64,000 nt of DNA from a virus. The notes below the pieces were generated by a model. That model was not told the DNA's origin. It searched no databases and saw only the letters and a list, made by a program, of their open reading frames with translations. The stretch lies in IMG/VR virus record IMGVR_UViG_3300045988_138952, positions 1 through 64,000 of that record, one strand, 5' to 3'. Below are positions 1 through 64,000 of the stretch, piece after piece (positions within the stretch are counted from its first letter, which is position 1; the number at the start of each line of letters is the position of its first letter). The position numbers and the translations under genes were made by a program.

Positions 1-699
1 ATCAACAGGATAGCGAGCAGCGAAAACGTGATTCAGTTCTTGCAGTCGCTACAACAGTCAGAGAAGCTGCCGCAAAAAAAAGAAAGGAACTTGAAGCAGA
101 GGGCGTTATTGAATAAATATCCTGACCCTGCACAATTCATACTTGATTACAATCCAGATTTGCAGTTCAAAATTGTCAGGTGTAAGGCGACTCACTCCGA
201 TTTAGCCATGAATTTTTCTATACCTACATTAGGATTATTGGCTTCGACTTATGGAGATGAAACTCCTTTAGAATGGTTGAAAATTCAATTCGGTACACTC
301 AATGACTTCGCAGAGGTATCTACCAAGATTGCTAAGGAGCAGCTTAATGAGTTAGCAGAGATATTTATTTCTGAGTATTATTACCTTAATGCAGCTGAGA
401 TATGCTTTTTCATTGCACGGTTTAAGTCTGGGAAATACGGACGATTCTATGGAGCTATAGACCCGATGAAGATTACAAGCGCTATGCTTGACTATATCAA
501 GGAACGCCGCATTGACATTGAGCGTTACGAACGTGAGCAATACCGACTACAGCGCCAAAAGGAGATAGAAGAGCGCGGTAGCAACGGAATTTCCTATGTC
601 GAGTATCTTGAACGTGAACGTAAGCTTGTGGAAAGTGGAGATGCAGAAGCCATGAAACGAGCGGCAAATCGTGTATGTAGTATCAGTTTACGTAAGTAG
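1..699 (+). CDS. hypothetical early-region protein, 5' end cut by window edge
   Basis: Frame open from nt 1 (track ORF begins at GTG 28); 223+ aa with Glu/Arg-rich coiled-coil-like tail; no motif I can name. Confidence 0.55.
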   Translation: MNRIASSENVIQFLQSLQQSEKLPQKKERNLKQRALLNKYPDPAQFILDYNPDLQFKIVRCKATHSDLAMNFSIPTLGLLASTYGDETPLEWLKIQFGTLNDFAEVSTKIAKEQLNELAEIFISEYYYLNAAEICFFIARFKSGKYGRFYGAIDPMKITSAMLDYIKERRIDIERYEREQYRLQRQKEIEERGSNGISYVEYLERERKLVESGDAEAMKRAANRVCSISLRK

Positions 700-726
700 T
701 GGCGAAAGCATAAATTTGACAATAAT

Positions 727-918
727 ATGAGACTTACAATATGTTGGACGACAAGAGGCAGGCAAAGACGCTTTTACTATGATATATGCAAAAAGTTTGG
801 CATATCGGATTACATGAGTGTTAATCATGAGACGCCATGCGATATAAGGGATGAAGATATGGAACTGTTAAAGGAATGCGAAAAACGAGGGTTTATCCAA
901 ATAAGAAACAAACGGTAA
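727..918 (+). CDS. small hypothetical protein (63 aa)
   Basis: Track ORF, same strand and tight spacing with neighbours. Confidence 0.35.
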   Translation: MRLTICWTTRGRQRRFYYDICKKFGISDYMSVNHETPCDIRDEDMELLKECEKRGFIQIRNKR

Positions 919-924
919 ATAATC

Positions 925-1092
925 ATGGACATAGAGATTGAAAAGAAAATCGAACAATTGGAATGGCAGCGTGACAATGCAATGCGCATACGCTGCCCGT
1001 TGGTGGCAAGGAAGTATCAGCGCATGATTGATGAACTTGCAAAAGAGAGCAAAAACAAGAATATGAACAAGGCAGAACAGGCAAGGCAATGA
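925..1092 (+). CDS. small coiled-coil protein (55 aa, below track cutoff)
   Basis: ATG 925; stop overlaps next start in ATGA at 1089-1092, suggesting translational coupling. Confidence 0.4.
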   Translation: MDIEIEKKIEQLEWQRDNAMRIRCPLVARKYQRMIDELAKESKNKNMNKAEQARQ

Positions 1093-1721
1093 CCACCGAC
1101 ACGGCAAATCAGATAATCAGCAAATATGAGAGTCTTGTAGTTCTGTGCACCTACAACATATTGCTCACGAACGACATCTGTTGCGGGCAGGTTATCGAGT
1201 GTCTGCATGCGATGAAGAGAACGCCTTATTACAAACAGGCATTCAAGCGGTATTTGAATGATGCCGATAAGGCAAGAAAGGAATACGAGCGTACTGTAAA
1301 CAGCGTTATCGGTTCAGACCAGAGCGAGTTTTTCGCCGACTGCAACGACAAGTATACGGAAGAAGTGAACAAGCACGTGGATATGTTGTATTGGCAATTC
1401 AAGCAGGTTCTTGACGATAACGGCATATCCCATTCCGCAGAGATTGCAAGGTTCGAACTTGCAAGGACATTGTGTGATTACGCCTGCATCCAGTTTGACG
1501 AAAGGATTAAAGAGCTTCGGAAGAAAGATGCACGGTTCAACGGGTTCACGTTGGAATATTTGAAGCTTTCAAATGTGGCAAGGATGATGAACCTTGCTTC
1601 CGATAGTTTGAAAATCGGGAAAACGGTCAATATGAACACAGAGCGGTGTACGGCGGCGTTTGATGTGCTGGTAAGAAAACTGTCGGATGCGGATAATATT
1701 GCCAACGCGATAAAAGTTTAG
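1089..1721 (+). CDS. hypothetical protein (210 aa)
   Basis: Track ORF, coupled to upstream ORF; no recognisable motif. Confidence 0.55.
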   Translation: MTTDTANQIISKYESLVVLCTYNILLTNDICCGQVIECLHAMKRTPYYKQAFKRYLNDADKARKEYERTVNSVIGSDQSEFFADCNDKYTEEVNKHVDMLYWQFKQVLDDNGISHSAEIARFELARTLCDYACIQFDERIKELRKKDARFNGFTLEYLKLSNVARMMNLASDSLKIGKTVNMNTERCTAAFDVLVRKLSDADNIANAIKV

Positions 1722-1809
1722 TGAGATGAAACCTATTTATAACCTTATAACTTTCCTCATGGACTGGCTCTCGGTAGAGGTTAGGGCGAATGAAGAGTGG
1801 TTCTGAATT

Positions 1810-3435
1810 ATGGAAATGAAGAAAAGCGAATTGACACACGGCTCTCTGTTTAGCGGCATTGGTGGCCCGGAAATAGCTGCCGAGATAATGGGCTGGAAAA
1901 ACGTGTTCCATTGTGAAATAAACCCGTTCGGGAGAAAAATACTTGATTATTGGTTTCCAAACAGCAAAAGTTATGAAGACATCACGAAAACAGATTTTAC
2001 AGAGTGGCGGGGAAAAATCAATGTCCTCACCGGAGGGTTCCCCTGCCAGCCTTTTTCTTGTGCCGGACAGAGAAAGGGAGCGGAAGATGACCGCTACCTC
2101 TGGCCGGAAATGCTACGAGCGATACGGGAGATTCAGCCCGATTGGGTTGTTGGTGAAAACGTTGCTGGAATCCTCTCGATGGTACAACCCGGCAGTGAAA
2201 CTGCGTTGGGACGTGAAAAATCTCTGTTCGGAGAGGTTGACCGAAAAAGAATATTGCATCGGCAGGAATACGTCGTCGAAACAGTGTGTAACGACCTTGA
2301 ACGTGAAGGATATTCCGTCCAACCGGTTGTTATTCCGGCTTGTGCCGTCGGAGCGCCGCACAGAAGGGATCGTGTCTTCTTTATTGCGAGAAGAATACAA
2401 GACAATAACAACAACATCGGGAGTGGATATACTTGTAGATTCGGAAGATTTTCCGTTTCTGAATCAATGGAAATGGAAGATAAACAATTCAGGGTATGTT
2501 TACAGAACAATCAGAGCGAAAGAAGATGGAAAGAAATGGAAGACTATCTTGATGCACAGATTGATTTGCTGTCCGAAGGAAAACGAGGAAGTGGACCATA
2601 TCAACAGATGCAAAACGGACAACAGAAAGCAAAATCTTCGGATATTAGCTCATTGGGAAAATCTTCACAATCGGAAGAAAGGTTCAGGAGTAAGGAAACC
2701 GAAGGGACGGAACAAATGGCATGCGATAATCTATGTGAACAGGAAAAGGATTCACCTCGGATTTTTCGATACAAAAGAGGAGGCGATGAATGCAAGGTTG
2801 AATGCGGAGAGAAAATTGTTGCCCACCGTGCAGATGCAGGGGTTGAAGGTATGCAACGAAAATGGGAAGAAAACATTCTATCCGGTAGAGCTGCTTCCGA
2901 CACCGACAGCCATAGATGGAGGGACGGGAAGAATCAACAAGTCACTATCGCCGAACGCAAAGGAACGGCCAACATTGGCACTTTCCGCGAAGATGGGGCT
3001 GCTTCCGACACCCATGGCGAGCGACATACACCATGCAAAGCGGGTGAAGGACTTGAAAAATGCAGGTGCAAAAACGATGGCGAGTCGAAGAAACGGAAGC
3101 AATCGTCCGAATGGACTAATGGATTTTCACGGAATGTTACCTACACCAACGGCAAGTTGCCACAATCCCGGAACGGCAAAGGACCGGAAAGACGGCAGTC
3201 CCCGGACATCAGAACTGAATCATTTGTGTGCCCGCCTGATTGGGAAAACTTCCCTACTCAATCCCCTGTTTGTAGCCGAGATGATGGGATTTCCACCAGA
3301 TTGGACGGTATTGCCTTTTCAAAGTGGCGGCAGGAATCGATAAAGGCATACGGCAATGCGATTTCACCACAGGTTATATATGAAATTTTTAGAGCAATAA
3401 ATATTGTAGAAAATGGAAGAATGGAAAACTATTGA
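1810..3435 (+). CDS. DNA (cytosine-5)-methyltransferase; only the N-terminal 200 aa and C-terminal 60 aa look like MTase in this frame
   Basis: Motif I FSGIGG, IV GGFPCQPFS, VI GENV, VIII HRRDRVFFIA (1810-2400); motif X YGNAISPQV near 3350-3380. The middle 280 aa is low-complexity E/K/R/G/S sequence. Confidence 0.8.
   Translation: MEMKKSELTHGSLFSGIGGPEIAAEIMGWKNVFHCEINPFGRKILDYWFPNSKSYEDITKTDFTEWRGKINVLTGGFPCQPFSCAGQRKGAEDDRYLWPEMLRAIREIQPDWVVGENVAGILSMVQPGSETALGREKSLFGEVDRKRILHRQEYVVETVCNDLEREGYSVQPVVIPACAVGAPHRRDRVFFIARRIQDNNNNIGSGYTCRFGRFSVSESMEMEDKQFRVCLQNNQSERRWKEMEDYLDAQIDLLSEGKRGSGPYQQMQNGQQKAKSSDISSLGKSSQSEERFRSKETEGTEQMACDNLCEQEKDSPRIFRYKRGGDECKVECGEKIVAHRADAGVEGMQRKWEENILSGRAASDTDSHRWRDGKNQQVTIAERKGTANIGTFREDGAASDTHGERHTPCKAGEGLEKCRCKNDGESKKRKQSSEWTNGFSRNVTYTNGKLPQSRNGKGPERRQSPDIRTESFVCPPDWENFPTQSPVCSRDDGISTRLDGIAFSKWRQESIKAYGNAISPQVIYEIFRAINIVENGRMENY
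1943..3343 (+). CDS. overlapping +1-frame ORF: HNH_3 + AP2 homing-endonuclease-like core, then three LLPTPxA repeats and an MGFPPDWT motif
   Basis: HNH: LMHRLI..VDHINRCKTDNRKQNLRILAHWENLHN. AP2-like: SGVRKPKGRNKWHAIIYVNRKRIHLGFFDTKEEA (core about 2423-2821, possible GTG start 2423). Then ELLPTPTAIDGG, GLLPTPMASD, GMLPTPTASC, LNPLFVAEMMGFPPDWT. True start unknown. Confidence 0.6.
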   Translation: MIIGFQTAKVMKTSRKQILQSGGEKSMSSPEGSPASLFLVPDRERERKMTATSGRKCYERYGRFSPIGLLVKTLLESSRWYNPAVKLRWDVKNLCSERLTEKEYCIGRNTSSKQCVTTLNVKDIPSNRLLFRLVPSERRTEGIVSSLLREEYKTITTTSGVDILVDSEDFPFLNQWKWKINNSGYVYRTIRAKEDGKKWKTILMHRLICCPKENEEVDHINRCKTDNRKQNLRILAHWENLHNRKKGSGVRKPKGRNKWHAIIYVNRKRIHLGFFDTKEEAMNARLNAERKLLPTVQMQGLKVCNENGKKTFYPVELLPTPTAIDGGTGRINKSLSPNAKERPTLALSAKMGLLPTPMASDIHHAKRVKDLKNAGAKTMASRRNGSNRPNGLMDFHGMLPTPTASCHNPGTAKDRKDGSPRTSELNHLCARLIGKTSLLNPLFVAEMMGFPPDWTVLPFQSGGRNR

Positions 3436-3504
3436 AGGAAATGAGGGAGATATATGGGAAGAAGAAGTACAAAATTTAGTGTTTTCAGACAATGAAGAGA
3501 AGTC

Positions 3505-3903
3505 ATGAGAAAAGCAGACAGAATAATCAGAGACAGACATTCCCGTATCCCGGACAAATACAAGAAGATTGACACTACGGTCAACGGGGATGTAGAAAGC
3601 CTTGCCGAACAACACAAGGAAGTGGAAAGAAGACTATTCCCTCTACGCCTTAACAAGACCACTGTTATTTACGTCACAAAAGACAAACAGAATGAAGCAT
3701 ATGCAGCGAAAGCACGTAAACGGATGGGGATAACAGAACCGAAGAAACCTTTTGTCGACCCACTTTCGGAAGAAAACATTACCAAGTTGTACAAGGAAGA
3801 AAAGATACCACCCCGCAGAATGGCTGAAATGTTGGATGTGAGTGTGAGGACGATATACCTAAGATTGGCTAAGTATGGACTTACAAAAGTTAAATGCAGA
3901 TAA
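3505..3903 (+). CDS. DNA-binding protein with C-terminal helix-turn-helix
   Basis: C-terminal RRMAEMLDVSVRTIYLRLAKYGL resembles sigma-70 region 4 / terminase-small type HTH. Confidence 0.5.
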   Translation: MRKADRIIRDRHSRIPDKYKKIDTTVNGDVESLAEQHKEVERRLFPLRLNKTTVIYVTKDKQNEAYAAKARKRMGITEPKKPFVDPLSEENITKLYKEEKIPPRRMAEMLDVSVRTIYLRLAKYGLTKVKCR

Positions 3904-3904
3904 T

Positions 3905-4057
3905 ATGAAAGAGAATAATATTTTAAACAAAGAGATTTATGCAGAGGCTATGATAGCAGCCTCTAAGGTTGATTTCCTTGAAAGCAAGGATGAGATTAAG
4001 ATGTATGCCACTTCGTTGTATAACGCGATGATATGGGGTAGAAAAGTAAAATATTAA
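3905..4057 (+). CDS. small hypothetical protein (50 aa)
   Basis: In-frame ATG 3905 just after upstream stop; the track ORF start 3875 would overlap the previous gene. Confidence 0.3.
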   Translation: MKENNILNKEIYAEAMIAASKVDFLESKDEIKMYATSLYNAMIWGRKVKY

Positions 4058-4088
4058 GTTTTTTATTTGGTGTTATAGAAATTAGAGG

Positions 4089-4096
4089 TATATTTG
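4089..4096 (+). promoter_or_regulatory. Bacteroides-type -7 promoter box TATATTTG
   Basis: Exact TAnnTTTG match in an intergenic region upstream of the antirepressor gene. Confidence 0.5.
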
Positions 4097-4129
4097 CAGC
4101 GTTCAACTTTTATCCAAAGGCAAGCGGAA

Positions 4130-4153
4130 GCCTGCCATAAGCGGGCATTTTTT
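4130..4153 (+). terminator. promoter-proximal intrinsic terminator inside a long-range inverted repeat
   Basis: GCCTGC-cataa-GCGGGC followed by T6. Flanked by arms 4101-4122 and 4220-4239 (11 bp + 6 bp complementary). Confidence 0.5.
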
Positions 4154-4333
4154 ATGCTTGCGAGTTTGACGCTACAATATAGTGGCTGCCACCCCCATAG
4201 GTATAGTTAATGCTATATCTGCCTTTGGATAGGTTGAACAATGGGACAGGGCAGCCTTTTTCTTTGCCCTATCCGAAAAGCCGGATATGGGCAGGCTACC
4301 AGCCCTATAATGCCAATAAAGTTCAATAAATCT

Positions 4334-5224
4334 ATGGCACAGTTAAATGGAAATTACTTAAACGGCACAAACATTGCTGTATTGGGTACGTCTGCTCACG
4401 AAACGAGCGAAATTATGGTTTACGAACACCCTCTATTCGGTAAAGTTCGCATGTTTATAAAAAATGAAAAGGCTTGGTTTTGCGGAATGGATATTGCAAC
4501 CTCTTTGCAGTATTCAAATACGCGTGACGCTATCGCAAGACACTGTAAATCACAGGGCGTCGTGATTCACGACGTCATAGATTCAATGGGAAGAACACAG
4601 CAAATGAAGTTTATCAGCGAAGGTAACATCTACCGGCTAACCGCCAAAAGCCAAATGCCGAAAGCTGATGAGTTTGAGAGTTGGATATTTGATGATGTTG
4701 TCCCGTCAGTAATTAATACCGGGAGCTATTCTCTCCAACCCCAACTTCCAAATTTCAATAATCCGGCAGAGTCTGCGCGGGCATGGGCGGACCAATACGA
4801 GAAGAACCAAATGCTTTCTTTAGAAGTAAAGAAGAAAGAAGAGGAAAAACAGGCTATCATAGAGGAAACAAAACCAGCTGTAATATTCAAAGACTGCGTG
4901 ACTGGCTCAGCTACAAACATTCTTGTAGGAGACCTCGCAAAACTCATTACCCAAAACGGATATAACATCGGAGAAATAAGGCTTTACGACTGGATGGTAG
5001 AGAACAAATACCTTATCAGAAAGCAAAGATACAGCAAGTCGAAGGATAAATACATAAATGACTATATGCCCACACAGCGGGCTATCGAAATGGGATTGTT
5101 CTTTGTAAGGGAAAGACCCATAGTGTCAGGTGATAGTCCCATATTCATAAAACATACATGTTATGTGACCGGGAGAGGACAAGTATATTTCTTGAATAAG
5201 TTTAAAACATTAATAGGAGCATAA
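4334..5224 (+). CDS. phage antirepressor, BRO-N domain plus KilAC/ANT C-terminal domain
   Basis: N-terminal FGKVRMFIKNEKAWFCGMDIATSLQYSNTRDAIARHC (BRO-N like). C-terminal LAKLITQNGYNIGEIRLYDWMVENKYLI..TQRAIEMGLF (KilAC like). Start may instead be 4241. Confidence 0.8.
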   Translation: MAQLNGNYLNGTNIAVLGTSAHETSEIMVYEHPLFGKVRMFIKNEKAWFCGMDIATSLQYSNTRDAIARHCKSQGVVIHDVIDSMGRTQQMKFISEGNIYRLTAKSQMPKADEFESWIFDDVVPSVINTGSYSLQPQLPNFNNPAESARAWADQYEKNQMLSLEVKKKEEEKQAIIEETKPAVIFKDCVTGSATNILVGDLAKLITQNGYNIGEIRLYDWMVENKYLIRKQRYSKSKDKYINDYMPTQRAIEMGLFFVRERPIVSGDSPIFIKHTCYVTGRGQVYFLNKFKTLIGA

Positions 5225-5226
5225 TT

Positions 5227-6072
5227 ATGAAAAGAGATGCAAGAACTCCGTTTTATGACATTATGTGCAGGGTAGAAGAAGATTGTACCTTAGCTATCTA
5301 TTTTAATAAAGTTATTAACGAACTCGATATAGTAAAGATATTATTTGCTCCAAAAACATTTGAAGATACCAAGGAAGAAAATAGAGACTTTGCTGAACGG
5401 TTTTATCAGAGTTGTTTATGGGAACTGTGGTTTTATCGCTCTTTATCAAGGCTTCATGAATGGGATGATACCCTCAATAAATACTTTTCTGAATACGAAG
5501 GGAAGTGGGAATTTTATGCTTGTTCAAAAAGACTTGAAGCTATCAAGGAATATGGAGGTGAAGAAACTGATTACAATGAGGACGGTAGCATAAAAACGTT
5601 AAGCCTAACTGAAGATGATTTGAGGTATCATACAGTTCTTGGCGAAATGGTGCAAGATGATTGGAGGGATATTGTGCAAGAAACTACCTGTGCCGATTTA
5701 CAGTACATGATTTCTTGTTTGAAAACTCATGCAAGTTTTTCTTTATCCGATGCTTTTAAGGAATGTTTCGGAAAAGAAATTGCTACTTATAAGCAAGATG
5801 AAAACGGCAATATGGTTCCAATGAGTTTTGCGGATAAGGCTATGGATAAGGCAGTAGAGCAATATACGGCTGACGGAATGGCTATTGGTATTACATTGGT
5901 TTGCGAATTTATCCAACGCATAATCAGGGATATTAGGGCAATGGATAAGTTCAGTGACAATAGAGACAAACTTATCCAAATACACAAGGACGTAAGAAAT
6001 ATCCTTGATTTTAACCTCGATGAAGTTTCCTATGTAGAGGAAATGCTCGAAGAGGAACGTAAAAACAAATAA
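5227..6072 (+). CDS. acidic hypothetical protein (281 aa)
   Basis: Track ORF, D/E rich, 3 nt after upstream stop. Confidence 0.6.
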   Translation: MKRDARTPFYDIMCRVEEDCTLAIYFNKVINELDIVKILFAPKTFEDTKEENRDFAERFYQSCLWELWFYRSLSRLHEWDDTLNKYFSEYEGKWEFYACSKRLEAIKEYGGEETDYNEDGSIKTLSLTEDDLRYHTVLGEMVQDDWRDIVQETTCADLQYMISCLKTHASFSLSDAFKECFGKEIATYKQDENGNMVPMSFADKAMDKAVEQYTADGMAIGITLVCEFIQRIIRDIRAMDKFSDNRDKLIQIHKDVRNILDFNLDEVSYVEEMLEEERKNK

Positions 6073-6202
6073 CATCAAGCTTTGCTCGCTTTATAAACGA
6101 GGTGGGCAAGCTTTATTCAATTCGTTCCCAAACTACAAAATTATAGTTTGGCTGATTTACAACGAATTACATTTTAAATAAAAGACTAAACAAATATTCA
6201 TC

Positions 6203-6436
6203 ATGGAAAGAAATACAACACCCGCTAAGAAGAAATACGACCTTAGCGCAATAGACGAATTATTCAAAGACTGCATATCTCCCGAAGAATTACGGGAAGA
6301 GCTTATTGAACTGGCTTTTGATTATGTGCAATACGTAGATGACGGGAATACAGATTTTGTCAAATCGAACATGAGCACCATATATGTATTGTGCTGTGCC
6401 CTACAAAAAGTAAAAGAATTAGAGACACCAAGCTAA
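6203..6436 (+). CDS. hypothetical protein (77 aa)
   Basis: Track ORF followed by inverted repeat CCAATGGA..TCCATTGG (6468-6510). Confidence 0.5.
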   Translation: MERNTTPAKKKYDLSAIDELFKDCISPEELREELIELAFDYVQYVDDGNTDFVKSNMSTIYVLCCALQKVKELETPS

Positions 6437-6568
6437 TACCCTCACCAAAACAGCAAGCGGTATAATCCAATGGAGAACCCGTTCAAAGCGTTCTAAACGT
6501 TCCATTGGATAACCCGGAAAAGGCGGCAATAGTCCATGTAAAGGACATTGTCCGCCAATTCAAGCAGT

Positions 6569-6739
6569 TCATCTATGTAATCCCTTTTTCGCATCACGTT
6601 CAAGTTTTCTACGTTGTTGGCGGTTTATACCATTTGCTATGGCAAGGCTGTTCAGCGTCTCTTTCTGTTCGGGAGAAAGCATGTTATATATTTCTTCCCG
6701 TGATTTGCCTGATAAAATGGCTTGTACTATTTTCCACAT
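6569..6739 (-). CDS. small basic protein (56 aa, below track cutoff)
   Basis: ATG 6739 overlaps the stop of the upstream minus-strand gene by 13 nt (6727-6739); hand translation MWKIVQAILSGKSREEIYNMLSPEQKETL... Confidence 0.35.
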   Translation of the reverse strand: MWKIVQAILSGKSREEIYNMLSPEQKETLNSLAIANGINRQQRRKLERDAKKGLHR

Positions 6740-7149
6740 AAGCTACGTCTACAATGTTCACACAAAAATTTCTTCGCTACCGGGAACATCTTCTGTCCCA
6801 CATATCCGCTAAGGTACTGCGCCTCTTCTCCATACGGGTCGATGCCGAACGCCCGTGAGATATGCCGGCATAGATGCCCCTTTTCATGGTCGAAAGAGTT
6901 CTGAAACTCTGCCGGGGAAGAGGTAAGGGCTATAACCATTACGGTTTGCCTGTTTCGGATATTGGAGTAAGTGATACCCGTATTCAGATTGCAGGAGCGC
7001 ATGTTCTTATAGGCATTCACCAAATCCAGCCCCCTGCATCCCACCCGCTGAAGGTCAGCGATGATACGGTCGGTATAATAGCAGTCCACCGCATAATATA
7101 CACGCACTTTCCAATCATAATCCGGTATGTAAAATTCCTGTATTATCAT
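6727..7149 (-). CDS. small HExxH metallopeptidase-like protein (140 aa)
   Basis: HEKGH motif; same layout as ORF 27599-27991 (HEIFH). Confidence 0.55.
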   Translation of the reverse strand: MIIQEFYIPDYDWKVRVYYAVDCYYTDRIIADLQRVGCRGLDLVNAYKNMRSCNLNTGITYSNIRNRQTVMVIALTSSPAEFQNSFDHEKGHLCRHISRAFGIDPYGEEAQYLSGYVGQKMFPVAKKFLCEHCRRSLCGK

Positions 7150-7152
7150 AGG

Positions 7153-7572
7153 CTACATCATCTGTTCCCACATGATAGGATTGCCGGAGCCTATGCAGTC
7201 GGCATAGAACCGTGTGAAAGGCATTCCATTGTAAGCGTCCACATCATCTATGTAATCCTTAATGAACAATGCGAGATGGGCTTCGTCAGTGATAGAACTT
7301 TTGTAGTAATCCGACTTCGCCATGTTTGCCACGTAAACGCTGTCGTACCCTGCGTCCTTCTCCAAGTTTATACTGTACTTTTTAAGAAGTTCCTCTACCT
7401 GCTCTTTGCTGATTGGTTCAAGTTTTTCCTCCTTGCCCGTAGATTTGTTTTCCATCTTCATGCGGGAAACAGCCCATAGGCACATCTTCTTGCTGAAATG
7501 CCATCCGTACTGGCTGAGATAGTCAGCCATTGCAGGCGGTATTCTGTCGTATGTATCTAATCTTTGTTTCAT
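7153..7572 (-). CDS. hypothetical protein (139 aa)
   Basis: Track ORF, 3-nt spacing to downstream gene. Confidence 0.6.
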   Translation of the reverse strand: MKQRLDTYDRIPPAMADYLSQYGWHFSKKMCLWAVSRMKMENKSTGKEEKLEPISKEQVEELLKKYSINLEKDAGYDSVYVANMAKSDYYKSSITDEAHLALFIKDYIDDVDAYNGMPFTRFYADCIGSGNPIMWEQMM

Positions 7573-7623
7573 ATTTTCCTGATTTTAAGTGATTGGCAAA
7601 AGAGGGGAATAATCCCCTCTCCA

Positions 7624-7956
7624 TTACATAAACTCTCCGTTGGCGCGTCTGCGTCTGCGTTCGCCCATATCATCACCGTAAGGCTGTGAATCGCGGCGTT
7701 CGTTGTAAACCGGATATTCCGGGAAGTAACCCGGCATACGACGTTCTCCCATATCCGAGCCGCCGCTATAGCTTCCACCGCGTGAACCACCGCTGTTACG
7801 ATAGCCCATTTCACCGCCCTGCATCTCACGCATGGCTTTCTCGTAACCATGACGACAACCCTCTCTATAGGCTTCTTCCATAGGATTACCGCCTCTCATA
7901 CCGAAGTCACGGTCATATTCTCCGCGTCCTTCTTCCAATATTTCCCACATTCCCAT
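7624..7956 (-). CDS. Gly/Arg-rich hypothetical protein
   Basis: ATG 7956 lies 1 nt after the upstream stop (7958); repeated MGERR motif, low complexity. Confidence 0.5.
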   Translation of the reverse strand: MGMWEILEEGRGEYDRDFGMRGGNPMEEAYREGCRHGYEKAMREMQGGEMGYRNSGGSRGGSYSGGSDMGERRMPGYFPEYPVYNERRDSQPYGDDMGERRRRRANGEFM

Positions 7957-7957
7957 A

Positions 7958-8500
7958 TTATTTCTTTGTTTTAGATGTTTCAGCAACTCCGAGCTGTTCC
8001 ATAAGCCGTTTGTTCAAATCCATAAGGTCGGACATATTTTTGCTCATTTCTGCCATTTGCCCTTTCAGAGAGGATATTTCCTGTTCCTGACGTTGTTTCT
8101 CTGCAAATTCGGGGTTCAAGAGCGTCAGCATCTTGTCACATCCCGCAATGACGGAATTGTGGAAGTCCATGCTGTTGATGATGTCTATGCTTTTCTGTTT
8201 CATAGAAGCGACCTCGTTATTCATCGCATCACGAGAGCATGACACTACGATATTGCCGTTCTGTCCGAAGTCGGCTATATCCATGCCGGCAGGTAGATTT
8301 TGGAAAGTCGTGTTCTGCCCGTTGATACAGACAACGACATCCACAACCATTTCCATTTGGGGCAACTGTCCCATAGGGGATGCCATAGGATATTTCGGCT
8401 TAGGAGCGGAAACGCTGACTACCGGACCGTATTCGATAAACGGGTTAGCATCCTTATGAAGTATATACAACTGGTTATTGGTACGAAGTGATTGAAACAT
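7958..8500 (-). CDS. hypothetical protein with C-terminal coiled coil (180 aa)
   Basis: Track ORF. Confidence 0.6.
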   Translation of the reverse strand: MFQSLRTNNQLYILHKDANPFIEYGPVVSVSAPKPKYPMASPMGQLPQMEMVVDVVVCINGQNTTFQNLPAGMDIADFGQNGNIVVSCSRDAMNNEVASMKQKSIDIINSMDFHNSVIAGCDKMLTLLNPEFAEKQRQEQEISSLKGQMAEMSKNMSDLMDLNKRLMEQLGVAETSKTKK

Positions 8501-8566
8501 ATTGGTTTGATTTTAAAGGGGTGTGGCTATTCCCATTTTGGAAATAACCACAAAGCCCCATGTTAA

Positions 8567-8989
8567 CTACTTGCTCTTTTGAGCGGTTGCTTCTGCTGTC
8601 GGAGTCGGTGTCGATGCGGTTGTCGGACGATACCCACCGTTAACAAGGAACAGTTCGTTGGTGTACTTGTTATAGTGGATTTCGTAGATACCCGTTCCGG
8701 CAAGGTTGCCGACAGTCACCGGCTCATTGTTGTAAGCCAGCAACGGTCTTGTATCCCCATTAGTCCCTATCAGTATCGGGAGTGTAGCAGTCGTACCGGC
8801 AGGTATCGCCTGGCGGAGACTGACATAGAAACCGCCTACATAGCTTCTGTTACGGAACGCATGGTTAGGCAGCTCTAAAGTCACGTTCTCCGTGCCGACC
8901 GTTACGGCTACCGTAGGAAGGGTATTGAAATTAGCCCTTCCAATAGTAGGGAACAAGAAAGGAAATCCTGTAAAAAAGTTAGGCCACAT
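8567..8989 (-). CDS. hypothetical protein, possibly structural (140 aa)
   Basis: Track ORF; beta-rich sequence with Thr/Pro/Ala tail. Confidence 0.55.
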   Translation of the reverse strand: MWPNFFTGFPFLFPTIGRANFNTLPTVAVTVGTENVTLELPNHAFRNRSYVGGFYVSLRQAIPAGTTATLPILIGTNGDTRPLLAYNNEPVTVGNLAGTGIYEIHYNKYTNELFLVNGGYRPTTASTPTPTAEATAQKSK

Positions 8990-9012
8990 AATTACCCCCT
9001 TTCTTACCGGAA

Positions 9013-9996
9013 TTAACCCCAGTAGTTGTTACAACCACAACCGCTACGCCCATACATTGCATCACCGGCGTAAGCACCGAAAGCCGCAGCACGAGCTATC
9101 TCAGGGTTAAATGCTTGCAATTGCGGGTATGGCACTGCTACCGTAGGTGGCATCTTGCATTTTATTCCATCGACATCGGACTGCAATGCCTGCAAGCCTG
9201 CTGCCAAAGGAGCAATCTGTTGTCCTACTGAATTCAGGATAGTAGCATTCTGGTTACGTTGGGAGATTTCAGCGGTCAAAGTGGCTTTTTCTGCTGTAAG
9301 AGCCGCAATCTTGTCCTGCAATGCTTGGTTCTGCATAGCGTCCAACTTTGCAAGGATAGCATTGGTATTGGCGGTCGCACCGTCACGCAATGAAAGTGCA
9401 TTCTGATTGGCTGTGTTGACAAGCGCGTTGGTCTGATTGCACATCGCAAGCTGGTTCTCATAGCCCATTGTGGTAATGGCGTTCTGAGTCTTGCAGCAAC
9501 AATCTGCAATCTGAGTAAGAACAGCCTGATTTCCGGACTGGAATGCGTTGATGATTTGCTGGCTTGACATGCCCACCTGATTTCCTACATTGGCGATAAG
9601 TCCCTGGATGTTGCACAGGGCGCTCTGTAACTGTTGGGTAGAGCAGTTCAAAGAAGAAGCAAGCTGGTTGATGGCATTGCCATTGCCCTGAATGGCTGAC
9701 ATCAGGTATTCACGACCGACATCACCGTTAAGCTCGGCAGGCAGACCTCCACCATTGCCAAAGCGGTTGCCGAAGCCGTTACCGCCCCAACAGAACCACA
9801 AAAGGATAATCCAGATGAACCACCACGAGCCGCCCCATTGGTCTTGGCTGCCACGTCCCTGGTTCAGTAAAGCGAGAAGTCCGGGGTCTACACCCTTGCT
9901 TCCCATCAAGTTGGGCAACATAGCCATGATGTCAAATTTGCTTCCGCCACCATTTCCGTTGTTCCCGTCTTGGTTGAAGACATACGTTCTTTCCAT
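9013..9996 (-). CDS. membrane protein with Trp/Gly-rich TM segment and long Asn/Gln/Ala-rich, Cys-containing region
   Basis: WWFIWIILLWFCWGGNGFGN hydrophobic segment; CCCK and CGCNNYWG motifs. Confidence 0.6.
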   Translation of the reverse strand: MERTYVFNQDGNNGNGGGSKFDIMAMLPNLMGSKGVDPGLLALLNQGRGSQDQWGGSWWFIWIILLWFCWGGNGFGNRFGNGGGLPAELNGDVGREYLMSAIQGNGNAINQLASSLNCSTQQLQSALCNIQGLIANVGNQVGMSSQQIINAFQSGNQAVLTQIADCCCKTQNAITTMGYENQLAMCNQTNALVNTANQNALSLRDGATANTNAILAKLDAMQNQALQDKIAALTAEKATLTAEISQRNQNATILNSVGQQIAPLAAGLQALQSDVDGIKCKMPPTVAVPYPQLQAFNPEIARAAAFGAYAGDAMYGRSGCGCNNYWG

Positions 9997-10069
9997 AGAG
10001 ATTTATATTTTGTATTACGGTCAAAATCAACCGCATCACAAAAGTATAAATACGCAATCTGCCATGAAA

Positions 10070-10363
10070 TCAGTTGTTTCCCAACGCTTTCCTAATGTTT
10101 TCCCAATATATTCTCAACATTTTCCCGCCTTCCATGCGTTCTTGGAAATTGGAAATCATGTAGTTTATCGCGCGTTTGGTCTTGTGAATTTTAGGAGCTA
10201 TCTGTGAAGGATACATTCCCCTTTCGACAAGCAACTGTACAAGCAAATAGCGGGCGTCTACGGTTCCCGTATCCTTATCCGAAGATAGTATTCGGCTGGC
10301 GGGTATTTCGGTCTCCTGCGCCACGAGATTAATTGTTTCGGCAAAGATTTCTGACTTACACAT
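10070..10363 (-). CDS. DnaA C-terminal-domain-like HTH protein
   Basis: SRILSSDKDTGTVDARYLLVQLLVERGMYPSQIA resembles DnaA domain IV-type small phage proteins (from memory). Confidence 0.45.
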   Translation of the reverse strand: MCKSEIFAETINLVAQETEIPASRILSSDKDTGTVDARYLLVQLLVERGMYPSQIAPKIHKTKRAINYMISNFQERMEGGKMLRIYWENIRKALGNN

Positions 10364-10384
10364 AGTTTTTCTGAATTTTATATT

Positions 10385-10496
10385 TATCTTTGCCCTGCCA
10401 CATAAAATATTTGATTATATACGAACAAAGCATAAGATACCGTGTTGAAGATATTAAAGCCTCCAACGTGCGGTGTCTTATGCTTATCATGTTTTT
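10385..10496 (+). promoter_or_regulatory. TATCTTTG promoter box followed by long hairpin and T5 (possible short antisense or small RNA)
   Basis: Box 10385-10392; arms GCATAAGATACCGTG (10430-10444) and CGTGCGGTGTCTTATGC (10467-10483); T5 at 10492-10496. Confidence 0.35.
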
Positions 10497-10597
10497 ATGT
10501 GGCAATATTAACGTGAAACGTTGGGGGCTTTCTTTTTACTCTAAGCCCCCGAAAGAGTGTCAGCTACAAGCCAACTTCTACATCGTTAATTTCTTTT

Positions 10598-11059
10598 TTA
10601 CCATACAAATAGATTATAACTTATTCCTGCGCCTACGTACATGCCGCCCGGATACCCATACCCAGCCTGCAACCCTAATCCCCAACGCTTCTTCTTCGGT
10701 TTGATGGGAACCGGATGATAGATGTCATTTGTTACTGTCTGATAAACAGTTCTTGGATACACAGTCATACTATCCAGCCGTGGGGCTACATATCCGCTCA
10801 CCACCGCACGATACAAGCTATCTTCATACACAACCCGTTTGCGATGAAGCAGGGTATCACCTATACGCACTGTATCATTCGGCAATATCTGCCAAAAGAC
10901 CGCTATCGGTGCGGAGATAAGAACCGTATCAGTCTTGACAACCGTCTGTATCTTTGTTTCGGTACGGATTTCTGCCGGCAAAGGCTCGAGCGGGCGGAAC
11001 CACGCCGCCACACAAGCGATTGCCAGCAATACAACTAATAACCAGGGTAGTTTTTTCAT
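10598..11059 (-). CDS. signal-anchored or lipoprotein-like protein, possible lysis accessory (spanin-like)
   Basis: N-terminal MKKLPWLLVVLLAIAC; Gly/Tyr-rich C-terminus; adjacent to a small two-TM ORF. Confidence 0.45.
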   Translation of the reverse strand: MKKLPWLLVVLLAIACVAAWFRPLEPLPAEIRTETKIQTVVKTDTVLISAPIAVFWQILPNDTVRIGDTLLHRKRVVYEDSLYRAVVSGYVAPRLDSMTVYPRTVYQTVTNDIYHPVPIKPKKKRWGLGLQAGYGYPGGMYVGAGISYNLFVW

Positions 11060-11262
11060 AACTTCAACAAATAATGATTAACAACCATGCCTGCACATAT
11101 TGCGACAGCTCCACACAGCAAGTCTGCTTTGTTCCATTTGCCGTTATAGTAGTGGCAACGGTCGCTGTTCTCCTTGATAAAGAGCATCAGTAGTGCAGTG
11201 CTGCCACCGAATACTATAGCGGTGGATAGATAGACCACCGCACCTAAGATGTTATTTCTCAT
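11056..11262 (-). CDS. small two-TM membrane protein (68 aa), holin-like
   Basis: Internal ATG 11262 of track ORF 11056-11451; two hydrophobic helices; ATGA-type overlap with downstream gene. Confidence 0.45.
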   Translation of the reverse strand: MRNNILGAVVYLSTAIVFGGSTALLMLFIKENSDRCHYYNGKWNKADLLCGAVAICAGMVVNHYLLKL

Positions 11263-11332
11263 AACAATTAGTATATTTATGATATTAATTTCATCCCGGA
11301 CTGTGAAGTGCCGGGATGAATTTGTGTTAACC

Positions 11333-13690
11333 TCATTGGAAAGTAGGATCAACCCCATTATCCAACACTTCAATACTAACTTCAAGACCGCTTGTGTTTT
11401 CTGCGACTGAAATCGTATTAGTCCACTTTCTCGGCACATCACTTTCCACAATCAAATGGTCTCCCATATTAATCATCGTATGACAAGTCAAATGTATGGA
11501 TGCAAGTGCGGTACATATATCCTGTACAGACATATCGTCAGTAGTGGCCACACTCCACGGCTTATTGGTGTATGAGATACCTTCTACCTCATTGTCTATA
11601 TTTTCGCTTCTGAATAATGTAGTGGTATACTCTTTCAGAGTAATAACTCCATTGGTAGGAGAGCCTGTAAAAGAGATTTTTATTTTTTCCCTGGTGCCAT
11701 AATCAGTGCACACCTTAACCCCTTCATCGAAATAAGCACTCCCGACAAACGGGAATACAGGCTTAATCATAGATATATTATTTCTCCAGGTTTTAAGCAG
11801 AGAAGTATATTGCGTATTAGTATCAACGACGACAAGCAGCCCTTTGTCTGCATAATCTTTGATGGCATTTAAAATCCTCTCTCTGTCTGTCGTAGTAGCG
11901 GTATCATGGGCATACAGAGCAAGATGCTTTTTATACTTGACCGCTTCATCAAGTAAAGACAATGAATAATCTGCCAACTCTGCATTATCCATTCCGTGCC
12001 TTGGGATATACCATCTATTAGTGCTGGCAGTGATAAACCTGGCTTCACCGTTGAAATACCTCTGGCTGATTGTTCCGATGGAATAATTATAATACTTGGA
12101 TAATATTACAGCACTATGGGCATCCATATAATTCTCAGGAGGACACCAACCCTCGGTTTTCAGCCCTTGAGAAATAAAGTATTCTTTGGCCGATTTGATT
12201 GTATCTTCAAACTCAGCATCACTGAAGTTATTGCTACCTTTATGTGTGGCCCAGCCATGAGCAATAAAACCATTCCCGGCTTGTATTAACGACTTGAATT
12301 TCTCCTTGTCCTGGATAGACCTGTTTTTATATATAAAGGCATTAAGGCAACAGGTAATTGGAATACCCATTGGATTCGCCACGTCACACCAGGAAAAAAA
12401 GGCATCAATGTAATCCAGCATTATACTGACTGATGCTGTTTCTTGTACTGTCGGTATGTGCGTGTCTAATTTGTTTAACAACTTTATCTCTTTATTGGTC
12501 TCTTCTATTTTTTCATCAATAGTTGGAAAAGTGTATGATATAGATACAGTTGCATCCAAATCATATCCCTTATAAATTATATAAGGATAGTCAGATGGTG
12601 ACGGCGCAACAATCTGTTTGCTGCCTGATTCAACCTTTTTACTTCTGTATATCTCTTGTACCCCATCCGTTTTATTATCACTTGACTTGCTGAAATAAAC
12701 CTCAGTCCAAGTTGCTTTAGTATTAGCATAGTCAACATTCAAGGTACTGTTGTCAGGAAATGTATTCTCTAATGACTGAAACTGCATCTTAAATGGATAT
12801 ATATCAACATTTATCTCTTTGCCGCCAATACTATCCTGTATGTCAGAGATAATTTGGCTCTGCTCTTCTATTTTCTGATTAACATTTTCATAAACCTTAT
12901 TGATGTCGTCAAATATGTTTTTATTCTCACCGGCAGATATTGTCGTTTTAATGCTGCTGTCATCTGCTGCCTTAAAAAGTATATATGGATATTCTGACCT
13001 GTTAGGAGCTTTACCTGTTTTACTAATAGTTTCATGATTCATCCCTTTAACGACAAAATCAAGATAGAAGTATTGTTGGCCTTGATATGGAGATACAGAC
13101 GAGAACGCCAAGAATATAGTTTGCTTATTCGGGTTATCAATGTGAATGGTACAATCTTTCCCTTCGGGGAAAATATTCTCAAGGGATTGCCAAACTGCTG
13201 ATGAAGACAGTTCTAATGTTATCTCTTTGTCGTAAGTTCCATCTGTATCAATCTTATCGGCGTTTAAGTTGAATATATCGTTGTCAATTCGTTCAATCAT
13301 TGCCTGATTGGGTATTTGCTTCCAGCTGCCGATATTTGTAAACGTCCCGTCCTGGAACTCCCACGTTTCTACCTTGCCGTCCGAATTGATGAATGACACC
13401 TTCAGTCCGATGTTTCTAAGTTCCTGCGGGACTTGGGCTATAGCGCCTTCCAGACTGTACTTGTTACTCCCGCCAATTCCCGAAGTAGGATGCTGGACGG
13501 AAACATTATACTCGGTGATGTAGTTCATATAGTCAGTGTTGCCACCAGTGCCACCACCAGTGCCGATGTATTCCTTCAATGTAGCGGTACTCATTGAGCC
13601 ATTGCTACTACCTTGCTGAAAAGGTATCAGCTCGTTTCCTGTTAAGTTCTCCTTTTGAGGGAGTTCTCCTATTTGTAATCCTTCTGCCAT
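11333..13690 (-). CDS. tail fibre / receptor-binding protein with internal duplicated domain and possible carbohydrate-esterase-like C-terminal half
   Basis: N-terminal LQIGELPQKENLTGNELIPFQQG fibre-type start. Duplicated 115-135 aa modules (SLENIFPEG..EYPYILFK and SLENTFPDN..DYPYIIYK). HGWATH, RWYIPRHG and LALYAHD motifs are reminiscent of the NodB/CE4 fold (tentative). Confidence 0.7.
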   Translation of the reverse strand: MAEGLQIGELPQKENLTGNELIPFQQGSSNGSMSTATLKEYIGTGGGTGGNTDYMNYITEYNVSVQHPTSGIGGSNKYSLEGAIAQVPQELRNIGLKVSFINSDGKVETWEFQDGTFTNIGSWKQIPNQAMIERIDNDIFNLNADKIDTDGTYDKEITLELSSSAVWQSLENIFPEGKDCTIHIDNPNKQTIFLAFSSVSPYQGQQYFYLDFVVKGMNHETISKTGKAPNRSEYPYILFKAADDSSIKTTISAGENKNIFDDINKVYENVNQKIEEQSQIISDIQDSIGGKEINVDIYPFKMQFQSLENTFPDNSTLNVDYANTKATWTEVYFSKSSDNKTDGVQEIYRSKKVESGSKQIVAPSPSDYPYIIYKGYDLDATVSISYTFPTIDEKIEETNKEIKLLNKLDTHIPTVQETASVSIMLDYIDAFFSWCDVANPMGIPITCCLNAFIYKNRSIQDKEKFKSLIQAGNGFIAHGWATHKGSNNFSDAEFEDTIKSAKEYFISQGLKTEGWCPPENYMDAHSAVILSKYYNYSIGTISQRYFNGEARFITASTNRWYIPRHGMDNAELADYSLSLLDEAVKYKKHLALYAHDTATTTDRERILNAIKDYADKGLLVVVDTNTQYTSLLKTWRNNISMIKPVFPFVGSAYFDEGVKVCTDYGTREKIKISFTGSPTNGVITLKEYTTTLFRSENIDNEVEGISYTNKPWSVATTDDMSVQDICTALASIHLTCHTMINMGDHLIVESDVPRKWTNTISVAENTSGLEVSIEVLDNGVDPTFQ

Positions 13691-13711
13691 ATCTTTTTAT
13701 TTTTTATCATT

Positions 13712-13918
13712 TTATTTTTTGTTATCTGCAAGTAATATCGGCTCTTCGTTAGCCAACAATAACGGAGTGCCATCCGATAATAATAAATACCTTCCATCAG
13801 GGGATGGGTTTGGTCCCGGTTTATTATCCTTGATATATGAATACCCTATAGTAAGTATACCGATAGTAGGAATACCGATTGTCGGGATGCTGATGTTGGG
13901 GATAGTGATTGGGTTCAT
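13712..13918 (-). CDS. small hypothetical protein with IPTIG repeats
   Basis: Track ORF between two structural genes. Confidence 0.4.
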   Translation of the reverse strand: MNPITIPNISIPTIGIPTIGILTIGYSYIKDNKPGPNPSPDGRYLLLSDGTPLLLANEEPILLADNKK

Positions 13919-13921
13919 AGG

Positions 13922-14212
13922 CTATCCCTCTTTAATCATTTTGGCTTCCAATACTTCGGTAGCGCTCTTGATTGTGACGTTTATGCCATTCGCTATCCCT
14001 GCGATACGGAAAATCGTATTGGACGCACCGTTATATTGGGATGCGTTGGGATAAAGAGGGGCGGGCTCCAAATCATCAATTCCTGCGAAAGCGGTCACAT
14101 ATCCGCCCTTGTTCTTTATCTGTATGGTAACGGGATTACCGTCACTGACAAACGTTGCGTAATACGCTGTTTTGCCTTCTTCTTGTTGAAATGATAAAAC
14201 TTCTGCTGCCAT
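13922..14212 (-). CDS. hypothetical protein (96 aa)
   Basis: Track ORF. Confidence 0.5.
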   Translation of the reverse strand: MAAEVLSFQQEEGKTAYYATFVSDGNPVTIQIKNKGGYVTAFAGIDDLEPAPLYPNASQYNGASNTIFRIAGIANGINVTIKSATEVLEAKMIKEG

Positions 14213-14224
14213 GATGTTTACTTT

Positions 14225-14659
14225 TTAGAGTTTCAATACTTGGTTTCTGTTTCCTTCTCTTCGGTGACTGACGTGTACCCATGAGAAGTTTTTCTCATCA
14301 ATAACCTGGTCAAAGGGAAGTTTCAATTCTTGTATAAGATTAAACAGTCTTTTGTTCTCTTTCGGGGTATTTGGAGTACCGACAATATCGGCAGCACATC
14401 CGTTCATGTGGTCGCTCGTTTTAGAGCCGCCTACTGCTTTATTAAGAGCAGGGCAACGGTATCCGCTTGTCACTGTGATAGGTTTTCCGTAAGCCTCTCT
14501 TAACGGGTCGAGGACATTGTCAACCAACGCTTGTGCATTGGGAAGCAGTTCTTGCGGCAATCTGTTATCTATAGCTTTCTTATCAGCCGTTTCGCTTTTA
14601 ACCAGTTCTGCAATTGTAAAGTATCTCATGTTATTTCTCTTTTCTAAAATATTTGTCAT
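14225..14659 (-). CDS. endolysin, peptidase M15 (VanY / L-Ala-D-Glu peptidase type)
   Basis: SGYRCPALNKAVGGSKTSDHMNGCAADI and WVHVSH zinc-ligand motifs. Confidence 0.85.
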   Translation of the reverse strand: MTNILEKRNNMRYFTIAELVKSETADKKAIDNRLPQELLPNAQALVDNVLDPLREAYGKPITVTSGYRCPALNKAVGGSKTSDHMNGCAADIVGTPNTPKENKRLFNLIQELKLPFDQVIDEKNFSWVHVSHRREGNRNQVLKL

Positions 14660-14810
14660 AAACTAAACGAGCCACCCATCCGGCAACAACACCGACACCG
14701 AATGATACAACAGTAGTCAGGTTCACCCAAAACGGTGTGTAGTGCATGTAAAGCATAACTCCCACGATGATAGCGATAACAATCGCTGCGATAATCAGTT
14801 TCTTTTTCAT
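14631..14810 (-). CDS. holin-like two-TM protein (59 aa, below track cutoff)
   Basis: Hand translation MKKKLIIAAIVIAIIVGVMLYMHYTPFWVNLTTVVSFGVGVVAGWVARLVYDKYFRKEK; overlaps the endolysin start. Confidence 0.5.
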   Translation of the reverse strand: MKKKLIIAAIVIAIIVGVMLYMHYTPFWVNLTTVVSFGVGVVAGWVARLVYDKYFRKEK

Positions 14811-14821
14811 TTTGTTACTCC

Positions 14822-15469
14822 TTATCTTTCATTCAAATTGTGATAAAATTCTAATCTTATATTCGCATAGACCGACTCTACATTCGTGTATGTCCTCCCG
14901 TTGTTCGCTCCGTTTTCATTGTAAATCTCCGCTTCAACGGCTTTGGCAACCTGTTCTATCCATTTCCTTTCCGTGTATTCGGAAAGCCTGTTCCCACGAT
15001 ACGAAAAGCAGTCAAGTTTTGAATTCCTGTCCTCGTGTATGTTTGTAAGCAATGTACGTATCTTTCTTGCAGTAGCTTCCTTGTCTGATATATGGTTTTC
15101 TTCACGCACTTTCTTGATAATACGGCACACCTTCTCAACGGAAAGGTCGAAGAATACATTGCTTAGCGTTTTTATACGCAGCTGCGTTTCGGGCATGAGA
15201 CTTTCCGATAGCACGTTCAACCGCTCGTTCTGCGCGCGGGTTTCTTCCAATAGCTGCCTCATGGTGTCCTTATAGTCTTGGTTTATCTCTTTCTGTGATG
15301 TCATAAGCTGGTTTACCATATTCATAAACCAACGGAAACACGCCACCATCAACAAGGCTGATAACACAAGGAAAAAACCTGCGGTTATAGCCATCATTCC
15401 GAAATCACTAATACCCTTTCCTGTTTGAAGGGCTGCATTTACAACTTCTGTGTCCATGTTATCGTTCAT
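14822..15469 (-). CDS. membrane-anchored coiled-coil protein (215 aa)
   Basis: One TM (MMAITAGFFLVLSALLMVACF) then charged helical region. Confidence 0.55.
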   Translation of the reverse strand: MNDNMDTEVVNAALQTGKGISDFGMMAITAGFFLVLSALLMVACFRWFMNMVNQLMTSQKEINQDYKDTMRQLLEETRAQNERLNVLSESLMPETQLRIKTLSNVFFDLSVEKVCRIIKKVREENHISDKEATARKIRTLLTNIHEDRNSKLDCFSYRGNRLSEYTERKWIEQVAKAVEAEIYNENGANNGRTYTNVESVYANIRLEFYHNLNER

Positions 15470-15555
15470 TTGTCAATTATTCATATCTTTGTGTCTCTTA
15501 TCAAATAAGCGAACTACTGTCATTCCGTTTTGCTCGTGAGAGTAGGACGGGATTT

Positions 15556-16017
15556 TCATATCTTGCCGTAATATCTGAACCATGCGCCCCACTTTCGCTC
15601 TTTCAGATAGTTCGGATTATCCTGGTTGAGTTTGGCTTCCATTTCAAAGGCGCTTGCATAATAGGCATTGGCGTTCACTTTCCCATCACCGATTTGTTTG
15701 TCCTTGAACAAATGATATATAAAACTGATAAACCATTCCACACCGTACATTATATAGTACAAGGTGGGAATAAGAAGCATCCACCACCAGCTCACATACA
15801 GAGAAAGGAAAACCGCCGGTATCGTAGCAATTTCCATACATTCCTTGAACTGGAGCTGATGAATACGCTCCTCACGTTGTGCCTCAATAGGCAAACTTGC
15901 ATGTTTGGTAATGATGAAACCAAAGAACATCATCGTACCGTAGTTCTTGAACAGAATGGCTTTAGCGAGCCAATTCTCATAAAATACTTTTACTCTCATA
16001 ATCAAAAAAGTAAACAC
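15556..16017 (-). CDS. multi-pass membrane protein (153 aa)
   Basis: Track ORF with several hydrophobic segments. Confidence 0.5.
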   Translation of the reverse strand: MFTFLIMRVKVFYENWLAKAILFKNYGTMMFFGFIITKHASLPIEAQREERIHQLQFKECMEIATIPAVFLSLYVSWWWMLLIPTLYYIMYGVEWFISFIYHLFKDKQIGDGKVNANAYYASAFEMEAKLNQDNPNYLKERKWGAWFRYYGKI

Positions 16018-16043
16018 TTTGTTATTTTATTAATATTATTGTT

Positions 16044-16504
16044 TTACGCATTCATTAGAACACAAACCAAACCGAAAATCCCTGTACTATCTGCAATATC
16101 AAATACACTATCGCCATTATTAACGACAGAATCAGTTATTTCTATAACAAAATTATTGGCTACAGACTCCTTTTTTGTAATAGCTCTTATTGGAGTATTA
16201 TCTTCATTAAAAAGACTAATAGCAGTAGGTGCTCTAAATGAATACCATTCGATATGTTGTTTTTTTATTTCAGTTCTTACTGAATCTCGATATAAATAAA
16301 TAGGGATACTACTAAGATTGCAAATAAGAACAAGTTGTACATTAATTTCTTTATGTACTAAATCATCTGCAAATTTGATATTATCAACAAGTTGTTTAAT
16401 ATCAAATTCTTTGCCAGCAATAAGTTGATTTCCAATACGAATACTCGTATTACTTATACCTACTCTTACCCCCCCCCGTTAATATCTTTCGTATCTTTAT
16501 CCAT
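16044..16504 (-). CDS. hypothetical protein requiring a -1 shift (or G10) at a G9 tract; OFF as assembled
   Basis: ATG 16504, 12 codons, G9, TAA at 16468-16466. The -1 frame from 16469 is open for 141 codons to stop 16046-16044. Confidence 0.5.
16469..16477 (-). repeat. G9 homopolymer (C9 on plus strand) followed directly by 0-frame TAA
   Basis: Counted directly: ..gatattaac GGGGGGGGG taagag.. Confidence 0.95.
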
Positions 16505-16515
16505 ATCAATTGTAT

Positions 16516-16898
16516 TTATTTCTTTATTACTAAAACTAAATAAGAACCATAACCAGTAAAATTAAATAATACATTATTTGCTTTTGCTGTAATAGTATCA
16601 TTAGCTTCTCCGTTATCGGCATCACCAAAACGAAAATCATATACAATATCTGTATTAGTAGTTATTTTCCAATTGGAATAACTATATAAAAAGGAAATAC
16701 TATTTGAAGCAACATTAACTGTATTATTATCTATATTAAAAGATTTAGTTTCTTGCGAATTATTAACTATAATACACGCAGAACCAGGGTCATTAAAGAA
16801 ACCATCTTCATAATTAACTGTTACCCCCCCCCTAATATCTCAGTATTACCAATAAACAATCCTGCATTATTAGAACCAACTTTTAAATTACTATCCAT
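16516..16898 (-). CDS. hypothetical protein requiring a -1 shift (or G10) at a G9 tract; OFF as assembled
   Basis: ATG 16898, 25 codons, G9, TAA at 16823-16821. The -1 frame from 16824 is open for 102 codons to stop 16518-16516. Confidence 0.5.
16824..16832 (-). repeat. G9 homopolymer (C9 on plus strand) followed directly by 0-frame TAA
   Basis: Counted directly: ..gagatatta GGGGGGGGG taacag.. Confidence 0.95.
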
Positions 16899-16910
16899 AT
16901 CTTTAAGTTT

Positions 16911-18656
16911 TTATTCAATTACAGCATACATTGTAGAATTATCTTTAGTACCGATACTATCATATTCAGTTTTAGTACGTTTAACAACTCTTTGTAGATT
17001 ATCGGAAGTGAGTATATCTTCTATAGAGGCAGCGCAGTCTTCATCATTGGGCATTAGTTTAAATCCCATACGCTTGGAAACAGGACCGTTATTAATATAA
17101 TAACTGATATTGCATTGCAAGTTATATTCTTCAGTTTCAGGGTCGTGAAAAGAGTAAATGCTACTAAGTTCAATACAATTATCTTTGCTATTATAACTGT
17201 GAAAATAATACTTGGTGTGGTTCGCTATAATATCCTGGATTATTTCTTTCAGATTATCAACCGAACCAAAGATGGTGTTTATAAGGTCTATTGCTTCCCT
17301 GTCTCTTTCGTTTTTATTGGTAACAAGATAAGTGCCCACAGAAACGTTAATAACCTTACCATAACCGATATTATTCGCATACTCCTTCGTCGCTATATTC
17401 GCCACTATTCCCGCAGGGGTTTCAGTAGTTGGACTAACACTTTGGTCGCCTGGTGCATATGTATCAGTATGAAGAATAACTTTTGCTTCATGAGAAGCAT
17501 AAAAGTGGTATTTGCCACCACCTCGTACAAAAACATAGCATGTATCAAAGTGGCTCAAATTACCTAAACCCCTCACAGGGTCTATATCTGCATGAACGAA
17601 ATCTGATAAGTATATAGTAATATTGCTATCACGATTAACGCCCCAAGCATTCGGAGCAAATTCCCAAATTTTACGAGTAGAAAAACCTCTCTCATGTTGA
17701 GACCATGACGGTTTTGTACCGCTATCTAATGATACCAGCACTTCTACTCGTATGTTCATTCTTTCTCCAGCAGCAATCGTAACCGGATACCATGTATTTT
17801 CATCCAACCCCGAAGTGTCAATCTCTGTAAGCTGCATCATGTAGCCAACACTACGAGCGCTTGAAATACTGTCATCGACATATTTCTTATCAGGAACTTC
17901 CGCCCAATCCCCATTCTTACGACCGTATGCCTTTCCATCAGTTGGCGCTTCGTCTATGCCGCCAATCTTCCCCTGGCTTACCCATTCACCGTTCACCCAT
18001 GCGTAGTAATCATAAGGAGCTTCCGTACCTACAGCCATGAACCCGTCAACTGCCGAACCATCAGGAACAGCGGATTTCAAGGCTTCAAGGGTGGCGTATT
18101 CGCCGGCTACACGGAAAGAGCTTCCCGGCTCGCCCTTGCAATAAATATCCGTCTTGTCGAAACTTTCCGTATTCTTGTTGTACACATAGACATAGTGGTC
18201 TTTGCCGATGTATGTCGGATTGTTGGCAATCTTTTCGGCTTCCTGGGCGGCTACATTAGCGGCTGTGGCTTTTTCTTCGGCATTGGATGCAGCGTTGTTT
18301 GCGGATTGGGTAGCCGCTTCTGCTCCTTCTTTAGCTGCGTTGACATCGGATGCAGCTTGTGCCGCCAGTCCTGCTTTCTCATTGGCGGAATTTGCGGCTG
18401 TCTGTGCTGCTGTGGCGTTGCTTTCTGCTTTAGTAGCGGCTGCATTTGCTTTATCGGCAGCTTCCAAAGCGGGAGCGGCTAACAATTCAAGTGGGGCACG
18501 TACAATCTTCGGCATGTCCTTCCCCTCTACTTCTTGATATGCGGGCAGAGATGTGATACCGTCCAAACTTTCCGCTTCCGGCACATCGCCAACACCTTGT
18601 GAACCTTTTTTTAGCTCATCTTCTATTTCTCGTAAATCCTGTTCTGTCCAAGCCAT
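16911..18656 (-). CDS. tail fibre protein (581 aa)
   Basis: Ala-rich coiled-coil repeat region (AADKANAAATKAESNATAAQTAANSANEKAG...) followed by a beta-rich C-terminal domain; position after the Tal-like gene. Confidence 0.7.
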   Translation of the reverse strand: MAWTEQDLREIEDELKKGSQGVGDVPEAESLDGITSLPAYQEVEGKDMPKIVRAPLELLAAPALEAADKANAAATKAESNATAAQTAANSANEKAGLAAQAASDVNAAKEGAEAATQSANNAASNAEEKATAANVAAQEAEKIANNPTYIGKDHYVYVYNKNTESFDKTDIYCKGEPGSSFRVAGEYATLEALKSAVPDGSAVDGFMAVGTEAPYDYYAWVNGEWVSQGKIGGIDEAPTDGKAYGRKNGDWAEVPDKKYVDDSISSARSVGYMMQLTEIDTSGLDENTWYPVTIAAGERMNIRVEVLVSLDSGTKPSWSQHERGFSTRKIWEFAPNAWGVNRDSNITIYLSDFVHADIDPVRGLGNLSHFDTCYVFVRGGGKYHFYASHEAKVILHTDTYAPGDQSVSPTTETPAGIVANIATKEYANNIGYGKVINVSVGTYLVTNKNERDREAIDLINTIFGSVDNLKEIIQDIIANHTKYYFHSYNSKDNCIELSSIYSFHDPETEEYNLQCNISYYINNGPVSKRMGFKLMPNDEDCAASIEDILTSDNLQRVVKRTKTEYDSIGTKDNSTMYAVIE

Positions 18657-18658
18657 AA

Positions 18659-18955
18659 TTATTCCTGTTTATCGGTTGCTTCTTCCGGTTGATTGTTGAT
18701 AGCACGATTGAGCGCGTCAATGAAGAAAGGTTTGCAAAAAGCATTTGCATGCTCTTGTATCAAGGATACTTCTTCATCGGTATACTCTGTCTCTTCATTG
18801 GAGTTGTATATCTTCAAAGCGAGTGCATGCGATGCGATACCGTTACCGTTCCGGTATAATACATTCGCAAAATTCTCTCTACAATCTATATTTTCACAAT
18901 GCTTACGGGTAATGTCCGTAGCAATCAGTAATTGTTTAAAATTTATCTTTTTCAT
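18659..18955 (-). CDS. hypothetical protein (98 aa)
   Basis: Track ORF between the Tal-like and fibre genes. Confidence 0.5.
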   Translation of the reverse strand: MKKINFKQLLIATDITRKHCENIDCRENFANVLYRNGNGIASHALALKIYNSNEETEYTDEEVSLIQEHANAFCKPFFIDALNRAINNQPEEATDKQE

Positions 18956-18973
18956 GAGTTATAATTATTAGTA

Positions 18974-21900
18974 TTATCCACAGTAAAAATGAACCCAATA
19001 ACTGCCGTCAAAAACGAAAAAGCAGGATATTTGACTGATTGAAGAAGCGTTCGTTGTGCCTCTGTTATTGGAATTCATTAGGTTTCCTTTTACCCAAACA
19101 TTCCGGTTCAATTGGTTCTTCAAATATACAATCCGACCCGTAACAGCCGAACTTGGAAGAAACAGGGTAGGGTCAAATCTTATATCCGGTCCTCCATATA
19201 TGATAATATCATCGGTATCACTGACTGTATAGCTCGGTGGGGCAGACATTATACTGCTGCCTAAATTGCGGACGCCCGCAGCAAATCCGGAAGCCTGCAA
19301 TCTGTTTATTCTTACCGATTCACCGCTCCTGGCATTTAATTCTACATTGCCCAATGCTTCTATCGCACAAGTATCATATCCAGCCTGAGCTATTACTCTT
19401 ACACCGATTGAATGGTCACCGTAGGCACTCAGACTAAGTGCCGTAATCCCATCTCCACGAATACCGCACATTACCCCGGAAGAGACATTCACTTCAAAAA
19501 ATTTTCCACCATTCTTGCCTATCCTCAATGTCGCAGTCGGATTTTCCTTTTCGTTTTCAAGTCCTCTGTCGGTTATTTTGAATGCACCGATATACCCGCT
19601 ATCTGCTGTTATATCTCCCGTAAAAAAGCCATTATGACATTCGATAGAGCCATCTTCGTGTATCTTGATATTTCCATTGGCGGTAATTATACCTTCCAAC
19701 TTAATATGTTGCGACTTTAACGTTATACTTTCCGCCGACACATTAAACAAGGACGAAGCTTTTACTCCATTTTCAAACTCCGCAGCAGCCCAAATCTTGA
19801 CACCATCCGCAGTGGTTAACCATCCCGCGCTTTTGCTTTCAAGATTGGATGTTCTTTTTGCCACAGCTTCAATCTTTTCATTGGTTTGGCTTAGCTGGGT
19901 TTCAAACTTTGTTATCATATCCTCGTAGGCATTATCGGTCAATGCTAACGAATGTATGTATATATCCCCCGTAAACTTCAATTCAAAGTCGCCCGTTCCG
20001 TCCCATGTGCCGGAATACTCTTTCATTCCGTATTCCTCGCCCGGTTCAAGACGTTCAGTGAAATGCAGGTTCTGACCGGGAAATCCTATTGTCAGCGTTC
20101 CGGCTGTAGCTACCCTGTACCGGAAAGAGATAAAGAACTTCTTCGGTTCTTCTCCTTCCTCATAGGTAGGCTTATTGGCTAAGTCCGCATTGGACTGTTT
20201 TATTCCGGAAGAAAGAATACGAAGCACGTTTCTATCCCCGTCTCTGATAATGGCAGCCATAGCATCCTTGCGGGAATAGAACTTGTCGTTAACCAATAAG
20301 AACTTCCCGTTTACAGTAAAGAAACGAACATTGTTCTTTGTCTCCCAACCGTTCGTATTGCTTGCAAATGATGCGTTATACAGATAATTATCCTTTGCCT
20401 GCACCTCGTCAAGCACTTTGGAGATTTCAGAGTAAATCAAATCTTCCAATATCTTGAACTGGGTCATAATGTTTATTCCCGTTTTCAAGATAAAGTCTCC
20501 CATGAACTTATTGCCTTGCGGACTGATAACCGTCACTTCCTTGCCTGCTAAAGAATAGGAATCTATCCCGGCATACTGATGGATACTCGGTGCATCATCG
20601 CCATACACGGACAAGGTGATTGCGTTCTGACGCTTCTTGTCTGTTCTGTTGCCGAGTTGTACAAGGCTATCGCCTTCCTGCGGTATGTCGCTGTTTGCGT
20701 CACAGTCCGTTTTGCTAAGGTCTATATAATCCTCGCCAACACCGACACATAAGCGCCAATAGTAACGGTTGGATACATTCTCATAGACACCCGGTTTGAT
20801 ATTGAACTCCTGGAAACGTATTTGGTCTCCTTCCTTGAACGGGTTTTCAACGGCTGTTTCTTTATCATCAACCAACAGATAGCATCGCCAAAAACCTCCA
20901 TGTTCTTCTACTTTGCCGCATTTCATTCCGGCGGCAGTAAACATGTAGTTTCCGCCTGCATAAGAGAGTTTCTTTATCTCCAGTTCGGAGAACATCGCCT
21001 TGATACGCACAAAGAGTTCGTCCACTTCAATGTAGGATTTACCCGTCTTGCTGTCTACTTTAATGACAAAGCCTTCACCGAGAGCACCGGAAGAAAAGTT
21101 CATGGACTGGATGTAGTCTGAAAACAATCCACCTAAGAACTTTATTAAATAGCTGGTTTGGTCTGGTTTGGTTTTATTCAAAAACAGCTTTTCTCCAAAG
21201 GCTTTAATGATTGATTCCACTTGTTGGGTAGTTAATCCTCCACCGCCTTGCCCGCCTACAATTGAGTCTATCTGATTCTGTATCTTTTCTAAAGTTCCTA
21301 CCGCTTTGTCATTGCGAAGGGTAATATCATGCGTTGGGATGAGAGCGTCTCCTTCCTTTATTGTAAGGCTGTCAATAATAATGCTCCCGTTGATGTTTAA
21401 GTCTTCATCCTCGAATAACATTAAATCACCTTCCTTTATACTGTCATGCAGTTCCGGGTGACGCGCCATAAATATTTCGTCTACTTTAGGCTCGTAAGTA
21501 TATCTTACATAATCATTTTTTGCAAGATATTCTTTGGAAGCTGTTAGCAATCTTTGGGAAGCGGCTTTTATATACACATCCGGCATATCAATGCCCAAAA
21601 GCACAAATTTATCTCCGGCCTTGATAGTAAAATCCTTATATGGGAAATAAAGATTCAAACCTTCATCATAGACTCTGTTGCATGTCAAGACCCACATGTC
21701 ACCTTGTTTTACGGGCTTGTCTGCATCTCTAAGTATTTCAAATTCACGTCCACCACACATTCCGCCTTTCATGGATATGGTGGGAGTTTCATCGGTAAAG
21801 TAATCGTTTATGTCAAATCCAATGTCTTTGAGATATATTTTGAACGGTGTGATGGTTTCCCCCTCTTCAAAGTAGCCATCATCCGCGATTGGCGTATTAT

Positions 21901-23203
21901 CCTTATTCACAGAATCGGAAACGATTTCATCCAACGCTCCGGTAGCATTTACGATTATTCCCGCGTCTTTCAACTGCTGTGCCGTCATTCCTTCCATAGA
22001 CGGATATATTTCCGGCAAAGAAGTATCGCTCCCGTCAAAGAAAACCGAACCTTCCCGAACTCCGATAATATCTATGTTTTTACTATCAAGGTATGGGTCA
22101 AGTGTCTTTTCTGGAAAATCAGGAAGCATCAAGTTTTTAACAGCCATATTATTGGGGACTAATGCTCCGGAAGGTCTTTTGTACTTTCTTGGAACATTGT
22201 CCGTCTCAATGCCTTTTTCTATCCGCATCTTTGCGCCTATGCGGACGTTGTCCTTGTCGGCTTCGCTATTCAACAAAACGTAGCATTTCCCAAGAAAGCT
22301 ACCTCTTCTCATTTTATAAGAGTGCCCATTAATTGTCACATCATACAATGCTGTGTCGGATAGGAATTTCATATAAAAAGGAAGAGTCACAACAGCGCCG
22401 TCTATCAAATGTGTATTAGGGTCATATCCGTAAGATACATCCTCGATGGGAGCTTCGACAATAGGACTTCCATATGTTGTATAATAGTTGTACGGTAAGT
22501 TTTTGGTACCACCATATGCTCTTAGGCGGGTAATTATCTTCTGTGACGAGTCCGCGGTTTTTTGTATGGAGTACAGCCCTTTTCCCTTTCCATACCCGAA
22601 CATGTTTCCTACTGCAATTCCGGCAGTGCCTATTGTTATCGTTCGCCCCCTTATGATAAAGTTTGCCTTAAACTCGCTATTTACTAAAGCGAGTGCGTCC
22701 CAAACGTTTATACTGCTTATTGATATGGATTTGTTAGTCTCATTAACATATTCGGGATGCACCGTAACCGTCCATTTTTGCTCTCCTTTATAGATACGGT
22801 CAAGGTTCACCTGTATTCTTTCTGCGAGAGCATTTATGCTTTCAGCGTAAAAACTGAATGTAGGTAGGGAAGAGTAGTGAATTAAGTTATCCTCTTTTAC
22901 ATAGTCCAGGAATTCGCATCTTGTCAGTTCATCTGCAAGAGAGTTGAAAACTACGTTCTCATATTTGAAAGCCTCTCCGTATGTATTTTTGGAGGCTTGC
23001 TTCAATTCAGTAGGGTCGTAGTTTATTTCAAATCTTTCTCCGCGATATATCAGATAGTCCCCGACTGTAAAATCAATCGGAGTGGGGGACGTAACGGTAA
23101 TGTTAACGGAACAAGCTCCCATGAACTCTCCGTTATACTCTAACTTGTTAGCGACACATCGTTGCATCCGCCCGTCTTTGCTGTATATTATAAACCGTCC
23201 CAT
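18974..23203 (-). CDS. large tail-tip / baseplate protein (Tal-like, 1409 aa)
   Basis: Size and position immediately after the Dit-like gene; overlapping ATGs. Confidence 0.65.
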   Translation of the reverse strand: MGRFIIYSKDGRMQRCVANKLEYNGEFMGACSVNITVTSPTPIDFTVGDYLIYRGERFEINYDPTELKQASKNTYGEAFKYENVVFNSLADELTRCEFLDYVKEDNLIHYSSLPTFSFYAESINALAERIQVNLDRIYKGEQKWTVTVHPEYVNETNKSISISSINVWDALALVNSEFKANFIIRGRTITIGTAGIAVGNMFGYGKGKGLYSIQKTADSSQKIITRLRAYGGTKNLPYNYYTTYGSPIVEAPIEDVSYGYDPNTHLIDGAVVTLPFYMKFLSDTALYDVTINGHSYKMRRGSFLGKCYVLLNSEADKDNVRIGAKMRIEKGIETDNVPRKYKRPSGALVPNNMAVKNLMLPDFPEKTLDPYLDSKNIDIIGVREGSVFFDGSDTSLPEIYPSMEGMTAQQLKDAGIIVNATGALDEIVSDSVNKDNTPIADDGYFEEGETITPFKIYLKDIGFDINDYFTDETPTISMKGGMCGGREFEILRDADKPVKQGDMWVLTCNRVYDEGLNLYFPYKDFTIKAGDKFVLLGIDMPDVYIKAASQRLLTASKEYLAKNDYVRYTYEPKVDEIFMARHPELHDSIKEGDLMLFEDEDLNINGSIIIDSLTIKEGDALIPTHDITLRNDKAVGTLEKIQNQIDSIVGGQGGGGLTTQQVESIIKAFGEKLFLNKTKPDQTSYLIKFLGGLFSDYIQSMNFSSGALGEGFVIKVDSKTGKSYIEVDELFVRIKAMFSELEIKKLSYAGGNYMFTAAGMKCGKVEEHGGFWRCYLLVDDKETAVENPFKEGDQIRFQEFNIKPGVYENVSNRYYWRLCVGVGEDYIDLSKTDCDANSDIPQEGDSLVQLGNRTDKKRQNAITLSVYGDDAPSIHQYAGIDSYSLAGKEVTVISPQGNKFMGDFILKTGINIMTQFKILEDLIYSEISKVLDEVQAKDNYLYNASFASNTNGWETKNNVRFFTVNGKFLLVNDKFYSRKDAMAAIIRDGDRNVLRILSSGIKQSNADLANKPTYEEGEEPKKFFISFRYRVATAGTLTIGFPGQNLHFTERLEPGEEYGMKEYSGTWDGTGDFELKFTGDIYIHSLALTDNAYEDMITKFETQLSQTNEKIEAVAKRTSNLESKSAGWLTTADGVKIWAAAEFENGVKASSLFNVSAESITLKSQHIKLEGIITANGNIKIHEDGSIECHNGFFTGDITADSGYIGAFKITDRGLENEKENPTATLRIGKNGGKFFEVNVSSGVMCGIRGDGITALSLSAYGDHSIGVRVIAQAGYDTCAIEALGNVELNARSGESVRINRLQASGFAAGVRNLGSSIMSAPPSYTVSDTDDIIIYGGPDIRFDPTLFLPSSAVTGRIVYLKNQLNRNVWVKGNLMNSNNRGTTNASSISQISCFFVFDGSYWVHFYCG

Positions 23204-23673
23204 TATGCCGTAAGAATAATTTGTGTTTTAGGGTCGGTTACCCGAAATGTAATGTTGAAAGTTACGACATCTCCCTCATCCGTCTTGCGGACAAAAAGGT
23301 CGGGTTTTATAGATTTAAAATAAACCCCCTGTCTGCCTATTTGGGTATAGGTGTCATAAACTTTTAATTCTGTTCCGTAACCGTCTTTTCCTATCAGATA
23401 GTCCAGGAAGGCGACAATCTTTTCATTGGCTGTTCCCATATCACCTTTATAGGCAAACTCTACTTCTATATCATAGGCTTGCACGTAGAGTTCTTCGGGG
23501 AAAAAGGTGTCTTCTCCGTCTTGGTCTATCCAGTCCCTTTTGGGCAAATCCTTAATATCTCCATATACAGTAAAAGGAAAGTCCTTGCACACAATCCCCC
23601 ATTGGGATTTGGTGTCAATAACAGGACTCCCCAGCTTACTTTTCTGAAAATAGATACTGTAAGGCTTTGCCAT
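23203..23673 (-). CDS. distal tail protein (Dit)-like
   Basis: 156 aa, directly upstream of and overlapping the Tal-like gene; assigned by position only. Confidence 0.5.
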   Translation of the reverse strand: MAKPYSIYFQKSKLGSPVIDTKSQWGIVCKDFPFTVYGDIKDLPKRDWIDQDGEDTFFPEELYVQAYDIEVEFAYKGDMGTANEKIVAFLDYLIGKDGYGTELKVYDTYTQIGRQGVYFKSIKPDLFVRKTDEGDVVTFNITFRVTDPKTQIILTA

Positions 23674-23702
23674 GTGTTATTTTGAGTTTGTGTTGTAAAA
23701 AC

Positions 23703-23748
23703 AAAAAGAGCCAATCAACGGCATGCCCGTTAATCAGCTCTTTGGCTT
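23703..23748 (-). terminator. conserved late-leader terminator element, copy 1
   Basis: Minus strand CAAGCCAAAGAGCTGATTAACGGgcatgCCGTTGATTGGCTCTTTTTG, 30 nt upstream of the Dit ATG; near-identical flanks to 40158-40203. Confidence 0.6.
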
Positions 23749-23763
23749 GTTATATCAATACTG

Positions 23764-23771
23764 CAAATATA
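23764..23771 (-). promoter_or_regulatory. -7 promoter box TATATTTG (minus strand)
   Basis: Plus strand caaatata; about 16 nt upstream of the terminator element. Confidence 0.45.
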
Positions 23772-23851
23772 TGGTGTATTTTCTAAATAATCAAGTAAAA
23801 GGTTAGAAAATTGATATAGTTATCCGGCTTACATTATATTTGCAATGAATA

Positions 23852-24025
23852 CTACCTTTCGGGTGACACGATTTTCATGTAGGGGTTCTTTACCCGCTTC
23901 TCTTTGAGCTTCCTTTCAAGTTTTTCCATCCTTTCGTACATCAGTTCAATATCTTCGGATAAGTGCAATAATTGAAGTTTGAGGAGCTTGTTCTCTTTCT
24001 GCAAGTTATGTATCTTTTCTTCCAT
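23852..24025 (-). CDS. small coiled-coil protein (57 aa, below track cutoff)
   Basis: Hand translation MEEKIHNLQKENKLLKLQLLHLSEDIELMYERMEKLERKLKEKR... Confidence 0.35.
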   Translation of the reverse strand: MEEKIHNLQKENKLLKLQLLHLSEDIELMYERMEKLERKLKEKRVKNPYMKIVSPER

Positions 24026-24366
24026 GATGAATATTTGTTTTAGTCGTTATTCCTGCCATCTGCCCGCCAGCCGTATTACTGACGGGGTATCATAACGTGA
24101 ACGTTGGTCGAACCTCAACGTGCATCTATGCTAACATGTGGCAATATTTCCTTATTAAGGCTTCTAAGGTCGAAATCTGACTTAGAGGCGCTTGGGTTGT
24201 ATTTTGATATAGACATAGGGGCAAGAAGCGCCATTATTTCCAGCTTCTCCTGCTGTATATCGAGTATTACTTCATCCAGTATTTCTTAATTCTTCCATTT
24301 TCGTTTTGGATATAGTTGTGGCTGTCGGGCATTGGAACCGACTGCCGGATGATTAAAATAGCGTGA

Positions 24367-24684
24367 TTAGTATTTTTTCATGCAGCTAACGAATAAGGCT
24401 ATGATAGATATAAGGACGCCTACAATGGCAAGTATTAAATTCCAATTGATAGGATTGTGTAAGTTGGGGTTAACGGCAAGATAGTGCTTGCCCTCTTCGG
24501 TGAGTTTGACACTCCATACATAACCGCCAACCACATAATTGGCTTTCACCAATCCTTTCCTCTCAATGGAACGGATGGAAGCAGTAAATACATGCTTCGG
24601 GTATGTTGCCGGGCATTCTCCGCCAAACTCTGCAACAATCCGAAATGCTTGTTTCTCTTCCTTTGACAACCTTATCCGTTCCAT
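24367..24684 (-). CDS. membrane-anchored winged-helix-like protein (105 aa)
   Basis: Soluble N-terminal domain plus C-terminal TM LILAIVGVLISIIALFVSC. Confidence 0.5.
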   Translation of the reverse strand: MERIRLSKEEKQAFRIVAEFGGECPATYPKHVFTASIRSIERKGLVKANYVVGGYVWSVKLTEEGKHYLAVNPNLHNPINWNLILAIVGVLISIIALFVSCMKKY

Positions 24685-24744
24685 AACCTACTCGTTTTCT
24701 GCAAATTTACTAAATACTACGCAAATATGTGTTGTTGTGCTATA

Positions 24745-25509
24745 CTATTTTATAGGCGAAATCTTTCTGTCAGAAGGCTTTCCGCCAAATAGATGGTTGA
24801 TGTAGGCAAGACCTTTTGGTTTGCAAAACACCTTTTGGCATAATATGTCTGGGTGGTTGTCTCTGCGTATTGGCGGCAACAGCGTCATTTCAAAGTAGCC
24901 TGCGTCAATATACTTTTGTTTCGGTTCGTTCCTGTCTTTAAAGAATATGCCCGCATCCCTTAGCTTCCCGAAAAGGGTGTTCCTCCCAAAACCGAGATTG
25001 AGTATCTTTGCGGCTTGACCTATGTCTACTTTGCCCTCTGCTTTGAAAGCGGCTTCGGCAAAATCGGCTTTAGGCTGGAGTTTGGTAATCTTTGCATCTT
25101 TCTGCTCGATTTGCTTTTGTTGCTGCTCTGTTTCAATACGGAGTTGTTCCTTTTCCTTTTCAGAAGCTACTAACGCTTCCAATGCCTCAAGATAAGTTTG
25201 TGGAGTCTTGATAACTTTTTTCTCATTTTCGAGGTATTCTAAACGGTTGATTATTCTTTCGCGCAGAACCGCATCATAACCTGATGCAAGAATAAGACAA
25301 CCTTTAGGGGTGAGATTAAAACAAGGGCTTTGCCTATTAGATTTGTCAGTGTAAGAGGTCTCCACAAAATTGTGGGCAGCTACTCCTTGTTTGAGTAAGT
25401 TCCTGATGTCTCGTAAGATAGCATCATGCCTTTTACCCGTGACCTCTGCTATTTGAAGAGAGGTCATACCTTTCTGATTTGGAATTAACTCATTCGTTGT
25501 GTCAAGCAT
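24745..25509 (-). CDS. Rha-family regulatory protein fused to KilAC/ANT domain (second antirepressor-type gene)
   Basis: MTSLQIAEVTGKRHDAILRDIRNLL (Rha-like) and AAKILNLGFGRNTLFGKLRDAGIFF..YIDAGYFEM (KilAC-like). Start moved to internal ATG 25509. Confidence 0.8.
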   Translation of the reverse strand: MLDTTNELIPNQKGMTSLQIAEVTGKRHDAILRDIRNLLKQGVAAHNFVETSYTDKSNRQSPCFNLTPKGCLILASGYDAVLRERIINRLEYLENEKKVIKTPQTYLEALEALVASEKEKEQLRIETEQQQKQIEQKDAKITKLQPKADFAEAAFKAEGKVDIGQAAKILNLGFGRNTLFGKLRDAGIFFKDRNEPKQKYIDAGYFEMTLLPPIRRDNHPDILCQKVFCKPKGLAYINHLFGGKPSDRKISPIK

Positions 25510-25525
25510 ATTATAACGAATTATG

Positions 25526-25618
25526 ATAAAAAGAAACCCTCCGTAGGTGTGCTTGACACAACATACGCAGGGCATAGAAGTCGCAGATTGTTTCCTTTCT
25601 GCCACCTTAGAGGGTTTC
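25526..25618 (-). terminator. promoter-proximal long hairpin with T5 in the antirepressor leader
   Basis: Minus strand arms GAAACCCTCTAAGGTG / CACCTACGGAGGGTTTC followed by TTTTT; ends 17 nt before ATG 25509. Confidence 0.5.
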
Positions 25619-25685
25619 CCAATATCTTGTACAAAATTTGTTCGCTTTATTTTGCCCAAGAGTTATTATGTTGTATCAAGCACCG

Positions 25686-25693
25686 CAAAGATA
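25686..25693 (-). promoter_or_regulatory. -7 promoter box TATCTTTG (minus strand)
   Basis: Plus strand caaagata. Confidence 0.45.
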
Positions 25694-25823
25694 GCCCTTA
25701 TCTTTGAAATAGCAAACTTCTTATAAGAAAATTAATTAATTTCGTTTGTTTTCTAAGTTGTTATGCAAATATATAGAAAATTGACCGATTTGTCTAATTT
25801 AGTACATTATAAAAACAATAAAC

Positions 25824-26393
25824 ATGTTATATAACATGCTATATATAACGACAATGGATGTTAATAAAGAAGTATCTTTGCTACATGTTTTAATAAATAA
25901 TAAAAGTAGTATGGAAGATTTTATAATGGGACTTATTTACATCTTCTCATTTATATGGGGGATTCTTAGTATTATACTTTTCTTTAAAGTATGGGGAATG
26001 ACAAATAGGGTAATTGACATTCAAAATCTATTTGAAAAGCATTCTAAGAACGTTGATGATAAATTAGGGGTTTTGATTTCAACATTAGAAAAGATGAAAG
26101 AAATGCCAAAAATAGAATTAAATCCTAATAAAGTGGAAATAAAACAGCCGGAAGATTGTGAGGCAGATGTGGTTAAAAACACTAATATGAGTGTAAGAAA
26201 AAGAAGAGAAGCTAAAGTGTTGTCGCAAAAAATAGAAAAGGAAATTGATAAATCTTCTAATGAGTTTAAGCAAAAATTACATAAGTGGCAGGTTTTAAAA
26301 GAAAAAGGTTTTATAGAACAAGCTATTGAAGAATACCAAGAATATACAGGTCTTGATTATGATGAAGCTGTTGAATTTATTAAAGATTTGTAA
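25824..26393 (+). CDS. membrane protein, start uncertain
   Basis: TM LIYIFSFIWGILSIILFFKVWG then charged region; AT-rich island. Confidence 0.45.
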   Translation: MLYNMLYITTMDVNKEVSLLHVLINNKSSMEDFIMGLIYIFSFIWGILSIILFFKVWGMTNRVIDIQNLFEKHSKNVDDKLGVLISTLEKMKEMPKIELNPNKVEIKQPEDCEADVVKNTNMSVRKRREAKVLSQKIEKEIDKSSNEFKQKLHKWQVLKEKGFIEQAIEEYQEYTGLDYDEAVEFIKDL

Positions 26394-26423
26394 TTAGTAT
26401 TTATGTTTTAATTTTAGATTAAT

Positions 26424-27446
26424 ATGAGCCAAGAACAACAGAATAATGGTATGTCAGAAATTGGGGGTATAATATTAGGGGCAGGTATATTGATGGCAGC
26501 TATTGCAATATTTTCAGGTCATTATATTTTAGGAGGGGCTTTAGGAGGGGTTGCTATTGCCATATCTAAGGCTGTGAGTAAATCAGATAATGAAAAAGAA
26601 AGAGAAGAAAGGCAACAAGAATTGCGAAGAAAAAAAGAATTGGAAGATGAAAAAAGAAAGGAAAAGGAAGAAGCAGAAAAAGAAGAAAGAATAAAAAAAT
26701 ATGGTGAAATATCTTATGAATATCAGTCCAAATGTCCGTATTCCAAAATAGAGGTGTATGAAGCAACCAAAGTTGTATATCTTAAATATGGAGAAGAAAC
26801 ATGGATGTTTAATTTCTCTGATGTCATAAAAGTAGATATATATGAGGACGGACGAATTAGTTCGTCTACTACTTCTGCAAGCGGGACTTCAAAAGCTAAA
26901 ACCTCAAGCATGCTGGGTAGGGCGGCCGTAGGAGGTGTACTTTTAGGCGGCACAGGAGCGGTAATCGGAGGGGCTACAGGTAAAAGAGGGATTGAAGGAA
27001 CTTCTACTACAAAAACGCAAGAAGTGGTTATTTACTCAATGGTTATAACGATTAACAACCTATCAATGCCAACCATTCAAATAAAAGCGAAGTATGAAGA
27101 AGCCAAAGAGTTTATAAAGAGAGTAAGTTCCATATTGTCTATCATAATAGAAAGGCAAGATAAAGATGCTGACGACGATGCTAAAATACAGATATTACAT
27201 GAGGGGAATGAATATTCAGAAGTGAATATTGATATATTAAAATTATTATCTGATACTTATGGGGAAGGTAGAATAAAAGGCCTACCGAAAGCTCTTGAAT
27301 TGTACAAAGAAAAAGTAAACAAAGATGGTTCTAATTTTACTGAATATTTGGAAGAAATAGTGACATTAGATGATGAGATATTGTCGAATAACGAAAAGAA
27401 TGTTTTATTGTCTGATATATCATTTATAAAACGCATGAATAAATAA
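26424..27446 (+). CDS. membrane protein with Glu/Lys-rich coiled coil and glycine-zipper segment (340 aa)
   Basis: N-terminal TMs, EKEREERQQELRRKKELEDEKRKEKEEAEKEE, then GRAAVGGVLLGGTGAVIGGATG. Confidence 0.55.
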   Translation: MSQEQQNNGMSEIGGIILGAGILMAAIAIFSGHYILGGALGGVAIAISKAVSKSDNEKEREERQQELRRKKELEDEKRKEKEEAEKEERIKKYGEISYEYQSKCPYSKIEVYEATKVVYLKYGEETWMFNFSDVIKVDIYEDGRISSSTTSASGTSKAKTSSMLGRAAVGGVLLGGTGAVIGGATGKRGIEGTSTTKTQEVVIYSMVITINNLSMPTIQIKAKYEEAKEFIKRVSSILSIIIERQDKDADDDAKIQILHEGNEYSEVNIDILKLLSDTYGEGRIKGLPKALELYKEKVNKDGSNFTEYLEEIVTLDDEILSNNEKNVLLSDISFIKRMNK

Positions 27447-27475
27447 ATGTTTTGTATTTAATATCACATCAAGTC

Positions 27476-27504
27476 AAGCGGAGTTTCTCCGCTTTTCTTG
27501 TTTT
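27476..27504 (+). terminator. intrinsic terminator
   Basis: AAGCGGAG-ttt-CTCCGCTT followed by a T-rich tract. Confidence 0.6.
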
Positions 27505-27598
27505 GTGGCATATCGCTTGTTCTACCGATTATGGTAATAATTGCCACAATATTATAAATATGAGAAAGCATGGGAAAAAGTCAAAAGACATCCAAGCA

Positions 27599-27991
27599 CT
27601 ACGCAGACCGAACATCGTCAGAGAAAGAAATAGGCAGCATCGCTAAAATCTTTTTCGTAAGAAACTCAATTAAGTAGGAATAAGCTTCGTCACTATCACT
27701 GGTTAAGTTTATTCCTGCTTTTTCCAATGTAAAGTTGGCGATGTGAAATATCTCGTGCGCTAATATTGACAATCCTTTTATGTCTTTCGGCAAATTTGGC
27801 ATATACAAAATCATTTGTCCGCCAGGCAATAAAAAACTTTTTCCCTTTTCTTCTCCACTAATCATAGAAACGATTTCAGAAGACTTCTCGCACCCGAATA
27901 TCTTTGATAGTCTTGCCTTCAAATGCTTTTTTTCTCCAAAATGAACCATTACATCCCGGTCATAAATGTCTATGCTTATTATCTTATTCAT
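27599..27991 (-). CDS. small HExxH metallopeptidase-like protein (130 aa), paralogue of 6727-7149
   Basis: HEIFH motif followed by an ..EAYSYL.. segment, which aligns by eye with HEKGH..EEAQYLSGY. Confidence 0.55.
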   Translation of the reverse strand: MNKIISIDIYDRDVMVHFGEKKHLKARLSKIFGCEKSSEIVSMISGEEKGKSFLLPGGQMILYMPNLPKDIKGLSILAHEIFHIANFTLEKAGINLTSDSDEAYSYLIEFLTKKILAMLPISFSDDVRSA

Positions 27992-28154
27992 AACGAATAT
28001 GATGTTTGTGCTTTATATATAATAATGCAAATATAACTAAAAATAATCAAGATGCTGTTCTTCGGCATATGAATTATAATTAATCGGATTTGTTAAAAAG
28101 CTGATTTATCGGATATTTATTTGTTTATTTGTTTGTTCTTTCGTTCGTTCTTTC

Positions 28155-28162
28155 TATATTTG
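28155..28162 (+). promoter_or_regulatory. -7 promoter box TATATTTG
   Basis: Exact TAnnTTTG 19 nt upstream of ATG 28181. Confidence 0.4.
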
Positions 28163-28180
28163 TGCATTAATATAATACAA

Positions 28181-28423
28181 ATGGGTAATTGGAGTGAAAG
28201 GCAAGAAGTAAAGAAAGAGGGCAAGGAAAAGGATAAGGTAAGACGTGAAAAACTTGCAGGATATTTCTTTGATTTATCTAAACTAATATTTGCGGCACTT
28301 GTTTTAGGAGGTATAACTCCTTTGTTTACCAATGTGACAAACGGAATAAACTGGAGTACTATTACATTAGGAACTATATCTACATATATGTTTGCTAACT
28401 TTGCTAATAGGATTTTAAAATGA
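28181..28423 (+). CDS. small membrane protein (80 aa)
   Basis: Lys/Glu-rich N-terminus then two hydrophobic segments. Confidence 0.5.
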   Translation: MGNWSERQEVKKEGKEKDKVRREKLAGYFFDLSKLIFAALVLGGITPLFTNVTNGINWSTITLGTISTYMFANFANRILK

Positions 28424-28430
28424 ATATAAT

Positions 28431-28535
28431 ATGGATACGCTAACGGCAATATTTTTAATAACGGCTATTGTGAGTGTTACATTAGTTGTTTGGTCTCACA
28501 CCAAATCGGGCAAGAAGTGGCTTGCAAGCTTGTAA
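28431..28535 (+). CDS. 34-aa single-TM peptide
   Basis: Hand translation MDTLTAIFLITAIVSVTLVVWSHTKSGKKWLASL. Confidence 0.3.
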   Translation: MDTLTAIFLITAIVSVTLVVWSHTKSGKKWLASL

Positions 28536-28581
28536 GCAGAAGGATAAAAAAGGGAACAGATAAATTCAATATCAAAACAAT

Positions 28582-28782
28582 ATGGAGAGTGTAATGGAAA
28601 GCAAGAAAGCAAAGTGTTCTTCAAAGCATCCACACCGTATAAAGTCTAAAGGCGATAGACTGGGATGGACGTTGAGAAGCGAAGTCAAGCACTCTTCCTT
28701 GCGTGAAATTATCGGAGAGGGAAGAATCGTTAGTAACTCTTGCTGTTTCATTTCAGCCAATACAAAAAGAATTATGCAATAA
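28582..28782 (+). CDS. small basic protein (66 aa)
   Basis: Track ORF followed by hairpin AGCCAG..CCTGGCT plus T-run at 28782-28810. Confidence 0.3.
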   Translation: MESVMESKKAKCSSKHPHRIKSKGDRLGWTLRSEVKHSSLREIIGEGRIVSNSCCFISANTKRIMQ

Positions 28783-28791
28783 AGCCAGACA

Positions 28792-29298
28792 TTAAGCCTG
28801 GCTTTTTCTTTGCATGACATCCCCAGCGGTTTCCACAATACAATCTTCTCCATGAATGTAAACATATACCGATGCTATATCCTTTTGGATAACATTTACT
28901 TTTGCCCGGTCGTACACGTTAATGAATACCTTGCAATACTGTGAACAGTCAATGGTTACTTCGCTGTCATGGCGCACGTAAATATCACATACGGAAAAGC
29001 CATCAAATAGGAGAGTACCTTTACAATTTCCGTTCAAAACAGAAATTTGTGACATGTTGCGTTTCTGCACATCTTCATCCACAAAAATATTATTCTTGTG
29101 GAGAAGGTCTTTGTCGAAGTGTTCTTTTATGAAAGTGTTGGTAGGGTAATTGTGCTTAATGGCAAAATCAATCCCATGCAGATACTTGTCAATTAATCCT
29201 TGTTGGGTAGGATTCCCCCATGCGTGTTGCCACGGTTGGCATAAACCAAACGTAATAGCTTGGTTCAGTAATGTTTTGCTTAAATCCTTTTCGTTCAT
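28792..29298 (-). CDS. hypothetical protein downstream of tape measure (168 aa)
   Basis: Track ORF, 6 nt after the tape measure stop. Confidence 0.55.
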   Translation of the reverse strand: MNEKDLSKTLLNQAITFGLCQPWQHAWGNPTQQGLIDKYLHGIDFAIKHNYPTNTFIKEHFDKDLLHKNNIFVDEDVQKRNMSQISVLNGNCKGTLLFDGFSVCDIYVRHDSEVTIDCSQYCKVFINVYDRAKVNVIQKDIASVYVYIHGEDCIVETAGDVMQRKSQA

Positions 29299-29304
29299 AA
29301 CATA

Positions 29305-32300
29305 TTATATTTTGATTTTTCTACCACTTCTGTCTATTACTATACTTAGCATATCTCTAACTTCTTGTACTAAAGCAACGTTTGCTTCGGTATTTTGGGC
29401 ACTTCTTAACGTATTATTGGCTATCGCCCTCAATTGAGTAAGTTGTTGTTCGGCTATAACATTATATTTCGGAAGAATCTCGTTTCCCCACTTTTCAAGC
29501 AAAGCGCGTTTTACACTTACATCTGCACGAATACCGTTTATGTAAGAAGCTAAAATATTGGCGGTTTCTTCTGTAATGTTTTCTTGTATCCCTTTGGAAA
29601 GAGTGTTTGAAGCGCTTGTCTCTTCAAGGCTTATTCCCATTTTTTTTGCAGCAGCATTTAGATAATCCCATATTTTCTTTGAGTCTGATATTGTCCCTCG
29701 AAGGCTTCCAAGTTGCTGCATTAGTCCGGTAGCCTCTTGTTCCGTCAGATTTGTACCCCCAGCGGAACTGTCTGTAAATATACCTTTATCTCCAAACAGA
29801 TAATCTCTTAGCTTATTCATGGCAGGTTTTATGACATTCAGAGAAATCATCTCCTTTATGACATTGCGCATTATATCAGCCACCGTATCATCAAAAGCCT
29901 TTGCTGCATCTTCTCCGTTGGCGAACGCATTGACTAACGCTTCTGATATTTGGTCTGACCATCCCTTTAAGTCTATACCGAATTGTTCGCTTGCCAAATC
30001 TTCATAGAAATACTTGATTTGCTCGCCTAACTCGATATACTGCTGCTTGTAGTCCTCTATTTTAGAAGCATCCGAATCTTTCTTGTCTTGTTCCGCCTTC
30101 ATTTGCTTTTGCACCTCTTCTTGTTGCTTTTGAAGATTTGCAATCATCTCTTTGGATTGACTTTGGGTAACAGCACCCAATTGCCGTTCTATGACAGATT
30201 GAAGGTTCTTATAGTCGTTGGAAAGCTTTTTCACTTCCAGTTGCGAACGTTGGATTGCTTTATCCAGCTTCTTGTCATGGGCTTTGGCTATGCTTCCTAT
30301 TATTCCGGTAATACCGCTGACTACACCTGTAGCCCCTTGCATGATAGCCATCGGATTGCCGGAAGATATACCAGCGAAAAGGGTAGCTCCGCTTTGAGCT
30401 GTATTCAATAATCCACCCGCAACTTCTTGTACAGCGCTTAGAGTGTCTCCCATACTATCATTCCCTAAGGCATCAAATGCTGACCCTAAATCTCCCAAAG
30501 TGCCGATAAGAAGATTAGCCATGTCGACAATATCTCCAAAGCCTACTTGAACTTTATCGGAAGCCTCATTTTGTTCATCCTGCGCATCTGTTACTTCTTT
30601 TTCCGCATCTGCCAACGTTTTTAATTTTGGAGTTAATTTATCGACGACTTTAGCCTGATAAGATAAGCCGCCATCCGTTTTCTTGGTTTCCGTATGGCTC
30701 GTTTCAGAAACACCAGTAGTAACTTCACCGCCATCCTGGATAAACCCAAGTTCTTTTTGAGCCTTTTTCAGTTTTTCAGTGGCTTCCGCATACTCTTTTA
30801 TTCCGTCTGATAATGTCTTGAAAGGGTTTCTGCTTTCACTTTCGTCACGTAGCTTTTTTAATACATTGACAAGCTCTTTAAACTCGTTGACTTTTAGACT
30901 TTGCCCGGTCGTATTTTTAAACTCTTCCAGGTTCTTGATTAGCCTGCTAAGAGTTGCAGAAGAAAGTCTGTCAAGGTCGTCAAAGGTCTTAGCCCAGTCT
31001 TCCGAACTCTTGAATTGTTCAAATTTGGTAGATGCAGCATCTTCGCTCGCTTTCTTTTTCCTTTGTGCTATAAGTCTGTCGGTCGCTTCTTCGCCTAATT
31101 GACCTCTTTGGCTTTCAATATCTGCCAAGTCTTTTTGAAGATTACGTTCAATATCCTTTATCCTTTGGGCATAATCTTTATAATCCTCAATCATGCCTAA
31201 AAGGTTTTCAAGGCTTTCTGAACGCATTTTCTTACTTTCCTCGTTGATTGATTGGTATAGTTTCAGAATTACTCCTTCTCCAAACTGCTTCTTTACATCA
31301 TCCTCTTTCATGGCAAGGACATCTGTAACGGAGAATTTACTTCCTGTATTTTCAAGCGCTTTGGAAAGTTGGTTGCGCAAATCATCTACTACACTTTTGA
31401 ATGAGACCTCTCCGCCGAAAGCGATGTTCATGGAAAGAGATTTGTTGCCGGAAGCATTGAATAGCTTCTTATATAAATCCCACTTTTCTCCGGTTTGGGA
31501 AACGTACTTCTCTATCTCCTTTAAGGCATTATCTACTTCTTTCTTCGCACTGTCAATTCCCGCCTTGTCAATCTTGACACCAAGAGAAATGTATAAATCT
31601 TCCTGCTTCTCTTTGCTTCGGTCTAACTGCCCTTGAATGTATTTGTAAGCCTTGCTTGGGTCTTTTAAGTCCAAATTGACCCCGTTCTTATCAAAGATAG
31701 GGGCAAATTCAGAAATGCCCTTCACCCTTTGGGATGCGACTTCTTCTCCTTCTATCTTTCTCCATTTCTCATAGCTGGAAACGGCTTTATCTATGAGGTC
31801 GGTACGGGCTTCCCATTGTTCGGCAATAGGGTCTTTCGTGTTTTGGGTCTCTTTGGTTACACGCCCGAATGTTTTTAGTATTTCATCTGTAGCATTCTTT
31901 AACAGCTTGGCTTTATCTATACTTTTACGAGTTTCTTCATTCCATTCGCCCTCTTTTTTAGTCCATTCGCTAAGAGTAGAGGACGCATCCTCATTAGCAC
32001 CGATTATATTTTCTATGTATTTTTGCAGACCACCTTCTGCATCAGGCTTTAGCCTTTCTATACCGAATTTTTCATACAATTCGGTCGCTTTCTTGAACCA
32101 GGCAGAATTCTTGTCATCTTTCTTTATCTTGTAAGTTGAATAATTTTCTAATGCGTCATTCAGTGTTTTTTGAGCTTGCGATAAAACCTCTTCTTGTTTT
32201 TTTATATCTTCATCTAAGGACTCTATGACATTCTCATACCCGTCCAGTGATTGATAATATTCTCTGCGAGATTTCAATCTGTTAAGTTCTCTTTGAGCTT

Positions 32301-34152
32301 CATTTCTATTATTGGTCGCGCCGATTACAAGCCCTGCGCTTTTGACTTTTTCTCTTTCTTTTGATGCAGATAACACTTTTTGGATGGCTTGATATTCCCC
32401 TTCTAAAAGAAATTGTTCAAATTTCATATTCTCAAAGAGAGAGGGATATATTTTTTGAAGGTTTAGATATGCCCTTCTTTGAGCATCAATCCCGTTTGTT
32501 TTATCGAATATTCGAGAAATATATCCTTTAGCCTTACTTTCCTCTTCTTTAATCTTCTCTATGTTTTTTGAGAACTCAATATTTAGTTTTTTTGTTTTTT
32601 CAGCAACTGTTTCAACTTTTTCTTGGAATACAGTCAATGTTGTAACTATAGCGCCTAATGTGGTTATCCAAAATACCCACGGATTGACTTTCATTGCTGA
32701 GTTAAGTGCCCATTGTGCTACTGCGGCTGCTTTGGTGACTTTGACTCCTTTGTTTAACCATGTATAATACGCTTGCATTTGACTGATTGCAAAAGAAGAC
32801 TTTTGTGCTACATTTACAGCTATCACAGCCGTTTTATAAGAGCCATAAATTCCTACAAGTCTACCAAGTATATCTGCGACAGCCTCCCAATGTTTCATTA
32901 AATCAGTAAGCAGCTCTAAACTATCTGAAAGTACACCGCTATTGCCTTCCGCAATGTCAGCCATCATGACATCCCATGCGTCCTGCAAGTTGCTCCATTT
33001 GCCAGCAAGGCTTTCTGCAAGAGCTTCCTGCATGTTGTAGAATTTGCCGCCTTCATCGGTCAGCTCCCAAAGAACATCTTTCACCATGCCGAAGCTGACC
33101 TCTTTCCGGCTGATTTTATCGAATACGTCTCCGGCGGAAGTTACCACTCCCGTAAGCTTAGTAAACCGTTTCGCCAACTCGTCCACCAACGGAATACCAG
33201 CCTCGGTAAACTGCCTCAATTCCTGCCCACGGAGAAAAGCTGCACTGCGCACCTGCCCGTACGCCAATATGATACGTCCCATATCGACACCCACACCTGC
33301 GGAAATGTCGGCAAGTCGTTTGGTCGTATCGTAAAGCTCTTCATACGGAATGCTGTATGCGGAAAGTTGCTTGGTGTATGAAGCCAGTTCTTTAAACTGA
33401 AACGGAGAGACAACCGCTAAATCCTTAATGCGGTTGAATATGGTTTCCGCCTTCATACTATCTCCAAGAATGGAGGTAAGGGCAATGTGTTGTTTCTGAA
33501 ACTCTCCGCCAATAGTATATAATCCCCTTACAAAACGCTCTATGGTGTATATGGAATACACATTGGCGATTTGATTTTTCAATTCCCTGGCTATCCGTGA
33601 TTGAGAAGATAGAGCCGTGTTTTCCTTTGTCATGGCGGCATTGTGTGTGCCGGAAGCTCTTGCAGCCTGCATCCGAGCATTGGTGAGTCTTTGTTCGGCG
33701 AGCGCTGCCCTTTCTGCCATTTTTGCCTGAATATCAAGAATGCGTTGCTGTCTTACATCGCTCGCTGTTGTGTTATATTTATATCCAGCTTTTTGTAATG
33801 CCTGTTTGACGGCATCACTGACTTTAGCCTTATCTACGACTATGTTTATTTTGTATTTTTTCTTATTTACAGCACTGGATATACTATCTCTAAGAGAAGC
33901 ATCGTCTATTTTCAGTTTTGCTTTAACTTCGGAGGGAATGTTAATTTTATTGACCCCTACATTGACTTTGAATATCTTACTTTTAAGTGCATTGTCTATC
34001 GACTCTCTAATAATTTGTCTGTCTACCTTAACTCCCAATTTAGTGTTAAGTTTGACTTGCTTTTCAACGAGTTTCTTTTTTATCTGTTCATAATCCTGCT
34101 CCGTGCAGTCTTTCAAGTGAACGCTAAAATTGAGTGAACCTAAGTCTGCCAT
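29305..34152 (-). CDS. tail tape measure protein (1615 aa)
   Basis: Length, long helical/coiled-coil composition with hydrophobic core segments, position after the chaperone pair. Confidence 0.9.
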   Translation of the reverse strand: MADLGSLNFSVHLKDCTEQDYEQIKKKLVEKQVKLNTKLGVKVDRQIIRESIDNALKSKIFKVNVGVNKINIPSEVKAKLKIDDASLRDSISSAVNKKKYKINIVVDKAKVSDAVKQALQKAGYKYNTTASDVRQQRILDIQAKMAERAALAEQRLTNARMQAARASGTHNAAMTKENTALSSQSRIARELKNQIANVYSIYTIERFVRGLYTIGGEFQKQHIALTSILGDSMKAETIFNRIKDLAVVSPFQFKELASYTKQLSAYSIPYEELYDTTKRLADISAGVGVDMGRIILAYGQVRSAAFLRGQELRQFTEAGIPLVDELAKRFTKLTGVVTSAGDVFDKISRKEVSFGMVKDVLWELTDEGGKFYNMQEALAESLAGKWSNLQDAWDVMMADIAEGNSGVLSDSLELLTDLMKHWEAVADILGRLVGIYGSYKTAVIAVNVAQKSSFAISQMQAYYTWLNKGVKVTKAAAVAQWALNSAMKVNPWVFWITTLGAIVTTLTVFQEKVETVAEKTKKLNIEFSKNIEKIKEEESKAKGYISRIFDKTNGIDAQRRAYLNLQKIYPSLFENMKFEQFLLEGEYQAIQKVLSASKEREKVKSAGLVIGATNNRNEAQRELNRLKSRREYYQSLDGYENVIESLDEDIKKQEEVLSQAQKTLNDALENYSTYKIKKDDKNSAWFKKATELYEKFGIERLKPDAEGGLQKYIENIIGANEDASSTLSEWTKKEGEWNEETRKSIDKAKLLKNATDEILKTFGRVTKETQNTKDPIAEQWEARTDLIDKAVSSYEKWRKIEGEEVASQRVKGISEFAPIFDKNGVNLDLKDPSKAYKYIQGQLDRSKEKQEDLYISLGVKIDKAGIDSAKKEVDNALKEIEKYVSQTGEKWDLYKKLFNASGNKSLSMNIAFGGEVSFKSVVDDLRNQLSKALENTGSKFSVTDVLAMKEDDVKKQFGEGVILKLYQSINEESKKMRSESLENLLGMIEDYKDYAQRIKDIERNLQKDLADIESQRGQLGEEATDRLIAQRKKKASEDAASTKFEQFKSSEDWAKTFDDLDRLSSATLSRLIKNLEEFKNTTGQSLKVNEFKELVNVLKKLRDESESRNPFKTLSDGIKEYAEATEKLKKAQKELGFIQDGGEVTTGVSETSHTETKKTDGGLSYQAKVVDKLTPKLKTLADAEKEVTDAQDEQNEASDKVQVGFGDIVDMANLLIGTLGDLGSAFDALGNDSMGDTLSAVQEVAGGLLNTAQSGATLFAGISSGNPMAIMQGATGVVSGITGIIGSIAKAHDKKLDKAIQRSQLEVKKLSNDYKNLQSVIERQLGAVTQSQSKEMIANLQKQQEEVQKQMKAEQDKKDSDASKIEDYKQQYIELGEQIKYFYEDLASEQFGIDLKGWSDQISEALVNAFANGEDAAKAFDDTVADIMRNVIKEMISLNVIKPAMNKLRDYLFGDKGIFTDSSAGGTNLTEQEATGLMQQLGSLRGTISDSKKIWDYLNAAAKKMGISLEETSASNTLSKGIQENITEETANILASYINGIRADVSVKRALLEKWGNEILPKYNVIAEQQLTQLRAIANNTLRSAQNTEANVALVQEVRDMLSIVIDRSGRKIKI

Positions 34153-34153
34153 G

Positions 34154-34605
34154 TTAATTATTGTTTTGCGCCTTTTTGATAGCGTTAATGCCGTTTACCA
34201 TAAAATCATTGAGGGAAATTCTTTGTCCTTTCATTTCCTGCTCTTTTCTCTTTTCTTCCCACTTCCTTTTTAAATCTTCCATTTCTTTGGCTGTGTGCGT
34301 TTTTTGTTCTGTGTCTGCTTTGTCATACACTACAATCGGGGCGTCACACATAAAAAGTTCATATTGGGCGCATGTCAATACCCAGTCCATATGCCAGTTG
34401 GGGATATTAACCATGCCCCAAAGAAGAATTAACGGTCGTGTCAGTTCCGGATGTTTTTCTCCGTTTGCAAATGCTGCTCCTGCCGAAGTTCTTGAAGGAT
34501 ACGTTCTGCTTCCTTTCTCGTCATCGTCATTATCGTGTCTCTCATTCCGGTCAGTAATGTGAAAGCATTCAAGTATTCCAGTCTTTGAGATTCCACTTTT
34601 TTTTT
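34154..34605 (-). CDS. tail assembly chaperone -1 frameshift extension (GT-like product)
   Basis: A AAA AAA is in phase with the G frame at 34605-34597. The -1 frame is open by hand translation from 34597 into track ORF 34154-34414. Confidence 0.6.
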
Positions 34606-34917
34606 ACCTATAAAAAGTATTCCGTACAATTCGTCATCTGTGTATTTTTTCCATAGCATACGCCAGTATATCCAATGGAAAAGTCTTATCTTCCACCAAT
34701 TATTCAGAATAATGAGAGAGGCACATTTGGCAGTAACTTCATCCTCGCTTTTGCAGGAATGTAAGACATGGGTCAATTTTCGTATTGTTCCACGGTGCAG
34801 CCATTTTATGCCGAACTTTTTTCCTCTTATCGTAATATAATCTATGCTGTTCTCCAGCACGTCGTCGAGTGTTTTCTGCTCTGCTGTGGTAGGTTGATTT
34901 ATTGTTTTATCGTTCAT
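34441..34917 (-). CDS. tail assembly chaperone (G-like)
   Basis: Position between the major tail protein and tape measure; contains an A9 slippery run. Confidence 0.65.
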   Translation of the reverse strand: MNDKTINQPTTAEQKTLDDVLENSIDYITIRGKKFGIKWLHRGTIRKLTHVLHSCKSEDEVTAKCASLIILNNWWKIRLFHWIYWRMLWKKYTDDELYGILFIGKKKVESQRLEYLNAFTLLTGMRDTIMTMTRKEAERILQELRQEQHLQTEKNIRN

Positions 34918-34980
34918 ATTGTGTTATTGTGATGTGTGAAAAAGGAGAAGGCGGCGGCAATAACGCACACCGCCATATTT

Positions 34981-35247
34981 TTAAATCAAAGAACCGTCCT
35001 GGGTAACTTCCACCGCACTGAACTCATTGGCGGTGAATACGCTGACTGTAGCAGTTCTTTTTGCTCCGCTATTCTCGTCGACTTTGACCGTCACCACTTT
35101 CCCGCTAACCGAGGTTTTGCACCATGTTTCCGTTGATGAAGCAGAGACAGAGCTTTCCTTGGTTGTTGCGGTAATGGTTTTCCCTGTATTATCTGCCGCG
35201 CTGGTAAAAGACAGGGACGCTGGAGCTACGGTCAGTCGGCTTTTTTT
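34981..35247 (-). CDS. BACON/Ig-like domain reached by -1 frameshift from the major tail protein
   Basis: No start codon. -1 frame after A AAA AAA (35247-35241) reads SRLTVAPASLSFTSAADNTGKTITATTKESSVSASSTETWCKTSVSGKVVTVKVDENSGAKRTATVSVFTANEFSAVEVTQDG. Confidence 0.6.
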   Translation of the reverse strand, partial: KKSRLTVAPASLSFTSAADNTGKTITATTKESSVSASSTETWCKTSVSGKVVTVKVDENSGAKRTATVSVFTANEFSAVEVTQDGSLI

Positions 35248-35801
35248 GTCAAGAAAGCGATATTATCTTCGGAAGAGGAGCCGGACGAAGCACCATCTTC
35301 AAGTTCAATAGTTCCGCTAAGCGCAAAAGCGAATGGGGTAGTGGACGCATTCTCAAACAAGGGGCGTGCGTAAACGGCCATTCTTTTTACAAGCAGACAT
35401 TTTTCTCCGTCGTCACTTATAAGCGCAAATCCTACGTTCAGTTTCTTGCTGTTTAGCACAGCAGAGAATCCCTTGAATTGCTGGTTGTTGATAGTCGCTT
35501 GCGCAATTTCAGTGGTTTTCCCAAGAAAATATTCTACCAATTCCTTGCTTACACTTGGAACGGTAGCAGCGAAAGTAATATCTCCTGCTGTACTGGTGAC
35601 AGCCCAATCTGCTTGCAGACCGTGCACCTTTGTACGGTTTAATGTCGGTTCTGCTTGGGACAAGGAAAGGGTATCTACGGTAACGGGCAAATCAAAATCC
35701 GGAGTTACCGTGGCAAAATTTGCAATGCCACCCTTTACCAACATAATGGATGAAAGACCGCTAAATACATCTTTCAATTCCTGCTTTGTTTTCATTGCCA
35801 T
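35232..35801 (-). CDS. major tail protein
   Basis: 189 aa, position upstream of the chaperone pair; ends with a slippery A AAA AAA. Confidence 0.7.
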   Translation of the reverse strand: MAMKTKQELKDVFSGLSSIMLVKGGIANFATVTPDFDLPVTVDTLSLSQAEPTLNRTKVHGLQADWAVTSTAGDITFAATVPSVSKELVEYFLGKTTEIAQATINNQQFKGFSAVLNSKKLNVGFALISDDGEKCLLVKRMAVYARPLFENASTTPFAFALSGTIELEDGASSGSSSEDNIAFLTKKAD

Positions 35802-35832
35802 AATAAATAGTTTTAATCGTTTTATTTTATGT

Positions 35833-36237
35833 TTACTTTATCACAAGGTCAGCCCTTATCAATGTTGCGCTGAACCCTAATCCGTCATTTCCTTTCAAGG
35901 TCAATTTGGGGTTTGAGGCACTTATGAAATTGTCGCTGATGGGGAATAGGGAAAGAAAATCTCCTACAATAGTGTCCATTTGTTCCAAATCTTCCGCACC
36001 TCCCTTTTTCTGTCTGACATACACTTCAATGGCGCAATAGGTACGGATATTTCCAAATCCGCTGCCATAGGTCATGGAAGACAACAAGCCGGGCAATGAC
36101 ACCACAATGAAATTATCCATTTGCTTAGGCACAGCAGCGGGACGGTCATTTGTGAACACATTCTCACTTACTGTCTTTGCTGCGTCAAACAATGATTTAA
36201 GCGCGTCTTTGTATTTAAAATCCTGTTCGTACCCCAT
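35833..36237 (-). CDS. head-tail joining / tail completion protein (by position)
   Basis: 134 aa, between the capsid and tail genes. Confidence 0.45.
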   Translation of the reverse strand: MGYEQDFKYKDALKSLFDAAKTVSENVFTNDRPAAVPKQMDNFIVVSLPGLLSSMTYGSGFGNIRTYCAIEVYVRQKKGGAEDLEQMDTIVGDFLSLFPISDNFISASNPKLTLKGNDGLGFSATLIRADLVIK

Positions 36238-36238
36238 A

Positions 36239-36781
36239 TCATTTCATTGGTTTAAAGGTCATTTTAGCAATGCTTTCCGCGTAATCAAATGTATCTGACA
36301 ATACATTTAACCCCTTCTTTGACTCCAAGTAGTTAGAATATTCCGTACCTGTACACATCACTAATCCTATGCCGTCACTTGGAGTTTTATATGCTTTGAG
36401 GAAATTTACAGAAGTGGTTAAACCGTACTCCCCGTTGGTGTCAACCAAGTTGTATTTTTTTATGGGAATAAACTTACCACTTTCGTAACTTTGGACCATT
36501 ATCACGCCAATACCGTCTCCTCTGCTAAGCTTGGGGCGGGTGGGATTTTTTAATCCTTGTGTCACGACGGCGGTAATTATACGAGATAACCCACCTCTAT
36601 AATAAATTCCAACAGCTAATGAAGTTAGAGTATTTCCGGTTACATTATGGTACTTGGCTGATACTACTCCGTCTTGCAGAAGTCTGATTCCGATTTCTGT
36701 TATTCTATCCAGCAAATATTCATCAATGATATTTCTCATCTTTTTTTTGCCTTCTTCCAAGACTTTAGCATTATCTCCCAT
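36239..36781 (-). CDS. head-tail connector protein (by position)
   Basis: 180 aa, tight spacing. Confidence 0.45.
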   Translation of the reverse strand: MGDNAKVLEEGKKKMRNIIDEYLLDRITEIGIRLLQDGVVSAKYHNVTGNTLTSLAVGIYYRGGLSRIITAVVTQGLKNPTRPKLSRGDGIGVIMVQSYESGKFIPIKKYNLVDTNGEYGLTTSVNFLKAYKTPSDGIGLVMCTGTEYSNYLESKKGLNVLSDTFDYAESIAKMTFKPMK

Positions 36782-36785
36782 TTCC

Positions 36786-37109
36786 CTAATTCTTAGCCAG
36801 ATTGAAATACAGCGTTGTTCCCATTTCCGTAGGATAACAATCCGTTACTACGCATGATTCAAAACTTCCTCCGTAATCGGTAACATCCACAAGGTCTCCC
36901 GCAATGATACCCTTCACAAGTCCAGGAATGTCTATTGCATAATCACTCTTTATGACATTACTTTTTGTAAATGTCCTAAGACTTGTGCTTCCGTACTTGT
37001 TGCATTTCCCTACATACAATACGGTCTCGTTCCCTTCGTCAAAAGATGTTTCTCCGGAAATACGATACACTTTGCATGTATGCGGAAAACGTGGATTATT
37101 TACTTTCAT
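36786..37109 (-). CDS. head-tail connector protein (by position)
   Basis: 107 aa, overlapping the start of the neighbouring gene. Confidence 0.45.
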   Translation of the reverse strand: MKVNNPRFPHTCKVYRISGETSFDEGNETVLYVGKCNKYGSTSLRTFTKSNVIKSDYAIDIPGLVKGIIAGDLVDVTDYGGSFESCVVTDCYPTEMGTTLYFNLAKN

Positions 37110-37507
37110 AGCGGATACCTTTTATTCATGTTCATACCCAAGTTGACAATTCTGACAGATGATTTACGGACGTTCTCTCCATACAATGCGTATATGTCAT
37201 TTGCCATTTGCCGAAGGTTACGTTTGTCATAGGCAGAGCTTTGTGTACCACCCTCCTTGTGCTTCCATACACCATTGGCATCCTCTACGCTTCCAGTTAC
37301 GCTCGGTGTACTTGCGCACCACATATAAAGGTCTGCCCGGCACAAGTCTTTCTGGCGTTTTTCCAACGTGCTGACATCCGTCCCCGGTGCAATTCCCCTG
37401 TCAATCAGTATGGTGGAAATAGCACTGTCCGTAACTTCAAAACCGACACAACCACGGAGATATTCCTCTATGGTAGTGCCAGTATTTGTATTTTGAGAAT
37501 CCTTCAT
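37106..37507 (-). CDS. head-tail connector protein (by position)
   Basis: 133 aa, directly after the capsid gene. Confidence 0.45.
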   Translation of the reverse strand: MKDSQNTNTGTTIEEYLRGCVGFEVTDSAISTILIDRGIAPGTDVSTLEKRQKDLCRADLYMWCASTPSVTGSVEDANGVWKHKEGGTQSSAYDKRNLRQMANDIYALYGENVRKSSVRIVNLGMNMNKRYPL

Positions 37508-37509
37508 GG

Positions 37510-38715
37510 TTATTTACCTTTAATGTTCAAGTAGTAGAACCAGCGAACCTTATTAGGAACAACCAATCCGGTCACTTCTGATTTGATTACCTGCGTCATG
37601 GTTTCATCATTGAATACCTGACGTATCAGAGTGCGGCCGCCGTCATACAATGCCGTACGGGCACCCGGTGTTTCCATGAAAATAGGACGTCCACATTGTA
37701 CATCACCCAGGTCTTCATTTGGAACATATGCCAATACTCCCTCTTCAAAGCTTTGCAAATTCTTGTATTGTATAGCTTTGGAAGATTTGTCATATTTCTC
37801 CACTACGGATATTGAATCGACAATTCTGATTTCAGCACCGATACGCGTTTCAATGAAAGTTTTGATTGTTTCATCGGGGACAAGATTAGCAAATGCCAAC
37901 TGCATGCCTTTATCGGAAATATCCGGGCGTGTCGCAACTGTGTACATTTGGCGGAAATACGGAAGGTTAATCAAATCCTCAAAGGTCGTCTTGGAGCATT
38001 CCCAGTGACCAGCAGGGGCAAAATCCTTTTCTTGGGAATCGCGTCTTACCTGCCTCATGACTTTTATCGGGTCTATTGTAGTACCCAAAGCTTCTTTCTG
38101 CACCGCTTCGCTTTCCGGCTTCTTATACCAGATAGAATCCTTGATATTCTTTTTAGGCACACCGAAATCTATAGTCAATGCAATGCCAAGCGGGTTGTTA
38201 GCTGCGTCAATGATTAGCTTACCTTTGTTGGATACAACTTGATTTCGTTGGTATAGGAATGTATTGTAGTTACCACCAAGTAAGCTGTCCACTCCATTAA
38301 ACAGAAGCTCCATTATTGTAGACTCAATTTCCGGAGTGGTACTGCCGATGGCATCCATCAGCATCATTTTTTCTCTTAGGATTTTGCGGCTCAGTACAAT
38401 CTCATGCTTGAAGGTTGGCAATCCACCCATTTGCAGGGACATTCCGTCTGTAGATTTGGTTGCACCATCACTGTCAATATCCACATAGGTAGCCAGCGTG
38501 TATGCACGGACTGTTGCTTCTATCTGCTCATATGTGGGATTCAGAGGAATATTAGGATTTAACGGGAAACCCATTTGGGAGAACGTTTGTTCCGCATTGT
38601 ATTTTTCGGCAAACATGTCATTAATCCATGCTTCCAGCGGTTTATTCCCAGTATATCCCAATGCTGCAAGACCTTTCCCTACAATGTCGTAAAATTCTTT
38701 GTTTCTTGTGTACAT
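37510..38715 (-). CDS. major capsid protein (lambda gpE-like class suspected)
   Basis: 401 aa, preceded by decoration-like and scaffold-like genes. Confidence 0.75.
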   Translation of the reverse strand: MYTRNKEFYDIVGKGLAALGYTGNKPLEAWINDMFAEKYNAEQTFSQMGFPLNPNIPLNPTYEQIEATVRAYTLATYVDIDSDGATKSTDGMSLQMGGLPTFKHEIVLSRKILREKMMLMDAIGSTTPEIESTIMELLFNGVDSLLGGNYNTFLYQRNQVVSNKGKLIIDAANNPLGIALTIDFGVPKKNIKDSIWYKKPESEAVQKEALGTTIDPIKVMRQVRRDSQEKDFAPAGHWECSKTTFEDLINLPYFRQMYTVATRPDISDKGMQLAFANLVPDETIKTFIETRIGAEIRIVDSISVVEKYDKSSKAIQYKNLQSFEEGVLAYVPNEDLGDVQCGRPIFMETPGARTALYDGGRTLIRQVFNDETMTQVIKSEVTGLVVPNKVRWFYYLNIKGK

Positions 38716-38730
38716 ATTATTCTCCTTTCT

Positions 38731-39450
38731 TTATTCGTCAGATTCACGCACAAATTCAATCATAGGCAGCTGTGCTTCTACCGATTTGGGAATGCCACCA
38801 CCGAACACCCTGTCTGCGTAAATTCTGCCTGCGCGTACAACTGCGCATGTTGCAAGGATACAGCCTTCAGGGATACATACGTCTTCAAATACAAGGCCGT
38901 TGACATCGGTTAGCTTTCCGCTGGCGGGAACTCCTTTGACAGTTTCCTCAATATCTCCCGTTACTCCGGTATTTCCTGGAATAAACATGTACGCGTAAAG
39001 TTGCGCAGCGGTTTTTTGTGTGAAAGTCACAGTAGCCCCACTACGTTTTACATCCCATTCTGCAAAAGAAGATTTTGCTCCTTCGATTTTGGTAGCTACC
39101 AGTTCTGGGGTACTTTCTGATGCGCTTGTTACGGCAACCGAATAGCTTTTTCCGCCTAACACAATAGACAAATCCCCGTTTCCGGATGCCTTTTTAGTGA
39201 TAGTAAGCGTCACTACTGCCTTTACATCAGTCACTCCATCTGCTGTAATTACCTCTACCTGTTTGCCTGCTCCATTGAATTTTACCATTGTGCCGGCATG
39301 TATAATATCACCAGGCTTTAATCCCATTCCGGCGACATCAATCATACCACCACCCTGATATAATTCTCTTACTCTTGACCAAACAGGAAAATTTCCGCCA
39401 AATCCCGACTGGGATTGACTGATAGTGTTGAAAGTTCCTAATTGTCTCAT
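38731..39450 (-). CDS. head decoration-like protein with inserted beta domain
   Basis: Position directly before the capsid gene; Gly-rich N-terminus; tentative. Confidence 0.4.
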   Translation of the reverse strand: MRQLGTFNTISQSQSGFGGNFPVWSRVRELYQGGGMIDVAGMGLKPGDIIHAGTMVKFNGAGKQVEVITADGVTDVKAVVTLTITKKASGNGDLSIVLGGKSYSVAVTSASESTPELVATKIEGAKSSFAEWDVKRSGATVTFTQKTAAQLYAYMFIPGNTGVTGDIEETVKGVPASGKLTDVNGLVFEDVCIPEGCILATCAVVRAGRIYADRVFGGGIPKSVEAQLPMIEFVRESDE

Positions 39451-39471
39451 TCTTTGTCTGTTTTAATGTGT

Positions 39472-40134
39472 TTATTGTTTTCGAGGAAGTTTTCCTTGCG
39501 CTCTTAGCCGGTCTTTGAATGCTTCACGGCGGCTTTTTGCCTGTTCTTCTCCGGTTTCTGCATATTGGTTGATACTTGGGGAAGCGCCATTCCCGAAAAT
39601 TGCCTTGTATCTTTTTTCATAATTGCGTTTGGCGCAACTGACAATTTCTTCCACTTCCATATCTTTGGTAATTTTCACGTCAGATATGGCGATATTCAGG
39701 ATTTCATCGTTACAGATATTTTTGCCCCCGTTTTCAATTTGAGATTTCAACAAGTCCATAGACTGGACTTTTAAGTCATTGATTGACGCGGCGTTTTTCT
39801 CCACCTCTCTCTCTTCCTTCAAAAGCAAAATCTCATTTTCCATTTCCTTTAGCTTGTCGGCAAGGACGTTATCTCCTGCTCCTTCTCCTGAGTCAGGAGA
39901 ACTCTGTTGAGGTTTGTAGTTTTTCTTAAAACTCTCAACTTGTGTTGCGACATCGTGATTGTACTGCCCTTGCATTCCTTGAAGAAAAGATGTCGCCTTG
40001 CTATAATAAGCGTCATCAGGCTCCACCCCTTCTGCTACCGGATTCAATTCTATGTACTTCATTAATGTCTGTGACGAAAGACTGGTTTGTCCTAATCTGG
40101 TCGTCAGTTCGGATAAGATTTGTTCTTTCTCCAT
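39472..40134 (-). CDS. scaffolding protein
   Basis: 220 aa, helical and charged, first gene of the capsid block. Confidence 0.55.
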   Translation of the reverse strand: MEKEQILSELTTRLGQTSLSSQTLMKYIELNPVAEGVEPDDAYYSKATSFLQGMQGQYNHDVATQVESFKKNYKPQQSSPDSGEGAGDNVLADKLKEMENEILLLKEEREVEKNAASINDLKVQSMDLLKSQIENGGKNICNDEILNIAISDVKITKDMEVEEIVSCAKRNYEKRYKAIFGNGASPSINQYAETGEEQAKSRREAFKDRLRAQGKLPRKQ

Positions 40135-40157
40135 CGTGTTTATTTAGTTTGTGTTAT

Positions 40158-40203
40158 AAAAAAAAAGAGCCTATCAGTGCTTTGTGCACTAATAAGCTCT
40201 TAG
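40158..40203 (-). terminator. conserved late-leader terminator element, copy 2
   Basis: Minus strand CAAGCCTAAGAGCTTATTAGTGCacaaaGCACTGATAGGCTCTTTTTTTTT, 24 nt upstream of the scaffold ATG. Confidence 0.6.
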
Positions 40204-40222
40204 GCTTGCATATGTAAAATTG

Positions 40223-40399
40223 CTATTCTTCTATTCTGACGCTGATAAAATTACGACATCTTCGGCATACAGTCCTAAACAATACGCTACCGTGTATTAT
40301 TTTTACATCGGTCAACTTTTGCCCGCACACCGGACATGTTACAAAATTCCCTTTTTCGCTGGTCTGTTTTTCATCCAGCTTAGCGTCTATCTTTATCAT
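40223..40399 (-). CDS. Com-like zinc-ribbon protein (58 aa, below track cutoff)
   Basis: CPVCGQKL-x18-CRRCRNF, two CxxC pairs in the layout of the Mu Com family. Confidence 0.55.
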   Translation of the reverse strand: MIKIDAKLDEKQTSEKGNFVTCPVCGQKLTDVKIIHGSVLFRTVCRRCRNFISVRIEE

Positions 40400-40418
40400 A
40401 TCACATGATTTAGTATTG

Positions 40419-40426
40419 CAAATATA
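40419..40426 (-). promoter_or_regulatory. -7 promoter box TATATTTG (minus strand)
   Basis: Plus strand caaatata, 20 nt upstream of the Com-like ATG. Confidence 0.45.
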
Positions 40427-40500
40427 TAGTATATTTTCTAAAATACAATGCTTTATATGTATTTTTATATGAGAAATATTAGAAAATTTATAATAAATCG

Positions 40501-40508
40501 TATATTTG
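40501..40508 (+). promoter_or_regulatory. -7 promoter box TATATTTG for the terminase operon
   Basis: Exact TAnnTTTG in the divergent intergenic region. Confidence 0.5.
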
Positions 40509-40538
40509 CATTATATATAACTCATAGAGCTGTGATTC

Positions 40539-40586
40539 AAGCCGGAGTGTGCGGATTTATACTGCATACGCCGGCTTATTTTTTTT
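40539..40586 (+). terminator. promoter-proximal intrinsic terminator abutting the terminase start codon
   Basis: AAGCCGG..25 nt..CCGGCTT, then A and T8; ATG at 40587. Confidence 0.6.
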
Positions 40587-42200
40587 ATGGAACACGACAA
40601 GATTGTATATACGAAAAAGGGGGAGGGTGTATTCAGTTATGAATACATAGACAGGTTGCGTAATTTGAAAAATGATTTCAATGTTATAGCTCAATCCGGC
40701 GGGCAGGAGAACTCATTAGCTTCCGATGCCGACATTGTTATTATGGGAGGGAATCGTGGCGGTTCAAAAACATTTACTTTATTAATGGAATCCTTGCCAG
40801 ACATTAAAAATCCACGTTTTAATGCCGTTCTTCTGCGTAACGAGAAAGATGACCTTAGAGATATGATTAACACGTCGTATCTTATTTACTCCCAATTTGG
40901 AACTTATAACCGTTCTATATCGGATATGACTTGGAATTTTGGAGAAAACGCTGGAAAACTGTGGTTTTCTTATTTTGCTGATAATTTTGAGGATTTCAAG
41001 AAGCGCTTTCAAGGTAAACAGTTCTGTTATATCGGTATAGACGAAATAACCCATTGTTCTTATGACAAGTTTAAATACCTTATCACTTGCAACCGTAACG
41101 CTTATGGTATTAAAAACCGTTTTTGGGGTACTTGTAATCCGGACCCGGATAGCTGGGTGCGCGTTTTTATAGATTGGTGGATAGGAGAGGATGGGAATCC
41201 TATACCAGAACGCGATGGAAAGAAAAGATATTGTTTTATGGATGGAGATTCTCCCAATAATATATTTTGGGGAGACACGCCAGAAGAGGTATATGAACAA
41301 TGTAAATCCATCATAGACCCTCTTTGGAATGATGCTTACAAAAAATTGGGATTTAATAAGAAAACAATGTTTGTCAAGTCAGTCGTCTTTATACGGGCAC
41401 GTTTGGAGGATAATATCAAATTGATTGAGGCTGACTCAAATTATGCGGCTAATCTTGCCCAGCAGGATGAAGAATCCCGCGCTCGCGACCTCGAAGGAAA
41501 TTGGAATTTTAAAGCGGCTGGAGACGATATTCTTAAAATCGAACACATGGAGCGGTTCTTCAACAACTCCGCCCAATATGGAGATAATAAGCGAAGGGTA
41601 TCATGTGATATTGCATATGAAGGTGGAGATAATCTTGTCTTGTGGCTTTGGATTGGGAACCATATAGAGGACGTATATGTAAGTCGGGATAACTCCAAGC
41701 GGACGGAAGAGTGCGTCGCATATAAGTTGCGTGAATGGGGAGTCCTGGAGAAAGACTTTGTTTTTGACTTGAATGGACCTGGACAGGATTTTAAGGGCAA
41801 ATTCCCAGACGCGGTCAAGTTTAATAATATGGCAGCTCCTATCCCAACGACAAAAGCTGACGAACAATCTATAAAATATATCTATTCTTCCCTGAAATCA
41901 CAATGCGCTGATATTCTCGTTAAGAAGATTAAGAATGATGAAATTTCGATTAACCCCGATTTGTTGTCGCGTAAGTTTTCAGGAAACGGATATTCAGATA
42001 TGACACTTTATAATATCCTGATGAAAGAACGCAAAGCCATCCGGGATGCAGACACAGATAAAGGCTTCTCTTTAATTAAAAAGGAAGTGATGAAAAAGTA
42101 CGTCGGCCATTCTCCCGACTTTATAGAGGCTATGATTTACAGACAGATTTTTGATATAAGAAAACAACACACTAAACCAAAAGGATTATGGAGAATATAA
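40587..42200 (+). CDS. terL: terminase large subunit
   Basis: Walker A-like GGNRGGSKT, Walker B IGIDEITH, C-terminal nuclease-like CDIAYEGGDN. Confidence 0.9.
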   Translation: MEHDKIVYTKKGEGVFSYEYIDRLRNLKNDFNVIAQSGGQENSLASDADIVIMGGNRGGSKTFTLLMESLPDIKNPRFNAVLLRNEKDDLRDMINTSYLIYSQFGTYNRSISDMTWNFGENAGKLWFSYFADNFEDFKKRFQGKQFCYIGIDEITHCSYDKFKYLITCNRNAYGIKNRFWGTCNPDPDSWVRVFIDWWIGEDGNPIPERDGKKRYCFMDGDSPNNIFWGDTPEEVYEQCKSIIDPLWNDAYKKLGFNKKTMFVKSVVFIRARLEDNIKLIEADSNYAANLAQQDEESRARDLEGNWNFKAAGDDILKIEHMERFFNNSAQYGDNKRRVSCDIAYEGGDNLVLWLWIGNHIEDVYVSRDNSKRTEECVAYKLREWGVLEKDFVFDLNGPGQDFKGKFPDAVKFNNMAAPIPTTKADEQSIKYIYSSLKSQCADILVKKIKNDEISINPDLLSRKFSGNGYSDMTLYNILMKERKAIRDADTDKGFSLIKKEVMKKYVGHSPDFIEAMIYRQIFDIRKQHTKPKGLWRI

Positions 42201-43672
42201 GTACACGACAGATTATGGTACGCCGTCCGTTTCGGAGAATATTGCCAAATGGATACAAACAAGCAGTAGGGGTTATATCTGGCAGCTTGTCCGTTAATGA
42301 GCCTTTAGACAATCCAACATATCAGATAATAACTCAAATGGATTTTTTGAGGGAATTTGAGCCGTCCGGACATGCTATAAATGACCCATTGGTATATCCG
42401 GACAGATTAAGACAAGACCCTGAAACAAAAGAGTGGTTTAGAGAGTCCGTTATCAGATGTGCTTTTGCGTTTCAGAGGATTATAACAATCAAACACCTGG
42501 TTCATCTTTGTGGAAACGACATTCAATTTGAGCTGGAAGGGGATACCGAAAATGAAAAAGTAAAGGATACATTTTTTAAGTTTCGAACCGGATGGGCTGT
42601 AAAGGACATGGAGATAGCATGGTATGAAGCGGCAAAATCCGTAAAGATAACGGGGGACACAGCATTTGTAGGTTATCTCCGAAAAGGAATTTTCTATTGG
42701 AAAGTCCTTTCTTTTGAGAAAGGAGATACGTTATATCCCCATTTCGATAATGTTACAGGGGAGCTTACATTGTTTGCCCGTTCCTATTCCGATTTTGACA
42801 ATAATGGAAATACAGTTACAGACTGGCTTGAAGTTTGGGATGAGAAATATCTCCGTCGCTTTAGAAAAGGGAAAGGGGCGTACAACAAAATAAAGCAAGT
42901 GATAAAGAACTTGTTTGGATTAAGCGGATACGAACTCATATCTTCTCAGGAACATGGCTTTACATTTATCCCTGTGGCTTATCACAGAAATGAAGCCGGC
43001 GCTTGTTGGTCTCCTTCACAAGACAGCATAGAGCAATACGAACTTGCTTTCTCGCAATTGTCACAAAACAATACAGCTTACGCCTTCCCGATTATGTATT
43101 TCAAAGGAGAGGGAGATAGTATTAATATAGAGGGAGGGATTGATGGCACTATAAAGTGTATATCAATGGGACCGGATGATGAAGCCGGTTATCTTAACAA
43201 GCAAGATGTTTCCACTGCCTTTACCAAGCAGCTTGATACTTTATACAAGTTAATTTATGAGCAGTCTTTTGCGGTAATTCCACCGGAAGTAAGAAGCGGA
43301 GACCTTCCAGGTGTAGCCATAAAGCTGCTTTATTCTCCTGCTTTTGAAAATGCCATGAAGGATGCCCAAGAATATAACCATCTCATTGACGATATGGTAA
43401 AGATATTCACTTATGGCTATGGGGTGGAAACCGAAAATCTTATTGACTTGCAAAATTTGAATGTATATGCCTGGATAAAGCCGTATATACATCTGAATGA
43501 ATCTGAACTTCTACAAAATCTTGCAGTTGCTGTTCAAAACGGGTTCTTGTCCCGGCAGACCGCAAATGAGCAAATTCAGATGTACAGCAATCCTCGCGAC
43601 TGGGATAGGATTATGAAAGAAAAGAAGGAAGAACAGCAGGCTGACATTCTTTATGAATTGAAATCCCAGTAA
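42188..43672 (+). CDS. portal protein
   Basis: 494 aa, overlaps the terminase stop; canonical position. Confidence 0.8.
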   Translation: MENISTRQIMVRRPFRRILPNGYKQAVGVISGSLSVNEPLDNPTYQIITQMDFLREFEPSGHAINDPLVYPDRLRQDPETKEWFRESVIRCAFAFQRIITIKHLVHLCGNDIQFELEGDTENEKVKDTFFKFRTGWAVKDMEIAWYEAAKSVKITGDTAFVGYLRKGIFYWKVLSFEKGDTLYPHFDNVTGELTLFARSYSDFDNNGNTVTDWLEVWDEKYLRRFRKGKGAYNKIKQVIKNLFGLSGYELISSQEHGFTFIPVAYHRNEAGACWSPSQDSIEQYELAFSQLSQNNTAYAFPIMYFKGEGDSINIEGGIDGTIKCISMGPDDEAGYLNKQDVSTAFTKQLDTLYKLIYEQSFAVIPPEVRSGDLPGVAIKLLYSPAFENAMKDAQEYNHLIDDMVKIFTYGYGVETENLIDLQNLNVYAWIKPYIHLNESELLQNLAVAVQNGFLSRQTANEQIQMYSNPRDWDRIMKEKKEEQQADILYELKSQ

Positions 43673-43725
43673 ATATTCGCCACAGATAATGGAGTTGAAC
43701 ATAATCCGGAAGGAGATGACAAGCA

Positions 43726-44508
43726 ATGAAGCAACCTACAAAAAAACAGATACAGGATGCCAAGGATTTCATAAAATTACGTTTGCAGGCTGAAATATCT
43801 ATGCAAAGTCATTTGGAGGAGCTTCTTGTACAAGCGGCAAAAGAGATTATAGATATATCATTCAAGTATGATATTCAGCCTGCAATGTTCCGGTTCTCTG
43901 CAAATGAGAACTTAAAGCGGGACGTAAGCGAAGTACTCCGTAAGTTGCGTGAGTTAATTTACGATTACACGGAAACTCTTTCTGTATATGACAGAAAGGA
44001 GGAAAGAGATGCCATTGTCGCTTTTATAAACAGGGAAGACCACGGAAAGACATTATCAGAGCGTATTAGCATTTATTGCAACCGATTTCAGTATGAAGTG
44101 GAAGCTACCATTGCAGCCGGTCTGATAGCCGGAATCGGAAAAGATAAAATAAAGGATAGCGTAAGGTCTTATCTTAATTCACCTTATACCAATCCTTATT
44201 TTAAACGGGCGGTCTATAATGGCGGGGCTGCTGCCACACGTATTAAAACAGATGGTGTGAGTTATGGAGTAGGGAAGTCTAATTCCGCTTACAACTCGTT
44301 AAATACCCTTACCCGCTTCGCCGTAGGTTCTGCATGGATGTTGTTTTGGGGGCTTGAACATAAGGATAAAGGATATACGGGCTTTTATTCGTACCGTGGG
44401 AGCAGTTACCCATGCTCTTATTGCGACAGCATGGTTGGCTATCATCCCATATCCGACTATCAGAACCAGTGGCATATAAGATGCTGCTGCTATTTTGTGT
44501 TTGTATAA
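43726..44508 (+). CDS. head morphogenesis protein (SPP1 gp7 / Mu F-like)
   Basis: Position after portal; C-terminal Cys/His cluster PCSYCDSMVGYHP..WHIRCCC. Confidence 0.6.
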   Translation: MKQPTKKQIQDAKDFIKLRLQAEISMQSHLEELLVQAAKEIIDISFKYDIQPAMFRFSANENLKRDVSEVLRKLRELIYDYTETLSVYDRKEERDAIVAFINREDHGKTLSERISIYCNRFQYEVEATIAAGLIAGIGKDKIKDSVRSYLNSPYTNPYFKRAVYNGGAAATRIKTDGVSYGVGKSNSAYNSLNTLTRFAVGSAWMLFWGLEHKDKGYTGFYSYRGSSYPCSYCDSMVGYHPISDYQNQWHIRCCCYFVFV

Positions 44509-44525
44509 TTAAAAATCATAATAAT

Positions 44526-45083
44526 ATGTTGAGAGGGAAGGAAGAAAAAATAACATTCAGTAAAGGATTGGGTTCTGAATGCAGAAAAGCGGGAATCAGT
44601 ATAAAAGAGAAGGCTTTTGCCGACCTTTTAGCGTTAGGATGGAAAGACAAGGACGCCTATCTTATTTCCGGTCTTTACAATCCGGTATATAACCTGGAGA
44701 TAAACAAGAAGAACATGAATACCCTTTTGTCCGACGACAAAGACTTCATGGACTATTTGACCTCTGCAAGCAGAAAGATTAAACGCAGGCAAAAAGAGAG
44801 CGAGAAAGAGGATGATATATCGGTAGATGGTATCAGTGAGGAAGATATTGCTTCCGAGCTATCAAAAGAAAACCAACTTCGTAAACTTATCGCTGCCCGT
44901 AAGAAATATGCCGGGAAAGAGGGATGCAAGGAATGGATAGACCTTACTAAAATGATAGCAGACATTACGCAAATCAAAAAGGACGAAACAAAGGAAGAGG
45001 ACACCACTGTGCATTTCTATCTGCCACTTTCATGCAATAATTGCTCCTTGTATCTTGCCGCTAAAAAGAAAGCCGGGAAGTGA
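44526..45083 (+). CDS. hypothetical charged protein (185 aa)
   Basis: Internal ATG of track ORF 44412-45083; followed by hairpin AAGCCGGG..CCCGGCTT. Confidence 0.45.
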   Translation: MLRGKEEKITFSKGLGSECRKAGISIKEKAFADLLALGWKDKDAYLISGLYNPVYNLEINKKNMNTLLSDDKDFMDYLTSASRKIKRRQKESEKEDDISVDGISEEDIASELSKENQLRKLIAARKKYAGKEGCKEWIDLTKMIADITQIKKDETKEEDTTVHFYLPLSCNNCSLYLAAKKKAGK

Positions 45084-45184
45084 TACCCGGCTTAAGAAGT
45101 GTATTTCTGCTATATCAATTCGTGTAAGTATTTACTGCCGCATTTTGCGATAAAATATGTTCTTCCCGAACTCATTTTCCATAG

Positions 45185-45553
45185 CTAAATTCTTATTCCT
45201 AAAGAAACTGCAAACATTGGGGATTTTTTTTCTGTCTCCGCATCGGCTGTTTCATATTCCTTAATGGAAGCATCTATATGAATTCCGCCATACTGATATG
45301 AGAAGGATAAAAGCATTGATTCTATTTTCCTTTCCAACTCCTCTTTGTCTTTTCTTATCTGATAGCAAAAGTCTCTTTCATTTATCTGCTTACCTTTATC
45401 TAACGGTAGTACTGAAGCTATATCGGAGGGATAGTAATATTTTCCGTTTTCTCCTAAATATCTAACATTGTATCCGTTCTTGTCAAATAACGCATTCTCT
45501 ATCGCTTTCAATTTTCCCCCATTTTTAAGAGTTATTAGTATTGGCTCATTCAT
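45185..45553 (-). CDS. hypothetical protein (122 aa)
   Basis: Track ORF. Confidence 0.5.
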   Translation of the reverse strand: MNEPILITLKNGGKLKAIENALFDKNGYNVRYLGENGKYYYPSDIASVLPLDKGKQINERDFCYQIRKDKEELERKIESMLLSFSYQYGGIHIDASIKEYETADAETEKKSPMFAVSLGIRI

Positions 45554-45923
45554 GATTATCCTCCATTTCCTTCTTCATCTCATACATCTTCCTTTCCTCC
45601 TCAATAATTTTGGTGTCCTCTTCGTCAGAAATAGGCTTGGCGTTTGCACGGTCAAGGGCGTTTCCGACTGCCTTCAACACATCCACCTGCAACTCTGCGT
45701 CAATGCAGTTTGCCACATACTGCGTATTGCGTATTATAAGCATCGGCAGATTGTCTACCTTATCTTCTATTGGGGCATTGTCGAGCAGCATGAACATCAC
45801 ACTTCCTGCCCCATATTCAACAGAGAAGTCCCCGCTTACGGTCGATACCTTGATAAAGGGCAAATCTCCCTTCTTGTACTTGACAAAAGTCATGTTCCCG
45901 ATTTGTGTCTTTCCGAAATCCAT
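45546..45923 (-). CDS. hypothetical protein (125 aa)
   Basis: Track ORF overlapping the downstream gene by 8 nt. Confidence 0.5.
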   Translation of the reverse strand: MDFGKTQIGNMTFVKYKKGDLPFIKVSTVSGDFSVEYGAGSVMFMLLDNAPIEDKVDNLPMLIIRNTQYVANCIDAELQVDVLKAVGNALDRANAKPISDEEDTKIIEEERKMYEMKKEMEDNHE

Positions 45924-45951
45924 AGTTTTGATATTTAATTAAGTAAATCTG

Positions 45952-47559
45952 TCAATCTTCATTCAAAAAATCATCGTCCGAGTACTCCCAACCTTCAAAC
46001 AGATTGGTCTTCGCCTCTTCCGCAATATTGGGAACGTGCCTCATGAAGTTATTTACAATATCCTCGTTGCCACACCACAGCGTATAGACATTGCTGTATC
46101 CCTTATCTGCACGTTTTTCCCGTACGTATCCGAGTGAAAGCATGTCAATGCCCAACTTCCTTTGCGAAACCGGGATGACACCGTTCTTTTTACAGAACCG
46201 TTCATAGTTCTTGTATATATCCGAGGATGTCAGCTCTATGGAACCGCTTCCTTCAAATTCTTCCGGTTGGCACTCTTTGTATTTGAAATATTCCGAAATG
46301 CTCCCGTCCACGAGTTTTCCATCCTTTCCCGTAACACTCGACCGTATCCGCTCCAGTTTCAAATCAATCTTCCCGCCCAAGTTCTCAGGCATCCGCCAAT
46401 TGTTCTTTTTAAGTTCGCACAGCCCTTTCACAATCCAAGCCATTATACCGGCATGTTCCGCTTTCATTCTTTCTGCAAGCATGGTGTCTCTCTTTTCCAC
46501 CGGTATTGTCTTGTCAAAGTTCAGCACCAGGGCGCGGCGCTGCATACTCTCGTCGTCAGGGTCGTCACGGTTCAGGAAATCTTTCGGCTGCCAGCGGTAG
46601 TTGGAATTACACAGCATAATAGGAGGTCTCTGCATCATTGTGATATTTCCACCTATTCCCCGACAGGCAATCGGCTCTCCACTGGATATTGCCTTGATGA
46701 TGCTCATGTCCTTGAAATCACCACGGTTGCTTTCCGTGCAGTACATAAGCCTTTTCCTTGACATAGAGTAGGCGGCGCGTAACTGCTCATCCCCACCTCT
46801 TGCAAACTGGCTCATCTTTATGTTTAGTATTTCATCCTCTCCAAACATATCCTTTAGAACCCGGTAAATAACACTTTTACCGTTCGCACCAGTACCTTGC
46901 AATATAAGGAAATATTCAAAGCTTATATTTTTCCTATTGACAAGGCAAGCACCGAGGAACATCTGCAATATCCTGCGCTTGTGCTTTTCCGGCAATACGC
47001 CGTCCAACTCTTCCGTAGGTATCCAGCTTTCTCCAAGAAAGCTTCTCCAGGTAGGACAATTAAAAATCTCCTTGCGGTCATACTTAAACGGATACATCTT
47101 CACGCAGTCAAACTTCGGAGAGTGCGGGTAAGTCTTTAAAGTATTCATGTCAACCACGCAATTAGTAAAGCACATAATGCTAAGGTCGGGTTGCAGCTCA
47201 TGGTCTCTAATGACATTGATTATCCGGTTCATGTAAGAATACATAATCTTATTAGTGCGGTCACGGGCGGCAACACCCATTTTCTCAAGCCACCTGTCTA
47301 CGGCATCATAGAGCACATTGTAGTCCATGTACTCGTATATCTTTCCTGTAAAAACATACAGCGGAACACGGTAATCGGCAATGTCTTTCGTTACAACACC
47401 ATACCCCTCCCGGAACAATCCTTCAAGACGCCTGCCGTATCTGTCTGTACGTTCCGGATTGCTTGTAACCAAAGATATATCCCTGAATGTAGAGGCGTAT
47501 TCGTCGCAATGTTGCGACAGCAGACCGAGCACATAATCCTTTAATTCCCTTCTATTCAT
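45952..47559 (-). CDS. P4/D5-family primase-helicase (NTPase)
   Basis: Walker A GTGANGKS in the context LILQGTGANGKSVIYRVL, typical of phage/plasmid primase P4-family C-terminal domains. Confidence 0.8.
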   Translation of the reverse strand: MNRRELKDYVLGLLSQHCDEYASTFRDISLVTSNPERTDRYGRRLEGLFREGYGVVTKDIADYRVPLYVFTGKIYEYMDYNVLYDAVDRWLEKMGVAARDRTNKIMYSYMNRIINVIRDHELQPDLSIMCFTNCVVDMNTLKTYPHSPKFDCVKMYPFKYDRKEIFNCPTWRSFLGESWIPTEELDGVLPEKHKRRILQMFLGACLVNRKNISFEYFLILQGTGANGKSVIYRVLKDMFGEDEILNIKMSQFARGGDEQLRAAYSMSRKRLMYCTESNRGDFKDMSIIKAISSGEPIACRGIGGNITMMQRPPIMLCNSNYRWQPKDFLNRDDPDDESMQRRALVLNFDKTIPVEKRDTMLAERMKAEHAGIMAWIVKGLCELKKNNWRMPENLGGKIDLKLERIRSSVTGKDGKLVDGSISEYFKYKECQPEEFEGSGSIELTSSDIYKNYERFCKKNGVIPVSQRKLGIDMLSLGYVREKRADKGYSNVYTLWCGNEDIVNNFMRHVPNIAEEAKTNLFEGWEYSDDDFLNED

Positions 47560-48112
47560 TGTAAGTCGCTCATTTTGTGTTTAAAAGAACATAACGCATG
47601 CTCCTATAGGCGCATTTTATGAAAATAACCTTTTTTCTTTTATCTGTAAAGGCTAAATACATATATCTATGTTCTTTATCTTCATTATGCAAATATACAA
47701 CTATCTGATTATAAAACAAGTAAATTTTCTAATTAATATGCGTTAAAACATAGAAAATTACCCAATAATCATCCATATAGTGCAAAAATGTAAAAATACA
47801 ATGGTTGACTTGTTGTAAAATATCATTACAAATTGGTAGAAAATGGAGAAAATAAAAAATTTTTAGGCGAGGTGACTACGCCGATTTCCTTACAAAAATA
47901 AAGGGGTGGGGGGTGGCTCTTTGCAGGGTGTTTGCAATGTATTTTGTTGTATAATAGCGGTTTGCGGTTTACATTATACATATAATATAAAGTTTGTGTT
48001 TGTTTACATTGTTGTCGCTCGTCAGTCCTGGACATAAAGTAAAGGCTATCACGGCGCAGCCAAAGACACCCAATCCGGTAAATAAATAAAATCAATATCA
48101 CATGTATGTATT

Positions 48113-48283
48113 ATAGATAATATCTATTAATCATTGTGCTTTGTTAGCGTCCTATGCTTATTCGTGTTGTCTATATATATATCTTGTAATATAGATTAAA
48201 TCTATTACGGCAGACACTCCGTCAAGAACCTGCATATATTTATATTATCTATATGTTTTATTGTTAATATAGATTATTTCTAT
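48113..48283. repeat. three palindromic sites ATAGAT-N3-(A/T)TCTAT at exact 78-bp spacing
   Basis: Sites begin at 48113, 48191 and 48269, in a 1.2 kb AT-rich non-coding region next to the primase gene. Confidence 0.6.
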
Positions 48284-48782
48284 TGTATTTAAAGTGTTTA
48301 TTATGTTTGTTGTGGTATTATATATTTACATATTCTTATGGCTGTGTTTTATGTTGTAAGTGTTTTATATATAGTGTATTATGTTGTATCTGTTGTATGT
48401 TTTATAATATGATTATTTTATGAAAATATTTTGCAATATTCTTTGCTGTTTACAAAATAATTCGTACATTTGTAATGTAAGAAAGAGATAGATATAAGGT
48501 CCTGGTTCTTACAGGCGTGTTATTAAGTGTTGGAATAAAAAAGAGAGCCTTAACACTGCAATGTTAAGACCCTCGTAGGTTGGGAATACTTAAAGAAGTA
48601 CCCCCCCAAGCGGAGGCAAAAGTACTTCTTTAATTTCTCACCTGCAAATATTCTTCCATTTATTTACATACTTGATACAAATACGTTTTAGTCTTATTGT
48701 GTTAGGCTTCTGGTATCGTGTTGTATTGGTTTACGTGTACGCGCTATAATGTTGAATCATTAACAATTTAAACTATAGCATT

Positions 48783-50015
48783 ATGAAAGCAATGAATTTC
48801 TACACCGCAAACGGTTGGGCTGGTTCGAACTATGACAGTAATTTAAGTACAAAGGAAATCGCCGCAAAGGTCAGGGCTTTTGCAAAGAAGAATTTCCCGG
48901 ACTTTAAATTCTCTGTACGTTCTGAATGGAGTATGTACACGGATTCAATGTATGTTGAGCTGAAAGAAGGCACTTGCATTCCTTTCGTTGAAGGTTCAAG
49001 AAGTGCAGAACGTGGCTATATGTCCACGATGAACACCGTAAAGGGATGGGAAGATGAGTTAACGCCGGAAATGTTCAAAGTGTTGGACGCTGTTACGACT
49101 TACGCAAGTTCTTTCCGTTACGATGATAGCGACGGTATGCAGGATTATTACGACACTAATTTTTATTTAAAGATAAAAGTGAGTGATGAATATAAGGTTG
49201 TAGAACCGAAAGCAAAGAAAAGCAGCGTTAAGACTGAAAAGGTTGAGGAAGCCAAAGAAGTGGAAGCCGTGACGGTTGAAGGTCTGGAAATCGTGGACTA
49301 TTCAGAAAAGGCGGTTGCTGTGTTTGGCGATACGAAGGCTATAAAAGAGCACTTAAAGGAACTGGGCGGACGCTTTAACCCTTCTTTAAATTATAACGGA
49401 GAAAAGCGTGCCGGCTGGATATTCAGCAAGAAACAAGCGGACAAGGTGAAAGAACTGATAACGCCTACAGGGTTGCCGGCGCTTCCTGAAGAAATATATA
49501 TCCCGGAACTTGCGGAGGAAACGGGACCATTTGAAAATATCCATTTAATCGAAACGGACAACTTTAACGGCGTGCGCTATTATGATATTGAAGGCGCGGG
49601 AATCATAACCAGCGCGAAAGTACGTGCAGATATACAGCCGGGCGATGTTTTCAATGTATATACGGATGGAGAACGTAAGTTTCGCGTAACCTATGACGGT
49701 GTGAGCGTGAAAAGCAGCTTAAAAAAAGATTTACCCGGTATAATTGAGTTTAACGACAAGATAGAATCGGGCACGCTTAGCGCCTCATCACATTACACCC
49801 CGCTTGCGGAGGGTGTGGAATTTTACGAGAAGAAAGTAAAAGGAAAGCGTTACACCGTAAAGGATAAGCCGTTAACACCTGGATATTATGGCGTATTAGA
49901 TAATTTGGACAACTGTATAATAGAATGCTATCCGACTAAGGAAGAAGCCGCAAAAGGGGCGGAGATGCTTAACACACATATAGGCGAAAACGGACGGTTA
50001 AGAAGTATTATATAA
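48783..50015 (+). CDS. hypothetical protein (410 aa), possibly a polyvalent-protein-type domain
   Basis: Segment YSEKAVAVFGDTKAIKEHLKELGGRFN..GWIFSKKQADKV recalls a domain seen in conjugative/phage polyvalent proteins (memory only). Confidence 0.55.
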   Translation: MKAMNFYTANGWAGSNYDSNLSTKEIAAKVRAFAKKNFPDFKFSVRSEWSMYTDSMYVELKEGTCIPFVEGSRSAERGYMSTMNTVKGWEDELTPEMFKVLDAVTTYASSFRYDDSDGMQDYYDTNFYLKIKVSDEYKVVEPKAKKSSVKTEKVEEAKEVEAVTVEGLEIVDYSEKAVAVFGDTKAIKEHLKELGGRFNPSLNYNGEKRAGWIFSKKQADKVKELITPTGLPALPEEIYIPELAEETGPFENIHLIETDNFNGVRYYDIEGAGIITSAKVRADIQPGDVFNVYTDGERKFRVTYDGVSVKSSLKKDLPGIIEFNDKIESGTLSASSHYTPLAEGVEFYEKKVKGKRYTVKDKPLTPGYYGVLDNLDNCIIECYPTKEEAAKGAEMLNTHIGENGRLRSII

Positions 50016-50034
50016 TTATATAGGAGGATATAAT

Positions 50035-50259
50035 ATGAAGGCTAACGATATTGTTATAAATGAACGCGAATTGCTTAATACAAAAATATATAATCCGGGA
50101 TTTGGTAGTATCAAAAGTATTCCGTGTACAATGGTGTTGCGGTTGATGGATACAGAGGAATACGGGTGCGACTATTGCGGGGCCTTGAATCTGGTTTTAG
50201 AACTGTTCCCAGAAATCGACCGGGCGGAGCTTGAAAAAGAGTTAGACCAGTTCGTATAA
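50035..50259 (+). CDS. hypothetical protein (74 aa)
   Basis: Track ORF with AGGAGG 8 nt upstream. Confidence 0.5.
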   Translation: MKANDIVINERELLNTKIYNPGFGSIKSIPCTMVLRLMDTEEYGCDYCGALNLVLELFPEIDRAELEKELDQFV

Positions 50260-50348
50260 ATGTATGTTCTTTGTTATGTTATTGTTATTCGGTGCCGTGT
50301 TGTTTATCAGCGGTACCGATATAGAGAGAATCAAGGAATTTATAAACG

Positions 50349-50621
50349 ATGAATCAGATAAATTTTAAGGATATGGATACTACAGTAATAAACGATACAA
50401 AACGGATTATTTCACAAATGAATACGGGCAACGAATGCGATTATATGGAGGCGGGATATTTGTATTACGGAATGGGGTTGTACGGGTATTCCAACGATGT
50501 GATAAAATCCGGGTGCGAATACACAAAAGGCAAAAATGATTTGTTTTCTCATCTGGTGCCTACAATTGAAAATGTATCGAAATTCATTGCTTACATACAT
50601 AAGGAGCTGGGAATACTATAA
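50349..50621 (+). CDS. hypothetical protein (90 aa)
   Basis: Track ORF. Confidence 0.5.
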   Translation: MNQINFKDMDTTVINDTKRIISQMNTGNECDYMEAGYLYYGMGLYGYSNDVIKSGCEYTKGKNDLFSHLVPTIENVSKFIAYIHKELGIL

Positions 50622-50728
50622 CTATAATTATTCCGGCGTGGAGGACAGCAAGCGGAGCGACACCGCCGCCGGGAACTATTTACTAACTTAAAAACATACA
50701 GGTATTAACGAATTAAAATAAAACAATC

Positions 50729-50995
50729 ATGCAAACAATCATCGTAACAGTAAACCAGCAGGGCGAAAAAACAGCCCTGCAAATAGATGACAAGGTAATA
50801 GCAACCATAGCAAAGGATAGTTTCAATAAAGGGCGTTATTGCGGCTCTTTCGGAGCTTTCGGTTGTTGCAATAACAGCCGTTACCCTGATGCTGTGGAAT
50901 TTATATCGGGGTGCATAGAAAATCACTTTGCCGGTTTTGGTTTGAATGTGATATTTGAATATAGCCAAAACGAATTTAATATAAGGAGGAAATAA
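50729..50995 (+). CDS. hypothetical protein (88 aa)
   Basis: Track ORF. Confidence 0.5.
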   Translation: MQTIIVTVNQQGEKTALQIDDKVIATIAKDSFNKGRYCGSFGAFGCCNNSRYPDAVEFISGCIENHFAGFGLNVIFEYSQNEFNIRRK

Positions 50996-50996
50996 T

Positions 50997-51137
50997 ATGT
51001 ATTTAGGTTTTATTCTTTGGGCAATTGTTCTGGTAGTAATACTATGGAACATCAACCCGGCGCTGGTTATTACGTCAGCTTTAATAGGAATCGCTATGGC
51101 GATAGGAAAAACAAAAGACAATAAATCAGGTGAATAA
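50997..51137 (+). CDS. 46-aa two-TM peptide
   Basis: Hand translation MYLGFILWAIVLVVILWNINPALVITSALIGIAMAIGKTKDNKSGE; AAGGAGG upstream. Confidence 0.4.
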   Translation: MYLGFILWAIVLVVILWNINPALVITSALIGIAMAIGKTKDNKSGE

Positions 51138-51138
51138 T

Positions 51139-51981
51139 ATGGAGACTTTAAAGGAAGTGTTTTTGAAGAAATACCCGCAATACGGAAAGGTGTTGCGGGT
51201 GTATGAAGAGGTTAACGAAGTGGAATGTACATTCGACAGCATAACAAAACCGAGGTTGTACAACTTTGTTCAGGCTCTTAATGAAAGGGTGGCCACCAAT
51301 AGCGCTAAAACCTATTGCGCTATGCTTAAATCAATTCTTAACCTGTACAGCGATATGTATTCTTTTCCAAAAGGTTTTGAGGCTATATTGACCTTAAAAA
51401 AGGACGCTACGCAAAGTACGTGGCTAACGGATGACGAGATAAAAACGTTATTGGCGTATAATCCTATTAATGAAACGGAGCGCACTGTAAAAAATTGCTT
51501 TTTGCTCGGTTGCCTTACAGGCGCCAGACATTCGGATTATATAGAATTTACAGAGGACAACATAGTAGACGGAAGGCTGATATATGTTTCACGGAAAACC
51601 AAGATTAAAGCGGAGATACCGGCGGCTCCTGCTGTGCTCCGGATATTGAAAGAAAACCGGGAATACGGCATCAATGAACGAAAGGTTTCGGATGTGACCT
51701 TTAATGACACGATAAGAAGCATATGCCGGCGATGTGGGATAAGCAAGCGTATAAAGCTGTACCAGGCGGGCGAATATATAACCGGTGAAAAGTGGGAATT
51801 TATTTCCTCGCATTCCGCCCGGAAGTCTTGCGCAACCAACTTATATTTAAGAGGTGCGGACTTGTATTCTATCAGCCGGATGTTAGGGCATTCCAGTGTA
51901 ACGATGACTGAAACGTATATATGCTGCGGGCTGCGTGAATTATCAGATAAAATAATGGGATATTTCAACGGGTTTAAATAA
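51139..51981 (+). CDS. tyrosine recombinase (short, Xer-like)
   Basis: ARHSDY, HSARKS and LGHSSVTMTETY catalytic R-H-R-Y signature. Confidence 0.8.
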   Translation: METLKEVFLKKYPQYGKVLRVYEEVNEVECTFDSITKPRLYNFVQALNERVATNSAKTYCAMLKSILNLYSDMYSFPKGFEAILTLKKDATQSTWLTDDEIKTLLAYNPINETERTVKNCFLLGCLTGARHSDYIEFTEDNIVDGRLIYVSRKTKIKAEIPAAPAVLRILKENREYGINERKVSDVTFNDTIRSICRRCGISKRIKLYQAGEYITGEKWEFISSHSARKSCATNLYLRGADLYSISRMLGHSSVTMTETYICCGLRELSDKIMGYFNGFK

Positions 51982-52058
51982 TATGCTTTAAAACATGCTG
52001 TATAAGATGAATTAAAGAAGGATAAACGGTATTTTTGCAAACAATTAAAAACAAGGTT

Positions 52059-52259
52059 ATGAAAACTTACGATGTATATTTCAATGACTCCAATGATTCT
52101 AATAACAAGGGTTTTAACGAATCATTCGAGTACTGCAAAAATTATATAGAAGCCTATAATGGTACCAATGAATCATATTTCGGGGATTATAAGGGAGGAA
52201 TCGTCTCAATCGTGTGTAATGAAACCGGAGAAGAGGTTTACTCAGAGGATATAAGATAG
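52059..52259 (+). CDS. hypothetical protein (66 aa)
   Basis: Internal ATG of track ORF. Confidence 0.4.
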   Translation: MKTYDVYFNDSNDSNNKGFNESFEYCKNYIEAYNGTNESYFGDYKGGIVSIVCNETGEEVYSEDIR

Positions 52260-52260
52260 A

Positions 52261-52500
52261 ATGGCACAAGAAAGTAAATACGCATACGACGAAGATAATG
52301 TAAAGGCTATTGTTCATTGGGCTTTAACGGCTCAATTACCTGCTCAAATAGAGTTGAGCGAGTCGGAGAATATATTGGATGTCAAGAAATACGTACAGGC
52401 GAATATACACGATATAAACCAGCATTTCCCCGACCCGTTTTATAACCCGTCAATTGACAGGCTGTACAGATTAAAAGAATTTATTGAAGGGCGAGAATGA
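52261..52500 (+). CDS. hypothetical protein (79 aa)
   Basis: Track ORF. Confidence 0.45.
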   Translation: MAQESKYAYDEDNVKAIVHWALTAQLPAQIELSESENILDVKKYVQANIHDINQHFPDPFYNPSIDRLYRLKEFIEGRE

Positions 52501-52506
52501 TTTTAT

Positions 52507-52557
52507 AACCCAGTGGGTTGTTGCGCTTGTTTTGGGTTGAATTTAACCCACTGGGTT
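52507..52557. terminator. perfect 13-bp inverted repeat between convergent genes
   Basis: AACCCAGTGGGTT (52507-52519) and AACCCACTGGGTT (52545-52557). Confidence 0.5.
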
Positions 52558-52564
52558 GTTTGGA

Positions 52565-53698
52565 TTATAACTTGCTGTCCATCTTTTCAAATTCTTCCTG
52601 CACGGACTTATTCAACACCTTCGCGTATATCTGGGTTGTCTTTATATCTGTATGTCCCATCATTTTGGCAAGGTTTTCGATTGATACGCCCATATTCAGA
52701 GCCATTACCGCAAAACTGTGTCTTGCCATGTGGGAATGAAGGCTTTGCTTTATTCTTGCAATTTCCTGAACGACTTTCAACCTTAAATTATATTGGTAAT
52801 TGCTTATTATCGGTAGCTTGAAGTCGTATTTTCTCAATATTTCCATTGCGGGCTTTAGGAGCATAAGAAAGTATTCTTCTTCTGTTTTTATTCTAATATC
52901 TCTAATAAAAAATTTGCTTCCTTTCTTGATTACTCCGCAGAAATCGAATTTGGATAAATCTGCATAAGACAGACCGGTGAAGCATTGGAAGACAAATAAG
53001 TCCCTAACCTTACTAATGCTTTCTGATGTTATTTCTAAGTTCTGTATTTGCTTTATTTGGTCCATGGTAAGGTATTTTATTCCTTCGCTTTTCCCACGGT
53101 CAAATTTGAGTCTATTATATGGGTTGTCTTTTAACAACTCATATTTAATAGCTTCGTTTATATATCTTTTCAAGCGTTTGTGATAGCCATGAACGGTTGT
53201 CTGTTTATTATATTTCTTATGTAGGAAATCATCATAATACATTATGTTGGCCGTTGTTATGTCGGAAAAATAAACGATTCTACCAAATTCTTCCAGAGAG
53301 TTTATTAATGTAGCATGGGTGTTTAAAGTTCCCTTTCTTAAATCTGTTCTTTCGCTTACCCGGCGCTTTATGAAGTCAAGAAAACTCTCTTTCTGCTGTG
53401 AATACTTTAGGAAATGCTCCAGCTTTTCAAAGTTAAAGGGTTCCTTGTTCTTTATAAGTGAGTTGATAAATTCGTTTATATTCTGTATCTGCGCATCGAG
53501 TCTTTCGTTCAGGTCTATGGACTGAACTGTATTCTTGACTTTGTTTTTTTCGCTCCATTGGTCGGAATATAGCCTAACGCCTGTACTAATCCATTTCCTT
53601 TTCCGTTCAAATAATATTTCTATCTGAACGGTTCCTTTTGTTGTCTTGCTTGCTGTGTGTTTCCGGTCAAACACAAATCTTACTGTTGGGTACTTCAT
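52565..53698 (-). CDS. int: site-specific integrase (tyrosine recombinase, Bacteroides phage/CTn type)
   Basis: 377 aa; HMARHSFAVMALNMG and MGHTDIKTTQIYAKV catalytic motifs; N-terminal arm-binding-like region. Confidence 0.9.
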   Translation of the reverse strand: MKYPTVRFVFDRKHTASKTTKGTVQIEILFERKRKWISTGVRLYSDQWSEKNKVKNTVQSIDLNERLDAQIQNINEFINSLIKNKEPFNFEKLEHFLKYSQQKESFLDFIKRRVSERTDLRKGTLNTHATLINSLEEFGRIVYFSDITTANIMYYDDFLHKKYNKQTTVHGYHKRLKRYINEAIKYELLKDNPYNRLKFDRGKSEGIKYLTMDQIKQIQNLEITSESISKVRDLFVFQCFTGLSYADLSKFDFCGVIKKGSKFFIRDIRIKTEEEYFLMLLKPAMEILRKYDFKLPIISNYQYNLRLKVVQEIARIKQSLHSHMARHSFAVMALNMGVSIENLAKMMGHTDIKTTQIYAKVLNKSVQEEFEKMDSKL

Positions 53699-53712
53699 AA
53701 TTTAAAAGATTT

Positions 53713-53964
53713 GGTATCACACAAGGGTATCACATTTGTTGCACATTTCATGAAATACAATGAAATATAGTGAACTAAAATGAAACAAATATAGAACCGC
53801 GTTTGTTCGTATAAATCATTGATAATTACATAATATGCTGATAATAAGAAAAAAGGGGTTACATTTCTGTAATCCCTTGCTGTGATTCGCTTGGGATTGT
53901 GTTATAAAACTTATTTATTTGATTATCACATTGTTATATAGGTTTATTACTGCATGGTATCACA
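53713..53964. repeat. GGTATCACA direct repeats (candidate integrase arm-type or regulator sites)
   Basis: Exact copies at 53713, 53726 and 53956, plus ATTATCACA at 53922; region immediately upstream of int. Confidence 0.4.
53859..53886 (-). terminator. intrinsic terminator (minus strand)
   Basis: GGGATTACA-gaaa-TGTAACCCC followed by T6 on the minus strand. Confidence 0.6.
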
Positions 53965-54277
53965 ATAGTATCTTTTTTATTTTGCTAATCTGTTCTTCGT
54001 ATTTCCAGGTATCATCTATCATATTGCCTTTCCCAGAACATAGCCACTTAACATTAAGCATAGGGAATGCTTCGGAAATCCGGGATATTATATCACTTCC
54101 TATCGTTCCTCTGCCTTTTCCACTTTTATCCGAATTACTGATATATCCATTTCCTATATTACAGTATACTTCAAAGGAGCTATATCCTTTTACAATTTTC
54201 AGTTCATACCTTGCATAGTGAGCAAATGTCTTTAGCCTGTCTATCGCCCTTTCGTTTTGTTCTGTATTTTTTTTCAT
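53960..54277 (-). CDS. CI-type HTH protein (single domain)
   Basis: ISRISEAFPMLNVKWLCSGKGNM, the same W-L-x-x-G-x-G ending as the repressor domains. Confidence 0.55.
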   Translation of the reverse strand: MKKNTEQNERAIDRLKTFAHYARYELKIVKGYSSFEVYCNIGNGYISNSDKSGKGRGTIGSDIISRISEAFPMLNVKWLCSGKGNMIDDTWKYEEQISKIKKILL

Positions 54278-54403
54278 TAAATATTTAGTAATAATTTTAT
54301 TTCACAAAAACATGCTTAATAACATATTAATATTCAAAACATTTATTGAACAATGATGTTATATGTTATACAAACTATCATTTTTAATAAACAAAGTAAT
54401 ATC

Positions 54404-54613
54404 ATGGAAGAAGTTAACCTTTCTGCGCCCTGTATGATGAAGCAAATTAAAATTCTTACGCAACAATTACTACGACTATCCGAGGACCTTGAATTGGCCC
54501 ACGAAAGAATTTCCGTATTGGAAAAAGACTTTGAAACGCATAAATCTGAACTGCACCATAAACATCCGGTTTATAAAATGAATATATTACATTCAAAAGT
54601 TACCGGATTTTAA
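54404..54613 (+). CDS. small coiled-coil protein
   Basis: Internal ATG of track ORF; divergent from 53960-54277. Confidence 0.4.
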   Translation: MEEVNLSAPCMMKQIKILTQQLLRLSEDLELAHERISVLEKDFETHKSELHHKHPVYKMNILHSKVTGF

Positions 54614-54652
54614 GAATAAGCAAGAACCGCCCCTACAAAATAGGGGTTGTTC

Positions 54653-55363
54653 TTAAGCTGTCTTTTTTTCTTCCAATACATTTTTTACGTCTAAAAGCGC
54701 TTGTTCAAGTTCGTCTCTTGCTTTCGCAATAGTCTGTTCAAGCTCGTTAAACTGTTTTTTCAGTTTACCAAAAAGCCTTTCGTATCTTGAAACGGTTGTT
54801 TCATACAGCCTTGACAGCTCATCGCAAGAGAGAGACACGGAATCTGTGTCCTGCTGACTCGAACCGCTATCTTCATCTTCTATGAACATAGGTCCTTTGC
54901 CGGTGAGGATGTAGTTGGCGTTGACTTGGGGGTATGCTTCGCAAAGCTGAGCTATTATATCACCAGATATAGCCTTAGTAACCCCTTTTTTGTAATGGGA
55001 TATTTTAGCTTGTGCATTTTTCACGCCACAATCTTTTTCAAGCAAATATGGACTAATCTTTAAGCACTCCATAACCTCTAAAAAGCGTTCACTTGCAGCC
55101 ACGATGATACTTTCACCAATATTTTCTTCGTTCTCATTTTTAGAAAAAGGTTGTCCTTCTCCTGTAATAAGCCACACCCGGCTATATTCAGGAAATACTG
55201 ATAATATTTTATCCGCATAATTAGCACTTATGGCTTTTATTTTCCCATCACGAATATCATACAATGGCTGTGCCCTCTTAATCCCCATCAACTGAGATAA
55301 CTTAGAAAGAGTCACTTTCTCATTATCAGTGATAAACTCTAATATTTCCCTACTGTTCATCAT
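54653..55363 (-). CDS. CI-like repressor with two HTH domains and C-terminal coiled coil
   Basis: LSQLMGIKRAQPLYDIRDGK..YSRVWLITGEG and LEKDCGVKNAQAKISHYKKG..NANYILTGKGPMF. Start moved to ATG 55363. Confidence 0.7.
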   Translation of the reverse strand: MMNSREILEFITDNEKVTLSKLSQLMGIKRAQPLYDIRDGKIKAISANYADKILSVFPEYSRVWLITGEGQPFSKNENEENIGESIIVAASERFLEVMECLKISPYLLEKDCGVKNAQAKISHYKKGVTKAISGDIIAQLCEAYPQVNANYILTGKGPMFIEDEDSGSSQQDTDSVSLSCDELSRLYETTVSRYERLFGKLKKQFNELEQTIAKARDELEQALLDVKNVLEEKKTA

Positions 55364-55369
55364 AATAAT

Positions 55370-55410
55370 ACTGTATTTATTTGGAGATACAGTAAAATAC
55401 TGTATCTTTG
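55370..55410 (+). promoter_or_regulatory. operator/promoter module O1: three TACTGTAT half-sites overlapping TATCTTTG
   Basis: TACTGTAT (55370), GATACAGTA-aaa-TACTGTATC (55386-55406), -7 box at 55403-55410. Confidence 0.6.
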
Positions 55411-55413
55411 CAC

Positions 55414-55518
55414 CCGTTGCAAGTAGAGAGGCAACAGACACATGATTAAACAATCGCCCTAACGTGGGCTTTTCTATATGGAAATCCGTTGCCTCTCTAC
55501 TTTAGCAACGGATTTTTT
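55414..55518 (+). terminator. attenuator: terminator hairpin plus upstream complementary (anti-terminator-like) segment
   Basis: Terminator AAATCCGTTGC..GCAACGGATTT + T6 (55482-55518). Segment 55414-55435, CCGTTGCAAGTAGAGAGGCAAC, is complementary to the terminator 5' arm and loop. Confidence 0.55.
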
Positions 55519-55539
55519 ATTTTATAAAGTACAATCGGT

Positions 55540-55910
55540 TATTGTTTCCGCTTTACGAGCTACTGCGGAGGGCTATCGGGGAAAATACGTTCGACCAATA
55601 ACAGATTTAAAACAACCTTCCGAAGCTTCACGGTGAAAGCCCGTGAGGGGATGCACGAAAGAAGGCAGTCGATTGAAATAAGCAGACTGGTGCGCAGGTG
55701 CAGGTTACGAGATAACCAACTCTGTAAAAGCTGAAAGCCGAGATTGGAAGCACCCAATTCAGAGCCGATGGGGTCGATACCTAACTTATACTGGTAATTT
55801 GCCATCGAATTATCCCTGAACCGTTAGAGAGAAAAAACGCTCTCTACGGGTAAGGGGATGATTCACTCAAAAATCAACGTTTCCTTCAAACCTGGTAATT
55901 TGTAAGTTAA
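55540..55910 (+). ncRNA. candidate structured RNA of unknown class
   Basis: No credible ORF. Several GC-rich hairpins (CTTCACGG-tgaaagc-CCGTGAGG; CAGTC..GACTG; ATCCCT..CCGTTAGAGAG..CTCTCTACGG..AGGGGAT). Strand not established. Confidence 0.35.
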
Positions 55911-55953
55911 CATAAAGTATAATAATTACTTGATTAAATAATAACTACATATT

Positions 55954-56145
55954 ATGAAGAAAATAACAAAGATTGAAATTATAATGTCAGTAGATGAAGA
56001 TTCTGATTTGTATTCAAGAGATATATTTTTAAACGGGGAAAAAGTTTTTCACGATGAGTTCAAAAAAAATCTCTTAAATACAAAAGACTTTATTCATGAG
56101 TTTGCAAATAAGCTAATAAACGGATTTAAGAATGATAGACCATAG
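55954..56145 (+). CDS. hypothetical protein (63 aa)
   Basis: Track ORF in AT-rich island. Confidence 0.4.
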   Translation: MKKITKIEIIMSVDEDSDLYSRDIFLNGEKVFHDEFKKNLLNTKDFIHEFANKLINGFKNDRP

Positions 56146-56514
56146 CCATTTAAAAAACATTTGCGGCCACCCGGTCATCGAAAATATAGACAAAATCAAA
56201 GCTATTTTTGCTATACGAACGGATTTTATGGTGGCTTTCTTGCTTTTATTTGACAAGTTCCTATCATATTCATCTCTCTCAATCTGTTCTATTAGGTTGT
56301 CAAAGTGTTTAGTATCAATAAGCCGTTTGGCTTCTTGGGTGACTTGCAAATCTCCATATCCAATATTTTTGCCTGCTCCTAAACTTTTTAGCTTCTCAAA
56401 AACTACTGTACCACTACTACCAAATAATTCTTCGCACTTCTTTTGGGAAATGCTTTTGTTCCTAATAATGTATTCGGTAGCAGATTTGCACATCAAAATC
56501 AAATTTTTATCCAT
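56113..56514 (-). CDS. hypothetical protein with C-terminal TM (133 aa)
   Basis: Track ORF; IAKIALILSIFSMTGW hydrophobic tail. Confidence 0.5.
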   Translation of the reverse strand: MDKNLILMCKSATEYIIRNKSISQKKCEELFGSSGTVVFEKLKSLGAGKNIGYGDLQVTQEAKRLIDTKHFDNLIEQIERDEYDRNLSNKSKKATIKSVRIAKIALILSIFSMTGWPQMFFKWLWSIILKSVY

Positions 56515-56564
56515 AAAATTATATTATCAATTAACCGATTGTACAACATTTCAAAGAACGAATT

Positions 56565-56801
56565 ATGATTAATAAAAAAATTCAATTCAAAGCAGACGGC
56601 ACACCTATTAAAGATGAATGCTATCTTCAGTATGAGAGAGAATGGCTTGACCTAAGAAGAAGGGCAGCAGAGTTTGGTCGCTTTTTACAATCAGAACTTG
56701 ATAAGCGGTTTGATTTGTCTAAGAGCGAATGGTGCAAATTACATAGTCATTTGATTACCGAGTATTCCTCTGACAGCAAAATGCTTGACCACATCCTTTA
56801 A
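56565..56801 (+). CDS. hypothetical protein (78 aa)
   Basis: Track ORF. Confidence 0.45.
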   Translation: MINKKIQFKADGTPIKDECYLQYEREWLDLRRRAAEFGRFLQSELDKRFDLSKSEWCKLHSHLITEYSSDSKMLDHIL

Positions 56802-56915
56802 TGTTTCTATGGCTATTGATTTTACCATATCAATAGCCTTTTGTTTTGTTTCTCTCTCATTATCACATTAATTTATTAATTATGAAATCAATATATCAAA
56901 TCTACGCGGACACAT

Positions 56916-57509
56916 TTAAGGCTCGTTCTTTATTGGAACAACCGAAAGCAAGTTTACTAAAGGGACAACGCCCTCAACCCTTGAAATGTCCATTGCTGAA
57001 AGAAGCGTGTCCATTAAAGAATCAATTTGAAATTTATGAAATTTCTCCGACATTAAAATTGGTTTTCTTGCAATTAAAATATTAACTATGCTCGTACATT
57101 CATTCTGCTTTCCTAAGCTACATAAATGATATATAGATGATATTCCATGAAGATACAACTGAAATATATCAGAATTGCTTTTCTCTTTTTTATTATCATA
57201 CATCATAAACATTGCAGATTGAAATTCAAACAGATTGTTTGTTGAACGTATGTATATATCCCTTTCTTGCTTGTTTATTTCCTTTCTTAAGTCTTTTATA
57301 TCTTTTAATTCCTCCTTTATATTTATAGTGGTATATATCTGCCACCCGATAAGCACCGTTATAAGCAACGCTAATACTCCTACTATTATCCCTTGGTAGT
57401 CCATTCCCAATTCGGAAGTGTGCGGATAGGTTCTACATAGAGCTGCCACAGATACCATGATAGATATTGCAGACAATATTAGCGTTATTGTATTTCTATA
57501 CTTATCCAT
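56916..57509 (-). CDS. two-TM membrane protein (197 aa), candidate superinfection-exclusion/abortive-infection-type moron
   Basis: Two N-terminal TMs, then a soluble domain; location inside the immunity region. Function is inference only. Confidence 0.45.
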   Translation of the reverse strand: MDKYRNTITLILSAISIMVSVAALCRTYPHTSELGMDYQGIIVGVLALLITVLIGWQIYTTINIKEELKDIKDLRKEINKQERDIYIRSTNNLFEFQSAMFMMYDNKKEKSNSDIFQLYLHGISSIYHLCSLGKQNECTSIVNILIARKPILMSEKFHKFQIDSLMDTLLSAMDISRVEGVVPLVNLLSVVPIKNEP

Positions 57510-57564
57510 ATCTATTTAATAATTAAACATATACGCAAAACATGTTTTATAACATACATTTATT

Positions 57565-57604
57565 TACTGTATTAGTATTGTTAATACAGTATTTTACTGT
57601 ATCT
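57565..57604 (+). promoter_or_regulatory. operator/promoter module O2 (duplicate of O1)
   Basis: TTACTGTAT (57565), ATACAGTA-ttt-TACTGTATC, TATCTTTG at 57597-57604. Confidence 0.6.
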
Positions 57605-57756
57605 TTGCGTCGTTGTTAGAACGAAAGAACGACAACAACAAGACATAAAAAATAGAAGCAACCATAAAAGCCGCTTGTATTTGTTTTTATGTCGGCGAAT
57701 ATAGCTATTTTCTATGAAAAAACAAATAAAGTGAGAAAATTTATATAATAGATAAT

Positions 57757-57963
57757 ATGAAAATAACAAGAGAAGATATTTTGAAGATTAAACCAGGGAC
57801 TTCGCTTACTGTACGTCTAAGTGATTACAGAGCTTGCGATTCGGCGAGAGCTGTTGCTTATAGAGCCGCATTAGCAGACCCAAGACCGGATGTAGAGAGG
57901 TATAAGGTGTCTATTAATACGAAAACATGGGAAATTACAATTACAGCCGTTAAAAAGTTATGA
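57757..57963 (+). CDS. hypothetical early protein (68 aa)
   Basis: First ORF after O2. Confidence 0.5.
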   Translation: MKITREDILKIKPGTSLTVRLSDYRACDSARAVAYRAALADPRPDVERYKVSINTKTWEITITAVKKL

Positions 57964-58208
57964 CTCGCACAGAAGCAAGAATATTAGCAGAAGAACTGTA
58001 CAAACTTATGCGCAAGGATGTGAAAAGGATTGTAGAGGAAACAGTGATTGAATGTTTGGATGAATGGGTTGGGGTAGGAGAGGCTGCTAATATTCTTGGG
58101 TGCAGTGTTGGTACTTTATATAACAATATATCTAATATTCCTCATACAAAGAACGGCAGACTTCTTCGATTTAAGAAATCGGAATTGATTAAATATTTGG
58201 AAAGATGA
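57960..58208 (+). CDS. excisionase/MerR-type HTH protein
   Basis: WVGVGEAANILGCSVGTLYNNISNIPHTKNGRLLRFKKSEL. Confidence 0.6.
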   Translation: MTRTEARILAEELYKLMRKDVKRIVEETVIECLDEWVGVGEAANILGCSVGTLYNNISNIPHTKNGRLLRFKKSELIKYLER

Positions 58209-58441
58209 AAACCTACGATTTAAACAGAGCCTCTCGGCTTGCTCTTCGGATTGCTCTAATAATAGCAATCATGGCGGGATGTATATACAGCAGCCGTGTA
58301 GAATACAACGATGATGTATTATCCGGCATGAGTTCCGATAAGTATGACTTCATCAGAAGCCGGATAAACGACAGCTCACGGTCGGCGGTAGTATCCGAGT
58401 ATATGAGTAACAAGCAGTATTACGACAGTCTTGACTATTAA
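58205..58441 (+). CDS. small membrane protein (78 aa)
   Basis: Track ORF with an N-terminal TM. Confidence 0.45.
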   Translation: MKTYDLNRASRLALRIALIIAIMAGCIYSSRVEYNDDVLSGMSSDKYDFIRSRINDSSRSAVVSEYMSNKQYYDSLDY

Positions 58442-58466
58442 AACCGCGTTGTGTGAACAACGCTCC

Positions 58467-58576
58467 TTCCTCTTAGCTCAGCCAGGCAGAGCATCGCTAT
58501 GGTTACTTGTTCGAAGGTTTAGTATCCGGTAATTTCCGGTTAGCGAAGGTCGCACGTTCGAGTCGTGCAGAGGGAG
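58467..58576 (+). tRNA. tRNA-like gene with a 43-nt anticodon loop region (36 nt longer than normal)
   Basis: Acceptor TTCCTCT/AGAGGGA; U8 A9; D arm GCTC-AGCCAGGCA-GAGC; anticodon stem TCGCT/AGCGA enclosing 58499-58541; variable AGGTC; T arm GCACG-TTCGAGT-CGTGC. No encoded CCA. Confidence 0.6.
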
Positions 58577-58970
58577 CAAAATACATAGTTCTTTGACGTA
58601 TTGAATGTGAAATAAGGTTTAAGTATTTGATATTTAGACTTATTTCAATATAACCGAGGATTGCGGATAGCGGAAACGCGGGGACTCCGTATAGGCTTGG
58701 TTATCGTAATTGTCTCTTCGCACCGAAATGTCCTACGGTAGAGAGTATGCGGTTTGGGCACCCGTATCGCAAGAGACAAAGGTCATAAAGACAACATAGG
58801 CGTCCGATACAGTCTTAAATCGGTATAAAGTATGCGGTGGTAATGAAAGGCGCCCGTACACGCTTATTATATATACTCCCTTCCCGTCAAATTCGGGCAC
58901 GCTGAAAGCTAAACACGTATTGTTGCATTGAAGGGAGCCAATATTTATTAATCTTTAAATATATAGAATT

Positions 58971-59261
58971 ATGATTGGGAAAAAAGTAATTATTAGAGCA
59001 GACAGAGCGGGCGTATTTTACGGAGTATTGAAAGAAAAAAATGGTAGTGAGGTTACATTGACAGACTGCCGAAGATTGTGGTGTTGGTATGGGGCTGCAT
59101 CTATCAGCCAATTAGCTGTTGAGGGAACGAAAAGACCTAATGATTGTAAATTTACATTAGTTGTACCGATAATCTCTATTTCGGGGGTTATAGAAATAAT
59201 TCCTTGTACAGATGAAGCGATAAAATCCATTGAGGAGGTAGCCGTATGGAAGAACAGATAA
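58971..59261 (+). CDS. hypothetical protein (96 aa)
   Basis: Track ORF overlapping the next start. Confidence 0.5.
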   Translation: MIGKKVIIRADRAGVFYGVLKEKNGSEVTLTDCRRLWCWYGAASISQLAVEGTKRPNDCKFTLVVPIISISGVIEIIPCTDEAIKSIEEVAVWKNR

Positions 59262-60019
59262 GAAAGTTTCTTAGTATATACTCTGGCGATGGCTCTGGCG
59301 ATGGCTATGGCTATGGCTATGGCTATGGCTATGGCGATGGCTCTGGCGATGGCTCTGGCTCTGGCTATGGCTATGGCGATGGCTCTGGCTATGGCGATGG
59401 CTCTGGCGATGGCGATGGCTCTGGCGATGGCTCTGGCGATGGCTCTGGCGATGGCTCTGGCGATGGCGATGGCTCTGGCTATGGCGATGGCTCTGGCTAT
59501 GGCGATGGCTCTGGCGATGGCTATGGCTCTGGCGATGGCTATGGCTATGGCTATGGCTATGGCGATGGAATTAAAACATTCAATGGCGACAAAGCATATA
59601 TCATTGATGATATTCCTACAATTATCAAGCATGTTCATGACAATGTAGCTAAAGGATATATACTGAACGATGACTTTACATTGACTGAGACATTTGTTGC
59701 AAAAAGGAATGGGAAATTCGCTCATGGAGAAACATTGCACGAGGCCTTTGCTTCGCTTCAAGAAAAATTGTATGACGATTCAACCGAGGAGGAAAGGTTG
59801 GAAGCTTTTAAAAAGCATTTTCAGGACTTTACTAAAAAGGTATCGGCTAAAGAATTGTTCCATTGGCATCATGTGCTGACCGGTTCGTGCAAGCAAGGAA
59901 GGCTGTCATTCTGTGCCAATAAGGGAATAGACATTGACAATGATACTTATACCGTACATGAGTTTATAGAATTAACTCAATATTCTTATGGCGGTGATAT
60001 AATCAGAAAATTGAAGTAA
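59246..60019 (+). CDS. protein with 94-residue Gly-Asp/Ser/Tyr dipeptide-repeat region and conserved-looking C-terminal domain
   Basis: GDGSGDGYGYGYGYGDGSG... then IKTFNGDKAYIIDDIPTIIKHVHDNVAKGYIL..FAHGETLHEA. Confidence 0.65.
   Translation: MEEQIRKFLSIYSGDGSGDGYGYGYGYGYGDGSGDGSGSGYGYGDGSGYGDGSGDGDGSGDGSGDGSGDGSGDGDGSGYGDGSGYGDGSGDGYGSGDGYGYGYGYGDGIKTFNGDKAYIIDDIPTIIKHVHDNVAKGYILNDDFTLTETFVAKRNGKFAHGETLHEAFASLQEKLYDDSTEEERLEAFKKHFQDFTKKVSAKELFHWHHVLTGSCKQGRLSFCANKGIDIDNDTYTVHEFIELTQYSYGGDIIRKLK
59282..59563 (+). repeat. hexanucleotide microsatellite (GGC GAT / GGC TCT / GGC TAT units)
   Basis: About 47 tandem 6-nt units; open in several frames on both strands, which generates artefactual track ORFs. 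Confidence 0.9.
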
Positions 60020-60167
60020 TATGTAATTATCCCGTGGCTCTCAATAGATGTTTGAGAGTAGTAAGGCAACCATCGGAACGCTCACGGGAACAAAAGCCTG
60101 TAAGGATGAAAATTCATGATAGCTTTTTAATGTAAACAGTCCCGTCTACGTGCTGGTCGGGAAACAC

Positions 60168-60271
60168 TGCGACATGGCGGAATGGTAGACGTAGCACTCT
60201 ATGATAGGAATGTCAAACCTTAGATGTGCGGAGCTTGACAACTCGTCCCGGTTCGAGTCCGGGTGTCGCAA
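60168..60271 (+). tRNA. type II (Leu-like) tRNA-like gene with a 28-nt anticodon loop region
   Basis: Acceptor TGCGACA/TGTCGCA; D region GCGGAATGGTAGACG; stem GCAC/GTGC enclosing 60198-60225; long variable arm GGAGCTTGACAACTCGT; T arm CCCGG-TTCGAGT-CCGGG; discriminator A. A CTTAGAT 7-mer abuts the 3' stem strand. Confidence 0.6.
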
Positions 60272-60308
60272 CATCTTCACTACAGATGAAGTATTTGTTT
60301 AGTCGTAG

Positions 60309-60339
60309 CCGGGCGGTCTGTGAAGATAGTCCGGTTTTT
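60309..60339 (+). terminator. intrinsic terminator after the tRNA-like gene
   Basis: CCGGGC..GTCCGG followed by T5. Confidence 0.55.
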
Positions 60340-60365
60340 ATTTGAAACCCATTAATAACAATTAT

Positions 60366-60842
60366 ATGAAAACATTACAATTAAGTGAACAAAAAGCCCG
60401 TGAACTATATCGGAGCGGTTCAAAAAAACCAAAAACAGTATTGGAAGAATCCTTTGGAAAAGATTTCTTTTCACAAGACGTTACAGAAAGAGTGAAAACC
60501 TACCTTGATGCTTGCCACGAGTTGGGAAGGGAACCACTCGATGAGAAAAAGCTATTGGAATTAGGCTTAACGGAACACGATATTGCTTACCAAAAGCTGA
60601 CTCTAATTATAGAAGCCCTAAACGAAGGTTGGAAAGCTGATGTATGCGATGCAAACGTGAGACGCTGGTATCCGTGGTTCGAGCCTAATGGGTCTCCTTC
60701 CTCTTTCGCTTTCGGCGTTTCGCTTTGCGCTTCTGCGTGTGCGAATGCGGGTAGCGGGTCTCGCCTTTGTTTGAAAAGCGAAAAGCTTTCCAATTATTGC
60801 GGGAAGCAATTCATTGATTTGTGGAAACAATTTATTCTATAA
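60366..60842 (+). CDS. hypothetical protein, paralogue A
   Basis: EALNEGWKADV..SPSSFAFGVS..AGSGSRLCLKSEKLSNYCGKQFIDLWK shared with the next ORF. Confidence 0.55.
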   Translation: MKTLQLSEQKARELYRSGSKKPKTVLEESFGKDFFSQDVTERVKTYLDACHELGREPLDEKKLLELGLTEHDIAYQKLTLIIEALNEGWKADVCDANVRRWYPWFEPNGSPSSFAFGVSLCASACANAGSGSRLCLKSEKLSNYCGKQFIDLWKQFIL

Positions 60843-60860
60843 CCCTATAAACTTACAATT

Positions 60861-61334
60861 ATGACTTTAAATGTAGATAAAAAGAACGCTTTAAAGGCTT
60901 GGAGAGAAGCGGACAATAAAGGAAAGCAGATGCTTGAAAATCTATACGGCAAAGAAATATTTGCCAATCAAAACGTAATGGATAGAATCAAAACGTTTGA
61001 AGACGCAATGGAAGAAACAGGAAGAAAAGGTGTCCCTGATTTTTCAGATTTACCCAAAGACATGCGCAGGCATTTCATTGCGTTATATAAAATGGAAGTT
61101 ATTACGGAAGCTCTGAATGAAGGCTGGAAAGCAGACTGGGATAACTCGGATGAGAACAGGTATTATCCCTATTTCATTATGTCTCCTTCCTCTTTCGCTT
61201 TCTACGCTTCGTCTTTCGCTATTGCGTTTGCGAGTGCGGGTAGCGGGTCTCGCCTTTGTTATAAAACACGCGAACTTGCGGCATATTCGGCAAAACAATT
61301 TATTGACATTTGGAAAGACATCCAGATAGGATAA
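60861..61334 (+). CDS. hypothetical protein, paralogue B
   Basis: EALNEGWKADW..SPSSFAFYAS..AGSGSRLCYKTRELAAYSAKQFIDIWK. Confidence 0.55.
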   Translation: MTLNVDKKNALKAWREADNKGKQMLENLYGKEIFANQNVMDRIKTFEDAMEETGRKGVPDFSDLPKDMRRHFIALYKMEVITEALNEGWKADWDNSDENRYYPYFIMSPSSFAFYASSFAIAFASAGSGSRLCYKTRELAAYSAKQFIDIWKDIQIG

Positions 61335-61382
61335 GCATACAAAGGTCGTCTGCCCTTGTCTCCTTCCTCTTAAAAATAAATT

Positions 61383-61946
61383 ATGGAACAAGAAATTTGG
61401 AAAGATATAATTGGATATGAAGGGATATATCAAATATCCAGTTTAGGTAGAGTAAAATCTGTGAGCAGATATGTAAACCATATAAATGGAGTAAGACATG
61501 TTCATAGTAAAATTTTAAAGCCTAATAGTTGTTCTCTTTATTTAAATATTAGTCTTAGTAGAAAATGTGTAATGAATAGATTCACTATACATAGGCTTGT
61601 AGCTAAAGCTTTTATTCCTAACCCTAATAATCTTCCACAAGTTAATCATAGAGACGGTAATAAATTTAATAATAAAGTAGAAAATCTTGAATGGTGTTCT
61701 TCCTCTGATAATCAAAAACACGCATATAGAATTGGGTTAAAAAAAACTCCTAATTTAGGCAGATTCGGCAGTCTAAATCATTCATCTAAAGTTATAATAC
61801 AATATAGTTTAACAGGAGTGCCAATTCAAGAATACGGAAGCACAAGAGAGGCTTCCAGAGTTACTAAAATAAATCAAGGAACTATAGCAGCATGCGCAAG
61901 AGGGGAAAGAGCATCAGCCGGTTCTTATAAATGGAGATATAAATAA
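61383..61946 (+). CDS. free-standing HNH homing endonuclease (NUMOD4 + HNH_3 type)
   Basis: WKDIIGYEGIYQISSLGRVKS; HRLVAKAFIPNP..VNHRDGNKFNNKVENLEWCSSSDN. Confidence 0.8.
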   Translation: MEQEIWKDIIGYEGIYQISSLGRVKSVSRYVNHINGVRHVHSKILKPNSCSLYLNISLSRKCVMNRFTIHRLVAKAFIPNPNNLPQVNHRDGNKFNNKVENLEWCSSSDNQKHAYRIGLKKTPNLGRFGSLNHSSKVIIQYSLTGVPIQEYGSTREASRVTKINQGTIAACARGERASAGSYKWRYK

Positions 61947-62060
61947 CCAAATTCAGCCGCAGAAAAGGTCAGAGCTATTACCGTACTAAAAGCCGTGAGA
62001 GAAGCGAAGTGCGCACCGCTTCCCTTTAACCTTGTACGGGCGGTTTAAAAACACAATACA

Positions 62061-62297
62061 ATGGAAAATGAACTTGAAGAACTGTACAAGGAGCTGAACG
62101 AAGTCAAAGCTTGCGATTTGGACTATCTTCCCAAATACGGCTATTCTTCAAAAGAAGAAATCATTCAGCTTATAGAGGAAGATATTGAGGAGTTGCGCGC
62201 AGAGATGGAATGTAACCAATACGATTACACTCCTGCTGAACTTAAAGAAGAAAGAACTAATCTCTGCCTTAGTCAGGGGTTATCAAGATATTGTTGA
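62061..62297 (+). CDS. acidic hypothetical protein (78 aa)
   Basis: Track ORF. Confidence 0.45.
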   Translation: MENELEELYKELNEVKACDLDYLPKYGYSSKEEIIQLIEEDIEELRAEMECNQYDYTPAELKEERTNLCLSQGLSRYC

Positions 62298-62316
62298 ATT
62301 AAAAATTTATCATATT

Positions 62317-63171
62317 ATGGGATTAGAAAATTACGAAGTGCTTCCTATAGAAGCGCAGGATGTACAAATCGTACAGGTGGATGCGGTTGAACGCGCCAGT
62401 GTTGACAGTCAAGTGGCAACAGCTAAACAATATCCAAGAAGTATTAAAAGATGCGTTGACAATTCTATCGCTATAGCAACAATGGATGTTGAGACGGCGC
62501 AAAGCTGCGGGTATGCGTTACCTCGTGGTGGGAAACCTATTACCGGCCCATCTGTGCACCTCGCCAAGATTATTGTATCTAACTGGGGGAACATAAGGAC
62601 AGAAGCCAAGGTGGTTCAAATCACCGATAAGCAGATAATCAGTAGAGGAACCTGCTGGGATTTGGAAGCGAACGTAGCTTCCGCCTTTGAAGTTCGCAGA
62701 AGTATTGTCAATAGCAAAGGACAACGTTTTTCTGATGATATGATTACCGTTACTGGGAATGCAGCAAACAGTATTGCATACAGAAATGCGGTGTTTGCGG
62801 TCGTTCCAAAAGCGGTCGTTGAGAAAGTTTATAGGGCTGCGCGAAAGTTCATCACTGGCGATTTGTCTGATGAAGAAAAAATAATCAAGAGAAGAAAAGG
62901 AGCAATAGATTTTTTATTTGACGAATACGGAATTACAGGAGAGGAAACAATCAAATTGTGTGGTAAACAGACAATAAATCAGATTAAGGCGGATGAAATC
63001 GCACTACTTCTTGGAATTGTTCAGTCCCTGAAAGACGGAGATACTACTGTTGATGAACTTATGAAACCAATCAGAGGAAGTAAGGAAGCAAAGAAAGAAG
63101 CTATGAAAAAAGCAATGAAGCCAGTAATTGATAAGACAGCAGGTGAAATCTTTAGCCAGCCCGCACAATGA
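62317..63171 (+). CDS. putative single-strand annealing / recombination protein (family not recognised)
   Basis: Start moved to ATG 62317; overlaps and precedes the YqaJ-type exonuclease gene. Assigned by synteny only. Confidence 0.4.
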   Translation: MGLENYEVLPIEAQDVQIVQVDAVERASVDSQVATAKQYPRSIKRCVDNSIAIATMDVETAQSCGYALPRGGKPITGPSVHLAKIIVSNWGNIRTEAKVVQITDKQIISRGTCWDLEANVASAFEVRRSIVNSKGQRFSDDMITVTGNAANSIAYRNAVFAVVPKAVVEKVYRAARKFITGDLSDEEKIIKRRKGAIDFLFDEYGITGEETIKLCGKQTINQIKADEIALLLGIVQSLKDGDTTVDELMKPIRGSKEAKKEAMKKAMKPVIDKTAGEIFSQPAQ

Positions 63172-63836
63172 TAGAACAAGGTTCAAAGGAATGGCTGGTG
63201 TCCCGCTTGGGAAAGATAACTGGTAGCCGCATTGGTGACCTTATGACAAGCGGAAAGAGAGGGGAATTGTTTGGAAAGACAGCCCTTTCCTATATATATG
63301 AAGTCGCAGCAGAGCGTAATATTCTTCCTAAATATATTGAAGATGATTATCTGTTTGAGATATACCAAAACCAGGTAAGCATCAACAACAAGTTTATAGA
63401 GTTTGGGCATGATAATGAGGATTTCGCAGCCGAATGTTATCAGCTTGTTACCGGATGCGAACTTGAAGAGTGCGAAAGCATACAACATCCTACAATACCT
63501 TATTTCTCAGCTTCTCCCGACCGGATAGCGATTAGGAATGGCACAAGAAAGGTGGTAGAGGTGAAATGTCCTTTGCCTAAAACATTCATAGAATACATGG
63601 CAGAGGTTAAGGATAACAAAACTCTGAAAGCTGTTAATCCTAAATATTTCTACCAAGTACAAGCGGAGATGTCTTGTACGGGTTTGGGCAAAGCCGATTT
63701 TGTCGTTTTCTGCCCGTTCTTGAAGCATAGCATTCACATTGTAGAGATAACAAGAGATGAAGCTGTAATAGCCGAATTTGAGAAGCGTATAACCGAAGCA
63801 AATAAAATTATTAATCAAATACTCAATAAGAAATGA
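63168..63836 (+). CDS. YqaJ-like (lambda Exo fold) recombination exonuclease
   Basis: GSKEWLVSRLGKITGSRIGDLM and ASPDRI..VVEVKCP PD-(D/E)xK signature. Confidence 0.8.
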   Translation: MIEQGSKEWLVSRLGKITGSRIGDLMTSGKRGELFGKTALSYIYEVAAERNILPKYIEDDYLFEIYQNQVSINNKFIEFGHDNEDFAAECYQLVTGCELEECESIQHPTIPYFSASPDRIAIRNGTRKVVEVKCPLPKTFIEYMAEVKDNKTLKAVNPKYFYQVQAEMSCTGLGKADFVVFCPFLKHSIHIVEITRDEAVIAEFEKRITEANKIINQILNKK

Positions 63837-64000
63837 ATTTAACCGGAAACGTAAATTTGCTAAAGCTCGAAAAAGCGGGCATAGCAACAATCAAGAATAA
63901 GAAATGCGTTGTCATTCCTATAGAAGAAAACGACCTTTATGTAAGTATGGACGAGAACCTGAAAGCAAAAGCCGTCTATCTTAACGTTAATATTAATGAG
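63833..64000 (+). CDS. hypothetical protein, 3' end cut by window edge
   Basis: ATGA overlap with the exonuclease stop; open to the end of the window. Confidence 0.45.
   Translation, partial: MNLTGNVNLLKLEKAGIATIKNKKCVVIPIEENDLYVSMDENLKAKAVYLNVNINE

What the first reader, a model, noticed from the sequence alone, without database searches (positions are those of the whole stretch)
1810..3435. Methyltransferase locus open in two frames for 1.4 kb, with recognisable motifs in both and an embedded HNH-AP2 endonuclease
Frame 1 (1810-3435) carries C5-MTase motifs I, IV, VI and VIII at its start and motif X (YGNAISPQV) at its end. Its middle 280 aa are low-complexity.

The +1 frame (1943-3343) has no stop for 466 codons. 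It carries:
- a textbook HNH_3 plus AP2 module (about 2423-2821);
- three LLPTPxA repeats;
- LNPLFVAEMMGFPPDWT, the kind of segment that precedes motif X in many phage C5-MTases.

A -1 slip on CCT TTT C (T4 at 3316-3319) would join ..MGFPPDWTVLPF to SKWRQESIKAYGNAISPQV.

Even the part of the +1 frame that overlaps MTase motifs IV-VIII reads like ordered protein (GSPASLF..MTATSGRKCYERYGRFSPIGLLVKTLLESSRW..NRLLFRLVPSERRTEG).

Absence of stops in both frames over 1401 nt is very unlikely by chance. Options are:
- a homing endonuclease inserted in the MTase variable region and expressed by recoding or splicing;
- true dual coding (overprinting);
- two compensating indels.
Basis: partly seen in the sequence, partly recalled or inferred. 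Interest (0 to 1): 0.75.

Follow-up and report, generated by a model that had tools for sequence, protein, structure and literature searches.

The report
Methyltransferase encoded in two nested frames
One 1.6-kb stretch of a gut Bacteroides phage encodes a DNA cytosine methyltransferase as two proteins read in two overlapping frames, a layout conserved in many related phages and prophages, and here it also carries a mobile HNH nuclease cassette that is stop-free in both frames.

Summary
Frame 1 (1810-3435) and the +1 frame (open 1922-3343) have no stops, while the third frame has about 36.

It is not a sequencing error, intron or intein, and frameshifting is not needed to explain it. It is a nested gene pair.
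- Alpha (541 aa) carries C5-methyltransferase motifs I-VIII, a non-conserved spacer and motif X.
- Beta (ATG 1973-3343, 456 aa) carries an N-domain, LLPTP target-recognition modules and motif IX.

In 79 of 83 viral loci and 61 of 80 Bacteroidota genome loci, alpha encloses beta with no alpha-frame stops. Synonymous resampling expects 15-24 alpha-frame stops in the window's middle region and 6-8 beta-frame stops in the 5' overlap. None is seen.

In the middle only beta is under purifying selection (omega 0.25 against 0.86). A Paenibacillus phage has the same layout.

The HNH-AP2 segment (2388-2822, 435 nt) is a presence/absence cassette. It lies in beta's predicted linker and alpha's spacer, and it also avoids alpha-frame stops.

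The closest precedent is M.EcoHK31I, whose beta is nested in alpha. Here beta also carries the recognition modules. Verdict: a new variant of a known kind, and it appears to be under-annotated.

The parts
1810..3435 (+). alpha ORF (541 aa). It reads C5-MTase motifs I-VIII, then a spacer, then motif X, and encloses beta completely.
   Evidence: ORF list. PF00145 E 2e-40 and TIGR00675 dcm E 3e-34. Colinear alignment to M.HhaI. P0268 is 98% identical with 92 member sequences.
1810..2387 (+). alpha catalytic N-part. Motif I FSGIGG is at 1849-1866, motif IV GGFPCQPFS at 2032-2058, motif VI GENVAG at 2152-2169, and motif VIII PHRRDRVFFIA at 2356-2388.
   Evidence: Alignment to M.HhaI residues 14-125 and 131-170. 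In the first 90 codons, third codon positions are the most variable (pi3 about 0.4), the usual sign of purifying selection on alpha.
1973..3343 (+). beta ORF (456 aa, +1 frame relative to alpha). It reads a disordered N-tail, an N-domain, the HNH-AP2 cassette, LLPTP recognition modules and motif IX. The frame is open from 1922. Alternative ATGs lie at 2021 and 2087.
   Evidence: P0002 is the same 456-aa protein. The ATG at this position is present in 48 of 49 distinct upstream sequences. The beta frame is stop-free from here in 13 diverse loci, against 20 + 69 stops expected. The beta family has 4242 hits, or 3701 clusters at 50% identity.
2087..2387 (+). beta N-domain (MTATSGRKC...LVPSERRTEGIVSSLL), overprinted on alpha motifs IV-VIII.
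   Evidence: Alpha dS here is 0.30x that of alpha's 5' part, in 96% of 670 pairs and 25 of 27 non-overlapping pairs. The AF2 model shows helices 32-51 and 56-66 and four strands 76-126 at pLDDT 65-79. It has no Pfam or PDB relative.
2388..2822 (+). HNH-AP2 cassette, 435 nt (145 codons), in-frame in both alpha and beta. TTGC occurs at both junctions, so the boundary is ambiguous by 4 nt.
   Evidence: Absent from L003, whose flanks are 97.9% and 99.8% identical. GC is 40% against 49% in the flanks. phrog_99 HNH endonuclease E 1e-29. At most 42% identity over 85-97% of its length to free-standing phage HNH/homing endonucleases. It has 0 alpha-frame stops, whereas four free-standing homologues have 6-36 in that frame. 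T-ending-codon avoidance is 0 of 58 against 30 of 85, P = 2e-8. It occurs in 19 loci, as 4 protein variants, in 7 module backgrounds.
2388..3241 (+). alpha spacer: a frame-1 reading that is not conserved as protein but is kept free of stops. It includes the cassette.
   Evidence: In the middle region omega is 0.86 for alpha and 0.25 for beta, in 17 of 18 ungapped pairs. Beta third positions are the most variable. Stop avoidance is shown.
2823..3241 (+). beta target-recognition region with three LLPTPxA modules, at about 2889-2912, 2996-3019 and 3133-3156.
   Evidence: Translation. phrog_1008 DNA methyltransferase E 1e-19 for the HNH-less beta. Module number and order vary between alleles.
3242..3316 (+). 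beta motif IX (GKTSLLNPLFVAEMMGFPPDWTVLP). The beta stop is at 3341-3343.
   Evidence: Aligns to M.HhaI 268-293, GKTRKLHPRECARVMGYPDSYKVHP. L284, P286, F288, V289, M292, M293, F295, P296 and W299 are invariant in the beta alignment.
3319..3435 (+). alpha C-terminal part with motif X (SKWRQESIKAYGNAISPQV; GNA at 3352-3360) and the stop at 3433-3435.
   Evidence: Aligns to M.HhaI 294-314. Nearly invariant in the alpha alignment.

Best explanation
The locus is a nested pair of genes that together encode one DNA (cytosine-5) methyltransferase as two polypeptides.

The two products:
- Alpha is read in frame 1 from 1810 to 3435. It supplies the catalytic large domain: motifs I-VIII at its N-terminus and motif X at its C-terminus. 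These are joined by a long hydrophilic spacer whose sequence is free to drift, but which must stay free of stop codons so that ribosomes reach motif X.
- Beta starts independently at an internal ATG (most likely 1973) in the +1 frame and ends at 3343. It supplies what alpha lacks: the DNA-recognition part (shuffled LLPTPxAxD modules) and motif IX. It also has a roughly 90-residue N-domain overprinted on alpha's motif IV-VIII codons.
- By analogy with M.EcoHK31I beta, this N-domain probably docks beta onto alpha.

Shown: both frames are kept open by selection. Beta is under purifying selection along its whole length. Alpha is under purifying selection only at its two ends. The pieces are colinear with M.HhaI.

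Inferred: independent initiation of beta, alpha-beta assembly, and methylation activity.

The HNH-AP2 cassette:
- In this window a 435-nt HNH-AP2 homing-endonuclease-like cassette has been inserted exactly at the motif VIII / recognition-region boundary.
- That position is alpha's spacer and the predicted flexible linker of beta.
- It has no start or stop codon of its own, and it is codon-adapted to be stop-free in alpha's frame as well. It is therefore carried as an internal domain of beta and as extra spacer in alpha.
- Its near-identity across several different beta backgrounds, together with HNH-less sister alleles, indicates recent horizontal spread. Homing is an inference.
For: 1. Dual openness is a family trait.
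- In 79 of 83 loci (80 IMG/VR contigs, two isolates and the window) there are no alpha-frame stops inside beta. The totals are 12 alpha-frame stops against 1898 third-frame stops over 28,858 codons.
- In 61 of 80 GTDB Bacteroidota genome loci the same holds, down to 29% beta identity (35 against 1412 stops).
- Paenibacillus phage BN12 has a 356-aa alpha (motifs I-VIII and X) with a nested 234-aa +1-frame beta carrying motif IX. Both are deposited as CDSs.

2. Stop avoidance goes beyond composition.
- For the alpha frame in the middle region: window 0 of 99 against 56 of 198 (P = 7e-12), and resampling expects 15-24 stops.
- For the beta frame in the 5' overlap: 0 observed against 6.3-7.8 expected in each of 12 diverse loci. 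Alpha's first ~50 codons (upstream of the beta ATG) carry the expected 2-5 beta-frame stops.

3. Selection by frame.
- Alpha dS drops to 0.30x from the codon where beta's conserved part begins.
- In the middle, omega is 0.25 for beta and 0.86 for alpha.

4. A beta ATG is conserved in 48 of 49 upstream variants.

5. Colinearity with M.HhaI: alpha matches motifs I-VI and VIII, beta matches motif IX, and alpha matches motif X.

6. Precedent: M.EcoHK31I beta is encoded entirely within alpha in another frame, both chains are needed for activity, and beta's N-terminus mediates association (PMC2836561; PMC3404938).

7. The cassette. The insertion site lies in the pLDDT<50 linker (residues 133-143) of the beta model.
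Against: - There is no expression data. Nothing here shows that beta is initiated at an internal ATG or that the two chains associate.
- The beta AF2 model is only moderate (mean pLDDT 69, pTM 0.34). It has no Foldseek match to the small domain of solved C5-MTases, so calling beta the small domain rests on the motif IX alignment and on position.
- The motif IX alignment to M.HhaI is weak on its own (8 bits, conditional E 5e-5). It was obtained on an artificial spliced query.
- The alpha model failed (pLDDT 29), so disorder of the spacer is inferred from composition and lack of conservation.
- The lower dS in the 5' overlap is accompanied by a lower dN (0.57x), so part of it could reflect mosaic ancestry.
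- Many loci are close relatives, so pooled P values overstate independence.
- 19 of 80 genome copies have a broken alpha with an intact beta.
Confidence: 0.8

Rival explanations
1. A single-chain methyltransferase is made by two programmed frameshifts. The ribosome shifts +1 from frame 1 to the +1 frame just after motif VIII (about 2385-2420), and shifts -1 back at the T4 run (3316-3319) before motif X.
For: The spliced product is colinear with M.HhaI, with near-canonical motif IX to motif X spacing. The functional parts of the two frames abut at both junctions. A T4 run lies at the second junction.
Against: - Neither junction has a canonical slippery heptamer in the correct frame, and neither is followed by a zero-frame stop.
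- Frame 1 is held stop-free for 150-340 codons after the supposed exit point. A frameshifting gene has no need for that.
- The +1 frame is held stop-free, with a conserved ATG, for 139 codons before the supposed entry point.
- In the searchable library, the frameshifting review mentions no DNA methyltransferase case.
Confidence: 0.08
2. This is a sequencing or assembly artefact. The true gene is a single frame, and two compensating indels in this assembly shift the middle part.
For: Single-indel alpha::beta chimeras do exist in databases (P0009, P0012, P0024, P0028). This shows that indels occur in this gene.
Against: The same two-frame layout occurs in two cultured phages, 79 IMG/VR contigs, 61 genome loci and Paenibacillus phages. 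Both frames show specific stop avoidance.
Confidence: 0.01
3. Only alpha is a real protein. The +1 frame is an untranslated relic of an ancestral frame, kept open by chance or by composition.
For: Annotation pipelines usually call alpha only, as 'DNA methyltransferase'. Alpha alone carries the catalytic motifs.
Against: - Alpha lacks motif IX and any conserved recognition region. Its middle evolves with omega of about 0.86, while the +1 frame there has omega 0.25.
- The beta frame shows stop avoidance and a conserved ATG.
- Beta is conserved down to 29% identity across Bacteroidota and into Firmicutes phages.
Confidence: 0.03
4. The two frames result from a homing endonuclease gene, inside an intron or intein, that interrupts a normal methyltransferase gene and is removed by splicing.
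For: An HNH-AP2 cassette with presence/absence polymorphism really is present.
Against: Alleles without the cassette have the same two frames. The cassette is 435 nt, in-frame in both readings, and is almost entirely ORF. Rfam finds no intron. No Hint/intein family is matched.
Confidence: 0.02

Closest known systems
M.EcoHK31I (E. coli HK31; Lee, Kam and Shaw 1995, as summarised in PMC2836561 and PMC3404938)
   Same: - It is a C5-MTase made of two polypeptides.
- Beta is encoded entirely inside alpha in another reading frame.
[quoted passage not shown]
- Beta's N-terminal part is needed for association with alpha.
   Different: - As described in the literature, the EcoHK31I alpha also holds the target-recognition domain and beta holds motif IX only. 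Here the recognition modules are in beta, and alpha's middle is a non-conserved spacer.
- Beta here is 230-456 aa. From my memory, M.EcoHK31I beta is about 176 aa and alpha about 309 aa.
- The context here is phage or prophage, without an adjacent restriction gene seen in the compared loci.
- An HNH cassette is present in this allele.
M.AquI alpha/beta (Karreman and de Waard 1990; PMC3404938)
   Same: It is a natural two-subunit C5-MTase split within the variable region, encoded by overlapping ORFs.
   Different: [quoted passage not shown] Here motif X returns to alpha, and beta is fully nested over more than 1.3 kb.
Phage lambda Rz/Rz1 spanin genes (from my own knowledge)
   Same: One phage gene is embedded entirely in the +1 frame of another, and the two products form one functional complex.
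   Different: The function is unrelated, and the overlap is about 180 nt rather than about 1.4 kb. Neither partner is a split version of a protein that is normally a single chain.
Free-standing HNH-AP2 homing endonucleases of phages (for example crAss-like phage 'homing endonuclease' QOR58117, Bacillus phage 268TH002 gp47)
   Same: Same domain pair and length, with 34-42% identity over 85-97% of the cassette. It shows presence/absence polymorphism at a conserved site in a DNA-metabolism gene.
   Different: The cassette has no start or stop codon of its own. It is fused in-frame inside beta and is free of stops in the overlapping alpha frame, whereas the free-standing homologues have 6-36 stops in that frame.
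Multispecific phage C5-MTases of the SPbeta / phi3T / SPR group (from my own knowledge)
   Same: These are phage C5-MTases whose variable region holds several tandem recognition modules that can be shuffled.
   Different: They are single polypeptides in one frame. Homology of the modules was not tested.

Membership tests
DNA (cytosine-5) methyltransferase (PF00145 / TIGR00675 dcm) | Motifs I (FxGxG), IV (PCQ), VI (ENV) and VIII (RxR) in order. | tested here: met
   The alpha frame matches PF00145 at E 2e-40 and TIGR00675 at E 3e-34 (above cut-off). It aligns to M.HhaI residues 14-125 and 131-170.
DNA (cytosine-5) methyltransferase (PF00145 / TIGR00675 dcm) | Variable recognition region, motif IX and motif X on the same polypeptide. 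| tested here: not met
   Motif X is in alpha. Motif IX and the conserved variable region are in the +1 frame (beta).
M.EcoHK31I-type nested two-chain C5-MTase | The beta ORF lies entirely within the alpha ORF in a different frame on the same strand. | tested here: met
   Beta at 1973-3343 lies inside alpha at 1810-3435, in the +1 frame. This is conserved in 79 of 83 and 61 of 80 loci.
M.EcoHK31I-type nested two-chain C5-MTase | [quoted passage not shown] | tested here: met
   Colinear alignment to M.HhaI.
M.EcoHK31I-type nested two-chain C5-MTase | Alpha also carries the target-recognition domain, as the literature describes (PMC2836561). | tested here: not met
   Alpha's middle has omega of about 0.86 and is low-complexity. 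The conserved LLPTP modules (omega 0.25, phrog_1008) are in beta.
M.EcoHK31I-type nested two-chain C5-MTase | Both polypeptides are required for methylation, and beta is initiated independently. | not testable with these tools
   Only indirect support is available: a conserved beta ATG and frame-specific stop avoidance.
M.EcoHK31I-type nested two-chain C5-MTase | Sequence homology to M.EcoHK31I alpha and beta. | not tested
The original paper (PMC306636) is not held. There was no DNA match in E. coli genomes.
M.AquI-type split C5-MTase | Beta carries both motif IX and motif X, and the ORFs overlap only at their ends. | tested here: not met
   Motif X is in alpha, and beta is fully nested.
HNH-AP2 homing endonuclease | An HNH nuclease motif plus an AP2 DNA-binding domain. 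| tested here: met
   phrog_99 E 1e-29. Pfam HNH_3 E 5e-4 and AP2 E 2e-3 are both below gathering score. The sequences DHINRCKTDNRKQNLR...ENLHN and KWHAIIYVNRKRIHLGFFDTKEEA are present.
HNH-AP2 homing endonuclease | Presence/absence polymorphism at one site in otherwise near-identical hosts. | tested here: met
   L003 lacks it, with 97.9% and 99.8% identical flanks. It occurs at the same site in 7 backgrounds.
HNH-AP2 homing endonuclease | A free-standing gene with its own start and stop, or carried in an intron or intein. | tested here: not met
   It has no stop and reads on into beta's modules. There is no Rfam intron and no intein domain.
HNH-AP2 homing endonuclease | Cleaves the empty allele and is copied in by repair. 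| not testable with these tools
   Inference only.
Programmed ribosomal frameshifting | A slippery site in the correct frame, with a zero-frame stop or stimulatory element shortly after. | tested here: not met
   There is no X XXY YYZ heptamer in the beta frame at 3310-3322, and no zero-frame stop after either junction. The zero frame stays open for hundreds of codons.

The most novel reading that the evidence does not exclude
A large, cross-phylum family of phage and prophage cytosine methyltransferases (thousands of sequence clusters in Bacteroidota and Firmicutes phages) may be built as two structural halves written in two reading frames of the same 0.7-1.4 kb of DNA.
- One half has an N-domain created by overprinting on the catalytic motifs.
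- The other half has a spacer whose only constraint is to contain no stop codon.
- Within the family, a homing HNH endonuclease has evolved to be open in both frames, so it can sit inside the overlap without inactivating either gene.

As a family-wide phenomenon this seems to be undescribed. Databases annotate only one frame or call beta 'hypothetical'.
Probability: 0.5. Interest if true: 0.8.

Novelty: new variant of a known kind. Interest (0 to 1): 0.68.

Why it matters
1. Long same-strand overlaps that are demonstrably under selection in both frames are rare in double-stranded DNA phages and bacteria. This one spans about 1.4 kb, replicates in more than 140 loci, and gives clean frame-specific signatures, so it is a good natural test case for methods that detect overlapping genes.

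2. Gene callers keep only one of the two ORFs. Beta, which probably determines sequence specificity, is missing from or labelled 'hypothetical' in the annotations checked. This affects methylome and restriction-evasion predictions for abundant gut phages. The relative BS-TP4 was detected in 31% of Chinese viromes (PMC12694917).

3. It suggests that the M.EcoHK31I curiosity of 1995 may be one member of a widespread design: the catalytic and recognition domains are separate chains, so recognition modules can be shuffled while the catalytic chain only needs an open spacer.

4. The cassette shows a selfish endonuclease adapting its codon choice to an overlapping host frame.

Tried and rejected
- AlphaFold2 of alpha with a 23-sequence alignment failed (mean pLDDT 29). 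It gives no information on the spacer or on the large-domain fold.
- Foldseek of the beta model against the PDB gave nothing below E = 1.
- A beta-family profile against PDB sequences gave only a spurious katanin match.
- Pfam on 145 beta-family members gave PF00145 in only 7, probably alpha::beta chimeras, so Pfam does not see motif IX in beta. NCBIfam finds nothing for beta.
- Rfam at E <= 1 over 1500-3800 gave no hit, so there is no group I or II intron.
- A DNA search of the 5' overlap against 5,426 E. coli genomes found no match. The link to M.EcoHK31I could therefore not be tested.
- The original M.EcoHK31I paper is not held, and the later paper has no supplementary sequences.
- The 145-sequence alignment was too diverse for the search for related loci, so the 15-sequence alignment was used instead.
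- Literature searches for a description of nested beta genes in phage C5-MTases found none. The Paenibacillus phage papers list two 'DNA-cytosine methyltransferase' genes without comment.
- Considered and rejected: phase variation (no simple-sequence repeats at the junctions), transcriptional slippage (no long homopolymers), an intein (no Hint domain), and stop-codon reassignment (irrelevant to reading frames).
Full report
THE OBSERVATION

The window contains an ATG-initiated ORF at 1810-3435 (541 aa). A second ORF in the +1 frame is listed from a TTG at 1943 to 3343 (466 codons). Counting stops directly, frame 1 is open over 1807-3432 and the +1 frame over 1922-3340, while the third frame has about 36 stops over the same span.

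Frame 1 matches PF00145 (E 2e-40), but only over residues 11-124. It also matches TIGR00675. The +1 frame gives weak Pfam HNH_3 and AP2 matches and a strong PHROG HNH-endonuclease match (phrog_99, E 1e-29).

NOT AN ARTEFACT, AND NOT CAUSED BY THE HNH SEGMENT

Two cultured Bacteroides phages have homologous genes annotated as single 'DNA methyltransferase' CDSs: BS-TP4 (PQ571277) and BKO1-TP3 (PQ571269). Both lack the HNH segment, yet both carry a long nested +1-frame ORF, of 372 and 320 aa.

Protein searches gave:
- more than 8000 alpha-type relatives, including a 98%-identical 541-aa cluster with 92 members;
- 4242 beta-type relatives;
- 3701 beta clusters at 50% identity. Most are stand-alone 200-450-aa ORFs with no Pfam domain and no name.

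I fetched 80 IMG/VR loci and 80 GTDB genome loci and asked whether the frame one base upstream of beta (the alpha frame) is open across beta.
- Viral set: 79 of 83 loci have no alpha-frame stop inside beta. Totals are 12 alpha-frame stops against 1898 third-frame stops over 28,858 codons.
- Genome set: 61 of 80 loci (Bacteroides, Phocaeicola, Prevotella, Segatella, Parabacteroides, Alistipes, Sphingobacterium and others) behave the same way, down to 29% beta identity. Totals are 35 against 1412 stops.
- The remaining 19 are decayed copies in which alpha is 5'-truncated or interrupted while beta is intact.

Paenibacillus larvae phages (Firmicutes) have the same layout. In phage BN12 a 356-aa alpha with motifs I-VIII and X encloses a 234-aa +1-frame beta ending in LNPDWVECLMGFPIGWT. 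Both are deposited as 'DNA-cytosine methyltransferase'. An SD-like GGGAGGTG lies 13 nt before the beta ATG.

BOTH FRAMES ARE KEPT OPEN BY SELECTION

An alpha-frame stop arises when a beta codon ending in T is followed by a beta codon starting with AA, AG or GA.

In the window's middle region (298 beta codons) this never happens: 0 of 99, although 56 of 198 other codons end in T (P = 7e-12). Keeping the beta protein and resampling synonymous codons gives 24 alpha-frame stops on average. Permuting the gene's own codons gives 15. Zero stops never occurred in 20,000 trials. Across 51 distinct middle regions the count is 0 of 2663 against 1734 of 6407. Those loci were chosen for having no stop, so this figure restates the openness against a proper null rather than adding independent evidence.

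The reciprocal test concerns the 139 alpha codons between the conserved beta ATG and motif VIII. Synonymous resampling of alpha expects 6.3-7.8 beta-frame stops, and none is seen in any of 12 loci that share less than 93% DNA identity (P(0) <= 3e-4 each). Alpha's first ~50 codons, upstream of the beta ATG, carry 2-5 beta-frame stops, as expected. Even the 38 codons between ATG 1973 and ATG 2087 are stop-free in all 13 loci, against 20 stops expected in total.

WHICH FRAME IS UNDER PROTEIN-LEVEL SELECTION, AND WHERE

- Alpha's first 90 codons: third positions are the most variable (pi about 0.4, against 0.1-0.2 at positions 1 and 2).
- From codon ~91, where beta reads MTATSG, alpha's third-position diversity halves. 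By the Nei-Gojobori method, alpha dS in the overlap is 0.30x that of the 5' part. This holds in 96% of 670 pairs and in 25 of 27 non-overlapping pairs. dN falls less, to 0.57x.
- After motif VIII the pattern inverts. Beta third positions are the most variable (0.4-0.6) and alpha's third positions are among the least variable. In 18 ungapped pairs omega is 0.25 for beta and 0.86 for alpha, with beta lower in 17 of 18.
- After the beta stop, alpha is again conserved (KWRQESIKAYGNAxxPQV).

Alpha is therefore a protein at its two ends, and an open but otherwise unconstrained spacer in between. Beta is a protein throughout.

WHAT THE PIECES ARE

I made an artificial join: alpha 1-193, plus beta from PTVQ to VLPF, plus alpha from SKWRQ. 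It aligns to M.HhaI in three colinear blocks:
- motifs I-VI (HhaI residues 14-125);
- motif VIII (residues 131-170);
- a single block in which beta GKTSLLNPLFVAEMMGFPPDWTVLP matches HhaI 268-293 (motif IX) and alpha SKWRQESIKAYGNAISPQV matches motif X.

The last block is weak on its own (conditional E 5e-5), but it is colinear and correctly spaced.

From my own recollection of the M.HhaI structure, the large domain is residues 1-193 plus 304-327, and the small domain with the hinge lies between them. On that basis alpha corresponds to the large domain and beta to the recognition (small) domain with motif IX.

Beta also has parts with no counterpart in single-chain enzymes. The AF2 model of the HNH-less beta was built from 145 sequences and has mean pLDDT 69. 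It shows:
- a tail of about 38 residues with pLDDT below 50;
- an N-domain of about 90 residues (helices 32-51 and 56-66, four strands 76-126, pLDDT 65-79), encoded on top of alpha motifs IV-VIII;
- a linker at residues 133-143 with pLDDT below 50;
- a high-confidence C-terminal region around motif IX (pLDDT 87-90).

This model has no Foldseek match in the PDB.

The best-conserved beta start is the ATG at 1973, present in 48 of 49 distinct upstream sequences. The ATGs at 2021 and 2087 are present in 40 and 36 of 49.

MECHANISM

The simplest model that accounts for all these constraints is two polypeptides from one mRNA region.
- Alpha is translated from 1810 through the spacer to motif X.
- Beta is initiated internally.
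- The two assemble into one enzyme.

This is the architecture shown experimentally for M.EcoHK31I. [quoted passage not shown] Removing the beta start codons abolishes activity, and the N-terminal 40-70 residues of beta govern association (PMC2836561; PMC3404938). M.AquI is another natural two-chain C5-MTase.

It does not explain why frame 1 is protected from stops for hundreds of codons after the supposed exit. Nor does it explain why the +1 frame is protected, with a conserved ATG, for 139 codons before the supposed entry. Neither junction has a canonical slippery heptamer or a following zero-frame stop. I give it about 8%.

An ancient pair of compensating frameshifts in a single-chain ancestor is a plausible origin of the layout. 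That is an inference.

THE HNH-AP2 CASSETTE

Alignment with locus L003 defines a 435-nt insertion at 2388-2822. TTGC occurs at both junctions. The flanks are 97.9% and 99.8% identical to L003, and GC is 40% against 49% in the flanks.

It encodes a complete HNH-AP2 endonuclease body, with 34-42% identity over 85-97% of its length to free-standing phage HNH/homing endonucleases. It has no start or stop codon of its own. It is in-frame in beta (SSLL|REEY...ERKLL|PTVQ) and in alpha (FFIA|RRIQ...KIVA|HRAD).

It falls in beta's predicted disordered linker and at the start of alpha's spacer.

The cassette itself avoids alpha-frame stops: 0 of 58 against 30 of 85, P = 2e-8. Four free-standing homologues have 6-36 stops in the equivalent frame, and the cassette has 12 stops in the third frame.

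It occurs in 19 loci as 4 protein variants differing by 1-3 residues, at the same site, in 7 different module backgrounds. Rfam finds no intron.

I read it as a homing-type element that has adapted to life inside a dual-coding region. Cleavage, homing and whether beta still works with it are untested.

NOVELTY

The core idea, a beta chain nested in alpha, has been known since 1995 for one enzyme, and a few GenBank phage records already list the nested CDS. The following appear to be new, as far as the searchable literature shows:
- the scale, with thousands of clusters across two phyla;
- the domain-level division, with recognition modules plus motif IX in beta and a spacer in alpha;
- the overprinted N-domain of beta;
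- the quantitative evidence for codon-level stop avoidance in both frames;
- the endonuclease cassette that is open in both frames.

I could not test whether M.EcoHK31I itself belongs to this family. I therefore class the finding as a new variant of a known kind, with interest 0.68.

LIMITS

There is no expression or biochemical evidence. Many loci are closely related, so pooled statistics are descriptive. The alpha structure prediction failed. Calling beta the small domain rests on a weak motif alignment and on position.

Noticed in passing
L085:1501-3189 (ENA ERZ24911594 NODE_82): A 366-nt tandem duplication lies inside the alpha/beta overlap (alpha YWFPNS...EREGY is repeated). Both frames stay open, giving a 562-aa alpha and a 494-codon beta. 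It could be a real duplication or an assembly artefact.
   Followed up: partly
Proteins P0009, P0010, P0012, P0024, P0028, P0080; loci L055 and L056: These are alpha-N::beta chimeric ORFs created by single 1-nt deletions or 2-nt insertions at different positions: after RGKINVL, after PFSC, after GAEDN, and after VVIPA. They are either natural frameshift mutants fusing the two chains or assembly errors. Two come from NCBI genome records.
   Followed up: partly
window 2823-3241, and beta of L001, L013, L036, L049, L063, L075: The recognition region of beta is a mosaic of 3-6 'LLPTPxAxD'-type modules. They are combined differently in otherwise near-identical backbones, which suggests modular recombination and possibly multi-specificity.
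   Followed up: partly
L111-L117, L119, L121, L131-L135, L141-L144 (for example Bacteroides xylanisolvens XB1A, B. hominis, B. faecalis chromosomes): In these chromosomal copies alpha has lost motifs I-IV or is interrupted by 1-2 stops, while beta stays intact at about 300-350 aa. They may be decaying elements, or beta may have a use without a cis alpha.
   Followed up: partly
window 2030-2390 compared with Paenibacillus larvae phages (for example MG727695 at 33713-33975): The DNA of the doubly coding 5' overlap is about 77% identical between a Bacteroides phage and Firmicutes phages. This is unusually high across phyla and fits constraint on two frames.
   Followed up: no
window 2068-2089: Alpha's conserved RKGAEDD codons (AGA AAG GGA GCG GAA GAT GAC) contain a Shine-Dalgarno-like AAGGGAG, followed 8 nt later by ATG 2087 in the beta frame. 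ATG 1973 arises in the same way from alpha's Y-E codons (TAT GAA) and is preceded by an A-rich stretch.
   Followed up: no
window 3500-25000: The rest of the window has only patchy nucleotide similarity to sequenced phages (at most 15% coverage). It looks like an uncultured Bacteroides-type gut phage or prophage that shares only the methyltransferase module with BS-TP4.
   Followed up: no
L084 (Porphyromonas phage phage018a_AFR5B1, BK068099 at 8776-9390): A 'hypothetical protein' CDS there corresponds to the beta N-domain region only (48% identity over beta residues 7-140). A separate short 'methyltransferase' CDS lies upstream. This may be a rearranged or degraded version of the nested pair.
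   Followed up: no

What the first reader, a model, noticed from the sequence alone, without database searches (positions are those of the whole stretch)
4089..55518. Promoter-proximal terminators at several operon starts imply genome-wide antitermination control
Several TAnnTTTG boxes are followed within about 20-70 nt by a hairpin plus T-run, before the first gene:
- 4089 then 4130-4153 (BRO/KilAC antirepressor);
- 25693 then 25618-25526, minus strand (Rha/KilAC antirepressor);
- 23771 then 23748-23703, minus strand (Dit block);
- 40426, then the Com-like ORF, then 40203-40158, minus strand (capsid block);
- 40501 then 40539-40586, whose T8 abuts the terminase ATG;
- 55403 then 55482-55518;
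- weaker cases at 10385-10496 and at 48624 then 48574-48537 (minus strand).

This resembles lambda pR'-tR' logic, but applied to many units.

The boxes fall into two sequence flavours:
- TATATTTG(C/T): sites 4089, 23771, 28155, 40426 and 40501;
- TATCTTTGC: sites 10385, 25693, 55403 and 57597.

No Q-, N- or NusG/UpxY-like antiterminator is recognisable among the ORFs, so the factor would be novel. Alternatively, the short transcripts are themselves regulatory RNAs.
Basis: partly seen in the sequence, partly recalled or inferred. Interest (0 to 1): 0.7.

Follow-up and report, generated by a model that had tools for sequence, protein, structure and literature searches.

The report
Late-gene leader terminators plus antisense-RNA switches
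In this gut Bacteroides phage the "promoter then terminator" pairs are real, but they are several different devices: terminators in front of the three structural-gene blocks that carry the RNA motif bound by a Mu Com-type zinc protein encoded beside them, and small antisense RNAs that hold two antirepressor genes in check.

Summary
The pairing exceeds chance: 9 of 26 intergenic boxes have a terminator within 170 nt, against 0.6 in shuffles.

The single "genome-wide antitermination" reading is only partly supported, because the sites fall into separate classes.

1. **Late units (23771, 40426/40203, 40501).** They share a dyad (ATTTTCTA…TAGAAAAT), a TATATTTGCA box and a covarying intrinsic terminator tagged with AGAGC. 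A 58-aa homologue of Mu Com (hhalign 93.5%) sits next to them. This module is conserved in about 90 related phages and prophages of several Bacteroidales groups. The capsid and tail terminators carry the published Com RNA motif CC(N)2-3GAG at the 5' foot of the stem.
2. **Antirepressor leaders (25693, 4089).** These are P1-immI-type c4 antisense-RNA modules. One is Rfam c4-2. The other is a family with no Rfam match. In both, the leader, the sRNA loop and the start codon are mutually complementary.
3. **55403.** This is an operator-controlled early promoter with a structured leader RNA.
4. **48624 and 10385.** These are stand-alone structured RNAs.

No Q, N, NusG or sigma family was found among about 85 ORFs. 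The best candidate factor for the late class is the Com-like protein; this is inferred and untested.

The parts
23778..23811 (.). Dyad ATTTTCTA-N18-TAGAAAAT in the tail-block promoter region
   Evidence: the dyad pattern occurs exactly 3 times in the window, with 0.00 expected. It is conserved in relatives.
23764..23771 (-). Late-type -7 box TATATTTG(CA) of the tail block
   Evidence: Conserved in L081-L160.
23738..23745 (-). CCAAAGAG: the Com-type RNA motif CC(N)3GAG at the 5' foot of the tail-block leader terminator
   Evidence: present in 4 of 4 distinct tail-side contexts. The motif was defined experimentally in PMC6483171.
23695..23743 (-). Leader terminator of the tail block: a 16-17 bp hairpin plus T-run, lying between the box and the first gene (ATG 23673)
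   Evidence: -19.7 kcal/mol. Covariation: 98.4% of cells paired, 4 pairs with changes on both sides, and G.U pairs that are valid only on the gene-sense strand.
40433..40487 (.). Dyad ATTTTCTA-N39-TAGAAAAT between the divergent late promoters
40419..40426 (-). Late-type -7 box driving the Com-like ORF and the capsid block
40223..40399 (-). 58-aa zinc-ribbon protein homologous to Mu Com. It is the only ORF that a late promoter reaches without first crossing a terminator.
   Evidence: CPxC…CxxC invariant; hhalign against Mu Com gives 93.5% probability, E 2.3e-7. It is syntenic in 77 IMG/VR loci and in 16 of 19 prophage loci. Pfam PF10122 is not reached.
40197..40204 (-). CCTAAGAG: the Com-type RNA motif at the 5' foot of the capsid-block terminator
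   Evidence: present in 12 of 15 distinct capsid-side contexts.
40156..40201 (-). Terminator (hairpin plus T9) between the Com-like ORF and the first capsid-block gene (ATG 40134)
   Evidence: -20.9 kcal/mol. Searches show conservation and covariation.
40501..40508 (+). Late-type -7 box of the terminase unit
40526..40530 (+). Conserved AGAGC motif, 8 nt 5' of the TerL leader hairpin
   Evidence: GAG is present in 17 of 17 distinct TerL-side contexts.
40539..40586 (+). TerL leader terminator: a 39-nt hairpin plus T8 that abuts the ATG at 40587
   Evidence: -23.7 kcal/mol. Covariation: 100% of cells paired, 3 pairs changed on both sides. A hairpin is kept, with different sequence, at TerL identities of 52-64%.
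47724..47758 (.). Third copy of the dyad, upstream of the 47690-47697(-) box of the D5_N primase/helicase gene. This unit has no leader terminator.
25667..25693 (-). TATCTTTG box followed by a1, the 5' leader site complementary to the c4-2 loop
   Evidence: 1 mismatch in 17..
25530..25619 (-). c4-2 RNA (Rfam RF02944). Its loop a' lies at 25549-25565.
   Evidence: 43.7 bits against a gathering score of 41, E 4e-6..
25495..25509 (-). a2: the target of the c4-2 loop, overlapping the AUG of the Rha/KilAC antirepressor gene (24745-25509)
   Evidence: a 14-bp duplex that starts at the UG of the AUG. It co-varies with the loop in L236. Gene identity.
4089..4122 (+). TATATTTG box followed by a1 (4101-4122) of a second c4-like module
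4141..4161 (+). Conserved small hairpin whose loop is the AUUUUUUAU run. The preceding 4130-4146 hairpin is not conserved across the family.
   Evidence: sequence comparison.
4184..4265 (+). sRNA 3' domain: closing stem GGCTGCC/GGCAGCC, an inner hairpin, single-stranded a' (4220-4239), and the U-run at 4257-4265
   Evidence: Covariation between a1 and a': 5 of 9 pairs changed on both sides. There is no Rfam match.
4268..4327 (+). Candidate a2 sites (CCTATCCGAA at 4268-4277; GTTCAAT at 4321-4327) around the likely true start ATG 4310 of the BRO/KilAC antirepressor (to 5224)
   Evidence: In the relatives L192, L197, L198, L199 and L222, a2 starts at the UG of the AUG and co-varies with a'.
55369..55410 (+). 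Operator repeats TACTGTAT / ATACAGTA / TACTGTAT overlapping the 55403 box, divergent from the CI-like HTH gene at 54653-55363(-)
   Evidence: The same layout is found at 57565-57607.
55412..55518 (+). Structured leader RNA: a 5' hairpin (55416-55435) whose loop is complementary to the loop of the terminator hairpin (55485-55512), followed by T6
   Evidence: 6 of 12 pairs changed on both sides.
48537..48653 (-). Conserved two-hairpin sRNA. The likely -7 box is GAATATTTGCAGG (48641-48653). The terminator is 48543-48574 plus T6.
10385..10538 (+). Box followed by a very stable structured element with a c4-like layout: a1 at 10397-10407, a' at 10493-10503, closing stem 10458-10468 / 10519-10529, then a T-run. 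No a2 was found and no gene follows on the + strand.
   Evidence: z -6.3..

Best explanation
The box-then-hairpin pairs are real regulatory elements of a LoVEphage-like temperate Bacteroides phage, but they belong to separate systems.

**A. Late units.** The tail, capsid and terminase units each start with a shared late promoter module: the dyad ATTTTCTA…TAGAAAAT plus a TATATTTGCA box. An intrinsic terminator follows, tagged with AGAGC. RNA polymerase must read through that terminator to express the structural genes.

The most likely helper is the phage's Mu Com-type zinc-ribbon RNA-binding protein. It is the first product of a late promoter, and its gene is followed directly by such a terminator. 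The cognate motif CC(N)2-3GAG forms the 5' foot of the capsid and tail terminator stems. Binding to the nascent RNA there would stop the lower stem from closing next to the U-run, and so allow read-through. This step is inferred. It would delay structural genes relative to dyad-controlled genes that have no terminator, such as the primase.

**B. Antirepressor genes.** Each of the two antirepressor genes is preceded by a P1-immI-type module in the order: promoter, a1, structured sRNA carrying a', U-run, a2 at the AUG. The sRNA pairs with the start-codon region and blocks antirepressor synthesis. In the primary transcript, a1 can pair with a' instead, and this excludes the terminator-like closing stem. 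That would make a1 a built-in RNA antiterminator (inferred from folding).

**C. Other sites.** 55403 is the repressor-controlled early promoter with a structured, terminated leader. 48624 and 10385 are stand-alone structured RNAs.
For: **Shown**
- Box and terminator coordinates, and their excess over chance.
- Late-class motifs: TAGAAAA…box 3 against 0.19 expected; the dyad 3 against 0.00; AGAGC…GCTCTTTT 2 against 0.04.
- Hairpin covariation with sense-strand G.U pairs.
- The whole module (box, AGAG, terminator and TerL on one side; Com-like ORF and terminator on the other) is present in all 77 IMG/VR loci, with 48 distinct upstream regions and TerL identity of 61-100%.
- The module is also present in cultured phage BI-TP1.
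- It is present in 16 of 19 prophage loci from Bacteroides, Phocaeicola, Parabacteroides, Muribaculaceae, Sangeribacter, Dysgonomonas and unclassified Bacteroidales.
- A Com-like profile compared with authentic Mu Com gives 93.5% probability, E 2.3e-7, and aligns both CxxC pairs.
- Mu-type Com binds RNA at CC(N)2-3GAG, next to a structure that it remodels (PMC6483171).
- CC-N2-4-GAG sits exactly at the stem foot in 12 of 15 capsid-side and 4 of 4 tail-side distinct contexts. Over all contexts the count is 18 of 36, against 1.3 in shuffles.
- The late leaders have no competing fold.
- c4-2 scores above the Rfam gathering threshold.
- a1 and a2 complementarity, with co-variation.
- The second family shows three-way co-variation in five lineages.
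- Alternative folds: for c4-2, -51.4 kcal/mol for the a1-a' form against -35.7 for the closing-stem form; for the 4089 leader, -62.1 against -61.3.
- The P1 layout a1,b1 - c4 - a2,b2 - ant is described in the supplement of PMC2864571. c4-2 is called a likely distant c4 homologue in PMC5737381.
- Operators at both early promoters.
- No Q, N, NusG or sigma Pfam family in about 85 ORFs.
Against: - There are no transcript data here. Transcription start sites, termination and read-through in Bacteroides are all inferred.
- The Com-like protein does not reach the Pfam PF10122 cut-off. One orthologue scores 22.2 against 22.9; the rest do not hit. A narrower profile gave only 21% probability.
- The AF2 model has low confidence (pLDDT 58).
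- In Mu, Com activates translation. It is not known to affect termination.
- In Mu the motif lies in a hairpin loop. Here it lies in the 5' flank and base of the stem.
- The TerL leader keeps AGAGC but usually lacks the CC prefix (2 of 17 contexts).
- The shared dyad shows that control at initiation exists, and that could be sufficient on its own.
- In the window's 4089 copy, a2 is weak (10 bp, and not at the AUG).
Confidence: 0.55

Rival explanations
1. One novel phage antiterminator, acting like lambda Q or N, modifies RNA polymerase. It allows read-through at all the listed sites across the genome.
For: Terminator-like elements follow many boxes. No known antiterminator family is found.
Against: - The sites differ in promoter flavour, upstream motifs and RNA architecture.
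- Two sites are c4-type sRNA modules with their own targets.
- One site is operator-controlled.
- Two sites have no downstream gene on the same strand, or the 'box' lies inside a stem.
- Only three sites share the dyad, the AGAGC tag and the terminator.
Confidence: 0.07
2. The late leader terminators are passive attenuators or insulators. They damp leaky transcription in the lysogen. Late timing is set only at initiation, by a regulator that binds the ATTTTCTA…TAGAAAAT dyad. No dedicated antiterminator exists.
For: The dyad lies at all late promoter regions and at one further promoter. Intrinsic terminators are never fully efficient (general knowledge).
Against: - Hairpins of -20 to -28 kcal/mol with T7-T9 would waste most transcripts of the most highly expressed genes.
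- A specific sequence (AGAGC, CC-N3-GAG) is conserved at the stem foot across bacterial families. A generic terminator does not need that.
- Synteny with a Com homologue is strict.
Confidence: 0.2
3. The Com-like protein works exactly as in Mu, as a translational activator. It opens the hairpins so that ribosomes can load on the first gene of each late unit. The U-runs are secondary features.
For: Homology to Mu Com and its motif. The TerL hairpin ends 9 nt before the AUG.
Against: - In the capsid and tail units, the start codon lies 22-31 nt beyond the U-run, in an A-rich unstructured stretch that is not occluded by the hairpin.
- U-runs of 6-9 are conserved in every lineage.
Confidence: 0.12
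4. The Com-like zinc protein is a DNA-binding late-gene activator, like P2 Ogr. It recognises the dyad. The hairpins are unrelated to it.
For: Small Cys4 late activators exist: the P2 Ogr family (own knowledge, not tested here). The gene sits at the late promoter region. The dyad is conserved.
Against: The profile matches Mu Com, which is an RNA binder. The Com RNA motif sits at the terminators. No Ogr_Delta family appeared among the Pfam hits displayed at E≤10, where only the best 25 per protein are shown.
Confidence: 0.08
5. The short terminated leader transcripts are themselves trans-acting regulatory RNAs, like StxS from the Stx-phage pR' promoter.
For: This is true by homology and complementarity for the c4-type modules. 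It is a known precedent for pR' leaders (PMC7547250, listed).
Against: For the three late leaders no target complementarity was found. The conserved part is the stem foot, not a seed-like loop.
Confidence: 0.1

Closest known systems
Lambda pR'-tR' with Q antiterminator (late operon control)
   Same: A late promoter is followed within about 30 nt by a strong intrinsic terminator that lies ahead of the structural genes. A short terminated leader RNA is expected.
   Different: - There are three separate late units, not one.
- No Q-family protein is found.
- The candidate factor is an RNA-binding Com homologue whose motif lies in the terminator stem. That would mean local antitermination at the RNA level, not a DNA-loaded processive factor.
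- The promoters use the Bacteroides -7 box.
Phage Mu Com-mom translational activation
   Same: A zinc-ribbon protein of about 60 aa, homologous by profile comparison. It is encoded immediately upstream of an RNA hairpin region carrying CC(N)2-3GAG, which controls the next gene(s).
   Different: - In Mu the structure hides the mom start codon, and Com activates translation of one accessory gene.
- Here the structure is an intrinsic terminator in front of the capsid and tail operons.
- The motif is at the stem foot rather than in a loop.
- The Pfam threshold is not reached.
P1/P7 immI: c4 antisense RNA controlling icd-ant (Rfam clan CL00128; c4-2 is RF02944)
   Same: The order is promoter, a1, c4-type RNA, a2, antirepressor. 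The sRNA loop is complementary both to the leader and to the translation start. The element at 25530-25619 scores above the c4-2 threshold.
   Different: - There is a single a' element, not a' plus b'.
- The target is the AUG itself, as Bacteroidetes make little use of Shine-Dalgarno sequences (own knowledge).
- The closing stem plus U-run looks like an intrinsic terminator that a1 pairing would exclude.
- The 4089 element has the same logic but matches no Rfam model.
RNA-binding antiterminators acting on leader terminators (BglG/SacY, HutP), and HIV Tat-TAR (compared with Com in PMC6483171)
   Same: A protein binding to nascent leader RNA decides whether polymerase proceeds.
   Different: The protein fold is unrelated. 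Those bacterial proteins stabilise an alternative antiterminator hairpin. Here, binding would directly block the foot of the terminator stem (inferred).
LoVEphage / Bacteroides phage BI-TP1 (candidate family 'Ouimbyviridae')
   Same: The closest named phages, at about 68% nucleotide identity over TerL. They have the same arrangement of Com-like ORF, terminator and TerL. Temporal early and middle-late expression has been reported for LoVE (bioRxiv 10.64898/2026.06.25.734096).
   Different: The window phage is a distinct lineage. In those phages a tRNA array is inserted between the Com-like ORF and the capsid terminator. The papers read here do not describe this regulatory module.

Membership tests
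Rfam c4-2 RNA (RF02944, c4 antisense clan): element 25530-25619(-) | Covariance-model score at or above the curated gathering score | tested here: met
   43.7 bits against 41, E 4e-6, with the full model (positions 1-79) matched.
Rfam c4-2 RNA (RF02944, c4 antisense clan): element 25530-25619(-) | Lies upstream of an antirepressor gene, on the same strand | tested here: met
   ORF 24745-25509 has pRha and ANT (KilAC) domains. The U-run ends 17 nt before its ATG.
Rfam c4-2 RNA (RF02944, c4 antisense clan): element 25530-25619(-) | Loop a' is complementary to an upstream site (a1) and to a downstream site (a2) at the translation start | tested here: met
   a1 forms a 17-bp duplex and a2 a 14-bp duplex that includes the UG of the AUG. 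All three sites co-vary in L236. The P1 layout comes from the supplement of PMC2864571.
Rfam c4-2 RNA (RF02944, c4 antisense clan): element 25530-25619(-) | A stable sRNA is released and represses the antirepressor in trans | not testable with these tools
   Needs northern blots or RNA-seq, plus genetics.
c4 antisense clan: element 4097-4265(+) | Match to any Rfam c4-clan model | tested here: not met
   no c4-clan match, even at E≤10 in a 191-nt scan.
c4 antisense clan: element 4097-4265(+) | a1 - sRNA(a') - a2 logic upstream of an antirepressor | tested here: inconclusive
   - a1 to a' is met: 14-22 bp in the window, with covariation in relatives.
- a2 at the AUG is clear, and co-varies, in L192, L197, L198, L199 and L222.
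- In the window copy, a2 is only 10 bp at 4268-4277, or 7 bp at 4321-4327.
Lambda-type Q antitermination | An intrinsic terminator lies between the late promoter and the late genes | tested here: met
Lambda-type Q antitermination | A Q-family protein is encoded | tested here: not met
   No Q or antiterminator Pfam family in about 85 ORFs at E≤1e-3.
Lambda-type Q antitermination | A Q-binding DNA element and a sigma-dependent promoter-proximal pause | not testable with these tools
   Needs in vitro transcription with Bacteroides RNA polymerase.
Mu Com family (Pfam PF10122 Zn_ribbon_Com): ORF 40223-40399(-) | Pfam score at or above the gathering score | tested here: not met
   The window protein has no PF10122 hit among those displayed. 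One orthologue (L068) scores 22.2 bits against the 22.9 cut-off. Eight distant orthologues have no hit.
Mu Com family (Pfam PF10122 Zn_ribbon_Com): ORF 40223-40399(-) | Homology to the Mu Com zinc-binding domain: about 60 aa with CxxC…CxxC | tested here: met
   a profile of 14 orthologues against Mu Com (from AF083977) gives 93.5% probability, E 2.3e-7, covering Mu residues 3-34. The four Cys are invariant. A narrower profile gave 21%.
Mu Com family (Pfam PF10122 Zn_ribbon_Com): ORF 40223-40399(-) | The cognate RNA motif CC(N)2-3GAG lies beside a regulatory RNA structure just downstream of the com gene | tested here: met
   The motif is defined in PMC6483171. It is present at the stem foot in 11-12 of 15 capsid-side and 3-4 of 4 tail-side distinct contexts, but in only 2 of 17 TerL-side contexts.
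Mu Com family (Pfam PF10122 Zn_ribbon_Com): ORF 40223-40399(-) | Binds RNA and changes expression of the downstream gene | not testable with these tools
   Needs gel shifts and reporter assays.
NusG/UpxY-like antiterminators | An NGN or KOW domain protein is encoded | tested here: not met
   None found among about 85 ORFs.
Bacteroides primary-sigma promoters (-7 TAnnTTTG) | The motif is enriched upstream of genes | tested here: met
   2.88 per kb in intergenic DNA against 0.93 per kb in coding DNA. Most intergenic boxes face a gene.
Bacteroides primary-sigma promoters (-7 TAnnTTTG) | Transcription starts a few nt downstream of the box | not testable with these tools
   Needs dRNA-seq or Cappable-seq.

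The most novel reading that the evidence does not exclude
A Mu Com-type zinc-ribbon protein acts as a sequence-specific RNA-binding transcription antiterminator. It binds CC-N3-GAG at the 5' foot of leader terminators. In this way it times capsid, tail and terminase expression in a large group of temperate Bacteroidales phages that includes LoVEphage. In parallel, c4-type sRNAs in these phages work through an sRNA-controlled attenuator, in which the a1 site serves as a built-in antiterminator.
Probability: 0.3. Interest if true: 0.8.

Novelty: new variant of a known kind. Interest (0 to 1): 0.6.

Why it matters
How temperate Bacteroides phages switch on late genes is essentially uncharacterised, although they are among the most abundant viruses of the human gut.

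This analysis turns a vague pattern into a concrete, testable module that is conserved across several Bacteroidales lineages:
- a dyad-controlled late promoter;
- a terminator carrying a Com-type RNA motif;
- a Com homologue encoded next to it.

If the Com-like protein relieves termination, the known role of the Com family would extend from translational activation of one accessory gene in Mu to transcriptional timing of virion genes. It would also give a small orthogonal RNA-protein switch for engineering Bacteroides.

The work also shows that P1-style c4 antisense immunity is used twice in one Bacteroides phage. It defines a second c4-like RNA family that is missing from Rfam. It further suggests that the leader site a1 acts as an RNA antiterminator.

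Tried and rejected
- **One mechanism for all sites.** Rejected after comparing relatives site by site.
- **Rfam.** Whole-window scans, and permissive scans of 4085-4275, 10385-10545 and 55400-55950, returned only c4-2 as a credible match.
- **PHROGs.** Uninformative for the key ORFs.
- **Com-like against Mu Com.** A narrow 12-sequence profile gave 21% probability with a mis-registered alignment. Only a wider 14-sequence profile gave a convincing match.
- **Pfam PF10122.** Not reached.
- **Further relatives of the Com-like protein.** Scanning viral contigs with the Com alignment returned only close relatives. The word-indexed protein search did the same.
- **Structure prediction.** The AlphaFold model was too poor to use for fold search (pLDDT 58).
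- **Downstream targets (a2) of the 55403 and 10385 RNAs.** Searches in the window found nothing.
- **TFIIS_M hit.** A hit of 24.2 bits, below the 29.2 cut-off, was traced to ORF 14822-15469, next to the endolysin. It was judged spurious.
- **The 47690 promoter.** It has the dyad, but its leader has no terminator.
- **Covariance model for the 4089 family.** Not built, because only about four independent lineages align cleanly.

Full report
**Context**

The window is a temperate siphovirus-like phage or prophage of Bacteroides.
- It encodes TerL, an SPP1-type portal, a tape-measure protein and an M15 endolysin.
- It also encodes two integrase-family proteins, a CI-like HTH protein and two KilAC antirepressors.
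- The closest named phages are LoVEphage and Bacteroides phage BI-TP1, at about 68% nucleotide identity over TerL.
- Close and distant relatives are abundant in IMG/VR and in Bacteroidales genomes.

**Observation**

Two corrections apply. The box given as 57597 is at 57600. The ATG at 4241 lies inside a structured RNA, so the antirepressor probably starts at 4310.

The chance figures are:
- TAnnTTTG is not enriched overall: 77 against 69.9±9.2.
- It is three times denser between genes: 2.88 against 0.93 per kb, with 26 intergenic boxes.
- Nine of those 26 boxes are followed within 170 nt by a hairpin plus T-run, against 0.58±0.71 in shuffled leaders. Four reach ≤-12 kcal/mol, against 0.12.

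The pattern is therefore real. The question is what it is.

**Class 1: late structural units**

Three sites form one class: 23771(-), 40426(-) and 40501(+).
- They share TAGAAAAT upstream of a TATATTTGCA box (3 sites against 0.19 expected).
- This is half of a dyad, ATTTTCTA-N18-39-TAGAAAAT. The dyad occurs exactly three times in 64 kb, with 0.00 expected. Two copies are at these promoter regions and one is at the primase/helicase promoter at 47690.
- Each of the three is followed by a strong intrinsic terminator of -19.7 to -23.7 kcal/mol with T6-T9.
- For the tail and terminase units the terminator comes directly after the promoter.
- For the capsid unit it comes after a 58-aa ORF.
- The leaders have no competing structure.

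The terminator hairpins covary.
- TerL leader: 14 pairs, 100% of cells paired, 3 pairs changed on both sides.
- Capsid and tail terminators: 16 pairs, 98.4% of cells paired, 4 pairs changed on both sides.
- Many G.U pairs are legal only on the gene-sense strand.

The module is widely conserved.
- All 77 TerL-related IMG/VR loci keep it: 48 distinct upstream regions, TerL identity 61-100%.
- Cultured phage BI-TP1 keeps it, with a tRNA array inserted.
- 16 of 19 prophage loci keep it at 52-59% TerL identity. They come from Bacteroides, Phocaeicola, Parabacteroides, Muribaculaceae, Sangeribacter, Dysgonomonas and unclassified Bacteroidales.
- Stem sequences differ completely between lineages. A short tag, AGAG(C), is kept next to or at the base of every hairpin.

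**The small ORF is a Com homologue**

- Pfam does not call it. One orthologue scores 22.2 bits against a cut-off of 22.9.
- A narrow profile failed, with 21% probability.
- A profile of 14 diverse orthologues matches authentic Mu Com at 93.5% probability, E 2.3e-7. The Mu sequence was taken from record AF083977. The alignment covers both CxxC pairs.
- Mu-type Com is an RNA-binding zinc finger. It recognises CC(N)2-3GAG beside a structure that it remodels (PMC6483171).
- That motif forms the 5' foot of the capsid and tail terminators: CCTAAGAG at 40197-40204 and CCAAAGAG at 23738-23745, with GAG as the first stem bases.
- CC-N2-4-GAG is present at that exact place in 12 of 15 capsid-side and 4 of 4 tail-side distinct contexts. 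Over all contexts the count is 18 of 36, against 1.3 in shuffles.
- The TerL leader keeps AGAGC 8-14 nt before the stem, but usually lacks the CC prefix (2 of 17 contexts).

**Inference for class 1**

The dyad indicates a shared DNA-binding regulator at initiation. The terminators add a second requirement that applies only to structural genes.

The Com-like protein is the only late-promoter product made without crossing a terminator. It is encoded directly upstream of a terminator that carries its family's RNA motif. It is therefore the best candidate to relieve termination. It would do so by holding the GAG foot of the stem single-stranded until polymerase has passed the U-run.

This mechanism is not shown. 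Three alternatives stay open:
- passive attenuation with no dedicated factor;
- purely translational activation, as in Mu;
- a DNA-binding role for the protein.

No Q, N, NusG/KOW or sigma family was found in about 85 ORFs.

**Class 2: antirepressor leaders**

The element at 25530-25619(-) is Rfam c4-2: 43.7 bits against a gathering score of 41. The authors who described c4-2 regard it as a likely distant homologue of the P1/P7 c4 antisense RNA (PMC5737381).
- Its loop (25549-25565) is complementary to a site at the 5' end of the leader: 25667-25683, 17 bp with one G.U pair.
- It is also complementary to the start-codon region of the Rha/KilAC gene: 25495-25508, 14 bp beginning at the UG of the AUG.
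- In a relative (L236), all three sites change together.
- This is the a1 - c4 - a2 - ant order described for P1 (supplement of PMC2864571).

The 4089 site is a second module of the same logic, but it matches no Rfam model. Its parts are:
- a1 at 4101-4122;
- a 3' domain closed by GGCTGCC/GGCAGCC and followed by a U-run at 4257-4265;
- a' held single-stranded at 4220-4239.

In five related lineages a1, a' and the first codons of the BRO/KilAC gene co-vary. In the window copy the a2 match is weaker.

Constrained folding shows that a1-a' pairing and the closing stem exclude each other. For c4-2 the a1-a' form is strongly favoured: -51.4 against -35.7 kcal/mol. For the 4089 leader the two are about equal: -62.1 against -61.3. 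This suggests, by inference only, that a1 is a built-in antiterminator, and that free sRNA would both promote termination and block translation.

**Other sites**

- **55403 and 57600.** Both lie in identical operator arrays, TACTGTAT / ATACAGTA / TACTGTAT-CTTTGC. The 55403 array lies next to, and divergent from, the CI-like gene. These are early promoters.
- **The 55403 transcript.** It begins with a covarying structured RNA that ends in a terminator.
- **48624.** The 'box' is inside the first hairpin of a conserved two-hairpin sRNA, whose promoter is probably at 48641-48653.
- **10385.** This starts a very stable element with a c4-like layout (z -6.3). It has no a2, and no gene follows on that strand.

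**Verdict**

Antitermination-type control is plausible for the three late units, and it now has a concrete candidate factor and RNA site. The antirepressor sites are a known kind of device, c4 antisense immunity, with one member absent from Rfam. The remaining sites are an early leader and stand-alone sRNAs.

Overall this is a new variant of known kinds, of moderate to good interest, because the late module is conserved across gut Bacteroidales phages and is directly testable.

Noticed in passing
window 55535-55935: About 400 nt between the 55403 leader terminator and the first early ORF (55954) are almost invariant across relatives whose flanks diverge. Indels are 1-2 nt long, and there are compensatory changes (CACGG..CCGTG to CATGG..CCATG; GTTATTG..CAATAAC to GTTATAG..CTATAAC). 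The mechanical ORF 55560-55805(-) is therefore probably spurious, and this looks like a large structured RNA. It has no Rfam match, and its strand is undetermined.
   Followed up: partly
window 48602-48608 (poly-G on the - strand, in the loop of the 5' hairpin of the 48624 sRNA): The G-run length varies from about G6 to G10 among otherwise near-identical relatives. This could be a hypervariable homopolymer or assembly noise.
   Followed up: no
window 4241-4309: The longest ORF of the BRO/KilAC antirepressor starts inside the sRNA closing stem. Relatives align only from residue 28-32. The true start is probably ATG 4310 or 4334.
   Followed up: partly
L292 (BI-TP1) 1300-2200; L455-L457, L465-L469: In many relatives one tRNA gene, or an array of several, is inserted between the Com-like ORF and the capsid-block terminator. 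It would then be transcribed from the late promoter ahead of the terminator.
   Followed up: no
window 25686-25706: The 25693(-) box and a 25699(+) box are the two arms of an inverted repeat, CAAAGATA-N5-TATCTTTG. This could be an operator overlapping the c4-2 promoter. A second box at 25766-25773(-) lies 80 nt upstream, giving tandem promoters.
   Followed up: no
window 14822-15469 (-): This ORF, next to the M15 endolysin, gives a sub-threshold TFIIS_M hit: 24.2 bits against a cut-off of 29.2, over 38 residues. It is probably spurious.
   Followed up: partly
window 15484-15553 (+): A further TATCTTTG box is followed by a 14-bp hairpin (15522-15553) with only a weak T-run, ahead of ORF 15712-16299.
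   Followed up: no
window 11290-11320 (+): A strong hairpin (-19.5 kcal/mol) lies on the + strand between two - strand genes, with a poor T-run. Its role is unknown.
   Followed up: no
L235 (IMG/VR 3300045988_148741), upstream of a KilAC-type gene fragment: A member of the 55403-type leader RNA family sits upstream of an antirepressor-like gene rather than next to a repressor gene. This hints that the RNA is a mobile regulatory cassette.
   Followed up: no

Follow-up and report, generated by a model that had tools for sequence, protein, structure and literature searches.

How do two neighbouring viral genes come to be closed in the same way, each by a run of nine Gs that leads straight into a stop codon, with the remainder of each gene standing open in another frame? 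The question is raised by the fibre-adjacent region of the window, the whole 64-kb stretch of virus DNA analysed here. The two G9 runs are probably hypermutable simple-sequence tracts that act at the DNA level, that is, contingency loci of phase variation.

On the minus strand, the ATG at 16898 lies 12 nt past the stop codon of the tail-fibre gene (16911-16913), a placement found in all relatives. It opens an ORF of 25 codons (MDSNLKVGSNNAGLFIGNTEILGGG) that ends in G9 (16832-16824) and TAA (16823-16821), and the frame beginning at G16824 is open for 102 codons, up to a stop at 16518-16516. The second gene, from ATG16504, has an ORF of 12 codons (MDKDTKDINGGG) that ends in G9 (16477-16469) and then TAA; here the frame beginning at G16469 runs open through 141 codons to a stop at 16046-16044. 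Coordinates, codon counts and open -1 frames are as the original prediction gave them, except that 11 nt, rather than 12, separate the stop of gene A from the ATG of gene B. The G9 run forms codons 23-25 in gene A and codons 10-12 in gene B, and one more G in each tract produces ORFs of 127 aa (A) and 153 aa (B). No ATG, GTG or TTG of its own is present in the body of gene B. The features of the region are as follows.

16911..18656, minus strand: tail-fibre gene, 581 aa, assigned to tail-fibre PHROG families, with PF24243 Phage_tail_C slightly under the cut-off.
16821..16898, minus strand: 5' segment of gene A, with ATG16898, the N-terminal module MDSNLKVGSNNAGLFIGNTEIL, Gly3 and, in the G9 allele, TAA.
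16824..16832, minus strand: polyG tract A, G9, OFF; relatives with identical flanks have G7, G9 or G10.
16516..16824, minus strand: body of gene A, 102 codons and stop, a variable C-terminal beta-sandwich domain.
16507..16509, minus strand: TTG in a second frame, a possible alternative start 5 nt upstream of ATG16504.
16466..16504, minus strand: 5' segment of gene B, with ATG16504, MDKDTKDIN, Gly3 and, in the G9 allele, TAA.
16469..16477, minus strand: polyG tract B, G9, OFF; 6-11 Gs in relatives.
16044..16469, minus strand: body of gene B, 141 codons and stop, with the conserved motif VRVGISNTSIRIGNQLIAGKEF ahead of a beta-sandwich domain that varies.
15900..17400: AT-rich island (GC about 0.30, against 0.40), the putative exchangeable host-recognition cassette, made up of the distal part of the fibre and the accessory genes.
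15556..15999, minus strand: conserved gene whose product is hydrophobic and probably a membrane protein, the downstream boundary of the cassette, with 92% amino acid identity to its counterpart in BS162P1.

The gated genes thus sit directly 3' of the tail-fibre gene and inside the cassette, which bears out the predicted adjacency to a receptor-binding gene; the role in host range suggested along with it is putative. The C-terminal third of the tail-fibre gene falls inside the AT-rich island. Its last approximately 20 aa (..TEYDSIGTKDNSTMYAVIE) are kept across cassette variants, and the C-terminal motif also occurs in relatives. The conserved boundary gene is followed downstream by a gene of 215 aa, which in some relatives is a holin, by another of 59 aa and by the gene of an M15 endolysin.

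Neither the runs nor the open frames behind them are expected by chance. The two polyG tracts are the only G/C runs of at least 8 in the 64-kb window and lie in its most AT-rich segment (GC 0.25-0.33 against about 0.40), as had been noticed by eye. A first-order Markov model predicts 0.11 runs of at least 9, where two are observed, 355 nt apart. At the local composition (70% AT), the chance of an open body is about 7e-5 for gene A and 2e-6 for gene B. In the 88.9-kb genome of BS162P1, a phage isolated on B. salyersiae that carries the same cassette, the cassette tracts are likewise the only G/C runs of at least 8.

Tract A is in frame at G7, G10 and G13, and the body of gene A therefore needs one G more or two fewer. 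From ATG16504, tract B is in frame at G7 or G10. A start in the second frame could make G8 or G11 productive as well (LIWIKIRKILTGGVRVG..): the position of TTG16509 is an ATG in other lineages, and the database proteins P0009 and P0012 are putative second-frame products. The promoter scan used a sigma-70 consensus, which is uninformative for promoters of the Bacteroides type.

Evidence that the tracts change length comes from related loci. A first degenerate scan of viral contigs returned mostly chance matches, as did a 17-mer scan of metagenome contigs, which placed the tract context in at least 8 loci. The comparison of lengths covers 19 non-redundant related loci, all taken from consensus assemblies. 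These loci belong to at least three phage backbones and have G tracts at the same gene positions, with lengths of 5-11. The most direct comparison is between L019 and L064, which differ by 0 SNPs in 637 nt, yet have tracts of 9 versus 10 and 11 versus 8 Gs. L019 also differs by a single SNP from each of four other contigs, with both tracts changed. Among contigs at 0-1 SNP per 637 nt, one tract takes lengths of 7, 9 and 10 and the other of 8 and 11, and indels in the 640 shared columns are all confined to the tracts. The tracts thus appear, from these alignments, to mutate far faster than their flanks.

Both states of each gene occur naturally. Gene 1 is ON in 8 and OFF in 11 of the 19 loci; for gene 2, 9 loci are ON from the main ATG, 7 are ON through the second-frame start only, and the remaining 3 are OFF in either frame. 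Tract A with identical flanks is G7 in five loci, with G9 and G10 also present. At the protein level, P0155 (EILGGV, 101 contigs) and P0125 (EILGGGV, 156 contigs) differ solely by one Gly, and the in-frame A proteins of 126 and 127 aa correspond to the G7 and G10 alleles. Lengths and ORF integrity in relatives are therefore as expected from hypermutable tracts with G9 OFF and G10 ON, one of the two readings first offered: lengths vary from 5 to 11 among near-identical contigs, and OFF-allele ORFs are otherwise intact.

Some alleles carry an interrupted or compensated run. Forms of protein A with 128 aa (EILRGGGV) have an Arg codon that breaks the G run, L080 has an in-frame interrupted tract, G5AG4, in gene B, and in gene 1 of BS162P1 an additional A ahead of the tract brings G9 into frame. 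The L080 and BS162P1 variants look fixed in one state, as would be expected near a mutable tract.

The mechanism proposed for the tracts is slipped-strand mispairing during replication of the phage DNA, by which Gs would be gained or lost. Each change of length would reversibly toggle one of the tandem fibre-adjacent genes between an in-frame (ON) and a truncated (OFF) form. Gene A would be ON at G7 and G10, and gene B at G7 and G10 through ATG16504 and possibly at G8 and G11 through the second-frame start. The window has G9 in both tracts, the only length class at which neither gene is ON.

The alternatives place the cause in the RNA, in the sequencing or in the loss of the genes. Programmed recoding would leave the DNA at G9 and obtain a fixed, low fraction of full-length protein from a -1 ribosomal slip or from stuttering of the RNA polymerase. 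Obligatory frameshifting or slippage had been put forward in the original prediction on the strength of a canonical heptamer and an in-phase stop. These are formally present: G GGG GGG with its 0-frame stop is slippery on paper and fits X XXY YYZ in phase in both genes. However, all three positions are G, so the match is a formal one, heptamers in which Y is G are poor shifters, and the context is not conserved in relatives. Also in favour of recoding, gene B has G9 OFF alleles in three independent genomes (window, BS162P1 and L025), and two genomes (window and L025) are OFF in the main frame at both genes, which would call for leaky expression if the proteins are essential. Against it, the frame relation varies, since OFF alleles lie in both wrong frames, with one more G needed in the window and L180 and one fewer in L025, L194, L229 and L080. 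Directly fused ORFs are common among homologues, the 0-frame products are merely 25 and 12 aa long, and the downstream context differs between relatives. Stable RNA structure is also absent past the tracts: the 90 nt behind each one are no more stably folded than shuffled sequence (z = -0.88 and -0.27). Bacterial transcriptional slippage is known chiefly at A/T runs, and the out-of-frame arrangement that would oblige stuttering is not conserved in homologues. Recoding is thus an unlikely explanation. It is very unlikely that the true tracts are in frame (at G10, for instance) and that the G9 calls, with much of the length spread, are homopolymer miscalls. Several platforms are error-prone at long G runs, each tract of the window is exactly one base short, and the comparative data are consensus assemblies throughout; part of the spread between metagenome assemblies could indeed consist of consensus errors at long G runs. 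The assembly of the window nevertheless has no general homopolymer problem, because its A/T runs of at least 7 within long ORFs are in frame except for two (34597-34605 and 35241-35247), which resemble genuine recoding sites and are candidates for such. A spread of 5-11 is far wider than one base in either direction, in-frame G7 and G10 alleles are each found on more than 100 contigs, and interrupted (G5AG4) and flank-compensated alleles exist. The isolate BS162P1 repeats the pattern: of its tracts, one is ON, another is OFF and a third precedes a start codon.

Ordinary decay, in which redundant and dispensable paralogues are being lost and the frameshifts in the G runs are simply inactivating mutations, is highly improbable. 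In its favour, OFF alleles make up about half of those of gene 1, some tracts are short (G5) and would be slow to revert, and truncated variants of 93-94 aa are found in the database. Against it, the ORF is intact outside the tract in every OFF allele examined, at 70% AT, inactivation is focused on a single site per gene, and the homopolymer is kept across lineages though synonymous, non-homopolymeric coding occurs elsewhere. The reading as DNA-level contingency tracts is preferred because the lengths vary, protein variants differ by Gly only, OFF alleles occur in both frames, the RNA lacks structure and an interrupted G5AG4 allele exists.

The sequence around the tracts had been described as a shared signal and an identical G9-TAA switch, and this part of the prediction does not survive comparison. 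The reading frame of the GATATTA..TAA context is not the same in gene A (GAG ATA TTA) as in gene B (GAT ATT AAC), and the context varies in relatives of A; elsewhere among the relatives the tract is followed by other sequence (G9-TACAG, Gn-ATATGA, G9-TTAAGG). The TAA is a by-product of a conserved Gly-Gly-Gly-Val in the ON frame (GGG GGG GGG GTA A..), and the switch context thus does not amount to a conserved signal.

A further clue is the coding of the Gly linker, which differs with the number of genes. In relatives with a single gene, 14 of the 14 sampled lack a G run and encode the linker in mixed codons; in L227, for instance, Gly-Gly-Gly-Val is GGT GGT GGA GTA. Cassettes with two or three genes have G runs in 19 of 19 loci, which are phylogenetically non-independent. 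The run is retained as a homopolymer across these lineages in spite of the synonymous coding available.

What, then, is being switched? Proteins A and B are built from a conserved N-terminal strand motif, xLKVGxxNxGxxIGNxxI, a linker of two or three Gly and a C-terminal beta-sandwich of about 100 aa. The G run comes after the N-terminal motif in gene A and before it in gene B. The N-terminal module of gene A is identical in gene 1 of BS162P1 and in many database proteins with unrelated C-terminal domains, and the beta-sandwich domains are swappable. Full-length homologues are 94-97% identical for gene A and 88-92% for gene B, and the gene B leader, MDKDTKDIN, is kept in 21 loci. In-frame alleles are expected to yield the junction peptides ..NTEILGG(G)VTVNYEDGFFNDPGSACIIVNNSQETK (A) and ..DINGG(G)VR / VGISNTSIR (B). 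AlphaFold2 models give the C-terminal beta-sandwiches a pLDDT of about 90, with weak N-termini.

Searches by sequence and fold returned little more. Neither protein has matches in Pfam or PHROGs, a profile sequence search of the PDB gave nothing under E = 0.18, and Foldseek against PDB and BFVD retrieved only generic beta-sandwiches (TM <0.5) or uncharacterised phage proteins. The N-terminal motif was not found elsewhere in the 64-kb window, the fibre included. A dedicated fibre chaperone was considered and set aside: it would be expected to co-vary with the fibre end, and co-variation with gene 1 is not strict, one fibre end being paired with several gene-1 types and conversely. A and B may serve as fibre-tip adhesins or caps. 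The fibre's conserved end would be the docking site of the N-terminal module, with the variable domain as a distal adhesin or cap. The universal presence of an accessory protein in single-gene relatives suggests that one such protein is essential. If so, the genome of the window, with both genes OFF, would need leaky slippage or a minority subpopulation in the ON state, and slippage may provide a low-level rescue. With such switching, the virions of one lysate would differ stochastically in their accessory proteins, a form of bet-hedging against variable Bacteroides surfaces.

The cassette appears in different genomic settings. It is common to at least three phage backbones, whose mutual matches are confined to the cassette and its flanks. 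BS162P1, in which the cassette has an equally low GC content, has only the cassette, the flanking gene and an HNH gene in common with the window. A megablast search with positions 36000-48000 of the window gave zero matches in 50,697 phage records. One of the genes flanking the cassette is present in 2327 blocks of a public assembly collection.

Switches of this kind have so far been described mainly in Campylobacter phages, and literature searches on polyG and homopolymer switching found none for phages of Bacteroides or for 'Flandersviridae', in line with what the original prediction said of Bacteroidales phages. In Campylobacter Fletchervirus phages, hypermutable polyG tracts are found in receptor-binding-protein genes (Sorensen et al. 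2021, Cell Rep 35:109214; via PMC12633550, PMC10579305). That system shares with the present one G runs of 7-11 in host-recognition genes, the flipping of the frame between ON and OFF by tract length, and a proposed purpose of phenotypic diversity against a variable host surface. It differs in four respects. The presumed host phylum here is Bacteroidota (human gut), with other phage backbones; the tract lies in the 5' Gly-linker codons of accessory genes of 127-160 aa and not in the receptor-binding protein itself; each of the two or three tandem paralogues would have a gate of its own; and the cassette is AT-rich and appears to move between backbones that match only in and next to it.

Another example can be found in coliphages T2 and T4, in which homopolymer contingency loci undergo reversible polymerase slippage and produce population heterogeneity and bet-hedging (Gomez, Barrick, Waters 2025, bioRxiv, PMC12633550). 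The T2/T4 runs are mostly of at least 6 bases and fall in many functional classes, and in BASEL coliphages contingency homopolymers are under-represented in tail-fibre genes (PMC12633550). The runs described here, in contrast, are long (G7-G11), have no counterparts elsewhere in the genome and are confined to a fibre-adjacent cassette. Phase-variable bacterial genes (Campylobacter cj1421/cj1422, Neisseria, Haemophilus) likewise have 5'-proximal polyG or polyC tracts with three length classes, natural ON and OFF alleles and synonymous homopolymeric coding, but the present element is viral. In the presumed hosts, Bacteroides, phase variation proceeds mostly by invertible promoters and not by repeat tracts.

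Small genes directly 3' of a fibre gene are also known from Tfa of Mu and P2, the gp38 adhesin of T-even phages and the 'chaperone caps' of Alteromonas phages (PMC10579305). These consist of a conserved and a variable half and are exchanged with the fibre tip, as in the cassette. No similarity of sequence or fold to them was detected, however, in the Pfam, PHROGs, PDB and BFVD searches, and the variable domains of the cassette proteins do not strictly co-vary with the distal domain of the fibre.

Xu, Hendrix and Duda reportedly described, in 2004, programmed -1 frameshifts in the phage tail assembly chaperone G/GT. The likeness lies in a slippery run of homopolymer type within a tail-module gene, behind which an alternative frame is open. 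In G/GT the out-of-frame layout is conserved and both products are needed, whereas here fused alleles are common and the short products have 12-25 aa. The A9 run at 34597-34605, upstream of the tape measure gene, is itself a good candidate for a G/GT-type site and offers an internal contrast to the polyG tracts.

A broader and more tentative reading is that of a mobile, AT-rich 'multi-adhesin' cassette, in which each alternative fibre-tip protein would have its own polyG switch, giving abundant Bacteroides phages of the human gut a combinatorial, reversible variation of host range that could be spread by recombination between backbones with little else in common. Two start codons, each in its own frame, precede the tract of gene B, which would therefore have three states. 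Such a cassette, if it exists, would be a viral counter-move, heritable yet reversible, to the phase-variable capsules of Bacteroides.

Tracts of this kind cause annotation pipelines to miss or shorten genes; gene 2 of BS162P1, for instance, is annotated as 105 aa from an internal ATG. Where phages are used for therapy or to edit a microbiome, host range may also depend on subpopulations that a consensus genome conceals. It is an open question, and one under active study, how virulent gut phages coexist with Bacteroides hosts whose capsules and surface proteins keep switching. If the tracts are real switches, an abundant group of gut phages would carry a built-in generator of virion heterogeneity at the host-recognition tip.

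Two short open reading frames lie behind the tail-fibre gene on the minus strand, each running from an ATG into nine guanines and a TAA, and beyond each stop a shifted frame stays open. This layout agrees with the original prediction, except that the gap between the end of gene A and the ATG of gene B is 11 nt and not 12. As read from the ORFs, the features are:

End at 16911, minus strand: tail-fibre ORF, 581 aa
From ATG16898, minus strand: 5' ORF of gene A, MDSNLKVGSNNAGLFIGNTEILGGG, whose last residues come from G9, then TAA
16832-16824, minus strand: tract A, G9, TAA directly after
From the frame on the last G of tract A to 16516, minus strand: body of gene A, 102 open codons
From ATG16504, minus strand: 5' ORF of gene B, MDKDTKDINGGG, whose last residues come from G9, then TAA
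16477-16469, minus strand: tract B, G9, TAA directly after
Shifted frame to 16044, minus strand: body of gene B, 141 open codons

Tracts A and B, first noted by eye as the longest G/C homopolymers, are the only G/C runs of eight or more in the window, and a Markov model leads one to expect 0.11 runs of nine or more. The AT-rich setting was also correctly recognized: GC is 0.25-0.33 in the island holding both tracts, against 0.40 in the genome. Given local composition, the chance of such open bodies is P ~7e-5 and ~2e-6 (two bodies, A and B), and the arrangement exceeds chance. The body of gene B has no ATG, GTG or TTG of its own and can be expressed only from the upstream ATG with a change of frame.

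A change in tract length would switch each fibre-adjacent gene between an in-frame ON state and a truncated OFF state. Comparative genomics makes such a contingency locus, predicted as G9 OFF and G10 ON, the probable explanation. Cassettes (the AT-rich fibre end with its accessory genes) were collected by scanning viral and metagenome contigs for the pattern and by look-up via one flanking gene. The proposed comparison of tract length in related phages gave, among the matches listed, 19 non-redundant loci with G-run cassettes, whose tracts vary in length. Gene-1 tracts, in the position of gene A, range from G5 to G11 (8 ON, 11 OFF). For gene 2 the span is G6 to G11, with nine tracts ON via the main ATG, seven that would be ON only via a second-frame start, and three, the window among them, OFF in both frames.

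In the 637-640 nt that window-type contigs have in common, a stretch covering the end of the fibre gene, gene A and the N-terminus of B, all indel columns fall inside the tracts. Contigs L019 and L064 show zero substitutions, and both their tracts differ (9 vs 10, 11 vs 8); L019 differs from each of four other contigs by one substitution and in both tracts. Tract length thus changes far more quickly than the adjoining sequence. Two database proteins, P0155 (..EILGGVTV.., 126 aa, 101 contigs) and P0125 (..EILGGGVTV.., 127 aa, 156 contigs), show no other difference, which is what G7 and G10 alleles would produce.

A megablast match, Bacteroides phage BS162P1 (OP172706; host B. salyersiae), has three small genes behind its fibre gene. 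Gene 1 shares the 22-aa N-terminus of gene A and has a wholly different C-terminal domain, and its G9 is in frame because of an additional A ahead of the tract. Gene 2 has the leader of gene B and is annotated from an internal ATG because its G9 is out of frame. In gene 3 the tract is G8 and lies 10 nt ahead of the ATG (L001 6932-6939). Locus L080 carries an interrupted tract, G5AG4, in frame at a total length of 10; this variant and BS162P1 gene 1 look fixed in one state.

Obligatory -1 frameshifting or slippage on G9-TAA, the other reading first offered, is not supported as a designed mechanism. OFF alleles require one more G in the window and L180 but one G fewer in L025, L194, L229 and L080, with no conserved frame relation, and fused ORFs are common among homologues. 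The 0-frame products of the G9 alleles would be only 25 aa (A) and 12 aa (B), and the RNA fold of the 90 nt after each tract is no better than shuffled (z = -0.88 and -0.27). The supposed shared context, GATATTA-G9-TAA, dissolves on comparison: GATATTA stands in different frames in A and B, relatives differ after the run, and G9-TAA is the ON-frame Gly-Gly-Gly-Val (GGG GGG GGG GTA A..) read one base early. Leaky slippage on G9 is possible and might matter where both genes are OFF, as in the window, but does not look like the designed mechanism.

A one-base assembly or sequencing miscall in the window is improbable. Inside long window ORFs, every A/T run of at least seven is in frame except two; an indel at any of the in-frame runs would shorten its ORF, and both exceptions look like genuine recoding sites. 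Tract lengths of 5-11 among relatives are also far wider than +/-1. Beside the length-switched tracts, the window offers an internal contrast in two candidate recoding sites of classical type:

34597-34605, minus strand: A9, GGT AAA AAA AAA GTG, at codon 104 of the 158-aa gene 34441-34917, immediately upstream of the tape measure gene 29305-34152
35241-35247, minus strand: A7, ACA AAA AAA GCC, just before the stop at the 3' end of the 189-aa tail-module gene 35232-35801

The A9 run lies where the tail-assembly-chaperone G/GT programmed frameshift is classically located; a -1 shift gives a 254-aa product whose end falls shortly ahead of the tape measure gene (PF20155 TMP_3). At the A7 run, a -1 shift adds ~85 aa (SRLTVAPASLSFTSAADNTGKTITATT..VEVTQDGSLI), which have no Pfam match and look like an Ig-like C-terminal extension made by frameshifting.

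A possible further start and a candidate mutable site may bear on the output of the switch:

16507-16509, minus strand: possible second-frame start TTG16509, 5 nt upstream of the main ATG of gene B, ATG in other lineages
16260-16266, minus strand: A7 at codons EIKKQH of gene B

Gene calls for database proteins P0009 and P0012 begin at the second-frame start; tract B is preceded by start codons in two frames both in the window and in relatives (ATGATATGG in L003, L018, L020, L023, L080 and L128). Because these frames differ, two of the three length classes could yield a full-length protein with the conserved motif. Inside gene A there is also an out-of-frame ATG (AATGCAGGA), whose frame is closed in the window by a TAG using the tract's first G but stays open in certain relatives (P0174, L025). 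Among database homologues of the B-type domain, truncations to 94 aa are numerous (P0090-P0106, for instance ..EIKNNISNGIHLEY..), and they fit an A6 allele of the 16260-16266 run. That run would be a second mutable site, mainly in lineages without polyG.

In three-gene cassettes (L001, L003, L020, L023, L128, L180, L194) a run of G7-G10 lies 10-11 nt ahead of the third gene's ATG, and run-free relatives read TGGAGA in its place. All three frames are closed between run and ATG, so a change in run length can fuse no ORFs here. It would instead move the stop of a short upstream ORF with respect to the start codon, or change the spacing of the leader.

Fourteen relatives carry a single accessory gene between the fibre and flanking membrane-protein genes. 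Ten (L218-L227) were found via the neighbouring 98-aa protein, a query independent of the tract, and four (L230-L233) via the gene-A N-terminal pattern. A G run of at least six occurs in the cassette of none of the 14, whereas each of the 19 two- or three-gene loci has G runs. L227 writes ..EILGGGV.. as TTG GGT GGT GGA GTA, and other single-gene loci write the linker as GGT GAG AGG GGA or GGA GGT GAG. The homopolymer therefore seems to be a coding choice tied to multi-gene cassettes. This association, which is not phylogenetically independent, fits a scheme where each alternative can be switched separately and a lone copy stays constitutive.

Between BS162P1 and the window, similarity is confined to the cassette, the membrane-protein gene that flanks it (92% aa identity) and one HNH endonuclease. 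The AT-rich fibre-tip cassette with this flanking gene (window 15556-17400) has 81-93% nt identity with BS162P1 (L216/L217) and L003-type contigs. No match was found for 12 kb of window backbone among 50,697 phage records, and L003, L020, L023, L128 and L180 have, outside the cassette, no match to the window or BS162P1 backbone. Cassette GC is 0.30 vs 0.40 in both the window and BS162P1, and the three cassette tracts are the only G/C runs of eight or more in the 88.9 kb of BS162P1. Such patterns point to a host-recognition module exchanged horizontally among three or more backbones.

The 98-aa protein encoded upstream of the fibre gene (18659-18955) recurs unchanged in 2327 blocks of the public assembly collection; the phage group is very widespread. 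Contigs of 200-300 kb are among the matches and may be concatemers, chimeras or something else. In BS162P1 (L216 56448-56480), G7 and C7 runs 19 nt apart form a perfect GC-rich, terminator-like hairpin stem.

The window tracts share their switch principle with phage contingency loci. The main phage example comes from Campylobacter Fletchervirus phages, whose receptor-binding genes carry polyG tracts of 7-11 (Sorensen 2021, as summarised in citing papers). BPP-1 and PB1-like phages are also described as having polyG tracts, and T2/T4 as having short repeats (PMC12633550); among BASEL coliphages, repeats of this sort are under-represented in tail fibres. Full-text literature searches found no description of such switching in Bacteroides phages or 'Flandersviridae', in keeping with the lack of a Bacteroidales-phage precedent first remarked on. 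Relative to known loci, the novelty lies in host clade and gene family, in tandem paralogues that are each gated separately, in the placement of the tract in linker codons and in the mobility of the cassette.

In alignments the proteins follow one plan, in which a short strand motif at the N-terminus (xLKVGxxNxGxxIGNxxI) and a Gly2-3 linker are combined with a C-terminal domain of ~100 aa, modelled by AlphaFold2 as a beta-sandwich (pLDDT ~90). The G run follows the motif in gene A and precedes it in gene B. No family or structure match assigning a function to the A and B proteins was found. At least five unrelated types of C-terminal domain (P0184, P0188, P0199, P0203, P0211) are found attached to the N-terminal module, and the same domains also occur behind different N-terminal modules. 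Position and modularity suggest that the N-terminal module may dock on the conserved fibre end and that the variable domain would be an adhesin or cap; a host-range role for the two genes is plausible.
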